Below are positions 1 through 64,000 of a stretch of DNA of 64,000 bases, piece by piece; position 1 is the first letter of the stretch; each line of letters begins with the position of its first letter. The notes beneath the pieces are model-generated. The model searched no databases, had not been told where the DNA came from, and saw nothing but the letters and a program-made list of their open reading frames with translations. A program made the translations under genes and the position numbers. Source of the stretch: Eledone cirrhosa (Eukaryota); assembly GCA_964016885.1 (NCBI GenBank), contig OZ024744.1:44702001-44766000 (forward strand), read 5' to 3'.

Positions 1-43
<43 letters not shown>

Positions 44-253
44 CACACATATATATAAGTATATATAAAATAAATAAATAAATAAATACACACAGTCAGA
101 CAATTATGCACACATATATATATATACATACACACATCTCTACAAATATATATACACACATACACACACACACATACATATATACATACACACATACATA
201 TATATATAGACATATATATACACACATATATATACATATATATACACATATAT

Positions 254-288
<35 letters not shown>

Positions 289-934
289 CAATCATAGACA
301 CTTATTTACATGCGCACATATGTATTTTTATACTCACATATAAACACCCAAACTACTTACATACTTACATACACATACATTCATCCACGCTTACAAATAC
401 AAATAATTATAGGGGGGGGGGAGGGGATTAAAATTATTAGTGGGAAATAGTAAATATAGGTTTCAAGGAACATAGAATATTAATCTGCATTTAGATCATA
501 ATATATGTTTACATAGTAGTTTCAGTATTAGGAAATGTAAGAAAGAAGGCAAAATTATGCATTTTAATATAAGTAGACTATTAATTAAAGGTTAACTAAA
601 TTAAAATTAGTTAATATATTGATTTCTAAGGTGTATACTACTTAGGTTTATAATATATGAAGCGGAATTTTGAAGTTAAACAGTAGTAGAGTATTAATTA
701 TATCATAACTAAATTAAAATATTAACATTATGGTATCAATATTAGGAAATGAATTTAGTAATAGGGAAAACCAAATCAAGTATTTCATGGGTAGTATAAT
801 ATAAATTATAGGTTAACTAAATTAAAAATTATATATTAATTTCTATAGTATATGTTAATTAGGTTTATAATAATTAAAGCAGATTTTGTATTTTATCTCT
901 CGTAGAATATAATTATAGGTTAACAAAAATTAAA

Positions 935-1015
<81 letters not shown>

Positions 1016-1918
1016 ATTGTAAAGAATATATTAATTAGGTATATATTTAAAAATTTATCTCAGTTTATGATTACATGATATTCTGCAATTCATCTGTATT
1101 GGAATTTTAATTTTAAGCTAATTAAATTAAAATTATAGGTTAACTAAATTAAAATTAATTTATAAATAAATGTCTAAATTGTACATTAATTAGGTTTATA
1201 ATATTAAAAAATATTTCTCTGTTATTGATTACACGATATTTTGTTATATTTCAACTGTAAAGGAATTTTAATAAAAGGTTAAATAAACTAAAATTAATCT
1301 ATAAATTAATTTACAAAGTATATATTAATTATGTTAATAATATTTAAGAGTTTTTCACAATTTATGATTACACAAGATTTTTTAAAACCTCATCTGTATT
1401 AGAATTTTAATTAAATTAAATTTATAGGTTAACTACATTTAAATTAAATTATATATTAATTTCTAAAATATATATTATTAATTAGGTTTATAATATTTAA
1501 ATGTTTTTCTCAGTTTATGATTACACGATATATTTAATTCCTGTCGCTTATTTTTCAAATATTATAAACCTAAGTAGTATACACCTTAGAAATCAATATA
1601 TTAACTAATTTTAATTTAGTTAACCTTTAATTAATAGTCTACTTATATTAAAATGCATAATTTTGCCTTCTTTCTTACATTTCCTAATACTGAAACTACT
1701 ATGTAAACATATATTATGATCTAAATGCAGATTAATATTCTATGTTCCTTGAAACCTATATTTACTATTTCCCACTAATAATTTTAATCCCCCCCCCCTA
1801 TAATTATTTGTATTTGTAAGCGTGGATGAATGTATGTGTATGTAAGTAGGTATGTATGTTTGGGTGTTTATATGTGAGTATAAAAATACATATGTGCGCA
1901 TGTAAATAAGTGTCTATG

Positions 1919-1965
<47 letters not shown>

Positions 1966-2169
1966 ATATATGTGTTTATATATGTATATATATGTGTGTA
2001 TATATATGTCTATATATATATGTATGTGTGTATGTATATATGTATGTGTGTATATATATTTGTAGAGATGTGTGTATGTATATATATATATGTGTGCATA
2101 ATTGTCTGACTGTGTGTATTTATTTATTTATTTATTTATTTTATATATACTTATATATATGTTTGTATG

Positions 2170-2200
<31 letters not shown>
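1..2200. repeat. Long inverted repeat (foldback): arms 1-656 and 1559-~2200 around an AT-rich spacer with degenerate ~150-bp sub-repeats
   Basis: cacagtcagacaattatgcacac (~91) is the reverse complement of gtgtgcataattgtctgactgtg (~2092). ggtttataatat ending at 656 pairs with atattataaacc starting at 1559. The spacer repeats the motif aattataggttaactaaattaaaa...tttatgattacacga. Confidence 0.9.
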
Positions 2201-2203
<3 letters not shown>

Positions 2204-2403
2204 AGTGTATGTATATATGTGTGTGTGTGTGTGTGTGGTATATATATTTATGTGTATGCATATGTATATATATATATATATATGTGTATATGTGTGTATG
2301 TATATCTCTTTATTTATGTATGTCTGAGTTGTGTGAGCGTGTGGTTGTATGTGTATATACATACATGTATATGTGTATGTGTGTGTATATATACGTATAT
2401 GTA

Positions 2404-2436
<33 letters not shown>

Positions 2437-2800
2437 GTGTGTGTATGTATATATATATGTATATATGTGTGTATATATGTGTGTATATATATGTGTCTGT
2501 ATGTATATATATGTATATATATATGTGTGTGTATGTGTGTGTACATATATGTGTATATATGTATGTGTGTTGTGAATATATGTATATATGTGTGTTTGTA
2601 TGTGTGTCTATGTATTTATATATGTATATGTATGTGTCTCTATGTATGTATGTATGTATGTATGTATGTGTGTATATATGTATGTGTGTGTATATATATA
2701 TATATATGTGTATATGTATATATATATATATGTATATCGGTGTGTATTTTATGTATGAGTATATATTTTACTTGTTTATATTTTTTTTAATATATTTTTT
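2200..2800. repeat. Mixed (TA)n/(TG)n/(TATG)n simple-sequence block
   Basis: Directly visible; it produces the spurious YI/CV-rich ORFs. Confidence 0.95.
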
Positions 2801-2963
2801 TTTATTTCTAAATTTATAGATACATTTTATAAATAGGCAGTTCTCTGACACCCTTAGTAATTACTGACCCCCTTACCCACTTCTGCATCTGGATGTATAA
2901 ATATATGTGGCAGTGTTTATGTGTGCGCCTAAATATCCATATAGTTATAATAATAATATATAC

Positions 2964-3009
<46 letters not shown>

Positions 3010-3719
3010 TCGTGGGTATGTATATGTTTATGTGTATATGCGCGTGTGTGTGTGTGAATGTGTATATATATGTGTGTATATATGAATCTATATATGTTTA
3101 TACGCGTATGTGTATTTTATCTGTAGATTATAAACATACAGAGACATTAGCCCTGAATTTTTGTACTTACATACATTTTTTCGACATGCGTATGCATGTG
3201 AACATATATTTTTATGCATATCTGTGGACGAAGTTACTTACATATATACACACACCTAACAGTATTTTCTTGATATATGTTTGTGTATTTCATTGGTCAA
3301 TTTGAACTCTGTTCCCAAACAGACCTGTAATTTTGAATTGTTGTTATTATCAATAAATATATTTCATTATTTCTGAAGACGGCATATGTATGTGTTGGTA
3401 TGTATATTATATTTGATAATTTGTATAATTTTGTATAATTTTGTATAATTTTGTACATAGATCTCTTGAATATGCATACCAATTCTAACACATATATGTC
3501 CTACAAACGATCGTTAAATAATGAACTTTTTTTGTTTAATATAAGGAACTGTTTCATTGTTTTATTCATTATTTTTTTAATATTTTATCTTGACTCCGTA
3601 TTCCGTTTATCTTTCACCGAAAGTGATTTTTGAATGCATCTCTTCTTTCCATGATATCCGGATTACATTGAGTTCTTCATACGGATTGGACACTACCGTA
3701 AACTCTTGGTAGATTTATC

Positions 3720-3764
<45 letters not shown>

Positions 3765-4004
3765 GTGTGTGTGTATATAATTACATATACATATGTGTGT
3801 GTTTAATATGTATACGTGTGCGTGTTTGTGTATGTATGTATGTGTTTTTGTATTTGTTTATGTATATTTATGTATGAGAGTGTGTATGTGTTTACTATTT
3901 CGTACGTATGTATACGTGCTTTTTTGTGTGTATTACTTACCACGCGTGTCTGTCCTGTTAGCTGGGTCATGTATCGCTGTCAAAAATTTTAATATATATA
4001 TATA

Positions 4005-4354
4005 TACGATATTAAATAAATGGAAACTATATTTATAAAACCATATTTATTTCATTATATCAGGGATATCATATTAAAAATATGGTATGCCTTCATCAGA
4101 CAAAATACAATATAAACAGTCTTATAAATAGATAGATTTGACATACCTTAAAGCTTCGATTTAAAAAGTTGATTTTAAAAGTTGATTTTTAAATCGAAGC
4201 TGTAAGGTATGTCAAATCTATCTATTTATAAGACTGTTTATATTGTATTTTGTCTGATGAAGGCATACCATATTTTTAATATGATATCCCTGAAATATAT
4301 ATAATGAAATAAATATGGTTTTATAAATATAGTTTCCATTTATTTAATATCGTA
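4005..4354. repeat. Near-perfect ~165-bp-arm palindrome (inverted pLTR-like unit)
   Basis: 4005-4167 is the reverse complement of 4186-4354, apart from one substitution and a 6-nt indel; the loop is gttgattttaaaagttga. Confidence 0.93.
4247..4310 (+). ncRNA. Minimal type-I hammerhead ribozyme (PLE-type)
   Basis: AUUUUGU-CUGAUGA-[AGGCAUACCAUAUU uuu AAUAUGAUAUCCCU]-GAAA-UAUAUA-UA-AUGAAAU. Stem I is 7 bp with two GU pairs, stem II is long with two mismatches, loop III is palindromic, and AAUAAA follows. Confidence 0.7.
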
Positions 4355-5032
4355 AATATACTCCAAATACTTGTTGAGTGCTTTTATATTAGTTATAAAT
4401 ATTTACTCGTTGTAACCCAACAATTTAAATAAAACTTTGCATATATATATATATATATTTTTTTTTTTTCTTATATTTATTTGCGTGTGTGAATATGTAG
4501 AGGAGTGCATTCATGTATGTGTATGTATGTACGTTTTGTATGTTCGTGTGAATGTATGTATGTGTATATATATGTGTGTGTGTATGGCTATGTTTATGTG
4601 TATGCTTGTACACACACATGTGTATGTGTGTGTATGTGTATGTGTGTATATGTGTATATATATGTATATATATATATATATGTACATATATATATGTGTG
4701 TGGATATGCGCGCGCGTGTGTGTGTGTGTGTGTGTATGTGTGTGTGCGTGTGTGTGTATGTATTAATGTATGTATGTGTATATGTGTGTATATATGTGTT
4801 TGTGTAGGTAAGTGTACGTTTTATATATATGTGTATATGTATATATGTATGCGTACATATATATATGTATATATGTATGTGTGTGTAAGTATGCTTTTGG
4901 GGTTTTTTTGTGTGTGTGTTTGCATGCGTTGTTTTATTTTATTTTTTCTTTCCTTCTCCCTTCTCCAGCCTCACTTTCATATAGATTGCATTTTCGGTTT
5001 TGTAATCCAAATTCAATAAACAAACCAGCTTT

Positions 5033-5092
5033 TTCCGTTCTGATGATTGAAAGCAAAACCTTTTGCTTTTAAGAAACCACTGGTAAATGGAA
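5033..5092 (+). ncRNA. Type-I hammerhead ribozyme, intact core
   Basis: UUCCGUU-CUGAUGA-[UUGAAAGCAAAA cc UUUUGCUUUUAA]-GAAA-CC acu GG-UA-AAUGGAA. Stem I 7 bp, stem II ~11 bp, stem III 3 bp; GUA cleavage site after 5085. Confidence 0.85.
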
Positions 5093-5138
5093 TAATTGCC
5101 TTATGTTGTTTATTACATAATAATAATATATATATATA

Positions 5139-5180
<42 letters not shown>

Positions 5181-5185
<5 letters not shown>

Positions 5186-6010
5186 TCAAAAAATTTCTAG
5201 CCATCTTAGATAGACACTTTCCCATAGGTACTAAATACCGCTCCATCTTTAACCGACACAAAGTAAAACTAGGATACTCCTGCGCTAAGATCATGAAGGC
5301 CCACATCACCAACAGCCCTAAGAGTAACACCCCACCAGGGTGCTCTTGCCGTAAGCTCGAAGCTTGTCCTCTTCAACAGCAATGCAACACACCCGCTGTA
5401 ATTTATGAAGCTGTGGTCACTTTCAACCGACCAAACCAACCACAGGAGGCCAAGTCTTATGTGGGTATGACGGCCGATTTAAGGAACGCTTCCTGAACCT
5501 CCAGTCGACCTTTAGGTACCCGGACAGACGTTCATCCACAAAACCTCGCGAGCCACGTATGGTCCCTCAAGGACTCAAGTATAGACTACTCCATTCAATG
5601 GAAAGCCATCATTAAGTCAAAGCCATACGCAAGAGGAAATCCGTCGTGAGGACTATGTATTGATGAACGAATAAATATTCTAAAGAGATTATGCAATAGT
5701 GATTGCCTAAACACGAGAAATGAGTTCTTCCCACGTTGTCCACACGTCTCGAAACACCTCTTACATAACAACAAAGATCCGGATTGAATCACAAAAACAT
5801 CCTAATTTCCTTATCAATTAGAAATTTTTCGGACTTTTGCAGTTATATCCCTTACACCTCCTGCACGCTTTTTAGTATTGCCTGTGTGAAGAGACGGTTT
5901 CTGCGCATGCGTGTTCGTATCGTTGTCCTTCGAGTTCCGTTTACGAACTGAGGATCCGCTAAGGTGAAACAATTGTCCTCGGTATGGTGAACTAACTGTT
6001 GTGTAACCAC

Positions 6011-6012
<2 letters not shown>
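5181..6012 (+). mobile_element. 5'-truncated Penelope-like element 3' end (GIY-YIG endonuclease pseudogene plus 3' UTR), flanked by (TA)n
   Basis: Translates as FLAILDRHFP..IFNRHKVKLGYSC, CSCR..CPLQQQC..AVIY..KSYVGMT, FKERF, then LCIDER..LNTRNEFFPRCPH across frameshifts; Naiad-like PLE motif order. Confidence 0.85.
5944..5981 (+). ncRNA. Minimal hammerhead ribozyme at the 3' end of the Penelope fragment (partly decayed)
   Basis: CGAA-CUGAGGA-UCC gcuaa GGU-GAAAC AAUU GUC-CUCG. Palindromic ACAAUUGU stem/loop III and a GUC site; the first pairs of stems I and II are mismatched. Confidence 0.65.
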
Positions 6013-6078
<66 letters not shown>

Positions 6079-6368
6079 GGAAAAGAATGAAAAGAAATTT
6101 CATTTCTCACTCTTAGTACGGCTGATACTTAAATGTAAGTACGTATTTATACGTACATACATATACGTATTTATACGTACATACATATATGTATACAGGT
6201 GTACAGTAGTATGTATATATATACATACATGCACACGTATATATATGTACGTATGGGTTGACCGAACATTTATTATAATGTTCGGTTTGTTTGTAAACAA
6301 ACATCCCGAATTAAGCCGTACAGTGTCTAGCAACCATCGCTGCTCATTTGTTCAACACTGACACAGGA

Positions 6369-6411
6369 ACGCTGTACTAGTTTCAAGCTTATTAGCTATC
6401 GTCAGCATCGT
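6369..6411 (-). ncRNA. Minimal hammerhead ribozyme, tandem unit 1
   Basis: Minus strand ACGAUG-CUGACGA-UAGCU aaua AGCUU-GAAA-CUAG-UA-CAGCGU. Palindromic ACUAGU stem III, GUA site, stem I 5/6 paired. Confidence 0.75.
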
Positions 6412-6484
6412 ATACCTTTCTCACAGATGATTGAACGTCTGAAAGTATATAATTTCCTATGCATATTAACGGCTGAGCAGCCTA

Positions 6485-6492
6485 ATTTGCAT
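6485..6492 (-). promoter_or_regulatory. Octamer motif ATGCAAAT ~80 nt upstream of the hammerhead
   Basis: atttgcat at 6485-6492; the same spacing to a decayed hammerhead recurs at 16633-16640. Function is inferred only. Confidence 0.4.
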
Positions 6493-6801
6493 ATCGAGTG
6501 AGCTAGTCGGCCGGGCGCACCGAATACGATAAATGGAAAAGAATGAAACGACATTTCATTTCTCACTCTTAGTACGGCTGATACTTAAATGTTAGTATGT
6601 ATGTATACGTACATACATATATGTATACAGACGTACAGCATTATGTATATATATACATACATGCACACATATATATATGTACGTATAGGTTGACCGAACA
6701 TTTATTATAATGTTCGGTTTGTTTGTAAACAAACAGCCCTAATTACGCCGCACAGTGTTCAGGCAACCATCGTCGCCTTTTTGTTCAACACTGACACAAG
6801 A

Positions 6802-6844
6802 ACGACGCACTAGTTTCAAGCTTATTGGCTATCGTCAGCAACGT
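6802..6844 (-). ncRNA. Minimal hammerhead ribozyme, tandem unit 2 (GUG site, probably inactive)
   Basis: Minus strand ACGUUG-CUGACGA-UAGCCAAUAAGCUU-GAAA-CUAG-UG-CGUCGU. Confidence 0.65.
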
Positions 6845-6915
6845 ATACTTTTTCTGTCAGATGATTGAACGTCTGAATGTATATACTTTCCTTATGTATA
6901 TTAACGACTGAGCAG

Positions 6916-7006
<91 letters not shown>

Positions 7007-7055
7007 TATGAAAATAAAACAAAGAAGCTTTCAATACATCAAAAGTCTTTATTAG

Positions 7056-7091
7056 CCAACAATGTTTCGTCCTATTAAGGACTCATCAGGG
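7056..7091 (-). ncRNA. Minimal hammerhead ribozyme at the Penelope 3' terminus
   Basis: Minus strand CC-CUGAUGA-GUCCU uaau AGGAC-GAAAC auu GUU-GG followed by cUAAUAAA. Canonical core and perfect stem II; stem I is weak. Confidence 0.8.
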
Positions 7092-8749
7092 AAATCAAAA
7101 CCACAAGAAGTACTATCGGCCAATACAAGCCGAAAACTCCGAAGAATATGGAGTGTACTTACACTAAAGTATTGGAAGATTATAAAAATATATAATAAAA
7201 ATCACTAAGGAGGTGTATAACATTTTGAACCATATTACAAATATAGTCCAAAGCAAAAAAAACCTAGAGCTAAATAAAGGTGGTTATATAGAGCGGGAAT
7301 TATATATAATACAATATAATATAATATAATATACTTGTAACAATATTAAAATTAAAATCAAAAGGCACAATATACATATATATATATATGTACGCACACG
7401 TACGCATATATACATATACGTCAATACACATATCCATCATTAACAGCACAAATTAAACCTTATTAAGAGTTTAAATATAAATAAGCATAGTAAGAATAAA
7501 AATAATAATAATACGTATATCTAATATACATGAAGTAATGGAATGATTAAAAGTAACACATATAATATATAATAAACTATATAATTATATAATATATAAT
7601 ATAATATAATATAATAGATAATCTCCGGTTAATTTACACAAACAATATAGATGTCACAATAATACTATAATAATAATATAATAATATATATAATATATAA
7701 TGGCATGTAAGTTAACAAATCAATTCATATAGAGTTACAGAGTAGGTGAGAAAAAATATAAATTGTACAATACCCAAAATTATGATGGTACAAAAATATA
7801 AACATCTTACATGATATATAAAATTTAACATATCATAATGGTACATAAAATCAACGGTAAGTAATAAGGATCAATAGTACAATAACAATATAAAATAATG
7901 AACATAATATAATATATAATTACTTATAATTACAAGGTTGGTAAACAGACATATATGTGGATGAGTGAGTAAGGGCCAGACAGTAAATAGAATGCACAGT
8001 AGTATTAATAAATAAATATAAAATCAACCGGAAATTAAAAAACAAAAACAAAAGTATTTACTTAGGTCTCACATGCAGTTAAGTAAAAACAACCCAGATA
8101 AATGACTCGAAAACCCTATTTGATAAATTAATATTGAAAATATTTAAAATACCCAATAAGGCAATACAATATTAGCTATGGTTTAAGTAATCAAAATTCA
8201 TAAACATTAATAATTCACTAAAAATATATATATAAAGGAATGAAATATTCTACTATCATTTACATAACGATATCTAAAATACTGACTTAAGCAGAATTAT
8301 GGTAGGCTAATAGGGACAGAAAGAAAGAAATGTATGGAGAATACAAAGGAGTATAAAATCATAATCAATATACTGTATTATATAATAGAAAGGAGCATAA
8401 AATAGGGGGGGGGGATTAAATATAATCATAATATATTTGAAGGGATTGACAATAAGTTTATGTGTGCATGGGGGGAGGGGGGGTTATCCAAAGAAGAATC
8501 CAAATAAAATAAAATAAAATGAAATAAAATAAAATAATATAAAATATATAATCAGATATATACTCATAAGGTGTTAATAGTGAAAATTTAATGTGTAAGA
8601 AGATAGATATGGTATAGTAGCCAAAAGATTATGAGAGCTAGAATAAAAAGTTGTCAAAAACCAATGATAATAATGATGATGATAATGGTGGTAAACAAAA
8701 AGAACCTAAACTAAAAAAAATAAGTAATGGAATATATCAGCTAATGGAT

Positions 8750-11350
8750 TCAATTTATACTACTAGAACCTTTAGGTTTATAATAAAAGTAAGAATTAGA
8801 AATAGCATGGGGGCAAGAAGAGAATATCTCAGACTTTCTATTAAGTAAGGATTCACTAGAGAAAATTATAGTGTGTATCGAGGATACAGAGATTACAAAA
8901 TTTAGTATGTGTAGAAAGGTTATTAGAGCGTGCTACTAAACGCCAATTAAGGCTATATGGTATATTAGCCCCCTTAAGATCCCAGATATAGTGTGCTAAA
9001 GAAGTAGAATTCTTAAACTTAACATGTTTGAAATTAGAGATATGAGAATTAAACCTAGTCTTAAAAGTGTTAGATGTAGAGCCTATATAAGTTCTATTAG
9101 AGGAATTAGTTATAACTACGCAAGCATAGACGATGTTCTTAGAGAGGCAGTTACCGTTTAAAGGGCAGTTAGCACTCACTCTACAGTTACACTTCCGGGT
9201 GCTATTGGTTGGCTGAAGTAGTGATGCATTACACGTAGGATTACTATTAGATAAGGTCTGCTCTGGTGGTAAGGCATTTCCAGATCTGTTCAGACTAGTA
9301 GTATGTAGAGAGGAGTATCCATCCCTAATTTTCCTATTGTTAGTGCTAGCTAAATGAGAACTAATATTAGGGGTGGTAGAGAATGAAAGTTTAATAACAT
9401 TTTTATTAAAAATACTATGGTATTTATGAGAAGGGGGGAAATTTTTCTCTAAGATAGAAAAGAAAGACCTAGGGATATCAGTTAATACTTCCTGATTATA
9501 TGGCGGGTTAAAATAAGTATTTAGTCTCCTTCTATTTTTATCCTTACCGACTCTACCATTATCTAATATCCCATTATTAAGACTAGGGTTATTACAAGGA
9601 TTAGTTAAAACCGCATTATTAGAATCAGCCAAAATTCCATTAAGTCTCTTACTGTTTCTACGTCTAGTAGATCTGCTGCCGTCTGAAATCCCATCAAAAG
9701 GATTAGGGCCAATAATAGGATCAGTAGAAACAACATTATTAGAATTAGATCTAGCAAAATCATCACCAATGAGTGAGCGCTCAGAGGGTTCGACTTGTTT
9801 CCTAGAGGTATTATATTCCCTATTACGAGTCCGGTGGGTTAACTTATGGATGGGTTCAGATACACCTATGCAATTTCTACGGTTATTATGCTTCCCACTC
9901 CCATTCATGGCCATGTTATGTGATATTATGTTATTATTATTATAAGTAAGCGGAGACTTTCTAAGGTTACTATCATTATAATGTATTTTACTAGAGTAAC
10001 CGGAATTAGCTAGGGCATTATTATAGTACTCCGCATGTTCATTAAATGTTCCTACGTCCTTAGAGAGTGTGGAAATCCTATTAGATACACCCTTAATTAT
10101 AGAGCTTATCATAGATTTGGGGTGGTTAGAATTGGGACTAACATAAGAAAGTATTTCATTAGGCTTATGGAAGGGTTTAAAACTATTAGTGACCAAGTCC
10201 AAAGTCACATCTAAAAAGTTGACCGCTCTATCGTTTCTATCTATCGTGATCGAAAGGTTATAGCTTTTAAAAAACTTATAAAGCTTCTTCTTATTATGCT
10301 CGACATTGTTGGTGCTAGAGTTAATAACAAACAATGCATTATCACGATATAGTCCGCCATTAAGGTGCGGAAACGTAACTATAGTTCATTTAGGAGGAAC
10401 AACCCAACAAGATCAGTTACCTGGGCCGAATCACTCGAACCTATTGTAACGTCGAAATTGTTGGGCGTGTTTTTACGGGTCCAAAATGTGTCCTCAAAAT
10501 TAATAATAGTTCTACGGGCTGCTAGTATAATATCTACCTGTGATCGTGTAAGGCTGGACACTCTAATGGCCAACATTAAGGAGGATGGGTGAAATCGATG
10601 TGTAGTAGGCATCAATATCGAACTGGATAAACTTATTAGATTCAAGTTTATTAATCCCAGAGAACCAATCTATAACTTCCTTAGTGTTCCCCCATAGGTT
10701 AAAATTCACTTTATCCCTAACATCTGGTATAATAAGGTCAAGGATTTGTTTTACTGATTATGGCTATATCGGACTTAGAAGGACAGATGAGTCTAACAGA
10801 GGGGTTACTAATGAAGTCTACCTTATGATCCTTAAGAGTGAATCTCGGTCCTTAGGGTAATATGGCTGGGTATACTTATCAAGGCCGAGGTCCGAGACTA
10901 TTTTAAGACCCTCACTATTGATATGGTTCAAATTATCTAGCGTAGTCTTTTTATAATTTCTATGCAGCTCCTTATAAATAAAGTCACGGTAAGCACTGTA
11001 ATCCATAGAGTATAGATTCTTAGTCTTATCCGCCGGGACAAGAATAGACTTATTCGCACTAAAACCCTTAACAATATTTTTAAGTCTAGACTGGAACTTA
11101 TCAAATTTATTATAATTTCTATGTCTATTATTTGGCCTATACTTAATATTTTTGACAAGAGAGAGTAAGTCACTTTCAAAATTATCTAATAGAACATTAT
11201 GTGGTGGGCTCTTATAAGTTTTGAAGCCATAGTTATTAAAATTTGTTCTATTCCTGGGGTCCTTCCTATTCCTATTATTATCATAGTGGAAAGCACGCCA
11301 TCTAATCCTCTTTACAAAGGAGTTAACACTAGCAATCAATAGTTTTTCGT
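8750..11350 (-). pseudogene. Penelope RT + GIY-YIG endonuclease ORF, frameshifted
   Basis: FVKRIRWRAFHY, VPADKTKNLY, FDVTIGSSDSAQVTDLVG, GLYRDN (from YRDD), NFLDVTLDL, SNHP, CNCR..CPLNGNCL..IVY..YIGST..FKTRF..H, CNLC, and after a frameshift LLNRKSEIFSSCPH. Confidence 0.9.
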
Positions 11351-11374
11351 AAGTATTCTTATATATATATATAT

Positions 11375-12439
11375 ACATATATAAGAAAGCAAGTCCATGG
11401 AACCATTTGATAAAATATATACTGTATTTCATCTCCCAATCAGCATAATCAATCACATAAAAAAATCAATTAAAAGAGGCTATAAGTTTAAAATGTACCT
11501 ATGAAGAAACAATAGATAAATAAATGATAGCTATTTTATCCACGATCCACAGCCACAGAAGATTTACCTAGTATTTCTAATAGCCTGTAGAAATTGACTT
11601 GACATATAGCTAACCATACACAATTAGGTACAAAATCAAAGTTAGAAGAAAATGTGTACATAAACATACCAAAATCATGTTTCTACCCCCAGAGATTTGA
11701 TTCGCTTTTTGGAAATATCCGATCATGGATAAATCAACGAGTTTCGAAATCATCAGGAAACAAACTCAATTGGACAAAGATTTTTCCTAAATGATCCCCG
11801 CCAGAAACGAATTCAAAATGGCTAAGAATTGTCACATGGCCAGTGGTCAAGTCAGAAAGCTCGTGATTGGTGCCTGATGGCGAGTAGGTTGGTTGCTGGA
11901 AAGCACAGCCGAATGCTGCCTAAAGTTTTACTCAACCTTACGGAAGTATATACAATATAGAGGTTTACATATACATAAACTAGACAGAGCCATATATATA
12001 TATATATATATATATGTTTTTGGCAACCATTCACGGTGTGGCTCAATGAAGAATTAATTAATTAAATAATCAACAATCAGAGCAATATATAAGAAAGTAA
12101 GTCCATAGAACCATTTGATAAAATATATACAGTATGGTTAACTATATGTCTAGTCAATTTCTACGGGCTATTAGAAATACTAGGTACATCTTCTGTGGCT
12201 GTGGATCGCGGATAAAATAGCTATCACTTATATATCTATTGTTTCTTCATAGGTACATTTTAAACTTATAGCCTCGTTTAATTGATTTTTTATGTGATTG
12301 ATTATGCTGATTGGGAGATGAAATACTGTATATATTTTATCAAATGGTTCTATGGACTTACTTTCTTATATATTGCTCTGATTGTTAATTATTTAATTAA
12401 TTAATTCGTCATTGACCCACACTCTGAATGGTTGCCAAA

Positions 12440-12487
<48 letters not shown>

Positions 12488-12508
12488 TCTGTCTAGTTTA
12501 TGTATATA
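11375..12508. repeat. Nested inverted-repeat complex (11375-11620 vs 12131-12372; 11966-12135 vs 12325-12508)
   Basis: For example aagtccatggaaccatttgataaaatatatac (11391, 12099) vs tatattttatcaaatggttctatggactt (12331), and tagacagagcc (11981) vs ggctctgtcta (12485). Confidence 0.85.
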
Positions 12509-12619
12509 GCCTCTTCCTGCTATATCAAGCGTTAACCTAATATATCCCTTCAATATACTGTACCGATTGTGTTGTTATTTCTGTTTACCTTTTACATATA
12601 TATATATATATATATATAT

Positions 12620-13290
12620 ATCAGCGCTTACGTGGACCTCTCAAAATTCGTTGGATTTTCCGATTGGATTTTCACCTCGAAACTGGATACCAACCCGGAG
12701 TACACCTGAACTTCCACCAGGAAATCTTTCGTATCTTTCAAATTTTCTTTGCTTCTTGCATTTAAATATTCCACGACTCTCTACCACTTTTCCTCTACTT
12801 CAATCTTTTTACACCACCTTCTTCTTCTCAGCCGTCTATTTTTCACTCCCACCCTAGTACCTTCAGTATGCCCAATCTCAAATCTTTTCTCCGCCAGCTC
12901 CATTCCTCAAATCTTTTCTCCGCTTCCTCCAACCTCTCCCCAATATGCATCCAATGCTCGCTGCATCTCTTCAACCTCATCTTCACCAAAACACAATACA
13001 ACAGTGACATCACATTTTTAAGTCACTGTCTCCACCACCACCTCATTCCCCAGGGATCCGCCTCAATTTTCACCCCAGCTCATACGCTGCTCCCACAACT
13101 AAGCCCATCCTTACCCGTTCCTCTCGCCACCTCATGCGGGCGACTATTCGATCAACTCTCGCCCAAATCCGTTCTCTCAACCGAGATCTCCCCAAAGCCT
13201 ACCCCCATCTCTCCTCGACTTGCCACCCTTTTCTCGCCCAATCCCTTATCCAATTCATCCTTTACCACAATCGCCTCCTTTTCAATTTAG
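12620..13290 (+). mobile_element. 5' fragment (N-terminal coding region) of another Penelope-like element
   Basis: ITFLSHCLHHHLIPQG, then in the shifted frame ILTRSSRHLMRATI, resembling the FLxxCxxxxLIPxG N-terminal motif of PLE ORFs; C/T-rich and bounded by (TA)n. Confidence 0.55.
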
Positions 13291-13321
13291 CCATGTAGAG
13301 CGATACATTTTCATTTATTAT

Positions 13322-13380
<59 letters not shown>

Positions 13381-13435
13381 AAAAAATAGAGGTGTAACAC
13401 ACAAGTTATTATATATTGGTAAACGGAATAGAAAA

Positions 13436-13581
13436 TTTTGAGATAGAACGTCCGTGATGTTTGCTCTGATCTGATTAGTTTTGGGAATTCTACCTGTTTT
13501 CTACGAAAACAGGTAGAAAACCGGTAGAATTCCCAAAACTAATCAGATCAGAGCAAACATCACGGACGCTCTATCTCAAAA
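13436..13581. repeat. ~60-bp-arm hairpin within a dispersed repeat whose other rearranged copy lies at 15826-16056
   Basis: ttttgagatagaacgtccgtgatgtttgctctgatctgattagttttgggaattctacc pairs with ggtagaattcccaaaactaatcagatcagagcaaacatcacggacgctctatctcaaaa. aatagaggtgtaacacacaag occurs at 13385 and 15831. Confidence 0.85.
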
Positions 13582-13706
13582 TTATTTTTGAAAAGCATTA
13601 GAAATGCGGAACCGGTAAAACTTAAAGCCAAAACTGAATACTAACCTCTTTGTGTATTTTTCTCTGTATACTTATATATATATAGATATATAGATATATA
13701 TATATG

Positions 13707-13879
<173 letters not shown>

Positions 13880-14129
13880 GTGTGCGTGTGAGTGTGTGTG
13901 TGTGTATTAAATAGAATAATGTGTGTGGGGTCGTATTGGTGTAAATTGTTGGCACAAACCAAAGATGTGGCTTCCTATCCCATGTACGTCAATTCTCATC
14001 CTTTTTTCCATTCCCAACTAATAGATTAATATATTTAATTAAATACGGCGTAAGCACACATTACTAGCTATTTTTACAATCTTCGCTGTTTATAAACAAA
14101 GCATGCTTTATATATATATATATTAATAG

Positions 14130-14560
14130 TAAATACGTCCACAACTTCCGAAACCCAAGCCCGTAAAAGGGCACTGTCTAACTGTCCAAACAATGACACC
14201 TACCCACTGGAAAACAAATATTTGATGGACGACATCATTTACAAAAGTGACGAAATATCAAGTAACAACAAAAAGAAAATTCATTTGCATCACCTCTAAC
14301 AATTTTAAGACGCGACGGTTCCCCCATTCCCACTACTTTAGACGACTAGACAAATCAAATCTCTACTGGCCACTTATGTATAGAATGCAGTCCATCCTCT
14401 TCAAGCTAAAATGGAAAATACACTAGTGGGCATAAGAGCTGTAGTTTATCTATCTCAGAGAGCTACGAGATATTCTTTGCCAAGGGTCCTATCCTGAACA
14501 AACTCTCCTAAATCAATGTATAAAACAAACATAACATATAGAGCCTACAAACCAGTTCTG
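14130..14560 (+). pseudogene. Highly decayed Penelope GIY-YIG fragment
   Basis: NCPNNDTYPLENKYLMDDIIYK...ICITSNNFKTR matches the CxCxxxxxCPLxxxCLxxxIIY...YIGxTxxxFKxR pattern. Confidence 0.6.
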
Positions 14561-14874
14561 TTTCGGAACGGTAGAATGGATAAACTATATAACTCGAACA
14601 TATATCAACTTTTCTCCCACATCCCACCTCTATTATGACCCGCTTCATAATGGCGATGGTCGTGACTGTGATTTTTCCTTAGTTACCATCACTATCAGTA
14701 ATATACGTGTGTATGTATATATATATATATATATATATGCGTGTGAGAGCTGATGTACGAGGGCATGTAGGCAGGCGCTTGTGGTGGCATATGTTGTTAG
14801 TTATATGGTCGTGGGCGTGTGTGTATGTGAGTGTGTGTGTATATGGATATGGGTGTGTATATGTACATGTGTGT

Positions 14875-14937
<63 letters not shown>

Positions 14938-15626
14938 CGGGTGTGCGTGAATGTGTGTGTATATGTGTGTGTGAGTGACTTGTGAAATACCCAACCCAGC
15001 ATAAATTCATTGAAGTGTGTCGAACGGACAGTAGCTGATGGAGAGTATGGCAGCAAATATTGGCCAGAATTTATGATGTAGAAAAACAACAGCCAACAGC
15101 AGGACAAGCGAGGAAGATGTTTTTTGAAACTAAAATCCCAGTGAGAAAATTTGGTCCGAAATTATTACAAGTGTCCGACGAACCTGCAGTTCTAGAATCA
15201 GACAGATCCATACAATGATCGTGTCTCGAGCTGTCTGCCGGCGAAACAATTGTAATACACAATAAATTAAGTCCAGATGCATCACCGATTTTTCGTTTTA
15301 TATTATATATATATATATAGAGAGAGAGATTACAGTAATCAAAGTTCAGTTTAAGTCATTTATTTGCTTACAATTGTTTCCTCCAAACCGAGGTTTGGAT
15401 TCTTCGGAGCAGCTAATTATAACATACTTGACCTCCTTTTCAACCCAAGAGACACATAAAACATATGCGCATAGGATAGTAATTAAAGACTATCTCTCAC
15501 TATTTAGGGTTTGTGTATATATAATATATTACCATCAAAGGTTTTATTGCATACATAACCATAAATAGTACCCTTAATACTATATATATACATAAGTCAA
15601 TTGCATAAACTCATAATCCTTTATTT

Positions 15627-15682
15627 ACTGCTATATATATTTCGATGATAGCCATTGAATGGCTATGATCTCATCAGGCAGT
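15627..15682 (-). ncRNA. Minimal type-I hammerhead ribozyme, intact core
   Basis: Minus strand ACUGC-CUGAUGA-[GAUcAUAGCCAU uca AUGGCUAUcAUC]-GAAA-UAUAUA-UA-GCAGU then AAAUAAA. Stem I 5 bp, long stem II, palindromic loop III. Confidence 0.85.
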
Positions 15683-15745
15683 TAGTCAGTTCTTAGATAT
15701 GTAAGGTCTGTGTTTATGGTGTTGATGGTATCAGAGCTTTGGGAC

Positions 15746-15826
<81 letters not shown>

Positions 15827-16059
15827 AAAGAATAGAGGTGTAACACACAAGTTATTATATATTGGTAAACGGAATAGAAAATGCTGACAAATTGTTCACA
15901 GTTGAAAAATGGTTTAATTAGGAATAAAAGAGTATTAGTGATTGTATGGGTTAGTATTCAGTTGTGGTTTTAAGTTTTTAAGTTTTTACCGGTTGCGCAT
16001 TTCTAAATGCTTTTCAAAAATAATTTTGAGATAGAGTGTCCGTGCTGTTTGCTCTGTAC

Positions 16060-16241
16060 GCTACACGTATTATTTCCAACAAGTGAAGCAGCCACCGGGT
16101 TTTGGCGGGTAAATTGAAAGTGTTAAGTTGCAAAAAACGAATCGAGGTTGACTTTGCCTTTCATCCTTACGGGGTCGATAAAATAAAGTACCAGTAATGC
16201 ACTGGGTATTTGCTGGCCTTATGCCTAAAAGTAGAAACAAT

Positions 16242-16245
<4 letters not shown>
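16060..16245 (+). mobile_element. Cephalopod-type SINE copy
   Basis: gaggttgactttgcctttcatccttacggggtcgataaaataaagtaccag core plus gctggccttatgcctaaaagtagaaac tail; recalled as the abundant octopus SINE core. Confidence 0.7.
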
Positions 16246-16311
<66 letters not shown>

Positions 16312-16803
16312 CGGTTATCTAAATATATATAATAATAAAAAATATTTCGCTCTACATAGCTGAATACAATAAATGTAATCTGAGTTTTTCGAATATTAAT
16401 AATAACATTTGATTCGTTTTTTGCAATTATGCAAACAAGCCTCATTTTTAAAGCCATGTCAGTAGAATGAACCCTTCATTCTTGCTCTTGTGTTGGCATG
16501 TAAACAGAACTGAAGACACTAATGTTTCTGGGTATCACGCTTCATCAGTACAGCTCACTGTTCACCTGCCAACTGTCAGAGCTAGAGAAAATATATGCTA
16601 TTTTCTAAAATATACACTGACTGATAGGCTTGATTTGCATATTAGCAGACTGGCTGATCAGTCAGATCTGCATATTAGCGGACTGGCCAGTCAGTTTCCT
16701 GTATACGAGCGACAAATTATTATTTGAATGTGGCAAAGCCGGCCATTTATATATATAGATATAGATATATGTATGTATGTATATAATAATAATAAATATT
16801 TTA

Positions 16804-16899
<96 letters not shown>

Positions 16900-16901
<2 letters not shown>

Positions 16902-18350
16902 ATACCTCGTGTACATCAGAAGATGCTGTCATCAGGTTTAGGAGTTCAGCAAATTATTCTCTCCACCCCACGAGGATGAAACCCTCTGAAGAGAGGAGAA
17001 CCCAAGACACCCAGCGTGGAGGAGGGCTTCTTATTACGAAGTCGCTTGAGGGTCTGCCAGAACACTTTATTTGCTGATCTGAAGTCGGATTCCAGCTTAA
17101 CACCAAAGTCCTTTTATATCTTAACTTCGGACGCCTTTACTGTCACTGATGCGACTTTTCGTGCCTGCATGTATCACAAGTGTAAGAAGGAAGAATTATT
17201 TCGAAGCCAAGCTTTGTAGGCTCCCTTCATTGCGCGGATGGCATCTTTGGCCGCTTGATTGAACCAAGGGGACCTCCTGCTATCTGGTACCACACCAAGA
17301 CTCTTTCGCCACAAGCATTGAACAGCTGAAGCAGAAACTGCTGCGCTGAACAATTTCTTCTCTGTTTAACCTCTTCAGTTTTCTCAGGAATTTCTCTGAA
17401 TTTGGTATCTGCATACCTGGTCCTGGCTTCCTTACTCCCCTACGCTTCCCACTTTATCCTGTAGATCTACCTGCTAGGTTTTACTTCTTTGGCTTTAGGT
17501 AGTCTCAAGTTTCAGATAACTAGATGGTATTTAGCTGAGAGCTCAGCCCCTCTCTTAACATCCAGCACGGAATCGAAAAGGTCAGGGACAATAATAAAAT
17601 CAGTTATTGATCTCTCTCCACGATCCTCCTTATACCATGAATATTTATGAATATCTCTGTGCTGGACAATGTGTTCATAATCAAGAGTCTATTGCTAGAA
17701 CAAGTCTAATAAAGTCTCTTCGGTGTTCTTTCGATAGGGATCGCCAATCTTTACAATCACTCAGGGGGAACGTGCTATATATGTATTGAAGTCCCCTATT
17801 AGGATATGTGACCCAGTTATTACTACATCTAACACTGCAGTAAATTAATCACGTAAGGATCTGTATTCAGACTCCTTGTTTGGTGCATAAACTTGCACCA
17901 CCCAAAGAGACCTATATTCCAGCCAAAGCTTCAAGAAGCAAATCCGCCCTCCTAATGGTATCCGGTCCATAACAGATTCTGACAGCCATGAGCTTGTGAG
18001 TATCTCCACTCCCACCTGTAGAAGGACGATGCAGTATGATTATTTTTGTTACCTCTCACCATATTGCTGTTTTTGTGGTGTTTTCTGTGCCAGTCACCAA
18101 TCTGGTACTTTCTCAGACCCTCGTTGACCAGGCCTTTTTAGAGGCGGCCATAACTCGCGTTGTCATAGCTACATAACAGGGTTGTGGGAGATTTCTTTGG
18201 AGTTGAAGGTGTCACCCATTGCTCCATCTCCCCTAGTAGTTTACCACTGTTGGACCGGGGCTGCTTATTCGTCCGGCAGGTGCCTACACATATCATACCT
18301 AACCATCATATCTAGCGGCCGTATTGCTATCCGCCACCTGCAACACGTAC
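16900..18350 (-). mobile_element. Decayed RTE-clade LINE (5' UTR, APE endonuclease, start of linker)
   Basis: Minus-strand translation VGVEILTSS..VVQVYAPNKESEY..LIGDF..LSAKYHLV..PWFNQAAKDAI..DFRSANKVFWQT; many stops and frameshifts. Confidence 0.75.
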
Positions 18351-19170
18351 TCTAGCAGTACAACTCTGCCAAATATACATATATATGAGTTTAAAGTTGC
18401 TTCACTGCTTTATATTGTGTTTGCTTAATAAACAGTTGAGAACGAAGCAGCTAGAGTAATGATGAAGTTATATTTAACATATATAAATATCTCCATAACA
18501 TATTTAATTATCTTCTTATAAACAACTAGTTCAATCGTATAAATATATGTTATAATAGGGTTCTTTATAAGCCCTTGAAAGTATAACTAATTGAACCCAG
18601 TCATATTCTAGGTAGTAGAACGCAATGATACAATATAAAAAAATCTTGTCAATTTTATGGTCATTACCAAAAGAAGTGCACACAATTATGGTAACTGTTT
18701 ACTAGTGACAAATCGTTTAAACGAAATATATTGGTCATGGACACAGAAACACATTGCTAATATTTAAACAATGTCTATAAACCCATAACTCTACAACCTT
18801 AGTCTGTCGCTTCTCCCCGTCACTCAAGAAACTGAATGAAATAACACTAATTGTTTGATAAAACTTTACTAATGTATCAAAATCATATATAGGCATTTTG
18901 TTGTTTCCAAAACAACGATTATTTCCTTATTTTAAGTATTGACATAACTATCTTTAGCACAAACTTCAGCCAAATGACCAAATATAGCATGTTGTCCTCA
19001 CCTATAAAGGTGAAACAGACACAATCATCCTTCACAATTCTCACTAAACCTTAACTAAGGTAAGTTACTGGACTGCTATCATTCCCTTGCTATAATTGGT
19101 CCTGAGTCAGAAAAACCTACTAAACTATATTTGCTTACACTCTCTAATTTCCTCGCTGACACCTTTAGTA

Positions 19171-19218
<48 letters not shown>

Positions 19219-19506
19219 TCACATACTTATGGCTCTCAACATACACCATCAGAGTCTCACACAATATTCAGGTTGTGTAGTTCACATTTTCTGCTTCATT
19301 AACTTGTCATAGTTCTCTTACTTTTAACTTTATGACCAAGAGATATCTAAAAGTCAGTGACACTCAACCACCACCTCAGTGACTCCTTCACCACCATTGC
19401 TATGTTTTTCTTTGTACATTACAATCTTGATCCGATATTTTTTTTTATTTCTGTATCTCAACCAATGAAATAGAAAATCTTACATTTTTTTTTTTTTTTA
19501 TTCCAG

Positions 19507-19664
19507 GTAAAAGTTGTCCTTCAAGATGGTCAAGATGATGTGACGCTAAGGTTCAACGGAAGAAATTCGGATATGTACAGCTGGTTCGAGTATTCAAGAC
19601 TTCTAGAAGCACCATGGACTGACCTCAGTGCAGGCTTCGATTATTTTGACATACATGGATCATT
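19507..19664 (+). CDS. Internal exon of a host gene (uncharacterised mollusc-type domain)
   Basis: Strong acceptor (T)17attccag| and donor |gtacgt. Open frame VKVVLQDGQDDVTLRFNGRNSDMYSWFEYSRLLEAPWTDLSAGFDYFDIHGS resembles the FxGxxSxxxxWFxxxRLxxSPWxDL...YFxIxG motif I recall from uncharacterised invertebrate proteins. Confidence 0.75.
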
Positions 19665-20189
19665 GTACGTATAAATATAGTTTTCATCTTTGAGAAAGAA
19701 ATTATTTTGAGAGGTCTCATCTGTTGTGGCAAAAGAACAACAAATGTTCTGTTGTTTGTTACATCAAATATACACCTAATAAACTCTGTGATGGAGTTAG
19801 TGAAAGGAGAGGCATCCAGCGCTAGAAAACTTGCCAATGAGTCAAATAGACTCATGATATATCAAAGACATGACAACTTACCTAGTGTTGGTATTAGGAT
19901 AATATGTACCCAGGGGACTAGGTAGATTGCGAGAACATATGTCAGCCTCTGGCCCATCTGAGAGGTAGGAAGCTTATGTTAAGTACTAACTTGGTCTGTG
20001 CTGACACATTCAAGTATCCCTGCTAACAAGAAAAATAGATGTTAAATAATGACGACAACGATGTTGACAATGATGATGAGGGTAATGATGTTGGACAGCA
20101 GTGGATGGACAGAATCAATAAAACATCATATACAAAACCTTGTGACATTTGTTCTGACTCTCTACTCCCTGATTACACCTACTACCGAT

Positions 20190-20312
20190 GTCAATATTGG
20201 GTTTCATATATCCGGGACTGATAAAATAAAGTATCACTGAAATACCAGGGTCAATATAATTGAATTTCTTCCCCCCTAAAAATTACTGGCCTTGTACCTA
20301 ACTTAGAAACTA
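20190..20312 (+). mobile_element. Diverged SINE copy
   Basis: tttcatatatccgggactgataaaataaagtatcactg...actggccttgtacctaacttagaaac, homologous to 16060-16245. Confidence 0.6.
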
Positions 20313-20559
20313 CTGTTTAATTATTGCAGTTTGTTAAAAACTTTTGAACCTAACAAAATTCTGCATAGTCAAAGAAAGAATTCCAAATCTCAAAGACTAT
20401 GTAAAGCTTTTCGTACTCTTATATTCAATATTTTTAAGGTTAAATTTGAACTTGTTTGATACCTGTAGGTCTGATTGGTGAATATTTTTGAGAATAAGGG
20501 ACCTAATTAGTGATAATCTTCTGAGCAAAACACCATCACCTGCCCGTCAAAAGTGTTTA

Positions 20560-20990
20560 AATAAAATGTGCCAATTGTTCCTATTCTTTATATTCTGAGT
20601 TCAAATCACACCAATATCAAGTTTACAAATCTTTCTCGTATTGAGAGAATACAGCAAAGTACTGGGGTTCATTTAAACATCTTACATTGCCAACAAAGTT
20701 TCTGACCTTGAGCTATGTTAGACAGTTTTATATGACAAGAGAAAAATGTTTAAAGGTATTTAATAAAGATGTCTGATCAAAGCTAATTTCTTCCAAGAGA
20801 GAGAGAGAGAGAGGGAGTATGTGTGTGTGTGTGTGTAGGTGTGGGTGTGTGCCTGCGTGTGTGTGTAAGAGAGAGATAAAAACATAGAAGAAAAATGTAT
20901 CCCAGCACTAGAATGGTACTTTAATTGTCTACTTTAAAAGGATGAATAGTAAATTTGATCTGAACAGGATTTGAACTCAGAGAGCCGGAA
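20560..20990. mobile_element. Two further diverged SINE copies (+ at ~20560-20722; - at ~20900-20990)
   Basis: ctgagttcaaat B-box-like motif with a SINE tail; reverse copy ggtactttaatt...aaaggatgaatagtaaatttgatc...atttgaactcag. Confidence 0.5.
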
Positions 20991-22329
20991 CAAATCACAC
21001 AAATATGTGATCAAATGTAATGATTCTGGCTATTGATTTAGTTCTGTACCTCTCTGATTGAGGAGACATACGGAAAAAGAAACATCTTGTCTCTTGGTTA
21101 CATACATAATAAGCGTATCCCCGTTGCTGTGATTACCTCAATATTTTATAATAGGTATAGTGGAAGAAGAACCTAAAAGGTTTGGATGAGGAAAAGCATC
21201 TGGTTGTTAAATTGTGTATCGTAATACCATGTCCAAACTATACCACATCATGGAAATATGGACGTAAAAACGATGCTGAATGTATCCAGGACTACATAGT
21301 CCAGGAGCTCTTTTCCTTTTCACACACACACACACACGCAGACACACACATTTATAGTTGAGTTTGTGTGTATATCTATGTGTATGTTTTGTGTATGAGT
21401 GGAATGAGTGAACACAGAGTAAGACGAAAGTGCTTGTTAGGAGTGTTCTACATAAAGTATATACATACAGATAACGTCATACTATCTGAATATAGTGATT
21501 GTTAATATACGAAGTCTATCCTCTCAATTTCAAGACAGAAATTACCTTTAGAGATGTTCAGGTTATGTGAAACTACCATGGGAGAAAACTCTCTAAGCTT
21601 CAGCTGCTTCATCAAGCTTAGACTTTGGTTACAAGCCAAGAGGGTGAAAGCAAAGGGTATGTTTTGATCATATTCGATCTCCTAAGCAAATTATGTTGAT
21701 TTAGCAAGTTGTGATGACTAAGAATAGTTGGATAAATATTTAAAAAGGAACTCACTACCATCGGCACGGAGTTGACTACTCGCAGGTGGAAACCTCACGG
21801 GATGGAATGGCTCTTCCTGCGCGTCTCCCTCACCATCCTTCGGGAAAACGCCTTCTCTATTCTGTCCGCCGAGACCGTAGGGTGGCCAGCGCGTGGGCCC
21901 TTGTTTGCTTATAATAATGAGTGATGGTGAAAGCGGGAGTGACGAAGGCAGTGACAGTGGGAGTTTGGCACCATCGTGTTCAGAACTGATGTATATGCAT
22001 ATGTTTATTTACCACAGCACATATAGATACATGTATGTACATATATATACACATACAATTGGAACAAGTGTTGAACATTTTTTATGTCAATAAAAGGTAA
22101 ATTAAATGCTCTGCAGAAAATGGATGCATAATCTGTTAATGGGGAGTGGGAAAACAACAGTATGCCCATGCAAGCACGCAATAACAGATGTAAAAGATTA
22201 AAATATATATACATATACACATACATACTCACATACATACATACATAGCTATATATATATACATATGTATGAACAAGCAGCTGGATTAAAGTATATATAC
22301 ATACATATATGGTGGCTGCAATATACGTA

Positions 22330-22810
22330 CTCGTTTTCGAGTACGGCCACTACTTTATATCCATGTAGGAGAACCCCTACCAATGCGCTGAACAAGTGTG
22401 ACTTTTTAGTCCAGCCAGCGACTTGAAAACTCTGGTACAAGCACGACACTTGTGACAATTACTGACATTGGGCCCATGGTACCATGTGATGACAAGTGCA
22501 GAGATATCTCCAGATATAAAGCAATGCCTGTGCCGTGAAGTTTTTATAGTGAGCAAAGGCACTGCACAAAGCCAGTCCCACTCTCTTAACCAAGATGATA
22601 TTTACCAAAAAGAAGAACAAGTCAACATCATTGGATACCATCAGGGTTGCAGGTGTTATATCATAGTTTTCCTTCTCCTAGAATTCTGCCTTGACAAAGG
22701 CTAAGGGGTCATCTCTCCCGGTGATTTTGGATGGCCATTGACTCTTAAGAGCTCCTTTGCCCTTTGACAGGTTTTGCTTTTAGTCCTGCAGGATGTCCAA
22801 AGTCACCCCC
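22330..22810 (-). mobile_element. RTE/BovB-derived internally deleted (bipartite) element
   Basis: C-terminal zinc-finger remnant CRACTRVFKSLAGLKSH fused directly to an RTE 5'-UTR-like segment (ccttctcctaga..gccttgacaaaggct on +); related to 23491-23751. Confidence 0.55.
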
Positions 22811-22820
22811 TCACCAAGAA

Positions 22821-23456
22821 ACATACATACATAATATGAAAGAGCACTGGTGGAATGTTCCAGTAAAAACCCCAATAAAATGCAGGCATAACAGACCAGA
22901 TATTATGATATGGGACAGGGAAAAGAAGGCATGCACAGTAGTGGAAGTTAGCTGCCCAGCAGATGCCAATATAATATCAAAGATTAGTGAAAAGAAGAAT
23001 ATTTATGCGGAACTGATGAGAAATCTGCAGATACTCCACCCTGATTACACCTTCAGATTTATGCCTGTGATTAATGGGGCTCTAGGATATGTTAGTAACT
23101 GCCTCAATACAAATCTTGTGAATCTGGGCCTCACAGGAACGGAAAGAACACAACTAGTTAGGAAATTACAAGTACAATCCATTAATGGAACAGTAAAAAT
23201 ATGCAAAACATTCCCCAAACTGCATATACACATGTACAGATACAAAGCATATACACATGCACAGATATAACTCAAAACATCCACATCCACACATACAATA
23301 ACATCCATATCTACACATGCATGCTTGCAGACATGAATACATATCTACCTAGTTGATGTTGTGTAAATTCCAATGAGAGAGTCTTGTGTCTATAGTAGAA
23401 ACCGACTCTCTCTCTATTGGCAAACATTTGTAAAATTATAAAACCAGAAGAATATG
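22821..23456 (+). mobile_element. R4/Dong-like non-LTR 3' fragment (family C), RLE endonuclease
   Basis: WWNVPVKT..HNRPDIMIWD..VVEVSCPAD..K..Y..PVINGALG; bordered by (TACA)n. Confidence 0.8.
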
Positions 23457-23490
23457 CATACACACATACATACATACATACATACAAATA

Positions 23491-23751
23491 TGACGGCTGT
23501 CCCCTCGTTATCGAGTATGGCCATTGCACGATATAACATTATTAATAATTATCAATAAATGCTATCGTGCAATGCCTGTGCGTGAAGATTCTTTTTTAAG
23601 TGAGGAAAAACTGAGCACTGAGCCAATCCCACTCCCTGAGCGACAGTAGTTATAGCCCTAAAAGAAGAAAAGATCAACATCATCGGTAACTACTGAGCCG
23701 CAAGTTTTATGTCGGAGCTATCCAAGTTTCCTCAGTTGCCTTCTCCTAGAA
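23491..23751 (-). mobile_element. RTE-derived non-autonomous element interrupted by the hAT transposon
   Basis: Shares tcgttatcgagtatggcca, gcaatgcctgtgcgtgaag and ccttctcctaga with 22330-22810. Confidence 0.5.
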
Positions 23752-25860
23752 CAGGGGTCGGCAACCTTTTGGAGACAGAGGGCCAAACAGCTATGCAGTG
23801 TCATGGAGGAGCGCCATGTTATTAAATATGTAAATACATTTTCTGGAGGTTTGAAGCAAAACAAGGAATTTAATATAATTTTATTTTACTGCAGGCATAA
23901 CAAAAAAGAAGAAAAAAAACTACAAACACATTCATCAAAAAAAAAAAGCAAATTCCTTATTTTACTGCAGGATTAACAGAAAAAAAACTACTATTACAAT
24001 CAACAAAAAAAAAGCAAATTCCTTGCTACAAACGAAATACAGTTAGAAATGGTAAATGATTTAATGAGACACCTCTTTCTGCTTAGTGTGCGATAACTTC
24101 TCCACATCAGGTGAAATATTTGTCGATGACAGGAGCAAAACATCATCCAGGTGGTCGTCACGCAACCTTGTTCTTAAATAACTTTTAGTATATTTCATTT
24201 TGGAAAAAAGTTGTTACAAGCATATGTTCTTCCAAATAATAGTATCATCAGTTTCGCATTAGTCAAGATGTTTTTATATTTTTCGCTTGGCAATATATAT
24301 TTCTTGTAGAAGTCAGCAGTGGATTCGAACTGAAATTTCGATTTCAAAGATTTGTCGTACTGAAAGTCAATTAACTCCAACTGATATTCTTCTGCCACTT
24401 GCTCCACATCTGTTTCGTAGGGAGTACCAAATAACTTAAATAGAGTTCCATATTGCCGGAAGTCAGAAAAACGAGAGGAAAACTCGCTTCTCAAATCCTT
24501 AATAGAGCTCACAAAGATGTCTGGTATTATATCTCTCTTGTGATTTTGGAGACTTGGGAAATGAGAGTAGTTTCCTTTTTGAAGTTGTGATTCCTACAGT
24601 CGAAGTTTTCTCTCAAAAGCAGTAATTTGACCAAACATCTCAAATACAACCTTGTTCTTTCCTTGAAGCTCAAGATTCAAAGTGTTCATGTGGGTCGTGA
24701 TGTCCACTAAAAAAGCTAACTTGACAACCCACTGTGGATCCTGAAAGTAAGAATTATCTTGGTCTTTGCTCTCTAAAAACACAGAAATCTCTTCTCTCAA
24801 TGCATATACTCGTTCTATCATTTTTCCGCGGCTAAGCCATCGAACATTTGAAAAATATGCAAGGTCGCCATACTCTGCTTCAATTTGTTTTAGAAATTAT
24901 TGAAACTGGCGGTGATTTAGTCCTCTTGACAGTATAAAATTCACTGTTTTCACGACCACTGTCATGATGTCCTTAAAATTCAGTGACTTTGCACATAATG
25001 CTTCTTGATAATGCAATGAAGTTTCATTTGATTAGTTTTTTATTAATACCGATGTGGTTTTGGAGCAATGCAACAAACCACTTTTTCTCTCCAACCATTG
25101 CTGGTGCTCCATCTGTGATTACACCAGAAAGCTTTGATAAATCCAGATTCATTTCGGTAATCCATTTTATTATGCTTTCCAAAATATCTGCTCCAGTGCT
25201 AGTGTCCTTCATAGGAATCAATTGTACAAATTCTTCCACAATATCAAATGTTGGTGTTACACCCCTCACAAACACTGCAGCTTGACAAGTATCCTTCATA
25301 TCTGTGGATTCATCGATAGCAATGGAATAATACTCCAGATTATTTAAAATGCCCTCCAAGCCATTTCTGACATTTGCTGCCAGCTCTTCAATTCGACTTG
25401 TTACTGTTCTTGCCGATAAGAAAATAATTCCCTTTTTTCTGAACAAACAACATCTGCTACCTTCAACAATAATTCTTTGAATAAAAGGTTTCATCCTTTA
25501 AAGGTTTCATCCTTTCTGCAATTAGTTTTCATCCTTTAAAAGGATTCATCCTTTCTGCAATTAGTTTTGACACCTCGTAGCTAGCACGAGTGTTTCGGTC
25601 ACTTTCTTCAACTTTTCTAGTGCAAATTCGTTTACTCGTGCTTTTCCAGTAAAACTGTTGTAATAATTATGACGAGTTTCATAGTGCCGTTTAATATTTG
25701 AAACTTTCTTCACGGCAATGGTTTCTTGACAAATTAAGCAAACACATTTTCCGAAGTGCTCAATGAAAAAATAGTTAAGTGTCCAGCCATCGTTAAAAGT
25801 TTGGCACTCCAAATCCATTTTTCTTTTCTTAGTTTCCATGGGCTTGTTTTTGTTCAAACA
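23752..25860 (-). mobile_element. hAT DNA transposon fossil (Charlie/SPIN-type, GTF2IRD2-like transposase)
   Basis: TIR caggggtcggcaacctttt at 23752. Fragments CVCLICQE..NIKRHYETRH, SIAIDESTD, ITDGAPAMVG, LAFLVDITTHMNTLNLELQG, LFGRTYAC. The second TIR is absent. Confidence 0.88.
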
Positions 25861-25940
25861 AAAAAGATTTATGGAAAGGAAAAAAACAAAAAGTATAATA
25901 ATCAGAATGAAGAAATAAGAAACAATGAAAACAAATGTAA

Positions 25941-26415
25941 ATGGAGAATATTTATGCAGAACTGATGAGAAATCTGCAGATACTGGACCCTGATTACACC
26001 GTCAGATTTATGCCTGTGATTATTGGGGCACTGGTGTATGTTAGTAACTGCCTCAATACAAATCTTGAGAAGCTAGGCTTCACAGGAACAGAAAGAACAC
26101 AACTAGTTAGGAAATTACAAGTACAATCCATTAATGGAACAGTAAAAAATATGTAAAACATTCCAAAAATATTGCATCTAATAACTGCATATACACATGT
26201 ACAGATACAAAGCATATATACACATGCACACATACAACTCAAAACATCCATATCCACACATACAATAACATCCGTATCTACACATGCATGCAGGCATGCA
26301 CACATAACCTACCTAGTTGATGTGAACATTCAAAGGAGAGAGTCTTGTGTCTATGTTAGAAACCGACTCTCTCTATTCGTAAAAAATTGTGAAATTATAA
26401 AACCAGATGAATATG
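25941..26415 (+). mobile_element. R4/Dong-like family C 3' fragment
   Basis: Closely similar to 22995-23456 (YAELMRNLQIL..PVIIGAL) with the same 3' UTR, ending in (TACA)n. Confidence 0.8.
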
Positions 26416-26476
26416 CATACATACATACGTACATATATACATACATACCTACGTACATATATACATACATATATAT

Positions 26477-28600
26477 GAACAAGCAGCTGGAAAGAAAGGT
26501 ATTTGGGTGTGTGCTGAAGAACTCCTAGTAAATAAAACTGCGATGTCGGGGGTGCGACAACAGGCTACAGTCTGTCTGGACTACAGGAAAGCATTTGATT
26601 CTGTTCCCCACACTTGGATGATACGCCGAGACCATACTTTATTATCAAAGCCATAGAGAAGCTCTCTTCTTCTTGGGCTATTATTCTAAAGTTAAAAACA
26701 GAGAAGGAGGACTATATTTTCACTGATAAAATAGAATATCACAACGGTATATTTTAAGGAGACAGTCTCTCTATGCTGCTATTTATCATGTCATTAAATC
26801 TCTTGTCATTTCTATTCAAGAAATGTGAAGGATACATCATTGGCTCACGGGAGGACAGAAATACGAACTTAACCCAGATTTTCTTTATAGATGAGCTGAA
26901 AATCTATGCCAAGAACATAAATGGGATGAAGAAAAATGTTGACCTGGTTACGTCATCCTCAAAGGATATAGGAATAGAATTTGGCCAAGATAAATGTTCA
27001 TATATAATTGTAAAGCGGGGGAAAACTACAACCCAATCTAGCTACATTTATATCAATGGCGTAACTGCTTCACCAATATCTGATGAGGACTGCTACAGAT
27101 ACCTGGGGCTAGATTAGAATATTTCCTATAATGGTTTTTGTAATAAGGAACGCGTAACCAGGGAATATTACACCCAATTATTAAAGATATGGTCATCGGA
27201 ATTCTCTGCGCACAGTAAAACTGTGGCTCACAATATGTTTGTTGTACCTGTCCTAACACTAACCTTTGGTATACTCGATTGGACGATTAACCAAATATGA
27301 GCGATTGATGTTAGAACTCTAAAAATACTAAACAACAACGGAAACTTCCATATCAACAGGGACATAGACCGCCTGTACTTGACACGTAAACAGAGGCAGA
27401 GGGCCAACATCCGTCAGACAGCATTTCAGTGTCGTATCATATCTCTCCGACATTTACGAACCTCCAAGCGATTGAACAAGTCTGTCTGCAAAAGACAGTT
27501 GGGAAGGTATTCCTTGAAAGATACTCCCTGCATGATAATAAAAAACCCAGCAATACCGCAGTGAATCCATGGAATAAAAACGGCATCGTTATCTGTAAAA
27601 CATCATGCATGGATATGTTGCCAGGAAGCTCCAGAGTGAGAGTAATATAGGTAAGCAAAGTAGTCTTGAACAAACAACCGCTATATTAGCTCCCACTTTT
27701 AAGGATACGCTTTTGCAATCCAAGAACAGGAAATAAATACCTGATTCACAAAAGAGAGGGGTGCAGGAAAAACACCTAGATGTGACCAGTGCACAATCAG
27801 CAGAATTAACATCGAAGATGTCATTCATGTCATAAGCAGCTGTCCAAAGTTGTCATCGCGGTACTATCTACCTATGAGGCATGAAGTAGTGGCCAAAACA
27901 CTGTGCAATCCGTAGAAAAGATAGCCCCAATAATAAACACATTAAAAGCTACAGCAATGTGGAAGACATACATAAATATAATATGAAAGAGTACTGGTGG
28001 AATGTTCCAGTAAAAACCCCAATAAAATGCAAGCATAACAGACCAGATATTGTGATATAGGACAGGGAAAAGAAGGCATGCACAGTAGTGGAAGTTAGCT
28101 GCCCCGCAGAACCAATATAATATCAAAGATTAGTGAAAAGGAGAATATCTATGAAGAATTAATGAGAACTCTGCAAATATTCCACCCTGATTATACCTTC
28201 AGATTTATGCCTGTGATTATTGGGGCACTAGGATATGTTAGTAACTGCCTCAATACAAATCTTGAGAAGCTAGGCTTCACAGGAACAGAAAGAACACAAC
28301 TAGTTAGGAAATTATAAGTACAATCCATTAATGGAACAGTAAAAATATGTAAAACATTCCAAAAATTGTGCATCTAATAACTGCATATACACATGCACAA
28401 ATCATATACACATGTACAAATACAATTCAAAACATCCACATCCACACATACAATAACACGCATATCTACATATGCATGCAGACCTGCATACATATCTACC
28501 TAGTTGATGTGTAAATTATAATGAGAGAGTTCTGTGTCTATGTTAGAAACCGACTCTCTCTCTATTGGCAAACATTTATAGAATTATAAAACCAGAAGAA
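26477..28600 (+). mobile_element. R4/Dong-like family C, longer 5'-truncated decayed copy (RT + RLE)
   Basis: EQAAGKKG..LLVNK, LDYRKAFDSVPH, GDSLSMLLF, FIDELK, FGQDKC, YRYLG, RPDIV; multiple stops; flanked by (TACA)/(TA) repeats. Confidence 0.85.
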
Positions 28601-29108
28601 CACACATATGTATATACATATATATTTACATGCATAAATACACACACACATACATACATACATATATACATACATATTTACATACATAAATACACACACA
28701 CATACATACATATATACGCACATATGGCGTCGAAGACTATTCATGAAGTTTAAGATGAATAATATCTCCAACAGTAATGCTACAATTAACGACTTAGTAA
28801 ATAACTGAACACTCTTATGGTGATATTCATTGGACACATTTTATTCAATATCGTAGAGATATCCGACTAAATATTGAATTCACCTTACAAGGGTTTGCTA
28901 CAAAATACATCATCAACAATATTAATGAAGAATCGGAGAAAAACCGCAACGAGAATGGTTAAACAATTTTAGTTGTAATTACAGGAGGAACCGAAACAAT
29001 AAATCGCATTTTTTTTTTTTTTGCGGGAAGTTACGAACTCAATAATGATATATTTAATTATTATTAGATGATAAACAAAAATCACTCTCTTGGCTCTAAG
29101 AATAGAAT

Positions 29109-29115
29109 GATAATA

Positions 29116-29210
<95 letters not shown>
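29109..29210. repeat. (TAA)n microsatellite, left border of the array
   Basis: Directly visible. Confidence 0.97.
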
Positions 29211-29212
<2 letters not shown>

Positions 29213-32200
29213 TGTCGGTGGGAACGAGGTAAACTGTAACACTTCGAATCCCAGAGTTGGGGCGGAATCACTGGCAACAGAACAAATTAAAGAAAGGAGC
29301 GAAAAAGTGGAGGGAGTGCATGCTCAGGATGAAACTCCAAATGAAAATAATGAGATCGTAAATGATAAAGAAATGAATGAGAATGAACTTGCCAACTTGA
29401 AGGATGAAATTATGATCGAATGGATGAAAATGAAAGAATCTGACATGGGGGAACGAGACACCCTCCCTAAGATCCAGAACTCCAAACAGAACCAAAAGAT
29501 AATACACAAGACTAACATAATTCTCAAAAACATTATCATCACAAACAAAATAAACATTACTGACTTAAATCATCTCTATTATGCATCGGCTAAAGTCACC
29601 ACTCACTTATGTGGAGTGAAGATGAAAAAACAAAGGAATTCCCACAAGAAATCTACTTGGCAAGATAACATCAATCGCCAAATAAACCTTCTCCGATCTG
29701 ACATAGAAATTTTAACAAACTATAAAGTAGGTGAACATGTTAAACAAACTAAACTTAGAAAATTGAAAAAAAAGTACAGTATAAGATCAACATGTGACAT
29801 AGACATGCTGATAGAAACAATCAAGCAAAAAGTGTCGGCCAAAGCTGCTCGTATAAGGCGCTTTGAAAAACGATCTAGATTCTATAAGGACAATAATATG
29901 TTCAAAAACAACCAAAGAAACTTCTACAGAAAAATTGGTAAGTCAACAATAACTGCTAAATCAATACCACCCAAGGAGGAAGTGCAAGAATTCTGGGAAA
30001 AGATCTGGGCCGAAGAAAAAGTTCATAACATACATGCCCCATGGATAGACAGACAAATGAAAGAAACAGCTCACCTTGAAGAACAAACATGGGAAAATAT
30101 AACAGTTGAACAGCTGCGCTTGGCTCTAAGAAAAACCAGCAAATGGAAATCCCCAGGAAAAGACAAAATACAAAACTTTTGGATAAATGCCTTCACAGAG
30201 TCTCATGAGCTGTTAGCCCAACTTTACAATGAAATAGTTAAGGAGCCAGAAAAGATACCATCATGGCTAGTTAACGGCATTACATTCCTGCTACCGAAGA
30301 ATGATGAGACAAACAATCCCAAAAATTACAGACCGATAACCTGCTTGACCACAATGTATAAAATTTTAACATCAGTCCTAACTGAATACACATATGACCA
30401 CCTGATAACAAATGACCTATTTCCCATTGAGCAGAAAGGGTGTAAACGAGGCTCATATGGCTGTAAGGATCAGCTTCTGGTTAACAAAATGATACTGGAA
30501 GATTGTCATAATAGACACAAAAATCTATCGATTGCTTGGATAGATTATAAAAAAGCATTTGATAGTTTGCCACACAGTTGGATTGAAAAATGTTTAGAGA
30601 TTTTCAAAATATCCCCCGTTGTCAGGAGGTTTTTGTCGTTCAGTATGAGGACATGGAGAACGACACTCCTTTTGAATAGTGAAACAAAATCACTGGAAGC
30701 TGGAGAAGTTAACATTAATTGTGGAATTTTTCAGGCTGACTCTTTATCACCGCTTTTATTCTGCATCGCACTTATACCATTAAGTAAAATGCTCAATGAA
30801 ACAAAACATGGATATAGAGTCTATGACAAAACCATTAATCACCTGTTCTACATGGATGACCTGAAACTATTTGCAAAAAATGATGAACAATTGCAAGGGC
30901 TATTATCCACTGTGAAGCAGTTCAGTGATGACATTAAAATGGAGTTTGGACTGGATAAATGCGCCAAAGCAACGTTCACCAGAGGAAAGCTGGTGAAGAG
31001 TTCAGACATTAATCTTGATCGGAGGAACGTGATAAGAGAGCTTGATCAAGAACAAACTTACAAATATCTAGGTCTTTGTGAAGGAGACGGAATCAAGCAC
31101 TCGACAATGAGGGAAAGGATAAGGAAGGAATGTTACCGCAGAGTCAGAGCAATCTTAAGAACGGAATTGAATGCAAGGAATAGGATCGATGCCATAAACA
31201 CGCTTGCCATACCAGTAGTAACCTACAGTTACAATGTCATCAACTGGTCAAGCACAGAGATCCGTAGGCTCGATACAAAAATCCGAAAATTCTTAACCAT
31301 GCACAGAATGCATCACCCTAAGGCAGACATAGATAGAATATATCTCCCTAGGAAAGAAGGAGGACGTGGGTTAATCCAGTTAGACATTGCGTTGAAAACT
31401 GCAACAATTGGATTATCCACATATCTAAGGGAATCACATGATTGGATGATCAAACTCGTTTTGAAACACGAAAGCACCAAAAGATCATATTCCATTACAA
31501 AAGATGCACAAAGTTACAGTAATGGACTACAAATTTCAGAAGTCCCATTTACTGCTGAAATGGAAAACACAGAAAAAGCAAAGCAGGTAAAAGTAACTGC
31601 AAAGAAAGAACTGCTACAGAAACTGGCTAAGAAATGGCAAGAAAAGCCTCTGTATGGAAAATACCCAGAGCGAGCTAACAATCCTGATGTTGACAAAACT
31701 TTAACCCATCAGTGGTTGGCATCCTCTGGACTGAAATCGGAGACTGAAGGACTGATTATATCCGCACAAGATCAGTGTCTGCCAACAAAAAATTACCAAG
31801 CCAACATAATAAAAAATGGGTGCAGCCCATTATGCCGTGTATGCAAAAAACAACCAGAGACCATTGACCATATAATTTCAATGTGCAGTCCTATAGCTCC
31901 AACCGAATACCTAAACAGGCATGACAGAGCTGCACAATACATACATTGGATAATGTGTAAGCATTTTGACCTGCCCCATCAAAAGAATTGGTGGGAGCAT
32001 CAACCACCTCCCATACTTGAAAAAGATCGCATCTCAATCTTGTGGAACTTTAGCATCCAAACAGACCGAAAAATAGATGCAAATAGACCTGATATAATAT
32101 TGAAGGACTTTCAAAGGAGGGTATGCCTGCTAATTGATATGTCTGTTCCAATAGACAAGAATGTATCTATAAAAACATTTGAAAAATTGAGCAAGTATAA

Positions 32201-32540
32201 GGACCTGGAGATAGAAATTGGAAAAATGTGGAAATTGAGAACTAAAACAATACCAGTGGTTGTAGGCGCTCTGGGAATGATACCTAAGGGGTCTAACGAC
32301 TACTTATCGCAAATCCCAGGAAACCCGCGTATAGGAGAAATACAAAAGATAGTACTAATGGGAACTGCCCATATACTAAGGAAGATCCTGTCAATATAAG
32401 TACATCACAAGTCTAAACACTAAGGATGCATGTGTGAATATGTGTGTTCTTTCTTGAAGATGGCGGACCTTGTTGTCTCTTGAGGTCACTGGTTGTGACT
32501 TGGTGATAACTCGTATAAACATAAAGCAAGATAAATGCAA
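29210..32540 (+). mobile_element. R4/Dong-like non-LTR retrotransposon family A, copy A1 (5'-truncated, young)
   Basis: Begins inside the ORF of full-length copy A2 (49510); ends gcaaataataataa; (TAA)n on both sides. Confidence 0.92.
29307..32399 (+). CDS. RT + CCHC + restriction-like endonuclease ORF (N-truncated, uninterrupted)
   Basis: [74 protein letters not shown]. Confidence 0.9.
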   Translation: MEGVHAQDETPNENNEIVNDKEMNENELANLKDEIMIEWMKMKESDMGERDTLPKIQNSKQNQKIIHKTNIILKNIIITNKINITDLNHLYYASAKVTTHLCGVKMKKQRNSHKKSTWQDNINRQINLLRSDIEILTNYKVGEHVKQTKLRKLKKKYSIRSTCDIDMLIETIKQKVSAKAARIRRFEKRSRFYKDNNMFKNNQRNFYRKIGKSTITAKSIPPKEEVQEFWEKIWAEEKVHNIHAPWIDRQMKETAHLEEQTWENITVEQLRLALRKTSKWKSPGKDKIQNFWINAFTESHELLAQLYNEIVKEPEKIPSWLVNGITFLLPKNDETNNPKNYRPITCLTTMYKILTSVLTEYTYDHLITNDLFPIEQKGCKRGSYGCKDQLLVNKMILEDCHNRHKNLSIAWIDYKKAFDSLPHSWIEKCLEIFKISPVVRRFLSFSMRTWRTTLLLNSETKSLEAGEVNINCGIFQADSLSPLLFCIALIPLSKMLNETKHGYRVYDKTINHLFYMDDLKLFAKNDEQLQGLLSTVKQFSDDIKMEFGLDKCAKATFTRGKLVKSSDINLDRRNVIRELDQEQTYKYLGLCEGDGIKHSTMRERIRKECYRRVRAILRTELNARNRIDAINTLAIPVVTYSYNVINWSSTEIRRLDTKIRKFLTMHRMHHPKADIDRIYLPRKEGGRGLIQLDIALKTATIGLSTYLRESHDWMIKLVLKHESTKRSYSITKDAQSYSNGLQISEVPFTAEMENTEKAKQVKVTAKKELLQKLAKKWQEKPLYGKYPERANNPDVDKTLTHQWLASSGLKSETEGLIISAQDQCLPTKNYQANIIKNGCSPLCRVCKKQPETIDHIISMCSPIAPTEYLNRHDRAAQYIHWIMCKHFDLPHQKNWWEHQPPPILEKDRISILWNFSIQTDRKIDANRPDIILKDFQRRVCLLIDMSVPIDKNVSIKTFEKLSKYKDLEIEIGKMWKLRTKTIPVVVGALGMIPKGSNDYLSQIPGNPRIGEIQKIVLMGTAHILRKILSI

Positions 32541-32558
32541 ATAATAATAATAATAATA

Positions 32559-33750
32559 GGCACGAGGTGACGGAGGTCATGAAATCGCTCCCGTAAGTTT
32601 TGAATTTTTAACATATTTAAATCATTTGTGAAATAACAACTCTTAGTACAAATGCTACGTAAAGCACCCGGCTTGAGCCCCAAAAAAATTCGGACCCAAA
32701 ATATATTGTTATAAGGCTCAAATATTCAAATATTCAACTTTGTATTGTACACTGTATATCCAAAAAAAAAAATGGCTATAAATGGAAGAAGAAGAACCCC
32801 CCCGCCCTCCTCTCCTCTGGCTACACTATATAGGACAGCTAAACTCACCAACACCAGAAACTAGATACACCACCCACCCCATCATCTGTGTACACTAAAC
32901 ACAACAGCATTTTCACCTTCACCGCCACCGCTCACTACGGCCATCATTACCACCACTATCCCATCACCGCCGCCACCACCCCTTGACTCCTTCACTGCTG
33001 CTGCCACCGCTACAGCACCATCACTATAGTAATACGGCTCAAATATTCAAATATTCAACTTTGTATTGTACACTGTATATCCAAAAAAAATAAAATGGCT
33101 ATAAATGGAAGAAGAAGAACCCCCCCCCCTCCTCTCCTCTGGCTACACTATATAGGACAGCGAAACTCACCAACACCAGAAACTAGATACACCACCCACC
33201 CCATCATCTGTGTACACTAAACACAACAGCATTTTCACCTTCACCGCCACCGCTCACTACGGCCATCATTACCACCACTATCCCATCACCGCCGCCACCA
33301 CCCCTTGACTCCTTCACTGCTGCTGCCACCGCTACAGCACCATCACTACAGTAATACGGTCGCATCACCGCCACCACTGCCTCGGTATCGACATCACCAC
33401 CACCACTGTCTCAGTATCGCCAACGCCGCCAGTCTCTGCTGGCTGCCACTTCCACATTATAGAATTCCTACTACTAACAAAGAGGAAGGCATCAAAATAT
33501 ATAGATAGACTCAAAAGAAAAAAGAAAAAACAAACAACAAAAGCAGCACAGCAACAACAGCAAAAAACGAGAAAAACAAACAGAGAAAAACAAAAACAAA
33601 AAAAGACACCCCAAAAACGTAAAGAAAATAAGAATGAAGAGAGAAGCAGGCGGACGGACAGAGAAGAGGGGGGAAAAAGTAAAACTTAAAAAACAAAAAC
33701 TAAGTCAGACATTCGAATACTACATTACAATGAAACTTATGCTTATTCAT
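32559..33750. repeat. Non-coding unit X (copy 1) with an internal 321-bp tandem duplication (32715-33035 / 33036-33359)
   Basis: Starts gcacgaggtgacggaggtcatgaaatcgctcccgtaag immediately after (TAA)n; homologous to 47905-48890. Confidence 0.8.
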
Positions 33751-33754
33751 TTTT

Positions 33755-36700
33755 GGGGCCCTTTCTGCCCGTGTGTTTGTTTGTTTATGTGTGTCCGTAT
33801 ACAGCGTGGTGATAATGCCACACAAGGGCCAAGTGGGATGGCGGATCCACAGATGGCTATGTAAACATACATTCGCCAATCCTCGATAAGAGTGTTTAAA
33901 TATCGAACATAAACAGTTCGAATAACGGTGAAATGGAGACTAGAACGTCATGTGACAGACTCTCACCCAACAGGTGCCCCCTGGCTCAGCAGCAGGAACC
34001 TGACTGTCAACCAAATACTGCTGATGTTGGAGGAAGAAGAAGAAGGAAAGGGGCCAGAACCAACTGGACGAAAGAATTGAATAGAACTGTTATGCAATGC
34101 TATCTGAAAAGTAACCCCAAGGAGAGGGGCTACAGGAGACGGATGCATAACATCTGGAACGAGATTGGTTTATTTAAATTAAATGAACAAAAATTGGCCG
34201 GGCAGGCTCGGGTAATAAGAACTAATGGGTGGATAAGCGAGCTGGAACTGGAGGAACTGAGCAGAGAGAATGGCTTGGAGATGGCGGGTGTAGTATGCCA
34301 GACAAGCGAGCCGGCGGGAAATGAAGGTGAGGAGGTCCTGAGAACGGAGGAACCACCCGAAGCAGACAATGATCTGAATACTGAGATAAATAATACCTGG
34401 AACAGAGATACGGCCACTGAGGAGATGAATGCTGACGGGCTAGGACAAGATTCGGTTGACATCCTAAATTTAGTGGTAGATGAGTTGAACAATGATAGTG
34501 GGAGACCTATGAATCTAAGATTTGTAGACAGGAAAAAGTTAAAAGAAACAACAGCTAAGGTAAACAAAGTCATCCCATACCTTGAGGCGAGGAGTCTTCA
34601 CCAGTGCAACAATATCCTCAAAGCAACAGCAAATACGGTGAGGAAACTACTTGGTATAAAAGCGAGAGGAAACAACAGACAAGAAAGAGCAGAGCCGTGG
34701 TGGAAGAAGCGACTGAGTGGGCAAATCGAGGAAATGAGAAATGACATAGGAAAGCTTGAGTCACTACTGAATGGGACACTAAAAAACATAGGCACTAAAA
34801 ATAGACTGGAAATAAAATACAAAACTAGGAGTAAAAAGCTAAATATTATCATAGAGGAATTGAAGCAACGCATTGTAGCAAAGAGTGCCAAAATCAGGCG
34901 ATACGAGAACAGAGTCAGTCAGTATAAACAGAACCGCATGTTCGACAACAACCAGAAGATGCTGTTTGGACAGCTTGAGGGGAAAGAAAGAGGCAACGAC
35001 TTGATCCCTGGGGCGGAACAAGCTAAAACATTCTGGAGAGGAATATGGGAGCAGGATGTTAGACACAATGCCCAGGCAGGGTGGATTGAGACAGTACAGA
35101 GGGAGATCGGTGAGCAGGCACAGCAACAGACTGATTTGAGTATCACAGTTGAAACTCTTAAGGGGCAAGCCAAAAAACTAACCAACTGGAAATCACCAGG
35201 CCCAGATGGTGTGCAGGGGTATTGGATTAAACATTTAACATCCCTCCACCCTAAGCTGACGGCCATGTTCAATGACTGCTTGGTGTCGGGTGAGGTGCCA
35301 GAGTGGTTGACAAAAGGTACCACAGTTCTGATAATGAAAGACCGAATCAAGGGTAATGATGTTACCAACTATAGACCTATCACATGTCTGCCCGTAATGT
35401 GGAAACTGTTGACGAGCATTGTGTCTGAGGAAATCTACCATCACCTCCACACAAACAACTTGTTGCCGGACGAACAGAAAGGATGCCGAAAGAAGTCACG
35501 TGGTACAAAGGACCAGTTGCTTATTGATAAGATGGTAATGGGGAATTGCAGGAGGAGACACACTGATCTTGCCATGGGATGGATAGACTACAGAAAGGCA
35601 TTTGACATGGTGCCTCATTCCTGGATCAGCAAAAGCCTGGAGATCTTCAGGGTGGCAGATAACATCAGACAGTTGCTGGGCAGGAGTATGGGTTCCTGGG
35701 AGACAGAGTTGACATCAACTGGAGTATCCTTGGGAAGCGTGAAGATCAAGAGAGGTATCTTCCAGGGAGATAGCCTGTCCCCTCTGTTGTTTGTCCTTGC
35801 CCTGATGCCCTTGACCATTATGCTGCGAAAAGTGAGAGCAGGATACAAGTTGGGAAGGGGAGAGCTTACCATCAATCACCTCCTCTTCATGGACGATCTT
35901 AAGCTCTTCGGGAAAAGTGAGAAGGAGTTGGATGTGCTTGTTGACACTGTCCGTATTTTCAGCAGTGATATATGTATGCAGTTTGGTATTGGTAAATGTG
36001 GAGTCATTGTGATGAGGAGGGGTAGGTTGAGCAGAAGTAACGGGATCCAGATACCAACAGGTGAGATGATAAAGGAAATTGACTCTGAGGAAGGATACAA
36101 GTATTTGGGCGTTCTGGAGGCTGATGGCATAAAGAACAAAAAAATGAAGGAATTGTTAAGAACTGAATACATTCGGAGAGTAAGGAGCGTATTGAAGTCA
36201 CATCTGAACAGCAGAAATGCCATAAGCGCAGTAAATTCCCGAGCTGTGTCTATTATTAGGTACAGTGCGGGAATTCTGAGATGGAATGTTGCTGAACAAA
36301 AAGAAATGGATAGGAAGACTAGGAAGCTATTGACTATCTACAACATGTTCCACAAGAGGAGTGATGTCGATAGACTCTACCTAAGGAGATCTGAGGGTGG
36401 AAGAGGTCTTATCAGCATAGAGGACTGTGTTCAGATGGAGAAAAACAACCTATACAAATACGTGACCTATAGTAAGGAGCCAATGCTCAGAGCTGTACTG
36501 AAGGAGGGGACAGTAGGCCAGGGGATATCCAAGGAGGAAATAACATCAAGGAGGAAGAGCAGCCTTAAGGGAAAATTCCTTCATAGTACCTTCTTTGAGA
36601 AAACTGAATTTAGAGATCCACAGACATGGAACTGGTTGAGAAGAGGAGACCTCAAAAAGGCTACAGAAGGAATGCTAATGGCTGCGCAGGAGCAGGCCCT

Positions 36701-37399
36701 CAAAACGAAGTGGTTGAAGCACCATATCTACAAGGAGGAGGCTAGCCCACTGTGCAGGATCTGTGGAGAGAGAGAGGAGACTGTGGCTCACATTGTGTCC
36801 GAGTGTAAACACCTAGCCCAGACCCACTATAAGGGCTGGAGACACGATGTGATGGGCAGGGTGATCCACTGGCACCTGTGCAAAGTAAACAATCTACCAC
36901 ATTCTGAGAAATGGTATGAGCATAGGCCAGAGGCGGTGATGGAGAACAGTCAGGTGAAGGTGCTGTGGGATTTTAGGATACAGACGGACAAAAAACTGGA
37001 ACACAATAGACCTGACCTGGTGGTTGTGGACAAAGAAAAAAGATCGTGCCTGATTGTGGATGTGGCCTGCCCGTTCGACACGAGAGTGCAAGAGAAGGAG
37101 AGGGAGAAAATTAACCGATACCAGGACCTAAAGTGGGAGGTGAAAAGGATTTGGAACTGCCATGAAGTCAAAGTGATCCCGATTGTCATAGGCGCACTGG
37201 GGACTATCTCCAAAGGTTTCCAGGGATGGTTAAAGAAAATCGGCCCCTTCACGCTTTTTGGAACGCTTCAAAAGGCATGCTTGCTTGGAACGGCAAGAAC
37301 CCTCCGATACGTCCTGAATATCTGAGGTTGCAGGTAGTGGCTTGATATTCAATCCAACGGACTTTCCAGTTAACCAACATCAATGACTGAGATTCAAGG
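33755..37399 (+). mobile_element. R4/Dong-like non-LTR retrotransposon family B, apparently full-length copy
   Basis: Short 5' UTR, single intact ORF, ~70-bp 3' UTR running into (TAA/CAA)n. Confidence 0.92.
33933..37325 (+). CDS. Intact 1130-aa RT + CCHC + RLE endonuclease protein (R4 clade)
   Basis: N-terminal [95 protein letters not shown]. Confidence 0.93.
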   Translation: METRTSCDRLSPNRCPLAQQQEPDCQPNTADVGGRRRRKGARTNWTKELNRTVMQCYLKSNPKERGYRRRMHNIWNEIGLFKLNEQKLAGQARVIRTNGWISELELEELSRENGLEMAGVVCQTSEPAGNEGEEVLRTEEPPEADNDLNTEINNTWNRDTATEEMNADGLGQDSVDILNLVVDELNNDSGRPMNLRFVDRKKLKETTAKVNKVIPYLEARSLHQCNNILKATANTVRKLLGIKARGNNRQERAEPWWKKRLSGQIEEMRNDIGKLESLLNGTLKNIGTKNRLEIKYKTRSKKLNIIIEELKQRIVAKSAKIRRYENRVSQYKQNRMFDNNQKMLFGQLEGKERGNDLIPGAEQAKTFWRGIWEQDVRHNAQAGWIETVQREIGEQAQQQTDLSITVETLKGQAKKLTNWKSPGPDGVQGYWIKHLTSLHPKLTAMFNDCLVSGEVPEWLTKGTTVLIMKDRIKGNDVTNYRPITCLPVMWKLLTSIVSEEIYHHLHTNNLLPDEQKGCRKKSRGTKDQLLIDKMVMGNCRRRHTDLAMGWIDYRKAFDMVPHSWISKSLEIFRVADNIRQLLGRSMGSWETELTSTGVSLGSVKIKRGIFQGDSLSPLLFVLALMPLTIMLRKVRAGYKLGRGELTINHLLFMDDLKLFGKSEKELDVLVDTVRIFSSDICMQFGIGKCGVIVMRRGRLSRSNGIQIPTGEMIKEIDSEEGYKYLGVLEADGIKNKKMKELLRTEYIRRVRSVLKSHLNSRNAISAVNSRAVSIIRYSAGILRWNVAEQKEMDRKTRKLLTIYNMFHKRSDVDRLYLRRSEGGRGLISIEDCVQMEKNNLYKYVTYSKEPMLRAVLKEGTVGQGISKEEITSRRKSSLKGKFLHSTFFEKTEFRDPQTWNWLRRGDLKKATEGMLMAAQEQALKTKWLKHHIYKEEASPLCRICGEREETVAHIVSECKHLAQTHYKGWRHDVMGRVIHWHLCKVNNLPHSEKWYEHRPEAVMENSQVKVLWDFRIQTDKKLEHNRPDLVVVDKEKRSCLIVDVACPFDTRVQEKEREKINRYQDLKWEVKRIWNCHEVKVIPIVIGALGTISKGFQGWLKKIGPFTLFGTLQKACLLGTARTLRYVLNI

Positions 37400-37429
37400 A
37401 ATAACAATAACAATAATAATAATAATAAT

Positions 37430-40400
37430 GATTTCTTTATTAACCACAAGGGTTTACATAAAGTAGACATTAAGGAGAGTGCAGGACAATACAGTACGGT
37501 ACAAATGGGCATTTCTGCGTGTAAAAAACAAAAACAGAGGATGTAACAAAACAAATAACAATGAAAAATTCCCCAATAGAGGGGAGACTTCGGAGGGACA
37601 TTTGTGGAGAAAGCCCATTAAAAGGCCACAGTGACCCTGACGACCAGGGCAAGTGCTCTCTCCCAGTTTTCCACCTTTAATTTACAGACACATACTCAGA
37701 GTAGGCCCATTCACTCGGCCATACTTGCTTCTCTCACCCATCTTTCAACAAAATGCTGGGAAGATAGCACTTCCGTCCTACACGTGACAGCAGGTGTTCG
37801 ACATAAACCCACAAGTCAGCAATGCTCGGACACTGGACGAGTGCGTGCAGGACGGTTTCGTCGCCCTGCACGCATCTCGGACATTCCCGGCTGACGGCAC
37901 CTCCATGCCTGTAGAGTTTATCCCGAACTGGCAAAGCTCCTCGGTAGCTCTGCCAGGCCAGGGATTTCTGGAAGTTGTCCATAGGCCCCGGCCCGAAAGC
38001 CCTTCCAAAGAGATTGGCTAGTTGATTTTCGTCGAGGCCTAGAGTTTCTCCAAGTACGTCTTCGCTCTTCCTCCCCACTAATCCTCTATAGAACGCCAAG
38101 GTGGAGTTTCCACCGATCACATTTCCCGATTGGTCGAGGGTTGTGAGCGCCTGAAGACATTCCAGTCTCCAAGCGCTCCCTCTCGGTCTTCGCTTGACCC
38201 AGGACTGCAGCTCCGTCAAGGAGACGAGCTGGGGAAAGACGCGTCTAGCAAACGGCGACCACACCTGATCACCGTCGAGGAAGAGGTGGAGATGTCGTAG
38301 CCTGAGCGCGTGTCTGCGCATCATCTGCCACGGCATACCCAGCCCTCCACGTAGCGGGTGTTGACAACAGATGGACCGCCTGACCATCGGAGCGCGTCCC
38401 TTCCACAAAAAGCGTAAGAGCAAACGCTCCAGCGCAGTCAGGCGGGGCTTAGGACAAGGTACGACGGTCAGGTGACGGACACGATGTACGCGTTAGCCAC
38501 CTCCGCTCGACCTTTCAGGGATAGCTTCCTCTCCGCCCATTTCTGGGTGAGAGAAGCCACCCTGCTCGTCACCTCATCCCAGTTTTTGTCCGTCTGGAGG
38601 TCCGGACCGAACCAGACCCCTAGCAATTTAACCGGTACGTCGGTCCAGGGCCCGACGACGCTGTTGTACGGCATGGACCTGCCTCTCCAGGTGCCGAGCT
38701 GCTGGCCCACTGACTTTTCCTGGTTGATCATTGCTCCTGTCACCGCTTCGTATTCTCTTAGTGTAGTGCCGATCGCCTCGATATGTTTGGCGTTCGACAC
38801 CACTACGGTGACATCGTCCGCATATGCTGACACGGATCTTCCGCATCCTAGTTCGCGCACGACCCCCCTCAACGTCTCCAGTTTGTACAGTAATGGCTCG
38901 AGAGTCAATACGTACAAGAGGGACGAGAGGGGACATCCTTGGCGAACCGAGCGAATGATGTCGAACGGTTCCGAAAGGTGACCGTTCACTCTCACCACAG
39001 AGCAGATGTCGCTGTGCATGGCAGCGATCCAGCCTCTGAAGACGGGCCCAAAGCCAGCCGCCCTCAGGACTGCCGCTATGTAACGATGGTCGACCCAATC
39101 GAAAACTTTCAACTGATCTAAATTGATCAAGGACCCACCCGTGCCAGGTTCCCTAGCTACCCTCTCTACGATGTATCGCATGAGGTCGAGGTTGTCGTGG
39201 ATGGATCTGTCGGGAATGTTATCGCCCTTGTTCGGATCCTTTCTCAGCAGCGCCACAGCTCCTCGGCTCACAGAGCTGGGAATTCTCCCGTTCTGTTGCG
39301 AGTTGCAGTGGACGTCCGCCAAGAGGCTTCCGAACAAATTTGGCGTCTGTACGTAAAGTTCATAGGGCAGACCATCCAAACCAGGCGATTTACGTCTTGT
39401 GCAGCCAGTCATTGCCTCCCGTACTTCAGCGGCTGTTATCGGCTTTTCGCAACACTCCGCCTCAGTGGCCGGGAGCCGCGGCAGTCCCTCAAGATAGACA
39501 CTAAAGTCCATCCCTCGATTCGGCCCGCCGCTGCCCCCGAACAGCTGGGCGAAGTGTCGCTGGAAAGCTTCACGCATTTTCCCGGGATCGAGTAGCATGC
39601 GCCCGTCGTGGTCCACCAAAGACCGGATCGTGGCTTTGTTGCCACGACGCGCCTCCGTCATTCGGGCCCATTGAACGGCTTTCGTCACCTTGTGTCTGAG
39701 AGTACGCACTCTAGCTCTGACAACGCAGCCTTCGTGCTTTGCATTGAAGAATTGATCAAGGGCCAATTTCGCCGCAAGTACGTCGGTCGCGATGCCTTTG
39801 CTAAGCGCCTCGTCTAATTTTCTAACTCGTTCTCCCTCTGCTCTATTTTTCTCTATTGCTATAGCCTTACTAAATCTAATGGACTCTATTCTAATCGCTC
39901 TTTTCTGAGCAAACCACCACTTGTAGTTGACGATGGCCCCCGTCAACGCTCGCTTAACTAGTTCGCTAATCCGGTCTCTGTAGGCCTTGCGCGCTGGTAA
40001 GGACGCGTTTAGCTTCCACTAGCCGGGTCCTCGTCTATGAAGCCTATCTAAGTCTAGCACACAGATCACGAATTTGTGGTCCGTGTGGCTGACTATCTTG
40101 AATTGTGGACAGCCCATTCTAGACCTATCTATTTCCCTACAAAATACTGTATCTAGATATTATCTGGATGACCCTATGCGATTTGTCCAAGTCCACATTG
40201 GCACATCGGGAAATCCAATCGGTACCTGTCAGACAGTTCAAAACGCCTGAGCAGGTTGGTTAAGGCTCTTGCACCCTCCTCCCCTATCTGCTAATGCCAC
40301 ACAGTCCCAGCGTGCATCTAAGATCCCTTTCCAGTCGCCCACTAACACTAAAGAGCGGGACGTTCCAAGAAAAGTCTCCAGACGCCAGAAGAAATCAGGC

Positions 40401-43004
40401 CGCCCTGCTCCTGTCGGGGCATAGACGGCCACTAGCCTGAAAGCTTGCCCGTCTCCGCTGGTCACATCCAGCACCACCAACTTACCTTCTGGATCCAGGA
40501 AGATGACCCGTATGGCGAGATCCAAACCTCTCCGAAAAAGCAAAGCAACTCGACCCACCCCGATCCCGGACGGCTGGGAGATGCGTACACATCGTAGCCG
40601 CCGAAGATCGGTGCGAAGGCCCGTGCTTCGGAGATTCTGGTCTCGCTGATGGCCACTACATCTATGTTTAGTGACCTGAGGTCGTTGAGCAGGTGGCCCT
40701 GCTTCCATGACGACCCCAAGCCACGCGCATTTATGCTGCCGATTCTGAGTGAGGTCATGTTGAAATGGAGTGGAAAAGATGGGAAAGACCACTTACCTTA
40801 CTTCTCGTAGAGGAAGGATGGTTTGTCCATCCTTTTCACTGCTTGTGGCCTCCTCAGGAAGGATGTCCTTATAAATCCTCCAGGAGAGTGCTTGTTGGAA
40901 GCCTCCCATGTCTTTGGGGAATTTTTGTTTTAGTGTCGTGTACGTTTTCTGTGTGATGCGAGTGATTTGTATGTGTGGAGGCGGTGTAAACTTTTGGGTT
41001 GTTGTGTAGTTTTTTTCTGTCATGCTGGTGTTGTGTTGGATGTAGTGTAATAATTGGTTGTTGTTGAAATAAATTGCTGTGTAGTGTGTATCGTTTTGGT
41101 TGTTTTGTTTTGTTTGCGTTTGTTGTGGGTTTGTTTCTGTTTCGCTTTTTGGTGACTTTTGTGGTGTAGGTGATGGTGGTGTTGGGGTTAATGATGGTGA
41201 TGGTGTTGGTGTTTGTGGTGATGGGGTTGGTGATGCTGGTGTGGATGGTGGCATATCTGTCCTAAATTTTTTGTTTGATAGTTTATGTTTCCCTCTGTAT
41301 TTTGTTTTTGGAGGGGGAAGGAAGAGAATTTTTTCTTTTTTGGTTTCGTTTTTCTTTTTTCCTGATACCCTTTCCAACTCCTCGTCGTCACAATCTGTCT
41401 CCAGTTGTGATAGGCCGGGGAGTGGAAAATCCTCCACAGGCGTTGGTTTTGGTTGTGGCGTGGTGGATGGTGTAGGCGCTGGTGCTAGTTCAGGCGCGTT
41501 GGGTTGTGGTGGTGTTGGTTTTACTACTGTTGCTGGGGTTGTTGCTGTTACAGTTGCTACTCTTGTTGCTGCTACAGTTGTTGCTGCCATCTCTGCTGCT
41601 GGTGGTGTTGATAGTTGAGTCACTGGGGTGGGTAGGAGAGGTGGCCTCAACCTTTTAGCCTGAGGGAAGAAAGCCCTTAGGTGGGTTCCTTCACCACAAA
41701 CGACACACCAAGGCCTTCTGCCCTCGACAATTACGGTGAGGTGGTTGCCATCAGTGAGGTCTATTACCTCTGGGATCTCCTCAATGCTTTTTTGGTCCGC
41801 TTGGATCAGGAGCTCCATCCCAGATCCGGGCCAGTTCTCCTGCTTTTCTTTCGCTATTTCGATTATCTTGGTGTTGGCTTCGATGCCGGCGAGGACGGCA
41901 GCTATTAGCCAGGGAATTTCGATGGCCGGTGGAACGTGGGTGACCCTGATCTTTACGAGTCTCTGGCCACAATAGCTTGGGACGAGTGTGAAGTCGTCAC
42001 TTGTTAATAGGGCCATGGAGTGTTATCTAGCCTCCTGTGGGGTTTCAAAGAACACGTGCACGGTTCCATATTTCTGCCCACGTCTGATGTGGGATTTTTT
42101 TGCCCACACATGTCCCAAAGCTTTTTGGATTTGGGACTCGGATGCCCGTTCCACTTGGCGCGATTTTATATTAATTGTAAGACACGGTGCATAGGCGCCG
42201 AAGCTCCATTTTATTAGGTGTGTGTGTGTGTGTGTGTGTTGAGGCTGACGCAGTACCCATCTTTCTTTACCATTTTTGTGGCTTCTTCTAATTGCTCCTG
42301 AGTTACCTGAAATGCTTCGCACTGTTTTGCTACTCTGGCAAAAACTCAGGGTGGTTTTCTTAGTTTCATTGTTGCTGTTGTTGTTATCGTTATTTTTGTT
42401 ATTATAAATTTTAGTTTCAGTTGTGGTGGTGGTGGCGTCAGTGGTGTTCGGTGTGGAAGAGTTCATTTTGGTTGAATTCATTTCGATATCTCGAGTTAAT
42501 TTATTTTTTAATTTTATTTCTGTTGTCGCAGTGGTGGTAGTGTTGGGGGTTGTCGCGGTGGTGGTGGGGGTTGTCGCAGTGGTGGTAGGGGTTGTCGCGG
42601 TGGTGGTGGTGGTGGCGGCTTTAACACCTGCAGTCATTGGTAATGTCGGGAAATGAATGTCTGCCTGAGACAAATTTAAAATATTGCTACTGCTTATATT
42701 TTTAGTGTTGGCAAACGTAGTAATATTTACAATGGTGGTGTCGGTGTGAGGTGTTAGTTTGTGAGGAAGTAGTGGACTGTGTCATCCATGATTTTTCAAA
42801 GAAAAATTTTTGTTTGATAATTATAAAAGTTTAAATTTTGGGCTCAATGCCCCAATCTTTTTGGGTGTCCTTTTCAGATAACAATGTATGTGCACTTATA
42901 TAGAGTTAACAATATAACATTTTCCATGAATGGGAATTTTAAACAACTGAAAATAACAAACCTTTGCGGAGCTCACGATGATACGATTTACTACGTAGGC
43001 CGCC
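37430..43004 (-). mobile_element. Tx1-like (L1 clade) LINE T1, full-length but decayed
   Basis: ORF1 42673->40793 (one stop, degenerate zinc knuckle CVVCGEGTHLRAFFP). ORF2 from 40758 (SINARGL, YAPT, GDW, KSPGLDGLPYE, RQGCPLS, YADD, CPRC..ETVLHAL). The 3' end is AATAAAGAAATC+(ATT)n and the 5' end GG directly after TTATT. Confidence 0.9.
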
Positions 43005-43034
43005 AATAATAATAATATTAATAATAATAATAAT

Positions 43035-46000
43035 GATTTCATTTATTGGCCACAAGGGCCGACATATAGGGGACAATACAAAAGACTGGGAAAGTTGGGT
43101 TTTACAGAAAAATCGAGTAAACAATATGAATAACAATAACAAAGTAACAATAACAGAGTAACAATAAAGTAACAATAAAGTTACAAGAAAAAATTCCCCA
43201 ATAGGGGGGATGACCACCTAGGGTTCGATCAGGTACCTCACCAGTCCTGAACGACCCGACGCTTCGAGAGCACCCTGGAATGGCACCCCTCTCCTATTCA
43301 AATTTACCTACCTACAGCCGCACGACCAGAGTAGGCCCACTCACACGGGCCATTCTCGCCACATTCACCCACCTTTCAGCAAATGTACTGGGGGGGGCAG
43401 CACTTCTCTCTCCACCCTCACCTTCCTTTCCAAGTGAAACTTGAAAAAGTTGATAAGGGATTGGCCGAAGAGAAAAGTGTCTGTGTTCAATCCTTTCAAC
43501 CTCGTCCACCATACAACCTCTTTCGCTCCTGCCACCAGACAGAGGAAAATTGCCTGCCCTTCCTGGCCAAAAGAAGGCGGCGGGTCGATCTTCACTATGG
43601 ACTCGGCCGATAGCCGGATCCGTTCTACACGCGACAACAGCTGTTCAACATAACTCCACAAGTCAGTAATGCACGGACACTGGACGAGTGCGTGCAGAAC
43701 GGTTTCGTCGCTCTGCGCGCATCTCGGGGAGGTCCTCCTGAAAGCACTTCCATGCCTGTAGAGTTTATCTCGAACCGGCAGTGCCCCCCGGTAGCACTGC
43801 CAACGAGGGATTTTTGGAAATTATCCATCGTCCCCGGCTCGAAAGACTTCCGGTACAGACTGGTTAGTTCGACTTCGTTGACTCCCAGAGCCTCTCCGAG
43901 TGCGTCGTCGCACTTGCCCACCACTAATCCTCTATAGAACTCGAGAGTGGAAGTTCCACTGATCGCATTGCCCGCCTCGTAGAGGGCGATGAGTGCCTTG
44001 CAACATTCCAGATGCCAGTCACCCAGTCTCGGTCTCTTCTTGACCCAGGACTGCAACTTAGTCAAAGAAACGAGCTGCGGAAAGGCCCGTCTGACAAACG
44101 GCGACCACACCTGTTCACCGTTTAGGCAGAATATCTGGAGATACCGCTGCCTCAGCGCGTGCCTGCGCATCATTAGCCACGGCATGCCCAGCCCTCCACG
44201 TAGAGGGTGCTGGCCGCATATGGACCGCCTCACCAGCGGAACCTGACCCCTCCACAAGAATTTGAAGAGGAGCCGCTCCAAGATAGCGAGGCGCGAACGG
44301 GGGCAAGGAACGACAGTCAGACGGTAGTAGATGACGGACGCGATGTACGCGTTCGCCACCTCCGCCCGACCTTTCAGTGATAGCTTCATCCCAGCCCATT
44401 TCTGGGTGAGACTGACTACTCTGCCCGTCACCTCGTCCCAATTCTTATCCATCTGGAGGTTTGGCCCGAACCAAACCTCTAGCAACTTTACCGGTCCGTC
44501 CGTCCATCGCCTAACGACGCTGTTAGACGGCATGGACTTGCCTCTCCAGGTGCCGAGTTGCAAGCCCACTGACTTTTCCAGGTTAAGTTTTGCTCCCGTC
44601 AACCTTTCATATTCCTCCAATAAGTTGCCGACCACCTCGATTTCTGAGGTGTCCGACACCATCACGGTGATGTCGTCCGCTTAAGCCGACACAGCCTTTC
44701 CGCTTTCCGGTTCGAGCGGGATGCCCTGTAACAGCTCCAGCTTCCGCAGTAAAAGCTCGAGAGTCAATACGTACAGAAGGGAGGAGAGAGGGCACCCTTG
44801 ACGACCGATCGGGAGACCTGAAACGGTTCCGAGAGGTGGCCATTAATTTTGACCATCGAGCAGGTGCCGCTGTGCATTGCAGCGATCCAGCTTCTGAAGA
44901 CGGGGCCGAAGCCAGCCGCCTTGAGGATAGCCTCCAGGTACCGATCGTCGACCCTATCGAATGCTTTCGATTGATCTAAATTGATCAGAGCCCCACCGAA
45001 GCCAGGTTTACACCCTACCCTCTCTATGATGTATCGCATGAGGTGGAGGTTGTCGTGTATGGACCTGGTTGGGATTGCGCAAGTTTGCGGTTCTCCAACC
45101 AAATCCCCGACGACAAGCGCCAACCTCTTCGCTAACACCATGGCCAAAATCTTAAACTCTGTGTTGAGCAGAGTTATGGGCCTGAAATTGTCTAATGTGT
45201 CCCTCTTATTCTCGTCTTTCCTTATCAGCGTCACTACGCCCCGGCTCACAGAATTGGGAATACTCCCGTTTTGCTGCCAGTTGCAGTAGAGGGCTTCGAG
45301 GAGATTTGAGAACAAGTCTGGCATATTTACGTAAAGCTCGTAGGGCAGACCATCCAAACCGGGTGACTTGCGCCTCATGCAGCCGACAAGAGCATCCTGA
45401 ATCTTGGCTGAAGTAATTGGCCTTTCGCAGCGCCCAGCGTCAGCCGTTGAGAGTTGCGGCAAGCCATCGAGGTAGGGACTGAAGTCCGCCACCATCTCTG
45501 ACCCGTCACTTCCCCCGAACAACCGAACAAAATGTTGGCGAAAGGCCTCACACATCCTCTTGGAATCTCTCAGCTCGTGCCCGTCTCGGTCCGTCAAAGA
45601 CCGAATCGTGGTTTTATTTTCACGCTGTGCCTCTGCCACGCGGGCCCATCGAACAGCTTTGGTTCCCTCGTTTCTCAGAGCACGCGCCTTAGCTCTGACA
45701 ATGCAACCTTCGTGTTTCGCATTGAAGAAATGGTCTAATGCCATTATCGCCGCTAGCACATCAGTTGCAATACCACTACCAATAGCTTCGTCTAACTTAT
45801 CTACCAACTCCCCCTCCTTTCTATTTTTCTCTAATGCTACTTCTTTGCTAAACTCTATCGACATTACTCTTATCTCTCTGTTGAGAGTCCCCCACCATCT
45901 ATTGTTGACGACTACCCATGTCAACTTTTTCTTAACTAAATTGTTGACCTGGTCCCTGTAAGCCTTACGTGCCGGAAATGACATGTTTAGCTTCTAGTAA

Positions 46001-47040
46001 CCAGGTCCTAACCTACGCGTCTTATCTAGGTCGACCATACAGATCACAAACTTGTGATCTGAATAGGCGACCGTTTCAAAACGTGGACAGCTTCCACTAT
46101 TTCTGTCTATTTTCCTAATGAATATCCTGTCTATATACGATCTAGATGACCCTATGCGGTTAGCCCAGGTCCACACTGGTGCATTAGGGAAATCTAGTCG
46201 GTACCTGTCAGACACTTGGAACTGGCTGATCAGGTTCTTGAGGCTTTTGCACCCCCCTCTCCTATCGGCTACTCCCACACAGTCCCAGCGTGCATCTAAG
46301 ATGCCATTCCAGTCTCCCGCTAACAGTAAAGGGCGAGACGTACCCAGAAAGGCTTCCAGGCGTCTAAAGAAGTCCGACCGTCCTGCCCCAGTAGGAGCAT
46401 AGACGGCCACCAGTCTAAAAGCACCACCTTCATTATTGTTCATGTCCAGGACCACCAACTTCCCGTCCAGGTCCCAGAAGATCGAACGTACCTCGAGATC
46501 CAGACCTTTCCTAGACAGCACTGTCACCTCGCCTCCCATTCCCGGCCGGCTAACAGATGCAAAGATCTGATAGTAGTCGAAAATGGGGGCTAGTGCGCGC
46601 GTGTCGGAAATCCTGGTCTCGCTGACTGAAATTACATCCATTTCTATAGACCTGAGGTCGTTGAGCATGTCCCCCTGCTTCCAGGACGATCCCAGGCCTC
46701 GAACATTTAAACTTCCTACTCTTAATACGGCCATGTTGGCAGGTTAAACAGAGAGAGAGGAAGGTTTACTTACCTTCCGGGCTCTTGTAAAGGTCGGGTT
46801 GTCCGACATCCATAGTTAGTGGGATTTCTTTCGGGAACCCCTTTAAAAGTCTTGAAGTGGGTTTTACGTTCGGTGTTCCCACGTCCCGAGGAAAGCTGTC
46901 TCGTATTTCTTTGAATATGTCGAGCGACATTAGCACCAGAACCAAATCTTCAGGCACGCGAATTGTGCTCGATTTAAAAATTTCCCCCTCTTTTTGTATA
47001 TTTTCACTTCGTGCTACGAGGGCCATCATTTCCTTATTGG
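43035..47040 (-). mobile_element. Tx1-like LINE T2 (ORF2 plus end of ORF1; 5' part missing)
   Basis: ORF2 fragments 46734->43312 (SLNVRGL, YAPT, GDWN, SYIDRIF, SDH, NFRPITLLN, DQSKAFDRV); same 3' terminus into (TTA)n. Confidence 0.9.
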
Positions 47041-47486
47041 CGATCAGGTGAAGGTGCTGTGGGATTTTAGGATACAGACGGACAAGAAACTAGAACACAA
47101 TATACCTGACATGGTGGTTTTGGACAAGGAAAAAAGATCGTGTCTGATTGTGGATGTGGCCTGCCCATTCGACACGAGAGTGCAAGAGAAGTAGAGGGAG
47201 AACATTAACCGATACCAGGATTTAAAGTGGGAGGTAAAAAGGATTTGGAACTGCCATAAAGTCAAAGTGGTCCCGATTGTCATAGGCTCACTAGGTACTA
47301 TATCAAAAAGTTTCCAGAGATGGTTAAAGAAAATTGGCCTCTTCACGCTTTTTGGAACGCTTCAAAAGGCATGGTTTCTGGGAACAGCAAGAACCCTCCG
47401 TTACGTCCTGAATATCTAAGGTTGCAGGTAGTGGCTTGATATTAATTTCAACAAACTTTCCAGTTAACATCAATGACTGAGAATCA
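47041..47486 (+). mobile_element. Family B 3' fragment
   Basis: Homologous to 36948-37399; followed by (TAA)n. Confidence 0.9.
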
Positions 47487-47523
47487 AATAATAATAACAA
47501 TAATAATAATAATAATAATAATA

Positions 47524-47777
47524 AGATTTGGAACTGCCATGAAGTCAAAGTGATCCCGATTGTCATAGGCGCACTGGGGACTATCTCCAAAGGTTTCCAG
47601 GGATGGTTAAAGAAAATCGGCCCCTTCACGCTTTTTGGAACGCTTCAAAAGGCATGCTTGCTTGGAACAGCAAGAACCCTCCGATACGTCCTGAATATCT
47701 GAGGCTGCAGGTAGTGGCTTGATATTCAATCCAACGGACTTTCCAGTTAACCAACATCAATGACTGAGATTCAAGGA
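47524..47777 (+). mobile_element. Family B short 3' fragment between (TAA)n tracts
   Basis: Near-identical to 37148-37399. Confidence 0.9.
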
Positions 47778-47788
47778 ATAACAATGGC

Positions 47789-47880
<92 letters not shown>

Positions 47881-47904
47881 GGGAATAATAAGAAGGGAAG
47901 AAGA

Positions 47905-48890
47905 CGCACGAGGTGGTAGAAGGTCATGAAATCGCTCCCGTAAGTTTTTGATTTTTAACATATTTAAATCTATTGTGAAATAACAATTCTTAGTACAAAT
48001 GTTGCATAAACCACCGAATGAGGTCCCATAAAGTTTCGGATCCATATTATATTGTTGTATCGCTCAAATATTCAATTTTGTATTATATATTTTGTATTCA
48101 AAAAAAGAAAATGGTTATAAATGGAAGAAAACACCCTCTGTCTACACTATATAGAACAGCCAAATAACAGCAATTTCACCAACACGAGAAACTTGATACA
48201 CCACCTATCCCATCACACTAAATATAACAGCCAGATAACGGCAATTTCACCACCACCACCATCAATCCCAGCATCATAATAATAATTACTATTATTATTG
48301 TCTCAAATTTTAACAATGTTTAATTCCAATTTTACGGGAATATGTCAACACAATATATAATAAAAATATATATTAAACATACGAACACAAACTCATAGAT
48401 ACTACATGTCAGTAACCACAACGCCACCGCTGCCACCACCCCACCCCATCCATCACTGCTACCACTATCCCATCGCCGCCGCCACCACTCTTTCATTGCT
48501 ACCACCACTATTCCCCTGTTAACTTGAGAGAGAAAGGGGAAGGTGGCGGTATCACTAGACAAGGGAGAGGCTAGCGAAAGATATAAATAGATTGACTTAG
48601 TGACCTGGCCACCGGCCAAACGTCAACATCAACAACTATGGGACTGCTGGCTCACCCCTTCCTCACCAACAATATAAAAAGCCCCGGCACCACCACCGAC
48701 ATAGCCAACAACAATAACAGCCAACTACAACAAAAAGTATATTATATTATTGTAATGCACTGGGTGATTGCTGGCCTTGTGCCTGGAGTGGAGACAGTTA
48801 TTAATAATTTCTTTCTTAGCCACGCAATGCTCACATTAAGGAACCACTCATGATAATAACAATTTAAAAAAAACAACAAAAAGAAAACCC
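47905..48890. repeat. Non-coding unit X (copy 2)
   Basis: gcacgaggtggtagaaggtcatgaaatcgctcccgtaag, ataaatggaagaa, ctacactatata and CAC-rich tracts shared with 32559-33750; follows (TAA)n. Confidence 0.75.
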
Positions 48891-48893
48891 CGT

Positions 48894-51800
48894 GACCAAG
48901 AAATACCGGGAAGGCGGCCGGCGAGGAATAGCCGTGTCTCTAGGGGAGAACGACCCCTCTAGTCTTGGTTGACACTCGTTCTAGAAGTGGTAACACGAAA
49001 TGATTACCCCTTGGCGGATAAGGATAAAACGCGACAAAATAAAGTAAATGTCTAATGATAAAATCTCATACCGGATCGGCCGTCACCCGGGTAAAAAAGG
49101 GCCGCGTCCCTCAGAGAGGAACCAGACTGGGGTCGAAAAAGCAGCTAATGGTTCAAACCTTCCCATCACTTCGGAGCTGGAGACCTCCCATAACCGGAAT
49201 ACTCCTACTGTTGGCCCTCCATGCTCACCACCAAGAAATCCAAAGAAAAAGAGAGAAAAATGGTCAAGGGAAGATAATAAAGAAGTCCTTGAGGCTTTCT
49301 ACACTGCCATGTACTACCCATCAAATACATCGAATACAGAACTGACATATATCAACTGCAAAAAGAAACATCCCGAAAACAGAGGCTATATTGACAGTAA
49401 CAGACTAGCCAATATACGAAGAAATATTGTAAGAAAAAAGTTACTAACTGATATAGAAATTGATCAGATCAAGCTATTAGCACAAAGTCAGCGAAGGGAA
49501 AATGAAACATGTGTCAGTGAAAACGAGGTAAACTGTAAGACTTCGAATCCCAGGGTTGGGGCGGAATCACTGACAACAGAACAAATTAAAGAAAGGATCG
49601 AAAAAGTGGAGGGAGTGCATGCTCAGGATGAAACTCCAAATGAAAATAATGAGATCGTAAATGATAAAGAAATGAATGAGAATGAAATTGCCAACTTGAA
49701 GGATGAAATTATGATCGAATGGATGAAAATGAAAGAATCTGACATGGGGCAACGAGACACCCTCCCTAAGATCCAGAACTCCAAACAGAACCAAAAGATA
49801 ATACACAAGACTAACATAATTATCAAAAACATTATCATCACAAACAAACTAAACATTACTGATTTAAATCATCTCTATTATGCATCGGCTAAAGTCACCA
49901 CTCACTTATGTGGAGTGAAGATGAAAAAACAAAGGAATTCCCACAAGAAATCTACTTGGCAAGAGAACATCAATCGCCAAATAAACCTTCTCCGATCTGA
50001 CATAGAAATTTTAACAAACTATAAAGTAGGTGAACATGTTAAACAAACTAAACTTAGAAAATTGAAAAAAAAGTACAGTATAAAATCAACATGTGACATA
50101 GACATGCTGATAGAAATAATCAAGCAAAAAGTGTCGGCCAAAGCTCCTCGTATAAAGCGCTTTGAAAACCGATCTAGATTCTATAAGGACAATAATATGT
50201 TCAAAAACAACCAAAGAAACTTCTACAGAAAAATTGGTAAGTCAACAATAACTGCTAAATCAATACCACCCAAGGAGGAAGTGCAAGAATTCTGGGAAAA
50301 GATCTGGGCCGAAGAAAAAGTTCATAACATACATGCCCCATGGATAGACAGACAAATGAAAGATACAGCTCACCTTGAGGGACAAATATGGGAAAATATA
50401 ACAGTTGAACAGTTGCGCTTGGCTCTAAGAAAAACCAGCAAATGGAAAAGACAAAATACAAAACTTTTGGATAAATGCCTTCACAGAGTCTCATGAGCTG
50501 TTAGCCCAACTTTACAATGAAATAGTTAAGGAGCCAGAAAAGATACCATCATGGCTAGTTAACGGCATTACATTCCTGCTTCCGAAGAATGATGAGACAA
50601 ACAATCCCAAAAATTACAGACCGATAACTTGCTTGACCACAATGTATAAAATGTTAACATCAGTCCTAACTGAATACACATATGACCACCTGATAACAAA
50701 TGACATATTTCCCATTTAGCAGAAAGGCTGTAAACGAGGCTCATATGGCTGTAAGGATCAGCTTCTGGTTAACAAAATGATACTGGAAGATTGTCATAAT
50801 AGACACAAAAATCTATCGATTGCTTGGATAGATTATAAAAAAGCATTTGATAGTTTGCCACACAGTTGGATTGAAAAATGTTTAGAGATTTTCAAAATAT
50901 CCCCCGTTATCAGGAGGTTTTTGTCATTCAGTATGAAGACATGGAAAACGACACTCCTTTTTAATAGTGAAACAAAATCACTGGAAGCTGGAGAAGTTAA
51001 TATTAATTGTGGAATTTTTCAGGGTGACTCTTTATCACCACTTTTATTCTGCATCGCACTTATACCATTAAGTAAAATGCTCAATGACACAAAACATGGA
51101 TATAAAGTCTATGACAAAACCATTAATCACCTGTTATACATGGATAACCTGAAACTATTTGCAAAAAATGATGAACAATTGCAAGGGCTATTATCCACTG
51201 TTGAGCAGTTCAGTGATGACATTAAAATGGAGTTTGGACTAGATAAATGCGCCAAAGCAACGTTCACCAAAGCTGGTGAAGAGTTCAGACATTAATCTTG
51301 ATCGGGGGAACGTGATAAGAGAACTTGATCAAGAAAAAACTTACAAATATCTAGGTGTTTGTGAAAGAGACGGAATCAAGCAATCGACAATGAGGGAAAG
51401 GATAAGGAAGGAATGTTACCGCAGAGTAAGAGCAATCTTAAGAACGGAATTGAATGCAAGGAATAGGATCGATGCCATAAACACGCTTGCCATACCAGTA
51501 GTAACCTACAGTTACAATGTCATCAACTGGTCAAGCACAGAGATCCGTAGGCTCGATACAAAAATTCGAAAATTCTTAACCATGCACAGAATGCATCACC
51601 CTAAGGCAGATATAGATAGAATATATCTCCCTAGGAAAGAAGGAGGACGTGGGTTAATCCAGTTAGACATTGCGTTGAAAACTGCAACAATTGGATTATC
51701 TACATATCTAAGGGAATCACATGATTGGATGATCAAACTCGTTTTGAAACACGAAAGCATCAAAAGATCATACTCCATTACAAAAGATGCACAAAGTTAC

Positions 51801-52823
51801 AGTAATGGCCTACACATTTCAGAAGTCCCATTTACTGCTGAAATGGAAAACACAGAAAAAGCAAAGCAGGTAAAAGTAACTGCAAAGAAAGAACTGCTAC
51901 AGAAACTGGCTAAGACATGGCAAGAAAAGCCTCTGTATTGAAAATACCCAGAACGAGCTAACAATCCTGATGTTGACAAAACTTTAACCCATCAATGGTT
52001 GGCATCCTCTGGACTGAAATCGGAGACTGAAGGACTGATTATATCAGCACAAGATCAGGGTCTGCCAACAAAAAAATTACCAAGCCAACATAATAAAAAA
52101 TGGGTGCAGCCCATTATGCCGTGTATGCAAAAAACAACCAGAGACCATTGACCATATAATTTCAATGTGCAGTCCTATAACTCCAACCGAATACCTAAAC
52201 AGGCATGACAGAGCTGCACAATACATACATTGGATAATGTGTAAGCATTTTGACCTGCCCCATCAAAAGAATTGGTGGGAGCATCAACCACCTCCCATAC
52301 TTGAAAAAGATCACATCTCAATCTTGTGGAACTTTAGCATCCAAACAGACCGAAAAATAGATGCAAATAGACCTGATATAATATTGAAGGACTTTCAAAA
52401 GAGGGTATGCCTGCTAATTGATATGTCTGTTCCAATAGACAAGAATGTATCTATAAAAACATTTGAAAAATTGAGCAAGTATAAGGACCTGGAGATAGAA
52501 ATTGGAAAAATGTGGAAATTGAGAACTAAAACAATACCAGTGGTTGTAGGCGCTCTGGGAATGATACCTAAGGGGTCTAATGATTACATATCGCAAATCC
52601 CAGGAAACCCGCGTATAGGAGAAATACAAAAGATAGTACTAATGGGAACTGCCCATATACTAAGGAAGATTCTGTCAATATAAGTACATCACAAGTCTAA
52701 ACACTAAAGATGCATGTGTGAATATGTATGTTCTTTCTTGAACATGGCGGACCTTGTTGTCTCTTGAGGTCACTGGTTGTGACTTGGTGATAACTCGTAT
52801 GAACATAAAGCAAGATAAATGCA
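48894..52823 (+). mobile_element. Family A full-length copy A2 (pseudogenised)
   Basis: 5' UTR plus ATG at 49048 (KWSREDNKEV..Y N-terminal motif); frameshifts and stops near 50447, 50718, 51270, 51940, 52075; YMDN in place of YMDD; same 3' UTR as A1. Confidence 0.9.
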
Positions 52824-52845
52824 ATAATGATAATAATAATAATGA

Positions 52846-53637
52846 TAGAGATCCACAGACATGGAACTGGTTGAAAAGAGGAGACCTTAAAAAGGCTACA
52901 GAAGGAATGTTAATGGTTTCGCAGGAGCAGGCCCTCAAAACGAAGTGGTTGAAACACCACATTTACAAGGAGGAGGCTAGCCCACTGTGCAGGATCTGTG
53001 GAGAGAGAGAGAGGAGACTGTGGCTCACATTGTATCCGAGTGTAAACACCTAGCCCAGACTCACTATAAGGGCTCGAGACATGATGTGATGGGCAGGGTG
53101 ATCCACTGGCACCTATGCAAACTAAACAATTTACCACATTCTGAGAAGTGGTATGAACATAAGCCAGAGGCGGTGATAGAAAACGATCAGGTGAAGGTGC
53201 TGTGGGATTTTAGGATACAGACGGACAAGAAACTGGAACACAATAGACCTGACCTGGTGGTTTGGACAAAGAAAAAAGATTGTGCCTGATTGTGGATGTG
53301 GCCTGCCCATTCGACACGAGACTGCCAGAGAAGGAGAGGGAGAAAATTAACCGATACCAGGACTTAAAGTGGGAGGTAAAAAGGATTTGGAACTGCCATG
53401 AAGTCAAAGTGATCCCGATTGTCATAGGCGCACTAGGGACTATCTCAAAAAGTTTCCAGGGACGGTTAAAGAAAATTGGCCCCTTCACGCTTTTTGGAAC
53501 GCTTCAAAAGGCATGCTTGCTGGGAACAGCAAGAAACCTCCGATACGTCCTGAATATCTGAGGCTGCAGGTAGTGGCGTGATATTCATTTCAACAAACTT
53601 TCCAGTTAACTAACATCAATGACTGAGACTCAAAGAG
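52846..53637 (+). mobile_element. Family B 3' fragment (frameshifted) between (TAA)n-like tracts
   Basis: Homologous to 36611-37399. Confidence 0.9.
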
Positions 53638-53644
53638 TAATAAC

Positions 53645-53713
<69 letters not shown>

Positions 53714-53718
<5 letters not shown>

Positions 53719-55903
53719 TGTATAAAATTTTAACATCAGTCCTAACTGAATACACATATGACCACCTGATAACAAATGACCTATTTCCCATTGAGCAGAA
53801 AGGGTGTAAACGAGGCTCATATGGCTGTAAGGATCAGCTTCTGGTTAACAAAATGATACTGGAAGATTGTCATAATAGACACAAAAATCTATCGATTGCT
53901 TGGATAGATTATAAAAAAGCATTTGATAGTTTGCCACACAGTTGGATTGAAAGATGTTTAGAGATTTTCAAAATATCCCCCGTTATCAGGAGGTTTTTGT
54001 CATTCAGTATGAGGACATGGAGAACGACACTCCTTTTGAATAGTGAAACAAAATCACTGGAAGCTGGAGAAGTTAACATTAATTGTGGAATTTTTCAGGC
54101 TGACTCTTTATCACCGCTTTTATTCTGCATCGCACTTATACCATTAAGTAAAATGCTCAATGAAACAAAACATGGATATAGAGTCTATGACAAAACCATT
54201 AATCACCTGTTCTACATGGATGACCTGAAACTATTTGCAAAAAATGATGAACAATTGCAAGGGCTATTGTCCACTGTGAAGCAGTTCAGTGATGACATTA
54301 AAATGGAGTTTGGACTGGATAAATGCGCCAAAGCAACGTTCACCAGAGGAAAGCTGCTGAAGAGTTCAGACATTAATCTTGATCGGGGGAACGTGATAAG
54401 AGAGCTTGATCAAGAACAAACTTACAAATATCTAGGTGTTTGTGAAGGAGACGGAATCAAGCACTCGACAATGAGGGAAAGGATAAGGAAGGAATGTTAC
54501 CGCAGAGTCAGAGCAATCGTAAGAACGGAATTGAATGCAAGGAATAGGATCGATGCCATAAACACGCTTGCCATACCAGTAGTAACCTACAGTTACAATG
54601 TCATCAACTGGTCAAGCACAGAGATCCGTAGGCTCGATACAAAAATCCGAAAATTCTTAACCATGCACAGAATGCATCACCCTAAGGCAGACATAGATAG
54701 AATATATCTCCCTAGGAAAGAAGGAGGACGTGGGTTAATCCAGTTAGACATTGCGTTGAAAACTGCAACAATTGGATTATCCACATATCTAAGGGAATCA
54801 CATGATTGGATGATCAAACTCGTTTTGAAACACGAAAGCACCAAAAGATCATATTCCATTACAAAAGATGCACAAAGATACAGTAATGGACTACAAATTT
54901 CAGAAGTCCCATTTACTGCTGAAATGGAAAACACAGAAAAAGCAAAGCAGGTAAAAGTAACTGCAAAGAAAGAACTGCTACAGAAACTGGCTAAGAAATG
55001 GCAAGAAAAGCCTCTGTATGGAAAATACCCAGAGCGAGCTAACAATCCTGATGTTGACAAAACTTTAACCCATCAGTGGTTGGCATCCTCTGGACTGAAA
55101 TCGGAGACTGAAGGACTGATTATATCCGCACAAGATCAGTGTCTGCCAACAAAAAATTACCAAGCCAACATAATAAAAAATGGGTGCAGCCCATTATGCC
55201 GTGTATGCAAAAAACAACCAGAGACCATTGACCATATAATTTCAATGTGCAGTCCTATAGCTCCAACCGAATACCTAAACAGGCATGACAGAGCTGCACA
55301 ATACATACATTGGATAATGTGTAAGCATTTTGACCTGCCCCATCAAAAGAATTGGTGGGAGCATCAACCACCTCCCATACTTGAAAAAGATCGCATCTCA
55401 ATCTTGTGGAACTTTAGCATCCAAACAGACCGAAAAATAGATGCAAATAGACCTGATATAATATTGAAGGACTTTCAAAGGAGGGTATGCCTGCTAATTG
55501 ATATGTCTGTTCCAATAGACAAGAATGTATCTATAAAAACATTTGAAAAATTGAGCAAGTATAAGGACCTGGAGATAGAAATTGGAAAAATGTGGAAATT
55601 GAGAACTAAAACAATACCAGTGGTTGTAGGCGCTCTGGGAATGATACCTAAGGGGTCTAACGACTACTTATCGCAAATCCCAGGAAACCCGCGTATAGGA
55701 GAAATACAAAAGATAGTACTAATGGGAACTGCCCATATACTAAGGAAGATCCTGTCAATATAAGTACATCACAAGTCTAAACACTAAGGATGCATGTGTG
55801 AATATGTGTGTTCTTTCTTGAAGATGGCGGACCTTGTTGTCTCTTGAGGTCACTGGTTGTGACTTGGTGATAACTCGTATAAACATAAAGCAAGATAAAT
55901 GCA
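53714..55903 (+). mobile_element. Family A copy A3 (5'-truncated, near-identical to A1, frame open to 55763)
   Basis: Matches 30351-32540 with only a few substitutions; (TAA)n on both sides. Confidence 0.92.
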
Positions 55904-55933
<30 letters not shown>

Positions 55934-55935
<2 letters not shown>

Positions 55936-58900
55936 TTTCTTTATTAGCCACAAGGGCTGACATCAAGAAAAACATCACAGACGGAACAGGACGGTACGAT
56001 GTGGGTTTTGTGCGTGTAAATATTTTTATTATTTATATGAGAAAAGAAAAAAGACGTAAAACATATATATATATATATAAAATGAAAATTGAAACACTGA
56101 AAAATTCCCCAATAGGAGGGAAACCTCCGAGGGTTACTAATGGCGAAAACCACACAAAAGACCACGGCCACCCTGACTACCAGGGAAAGCGCCCTCTCTC
56201 AATTCTTCCATCTCTCAAACTACAGACGTATATTCAGAGTGGTCCCGTTCACTCGGACCATTCTCGCTACATTCACCCACCTTTCAACAATGCTAGAAGG
56301 CAGCACTTGCCTCTCCACCCTGATTTTCCTCTTCAAGTGAAACTTGAAAAAGTTAATTAGGGATTCGCCGAAGAGGAAAGTGTTTGTCTTAAATCCTTTT
56401 AACCTTGTCCACCACACAATCTCTTTCGCCATGGCCACCAGGCAGATGAAAACCGCCTGCCCTTCCTCCTCAAAGGAAGACGGCGAGACCATCTGCACAA
56501 TGGACTCAATCGACAACTGGATCAGTCCCACACGTGACAGCAACTGTTCGACATAGCTCCACAAGTCAGCAATGCTCGGGCACTGAACGAGTGCGTGCAC
56601 AACGGTTTCGTCGCTATGCGCGCATCTCGGACAGGCTCGGCTGACGGCACTTCCGTGCCTGTAGAGCTTATCTCGAACCGGCAGCGCTCCCCGGAAGCAC
56701 TGCCAGGCCAGGGATTTTTGGAAGTTATCCATAGTCCCCGAGCTGAAAGTTCTCCGGAAGAGAGCAAGCAGCTGATCTTCTTCGACGCCCAGGATCTCTC
56801 CGAGAATGTCGTCGCTCTTCCCCTCCACTAGTCCTCTATAGAACACCGAGGTGGATGTTCCACCGATACTGGTGCCCAACTGGGAGAGGGCAGTGAGCAC
56901 CTTGGGACATTCCAGATTCCAAGCACTATCCCTCGGTCTTTTTCTGACCCAGGACTGCAGCTCCGTCAAGGAGACGAGCTGTGGGAAAATGTGCCTGGCG
57001 AACGGCAACCACACCCGTTCACCATCAAGGAAGCACCATAGATGTTGCAGCTTCAGCGCATGTTTGCGCATCATTAGCCATGGCATGCCCAGTCCTCCAC
57101 GCAACGGGTGTTGACAGAAGATGGATCGTCTGACCATGGGAGCGCGTCCCTTCCACAAAAAGCGGAAGAGGAGGCGTTCCATTTTGGTGAGAGTTGGGCT
57201 GGAGCAAGGGACGACGGTGAGGCGGTAGCAGATGACGGATGCGATGTACGCATTCGCCACTTCCGCCCGGCCTTTCAGGGACAGCTTCCTCTCAGCCCAT
57301 TTTTGGGTGAGGGAGGCCACCCTGCTCGTCACCTCCTTCCAGTTTTTCTCCATCTGGAGGTCCGGTCCGAACCAGACCCCGAGCAATTTAGACGGTCCGT
57401 CCGTCCAACATCCACGACGCTGTCGGACGGCATGGACTTGCCTCTCCAGGTGCCTAACTGCAAGCCCACCGACTTTTCCTGCTTTATCTTTGCTCCTGTC
57501 ACCGTTTCGTATTCCTTGAGAGCGGTGCCGAGCATCTGGACGTGTCTGGTGCTCGACACCACCACGGTGACGTCGTCAGCGTAAGCCGATTCGGATTTCC
57601 CGCATCCTAGTTCGCGTGGGACGCCCCTCATCGCCCCCAGTTTGTGCAGTAACGGCTCGAGAGCCAATACGTACAAGAGGGACGAGAGGGGACAACCCTG
57701 GCGGACTGACCGCATGATGCTGAACGGCTGCGACAGGTGACCGTTCACCCTCACAACTGAGCAGACATCGCTGTACATTGCTGCGATCCAACGCCTGAAA
57801 ACGGGCCCGAAACCGGCTGCCTCGAGTACCGCCGCCAGGTACCGATGGTCGACCCTATCGAATGCTTTGGATTAATCCAAGTTGATCAGGGCCCCACCCT
57901 TGCCAGGTTCCTTAACCACCCTCTCTATGATGTATCGCATGAGGTGGAGGTTGTCGTGTATGGATCTGTCCGGGATGGCGCATGTCTGCGCCTCTCCCAC
58001 CAGACCCTTGACGACAAGCGCCAACCTCGTTGCTAACACCTTGGCCAAAATCTTGAACGCTGCGTTTAACAGGGTTATGGGCCTGAAATTACCAATAACA
58101 TCCCCCTTGTTCGGGTCTTTTCTCAGCAGCGCCACTGCTCCCCGGCTCACAAAACTGGGAATGCTCCCGTTCTGCTGCCAGTTGCAGTAGACGTCTGCCA
58201 AGAGGTCACCGAACAAGTCTGGCATAAATGCATAAAGCTCGTAGGGCAGACCATCTAAACCTGGCGATTTACCTCTGGTGCAGTTAGCCATCGCTTCCCG
58301 TATTTCACCGGCTGTTATTGGCTTTTCGCAACACTGTGCTGCGGTCGTCGACAGCCGAGGCAGTCCGTCGAGGTATGCACTGAAGTCCATGCCCCGATCC
58401 GGGCCGCCGCCGCTCCCGAACAGTTCAGCAAAGTGCTGCTGAAAAGCTTCACACATCCGCTCGGGTTCGAGCATCACGCATCCGTTTTGGTCAGACAAAG
58501 ACCGAATTGTGGCTTTGTTGCCACGTCGCGCCTCCGCCACCCGGGCCCATTGGACGGCTTTTGTCCCCTCGTGTTTCAGAGCACGCGCTCTAGCTCTGAC
58601 AACGCAGCCTTCGTGTTTTGCGTTGAAGAATTGGTCGAGTGCCAATCTCGCCGCAAGCACGTCGGTTGAAATGCTTTCCTAAACGCCTCTTCTAGCTTTC
58701 TGACTAGCTCTCCCTCTACTCTATTTTCCTCTATCACTACTCCTTTGCTAAACCTAATCGACTCTACTTTCATTGCCTTTTTCAGGGCGAACCACCACCC
58801 GTTGTTGACGACCGCTCCTGTCAACGCCCGCTTAACTAATACGCTAATCCGGTCTCTGTAGGCCTTGCGCGCCGAGAAAGACGCGTTCAGCTTCCAGTAA

Positions 58901-61900
58901 CCAGGCCCTTGTCTATGAAGTCTGTCTATGTCGATCTCACAGATCACAAATTTGTGGTCTGTGTAGTCGACTATTTTAAATTGTGGACAACTTATACTAG
59001 CCTTATCTAGTTCCCTGCAGAATATTCTATCTAGATACGATCTGGATGACCCGATACGGTTTGTCCAAGTCCACATTGGCACATTCGGGTGATCCAGTCG
59101 ATACCTGTCAGACAGTTCAAAACGTCTGAGCAGGTTGGTGAGGCTCTTGCACCCTCCTACCCTATCCACTAGCCCCACACGATCCCAGCGTGCATCCAAG
59201 ATACCATTCCAGTCGCCCACTAACACTAAAGAGCGGGACGTTCCAAGAAAGGTCTCTAGACGTCTGAAGAAATCTGGCTGTCCTGCCCCTGTTGGGGCGT
59301 AGACGGCTACTAGCCTGAAAGCATTGCCTTCGCTGCCGGTCACGTCCAGCACCACCGACTTACCTTCTGGGTCCAGGAAAATGGCCCGTATCGCGAGATC
59401 CAAGCCTCTCCGATAAGGACGGCAACCCCTCCCTCCGATCCTGGACGGCTGGGATATGCGTATACATAGTAGCCGCCGAAGATCGGTGCGAAGGCTCGTG
59501 CCTCGGAGATTCTGGTTTCACTGATGGCCACCACATCTATGTTTAGTGACCTGAGGTCATTGAGCAGGTGACCCTGCTTCCAAGATGACCCCAGGCCACG
59601 TGCATTTATACTGCCTATTCTGAGTACAGCCATGCTGGATGAGAAACGGGGAAAATGAGAAAGGGTCACTTACCTTGTTCGTGTGGTGAAGGGACAGTAG
59701 AACCGTCCCTTTCGCTGGTCATGGGTGTTTCCAAGAGGATGTCAGTGTATATCCTCTTGGTAACCGTCCCTCTGAAGTCTCCAACTGCGTTGGGGAATTT
59801 CTGTTTTAAAGGTTTGTATTGTTCTATTGAGATTTCGATGATGCTTAATTTTGTCGGGAGAGTTCTTGGTGTTGGTGGGGTGTAGTAGTTTTTTTCCGTG
59901 ATGTCTGTGTGCTGCTTTATATATTTTACGAGTTCTTTTTTTGCTATGTTTATGGCTGTGTACTTTTTTGGGGGAGGGGTGATTTTTTGCCGTTTTCTTC
60001 TTGTTGCTGTTTGGTGTGTGTGTCTTGTTGTTTTTGCGTTGTTGGTGTTTGTGGTGGTGTTGCTGCAAGTTTCCTTGCTGCCTTTACCCCTCTTTGTATG
60101 CCTTCGCTTTTGGAGGGTGAATCTAAGGGTTTTTTTCTTTTTTCTTTTTTGTGGCAGACTGTTTGCCACGTCACTCCCGCCTCAAACTCCATGTCGGATT
60201 CTGTGTCGTCTGGGAGGGGTATGTGCTCCCCGGCTGTTGGTGGTGGTAGTGGAGCCCTCTTCGGCAATGTTGTTACTGGTGTAGCTATTCAAATGTAGCT
60301 ATTGGTGTTGCCGCTGCTGATGATGCTGCTTTAGTTATCCGTGGCCTTGGTACGGGTGCTACGGACGTTGCCCTCCTACTCACCGTGGAAGGGGCTCTTC
60401 GTTTGTTGCCTGTCCTGCTCTTGGTAGCAGCGGACCAGGTATTGGAAGGAGAGGGACCTTCTTCGCTGTCTTCTGCGGGCAAATGGCCCTGAGGTGACCT
60501 TTCGACCCACAGAGATAACATTTTGGCCGTCTTCCTTCTACACTTATAGGGAGTTGGAGTCCTTCCTCAAAGTCTATGATATCGGGAATAGCCTCGATAC
60601 ATTCCTGGTCAGTTTGTATAAGCATTTGCATGCCTATACCTGACCAGTTCTCTCTCCCTATTTTTTCTATTTGCAGCATGGTCGCCCTGTTCTCAATTCC
60701 AGCAAGGGCAGACGCGGCCAGCCAAGGTATGGGCACGTTGGGTGGGACCTGGGTCACTTTGACCCTCACAATTTTCTGCCCGCAGTAGGAGGGCACCAAG
60801 ACTAACTCCTAACTCTTTAGGGTTTCCAAAGAGTGAGACTTTGCTTCATGGGGGGTGGCGAAAAGTACGTCTACTGTGGCGTACTTTCTGCCTCGGGTGA
60901 TGTGGGTTTTGCGTGGCCAGACGCACCCCAAGGCCTTTTGGATTTGAGCCTCGATGTGAGATTTTGCTTACGGTGCGGTAAGTCACCGTCCGTAGCTGCT
61001 GGTCCTTGAAAATATCGGGTGGAGGTTTCAGGGAAACTCTATTTGCGCTTCTTGTCACCATGACCCTTGCGACTGCCATCTCCTCCTCTGTGACTAACAC
61101 TGTCTCGATATTTCGGGCGACACCTGCAAAAGAAGTGGTCCCTTTTTCAGCAGCACCACTATTGCTGCCGCTACTGGTCTTACTGGTGGTGCTGAGGTCG
61201 GTATTACAGGTATCGGTGTCATTGTTGTTGTTTTCGCTGCTATAGTTGTTGGTGTTGTTTTCGTTGATACTGTTGCTGTTGTTACTGTTATTGTGGCTGT
61301 TGTTATTATTGTTGTTTCTGTTGATACTGTTCCTACTATTATTGTTGTTGTGGCTGTTGTTATTGTCATTGTTATTGTCGTTCTCGACCTTACCGCTGTT
61401 ATTGTTGTTATTGTCGTTCTCGACTTTACCGCTGTTATTATTGTTATTGTCGTTCTCGACTTTACCGCTGTTATTTTTGGTGTTGTTGTTGGTGATGTTG
61501 TTGGTGTTATTGTTGGTGTTGTTTGTGTTAGAAATATTTGTTAATTTTAAATCTGTAACAATCTTCTTTTCCTTTGTAATATTTTCGTTTATATTTACCT
61601 CAGCTGGAACGCTGTCTTATTGACATGCTGATAAAGTCTCCCTCTCTCCGTGTTGTCTGACAGCGCTCTCTGTCTTTTTTGTGTTATCCATGTTTTAAAT
61701 TTTTCAAAAAATATTTTTACCCAAATACCAATAGGACACCCCGTAAAGGGGTGCCGTATTATTTACTAGTGAACCCCTGTATTAGGTGGGTCACTTCTTC
61801 TAAACTTTTATCAAATTTAAAACTTGAATAAAAGGTTTAGAACGGTTGAAAAAGAGGTAAAACGTTGAAAAAGACTGGAGGCGATAAGAAGCGTGGCTTC

Positions 61901-61907
61901 ACCAACC
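55934..61907 (-). mobile_element. Tx1-like LINE T3, full-length, decayed
   Basis: ORF1 fragments with intact CCHC knuckle CYLCGSKGHLRAICP; ORF2 from 59633 (APE, RT YADD, CPRC..ETVVHAL); termini in (TTA)n, as for T1. Confidence 0.9.
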
Positions 61908-61947
61908 AATAATAATAATAATAATAATAATAATATTAATATTAATA
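61908..61947. repeat. (TAA)n microsatellite, right border of the array
   Basis: Directly visible. Confidence 0.95.
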
Positions 61948-62519
61948 AAAAGGACAATTTGTTATGTCTTCATTACGTTTATTGAGTAGTGAGGCGCGTT
62001 TCACTATTGATCAGCTCACCCAACTTTAAAATCCCCCCTTTACAAGTGCCCAGATTCTTTCACTCAACAACAAAGAATGAATAAAGAAAAACTATTTATT
62101 AACACATTTAAACCAAATGAAATATGTAATCACTCCCATTAGATTCTCTCTCCCACAAAGAGACCTGTGCCAGACCGCACACACACACGTGTGTGTTATT
62201 TTATATATACACTCTCCTACGTCCACACTCATACTCGCTAAAACCATATCCCCAAAATAGAATTTCTTTTACAAACCTACTGTTGCCAATCTCATAGAAT
62301 TTATCTCTATCTTACAATTACCCCTCTTCGCCACCCCATCCGACCACTTGACCAGTCCATTAACACAATTGAGATACACACAGATATTAAAAAATTAAAT
62401 ATATATCATGTAAGATGGATGAAACGTGCGTTAATTAAATTATGATATAATCAACAACATTTGGTCTTATTTACAATGTAGTATTTGTTCTACGTGTCTA
62501 CATAAACATTTGTATTAAG

Positions 62520-62800
62520 CAAGGGCCTTGTTTCAGGGGAGGTACCAGGGGACAAATCCCTCACCCCCACATTTTCAAATGTCTGTGTTTTATTTTTTGT
62601 TTATTTGATATAATAAATTCTTTTTAAGCTTATTTTTTTGTTATATCTGAGCTTGATTTGAATATATAAAATTTAATTAGCGTAAAACTTTACTTATGTG
62701 ATAGGGTCCGGGAAAGGCACTATAAGCAATTTATGCTCCTTTAAGAATCAACAAATGTTGGTTTGTCCCCCTCACATTTTTAAGGCAAACGAGGCCCCTA
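62520..62800. mobile_element. 281-bp hAT-type MITE
   Basis: Imperfect TIRs caagggccttgttt / aaacgaggccccta, with an 8-bp TSD gtattaag at 62512-62519 and 62801-62808. Confidence 0.8.
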
Positions 62801-63329
62801 GTATTAAGGAACTTACGTATTTGTATTAAGGACTTACTCCAGATTATATGTATATATATATGTGTGTGTTTTATTTCATTTCAGCAAGAAAAGATTCCTA
62901 ATTTCTCATGAAAATGCATTATCCTGTAATGAATCAGTCGGCTGGTTAATGATTGACACCGATAGAGATACCTGTCCTTTCAATACACCTGGTAGGGACC
63001 CACATATATTTTACTCTAACTTGTCAACACGGACACACTGGATGAACGGTAAGTAGTCAACATTAAAGATCATTTGTAAAGATAGCAAATATTTCAACTG
63101 AATTTATTAGCAATATTAAACTTTGGAGTACCACATTGAAAACATAGCTCATGATATTAAAATAATTTTGAAAAAATCAATTTATAGGAGGGATGTAATA
63201 ATACAATTAACTATTTCATTATTAAGATGATGTTTGGAGCATAACTTAATAAAGGTTCTTGTATAAGAATATGGCGCAATGTTTATTGCATTAATTGCAA
63301 TCAGAGTAGCATACAATACATTACATACA

Positions 63330-64000
63330 TGAAGATAGTCTGCTACATAAAAAGTTTGATAATTTATTGCACTTTATATCTGTTTCTTCCTGGCATGAGA
63401 TCTCAAATGGCTTCTGATTCCTGAAAGCCTGTGAAATACCTGTCTTCAAATAATACAATATTTCATTTCGTTCTTGTTTCCACTTTGTGTTTACTTATTG
63501 TATATGTTCAGATGTCACTTCAATCCACCACTTGAGCTGCAAATTTTCTGACAAACATAACACTGGAACTGATTCTTTGCAATGGAATTTGAATAGTCAA
63601 CTTGGACTTTACCATCGTGTGCTCATTGGTGTGACTTCATGCCAGCATTCAAAAGACACACCTTAAGGTGCAGAGAGTATTTAACAACCAATAATGGATA
63701 AGATCTATGATTATTTCTGTTGATCTCATTCTTCCACACTTTCCTTTTCAGTTCTACATGTTTTGCCCTCTCCATTTCAAATGTTTTAACTCGACTCCAA
63801 ATGACATCTCTCCAGGCCTCTCTATCTACTACATATGATTCAAGATTTTTCTAGGATATGTTGAAGCGTTTTAAGTTCACTTTTAGAGAGTCTCTGTATC
63901 TCTTCCTTGGCTTACTATTTATCCTTTTGCCCAGTTTGAGTTCGCCATAAAATATTTTCTTGAGGATACGTCCATCACCCATACGAATCATGTGATCTGT
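63330..64000 (-). mobile_element. Decayed RTE/BovB LINE 3' portion
   Basis: Minus strand HMIRMGDGRILKKIFYGELKLGKR..PRKRYRDSLK..DREAWR, a typical RTE C-terminus; continues beyond the window. Confidence 0.8.

What the first reader, a model, noticed from the sequence alone, without database searches (positions are those of the whole stretch)
29109..61947. A 33-kb polarised retrotransposon array grown inside one (TAA)n microsatellite
Seen: ten LINE copies from two clades are stacked end to end, and most junctions are (TAA)n (29109, 32540, 37400, 43005, 47487, 47778, 52823, 53638, 55904, 61908). All seven R4/Dong-like copies face + and all three Tx1-like copies face -. No element is nested inside another, and the unit ages differ. 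Known: Dong (R4 clade) inserts into TAA repeats. Inference: each insertion regenerates target sequence, so unrelated endonuclease types (RLE and APE) share one self-renewing landing pad with opposite strand rules.
Basis: partly seen in the sequence, partly recalled or inferred. Interest (0 to 1): 0.82.

Follow-up and report, generated by a model that had tools for sequence, protein, structure and literature searches.

The report
Opposite-facing retrotransposons stacked on TAA repeats
Ten jumping genes of two unrelated kinds are stacked end to end over 33 kb at short TAA repeats, one kind always facing forward and the other backward, likely because each kind starts its insertion on a different strand of the repeat and leaves usable repeat behind; each habit is known separately, but the TAA target appears new for one of the two kinds.

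Summary
Observation confirmed, with corrections. Ten LINE copies fill 32,338 of 32,839 bases. Seven are Dong-like (restriction-like endonuclease, families A and B, all +) and three are Tx1-like (APE endonuclease, all -). Ten of 11 junctions are (TAA)n; T2|B2 (47041) is blunt, so 'one microsatellite' is unproven. Reads from two individuals show (AAT)n upstream of this leader in 9,839 of 35,512 and 15,012 of 42,825 laid reads, mostly from other copies, so Dong targeting holds elsewhere. Tx1 targeting rests on 2 of 2 full-length copies here, plus a sister clade with the same 3' end and no TAA. Best reading: both kinds insert into the repeat, priming on opposite strands, and each insertion leaves more usable tracts. 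Repeat regeneration is inferred; no target duplication, empty site or long read was seen. Known parallels: Dong in (TAA)n, microsatellite-specific Tx1 (Kibi, Koshi), and TRAS/SART facing opposite ways in telomeric repeats. This scan already noted the same pattern at eight other places in this genome. New variant of a known kind.

The parts
29118..29210 (+). (TAA)31, left boundary tract; 5' flank of A1, not the tail of any element
29211..32541 (+). A1: Dong-like family A, 5'-truncated, uninterrupted 1062-codon frame (RT, CCHC, RLE motifs)
32542..32556 (+). (TAA)5 between A1 3' end and the B1 leader
32557..33932 (+). Leader (likely 5' UTR) of B1, with an internal 322-base duplication; first ~370 bases 74% like the A2 leader
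   Evidence: assignment to B inferred from position and for the A2 leader
33933..37400 (+). B1: Dong-like family B, intact 1130-aa ORF (predicted Myb-like N-terminus, RT, CCHC, RLE) and short 3' UTR ending in degenerate TAA units
37414..37428 (+). (TAA)5, tail-to-tail junction B1|T1
37430..43004 (-). T1: Tx1-like, both ends present, ORF1 + ORF2 broken by stops, frameshifts and two internal deletions
43005..43034 (+). AAT tract with one ATT variant; T1 5' end against T2 3' end
43035..47041 (-). T2: Tx1-like, 5'-truncated in the end of ORF1; ORF2 with APE, RT and C-terminal part, broken; joins B2 bluntly with no TAA
47042..47486 (+). B2: 3' fragment of family B (91% like B1), followed by (TAA)8 at 47501-47524
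47525..47777 (+). B3: 3' fragment of family B (99% like B1), followed by (TAA)30 at 47791-47880
47895..49047 (+). Leader (likely 5' UTR) of A2; preceded by (AAT)n in thousands of reads from other copies; holds a ~50-base high-copy repeat remnant at about 48750-48800
49048..52822 (+). A2: full-length family A copy with frameshifts and stops (97% like A1), followed by a short imperfect TAA tract 52823-52846
52847..53637 (+). B4: 3' fragment of family B (94% like B1), followed by (TAA)23 at 53647-53715
53716..55905 (+). A3: 5'-truncated family A copy, 9 differences from A1 in 2190 bases, followed by (TAA)9 at 55906-55932
55934..61907 (-). T3: Tx1-like, both ends present, ORF1 + ORF2 broken
61908..61947 (+). 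(TAA)8 plus imperfect units, right boundary tract; 5' flank of T3, not the tail of any element

Best explanation
The array is a pile of ten retrotransposon copies of two unrelated kinds at (TAA)n tracts, likely built by repeated independent insertions in which Dong-like elements prime on the TTA strand and Tx1-like elements on the TAA strand, which would fix their opposite orientations. Shown: the copies, their strands, their different ages, and TAA at 10 of 11 junctions. From established knowledge (target-primed reverse transcription): the strand nicked first sets the orientation. Inferred: the Tx1-like APE nicks the (AAT)n strand at a T/A step, and the primer end can pair 2 bases with the conserved element end (...AATCAT); the Dong enzyme nicks the (TTA)n strand. 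Each insertion splits one tract into two. Tracts of 4-9 units persist, and family B brings 3-5 degenerate TAA units in its own 3' end, so a site that has been hit once offers more targets and grows by positive feedback. No partnership between the clades is needed. The blunt T2|B2 junction is likely a deletion, made at insertion or later.
For: 8 of 10 5' ends abut TAA, against 54 of 31,150 outside positions. Both outer tracts are 5' flanks, one of a Dong copy and one of a Tx1 copy. Both full-length T copies read (ATT)n-GG...AATAAA..ATC-(ATT)n. In reads of two individuals, 9,839 of 35,512 and 15,012 of 42,825 laid reads run from the Dong leader into (AAT)n (agreement 0.94 and 0.93); only 782 and 832 of the laid reads are 99%+ like this copy. 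Four of five truncated Dong 5' junctions are joined to TAA, three with 1-2 shared bases. The sister clade of T (100/100) has the same 3' end in 36 of 38 loci and 0 TAA/TTA runs in 448,924 bases, so the repeat is not an ancestral tail. Literature: Dong in (TAA)n (PMC7998251, PMC3774820); SART1 needs only three repeats, and swapping endonucleases swaps targets (PMC7265360).
Against: The T2|B2 junction has no TAA and no read was shown bridging it. Eight of 10 tracts can also be read as a neighbour's tail. No target-site duplication could be identified. T flanks at other loci were not seen, because rows at repeats were dropped. The 38 sister loci overlap and come from one assembly, so they are not independent. 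The reads are reduced-representation, may include duplicates, and give no locus count. No empty allele and no long read were available (no genome held).
Confidence: 0.72

Rival explanations
1. The strand rule comes from RNA-DNA pairing rather than from endonuclease strand choice. T transcripts would be cut 10-30 bases after their AATAAA signal, inside the flanking (ATT)n, so the RNA ends in AUU repeats that can pair only with a nicked (AAT)n strand. Dong read-through RNA ends in UAA repeats and pairs only with the other strand. This would also deliver new repeat units with each insertion.
For: AATAAA lies only 6-7 bases before the repeat in 3 of 3 T copies, and no poly(A) is present. All 4 B copies share degenerate TAA units at their 3' end. 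The 10-30 base cleavage distance is recalled knowledge.
Against: The sister clade keeps the same terminus without any repeat. In TRAS/SART the endonuclease is the main determinant (PMC7265360, passages). The two mechanisms are not exclusive.
Confidence: 0.35
2. T elements have only a loose liking for AT-rich, T/A-step DNA, or for the ends of resident Dong copies; the repeat is a tail or a by-product, and the array is a passive hotspot where selection does not remove insertions.
For: Only 2 full-length T copies were seen, and T1's 5' tract is also T2's 3' tract. T2 has no TAA at its truncated 5' end. Some Tx1 families target other transposons (PMC4494074, section read).
Against: T3's 5' tract borders unique flank, not a Dong copy. 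Two of two by chance is about 3e-6. The T copies are more decayed than the Dong copies they touch, so they are likely older.
Confidence: 0.12
3. The 33-kb continuity is partly artificial: two smaller arrays were fused by a deletion at T2|B2, or the assembly was mis-joined at TAA tracts or through the near-identical A1 and A3.
For: Blunt junction at 47041; A1 and A3 99.6% identical over 2.2 kb; no record spans the stretch.
Against: No Ns; every unit has its own sequence and truncation point; leader-TAA junctions are real in raw reads. A fusion would not remove the polarity in either half.
Confidence: 0.15

Closest known systems
Dong and Dong-like R4-clade elements (Bombyx mori; ostracod Dong1/2; mollusc and cnidarian relatives) - PMC7998251, PMC3774820, passages read
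   Same: Single ORF with RT and C-terminal CCHC + restriction-like endonuclease, no N-terminal zinc fingers, (TAA)n target in the same orientation (5' junction TAA|G).
   Different: Here two families only 37% alike in protein share a long leader; no HDV-like ribozyme was detected at the 5' end, unlike Bombyx Dong (crude test); they pile up with an APE element.
Kibi (TC)n, Koshi (TTC)n and crocodilian Tx1 families in (TTCC)n/(TTTC)n - PMC4494074, passages and section 15 read
   Same: Two-ORF APE elements of Tx1 type that sit in a microsatellite; tandem insertion around a target is described there for SINEU-3.
   Different: Target here is (ATT)n, AT-only, and is shared with an RLE element from the other strand. 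Relationship to Kibi/Koshi was not tested (no named sequences on hand).
TRAS and SART in (TTAGG)n of Bombyx mori - PMC7265360, PMC10088271, passages read
   Same: Two families in one simple repeat in opposite directions, forming arrays; a few repeats suffice as target.
   Different: Both are APE elements of the R1 clade and are telomeric; here an RLE and an APE element share an interstitial microsatellite.
5' UTR recruitment and exchange among mouse L1 families - PMC3600994, passages read
   Same: Divergent families carrying a shared or exchanged 5' leader, as families A and B do here.
   Different: Here the hosts are RLE elements; the donor of the leader could not be established from this window.

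Membership tests
R4 clade / Dong (families A, B) | Single ORF: RT followed by CCHC finger and PD-(D/E)xK-type endonuclease | tested here: met
   RVT_1 hits; CCHC, RHD, RPD..D...P and K..[KR]Y motifs in A1 and B1; best solved relatives are R2 proteins, E 5e-30
R4 clade / Dong (families A, B) | No N-terminal zinc fingers (unlike R2, NeSL) | tested here: met
   No finger pattern in the first 200 residues of full-length B1; A1 is truncated and uninformative
R4 clade / Dong (families A, B) | N-terminal Myb/SANT-like domain | tested here: inconclusive
   Model pLDDT 80; Foldseek no hit at E<=0.001; VIA top rows Z 5.1-5.8, below the tool's trust level of 8, though 8 of the first 11 are Myb/SANT-type or the R2 N-terminus by my recall of those proteins
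R4 clade / Dong (families A, B) | (TAA)n target, repeat on both sides, same orientation | tested here: met
   6 of 7 copies have TAA at the 5' end and 7 of 7 at the 3' end; reads from other copies
R4 clade / Dong (families A, B) | RT phylogeny with named R4/Dong sequences | not testable with these tools
   Homologues returned carry no family names; A and B group 100/100 apart from the APE elements
Bombyx Dong proper | HDV-like self-cleaving ribozyme at the 5' end | tested here: inconclusive
   No Rfam match at gathering level in 28500-64000; my descriptor found 1 hit in the window, outside the array, but was not checked on a positive control
Tx1 clade (T1-T3) | Two ORFs; ORF2 with APE, RT and C-terminal zinc-binding region; ORF1 with a zinc-knuckle-like motif | tested here: met
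   Exo_endo_phos, RVT_1, zf-RVT; ORF1 aligns with sister ORF1 through a CxxC..H knuckle, E 6e-10 and 5e-8
Tx1 clade (T1-T3) | RT phylogeny with Tx1/Keno rather than L1 | tested here: inconclusive
   T clade groups with elements inserted in U2 and U1 snRNA genes (Keno-like target) at only 84/85 support; no named Tx1 or animal L1 in the tree
Tx1 clade (T1-T3) | Target specificity (same flank in more than 20% of copies, the rule in PMC4494074) | tested here: inconclusive
   2 of 2 full-length copies in the window; genome-wide flanks not seen
Kibi / Koshi | (TC)n or (TTC)n target | tested here: not met
   Flanks are (ATT)n
TRAS/SART-type system | Two families in one simple repeat in opposite orientation | tested here: met
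   7 of 7 Dong +, 3 of 3 T -
TRAS/SART-type system | Both partners APE elements of the R1 clade in telomeric (TTAGG)n | tested here: not met
   One partner is RLE; the repeat is TAA; flanks are ordinary repeat-rich DNA

The most novel reading that the evidence does not exclude
A Tx1 lineage whose sister clade builds same-strand arrays without any microsatellite has switched to (ATT)n and so moved into Dong's ancient niche from the other strand. The mixed, self-amplifying arrays are then the main safe havens of both clades, grow by preferential attachment, and are the places where the clades trade parts, such as the leader shared by two Dong families.
Probability: 0.3. Interest if true: 0.62.

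Novelty: new variant of a known kind. Interest (0 to 1): 0.38.

Why it matters
It gives a natural pair of unrelated nucleases (APE and RLE) reading one three-base repeat from opposite strands, and a sister Tx1 clade with a different target. That is a direct test bed for how APE endonucleases change specificity, and for endonuclease versus RNA-pairing control of insertion. Positive feedback at such tracts could explain LINE hotspots like those reported in Octopus vulgaris, where Dong-R4 and L1-Tx1 are among the most recently active LINEs (PMC13282606). The concept itself is established by TRAS/SART and Kibi/Koshi, so it extends a known theme.

Tried and rejected
No whole genome is held, so the genome-wide flank table and empty-site search could not be run. 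(1) Leader as a + strand Tx1 5' end that would break the polarity rule: rejected as a separate element, since it sits directly before both full-length Dong ORFs and contig depth runs on into the A ORF. Its descent from a Tx1 5' UTR, proposed in earlier scan notes, could not be confirmed here: z 1.8-3.2 against shuffles, but a reverse-complement control reached 4.0, and profiles gave no cross-hit. (2) B2-B3 as a tandem duplication: rejected, since B3 is 99% like B1 but 89% like B2. (3) Loose ends with mixed flanks at 37109 and 39753: they coincide with AATT sites and are likely library ligation products, not truncated copies with random flanks. (4) The leader pattern had 0 matches in metagenome contigs; a T relative found no loci there; the 4 viral-contig hits were not followed. 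(6) A possible host exon at 19507-19662 had no homologue. (7) Foldseek of the N-terminal model gave no hit at E<=0.001. (8) The supplement of PMC4494074 could not be read.
Full report
Observation. The ten TAA tracts exist at the stated coordinates, all on the + strand, with 128 pure units in all. The window has no Ns. Outside the array there are 3 runs of four or more TAA/TTA units in 31,150 bases, and inside it no TTA run. Self-comparison resolves ten units covering 32,338 of 32,839 bases, in the order A1+, B1+, T1-, T2-, B2+, B3+, A2+, B4+, A3+, T3-. Of the 11 junctions, 10 are TAA. The eleventh, T2|B2 at 47041, is blunt: T2 is cut off in the end of ORF1 and B2 starts inside its ORF. Ages differ. 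A1 and A3 differ at 9 of 2190 bases, and A2 is 97% like them with frameshifts. B1 has an intact 1130-aa ORF; B3, B4 and B2 are 99.2, 93.8 and 91.1% like B1. T1-T3 are 72-81% alike and all broken.

What the units are. A and B are 37-39% identical in protein. They have RT, a CCHC finger and restriction-like endonuclease motifs, and B1 has no N-terminal finger. Their best solved relatives are R2 proteins. The B1 N-terminus folds confidently (pLDDT 80). Its closest folds are mostly Myb/SANT domains, but only at Z 5.1-5.8, and Foldseek found nothing significant. This fits the published Dong anatomy (PMC7998251, passages) without proving it. T1-T3 have ORF1 with a knuckle-like motif and ORF2 with APE, RT and a zinc-binding end. 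In an RT tree of 47 rows (segments under 180 residues would have been dropped) they group with P0121 at 100/99. That group is sister (100/100) to elements in loci L005-L042, eukaryote-type DNA inside a bacterial MAG record. Both sit in a weaker group (84/85) with elements inserted in U2 and U1 snRNA genes. This is compatible with the Tx1 clade, but no named reference was on hand. I did not establish the host; 'likely an octopus' comes from unchecked earlier notes.

Both full-length Dong copies begin with a 1.1-1.4-kb leader directly after TAA, and the two leaders are 74% identical over 369 bases. Laying contigs and reads on the A2 leader shows summed depth running on from the leader into the ORF, so it is likely the 5' UTR, shared by two very divergent families. 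Earlier notes call it captured from Tx1. My tests with the two T 5' ends in this window were inconclusive. No ribozyme was detected (crude test). A ~50-base piece of a very high-copy repeat lies inside the A2 leader.

Target or tail? Eight of 10 tracts could be a neighbour's 3' tail. The two outer tracts cannot; one is a Dong 5' flank and one a Tx1 5' flank. Eight of 10 5' ends abut TAA, against a 0.17% background. For Dong, reduced-representation reads from two other samples (about 85-90% of each run read) give outside support. In all, 9,839 of 35,512 and 15,012 of 42,825 laid reads continue from the leader start into (AAT)n, with agreement 0.94 and 0.93; a further 2,841 and 3,711 do so from 47894 at 0.73-0.76. 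Only 782 and 832 of the laid reads are 99%+ like this copy. Another 2,157 and 2,638 reads show a different leader start, whose flank was not displayed. Only the top loose-end rows were shown, duplicates are possible, and the number of loci is unknown. For T, the equivalent rows were dropped at repeats, so the evidence is 2 of 2 full-length copies here (chance about 3e-6) plus the sister clade. The sister elements end in the same AATAAA..ATCAT motif in 36 of 38 loci, lie all on one strand (134 of 134 long hits), and have 0 TAA/TTA runs in 448,924 bases. These loci overlap and come from one assembly. The T end is therefore conserved and the (ATT)n is lineage-specific.

Mechanism. By target-primed reverse transcription (established knowledge), the strand nicked first fixes orientation. 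The T junctions are in phase with a nick at a T/A step of the (AAT)n strand, and the primer end could pair 2 bases with the element end (inferred). Dong would use the (TTA)n strand. Each insertion turns one tract into two. Tracts of 4-9 units survive, SART1 needs only three repeats of its own target (PMC7265360, passages), and all 4 B copies carry degenerate TAA units at their 3' end. A hit site thus likely becomes a better target. True regeneration by duplication was not observed. The main rival is RNA-DNA pairing: AATAAA lies 6-7 bases before the repeat in 3 of 3 T copies, so the RNA may end inside the repeat. Loose AT preference and a fusion or mis-join at T2|B2 are less likely but open, as no long read or empty allele was available.

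Comparison with what is known. Dong in (TAA)n: PMC7998251 and PMC3774820 (passages). Tx1 families in (TC)n, (TTC)n, (TTCC)n and (TTTC)n: PMC4494074 (passages and section 15; its target figure is an image and its supplement could not be read). Opposite orientation in one repeat: TRAS/SART, PMC7265360 and PMC10088271 (passages). Target specificity by clade: PMC4640811 (passages). Active Dong-R4 and L1-Tx1 and hotspots in Octopus vulgaris: PMC13282606 (first third of the text and passages); PMC9115989 (passages). 5' UTR exchange: PMC3600994 (passages). Kojima and Fujiwara 2004 and Xiong and Eickbush 1993 were seen only as citations. Eight searches found no paper on an ATT-targeting Tx1 or on an RLE and an APE element sharing a microsatellite. 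The library lacks most subscription papers and Repbase, so this is weak.

Verdict. It recombines known habits; the new points are the ATT target for a Tx1-like lineage, its sharing across clades, and a sister clade without the repeat. The scan noted the same pattern at eight other places in this genome, the leader in seven notes and a parallel CATA system in two; these are unchecked notes, not independent support. New variant of a known kind; interest 0.38.

Noticed in passing
window 22821-23486, 25939-26475, 26476-28717 (+): Three decayed copies of a third RLE family (30-35% like A/B in protein, 86-89% alike) end in (CATA)n, and 2 of 3 also have CATA at the 5' end; two are head-to-tail through a CATA tract 400 bases from the TAA array. 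A 17-base piece of it sits between CATA tracts near 22268.
   Followed up: partly
window 32557-33932 and 47895-49047: Leader shared by Dong families A and B, although their proteins are only 37% identical; B1's copy has a 322-base internal duplication; reads show further leader variants around a conserved core.
   Followed up: partly
L005-L042: A bacterial MAG record holds contigs of eukaryote-type DNA made of same-strand head-to-tail Tx1-like arrays (unit about 6.5 kb, several subfamilies), with a conserved sequence and no poly(A) or microsatellite at the joins; likely mis-binned host DNA.
   Followed up: partly
L043, L046, L057: Tx1-like elements whose 3' ends abut partial U1 (L043, L046) or U2 (L057) snRNA genes, in MAG records, likely host DNA; U1 looks like a specific target.
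   Followed up: partly
window about 30732 and 54096: A1 and A3 both read QAD where homologues conserve QGD in the RT (A2 has QGD), so they likely share one recent source copy.
   Followed up: no
window 8856-10385 (-) and 5188-5682: Penelope-like GIY-YIG ORF remnants.
   Followed up: no
window about 23750-25900 (-): Decayed hAT-like DNA transposon (DUF4371 hit).
   Followed up: no
window 19507-19665 (+): Possible 53-codon host exon with splice-like ends; no homologue found.
   Followed up: partly
window about 48750-48800: Remnant of a very high-copy short repeat inside the A2 leader (summed contig depth about 1.5 million against about 50,000 beside it), with a related piece at 16194-16246.
   Followed up: no
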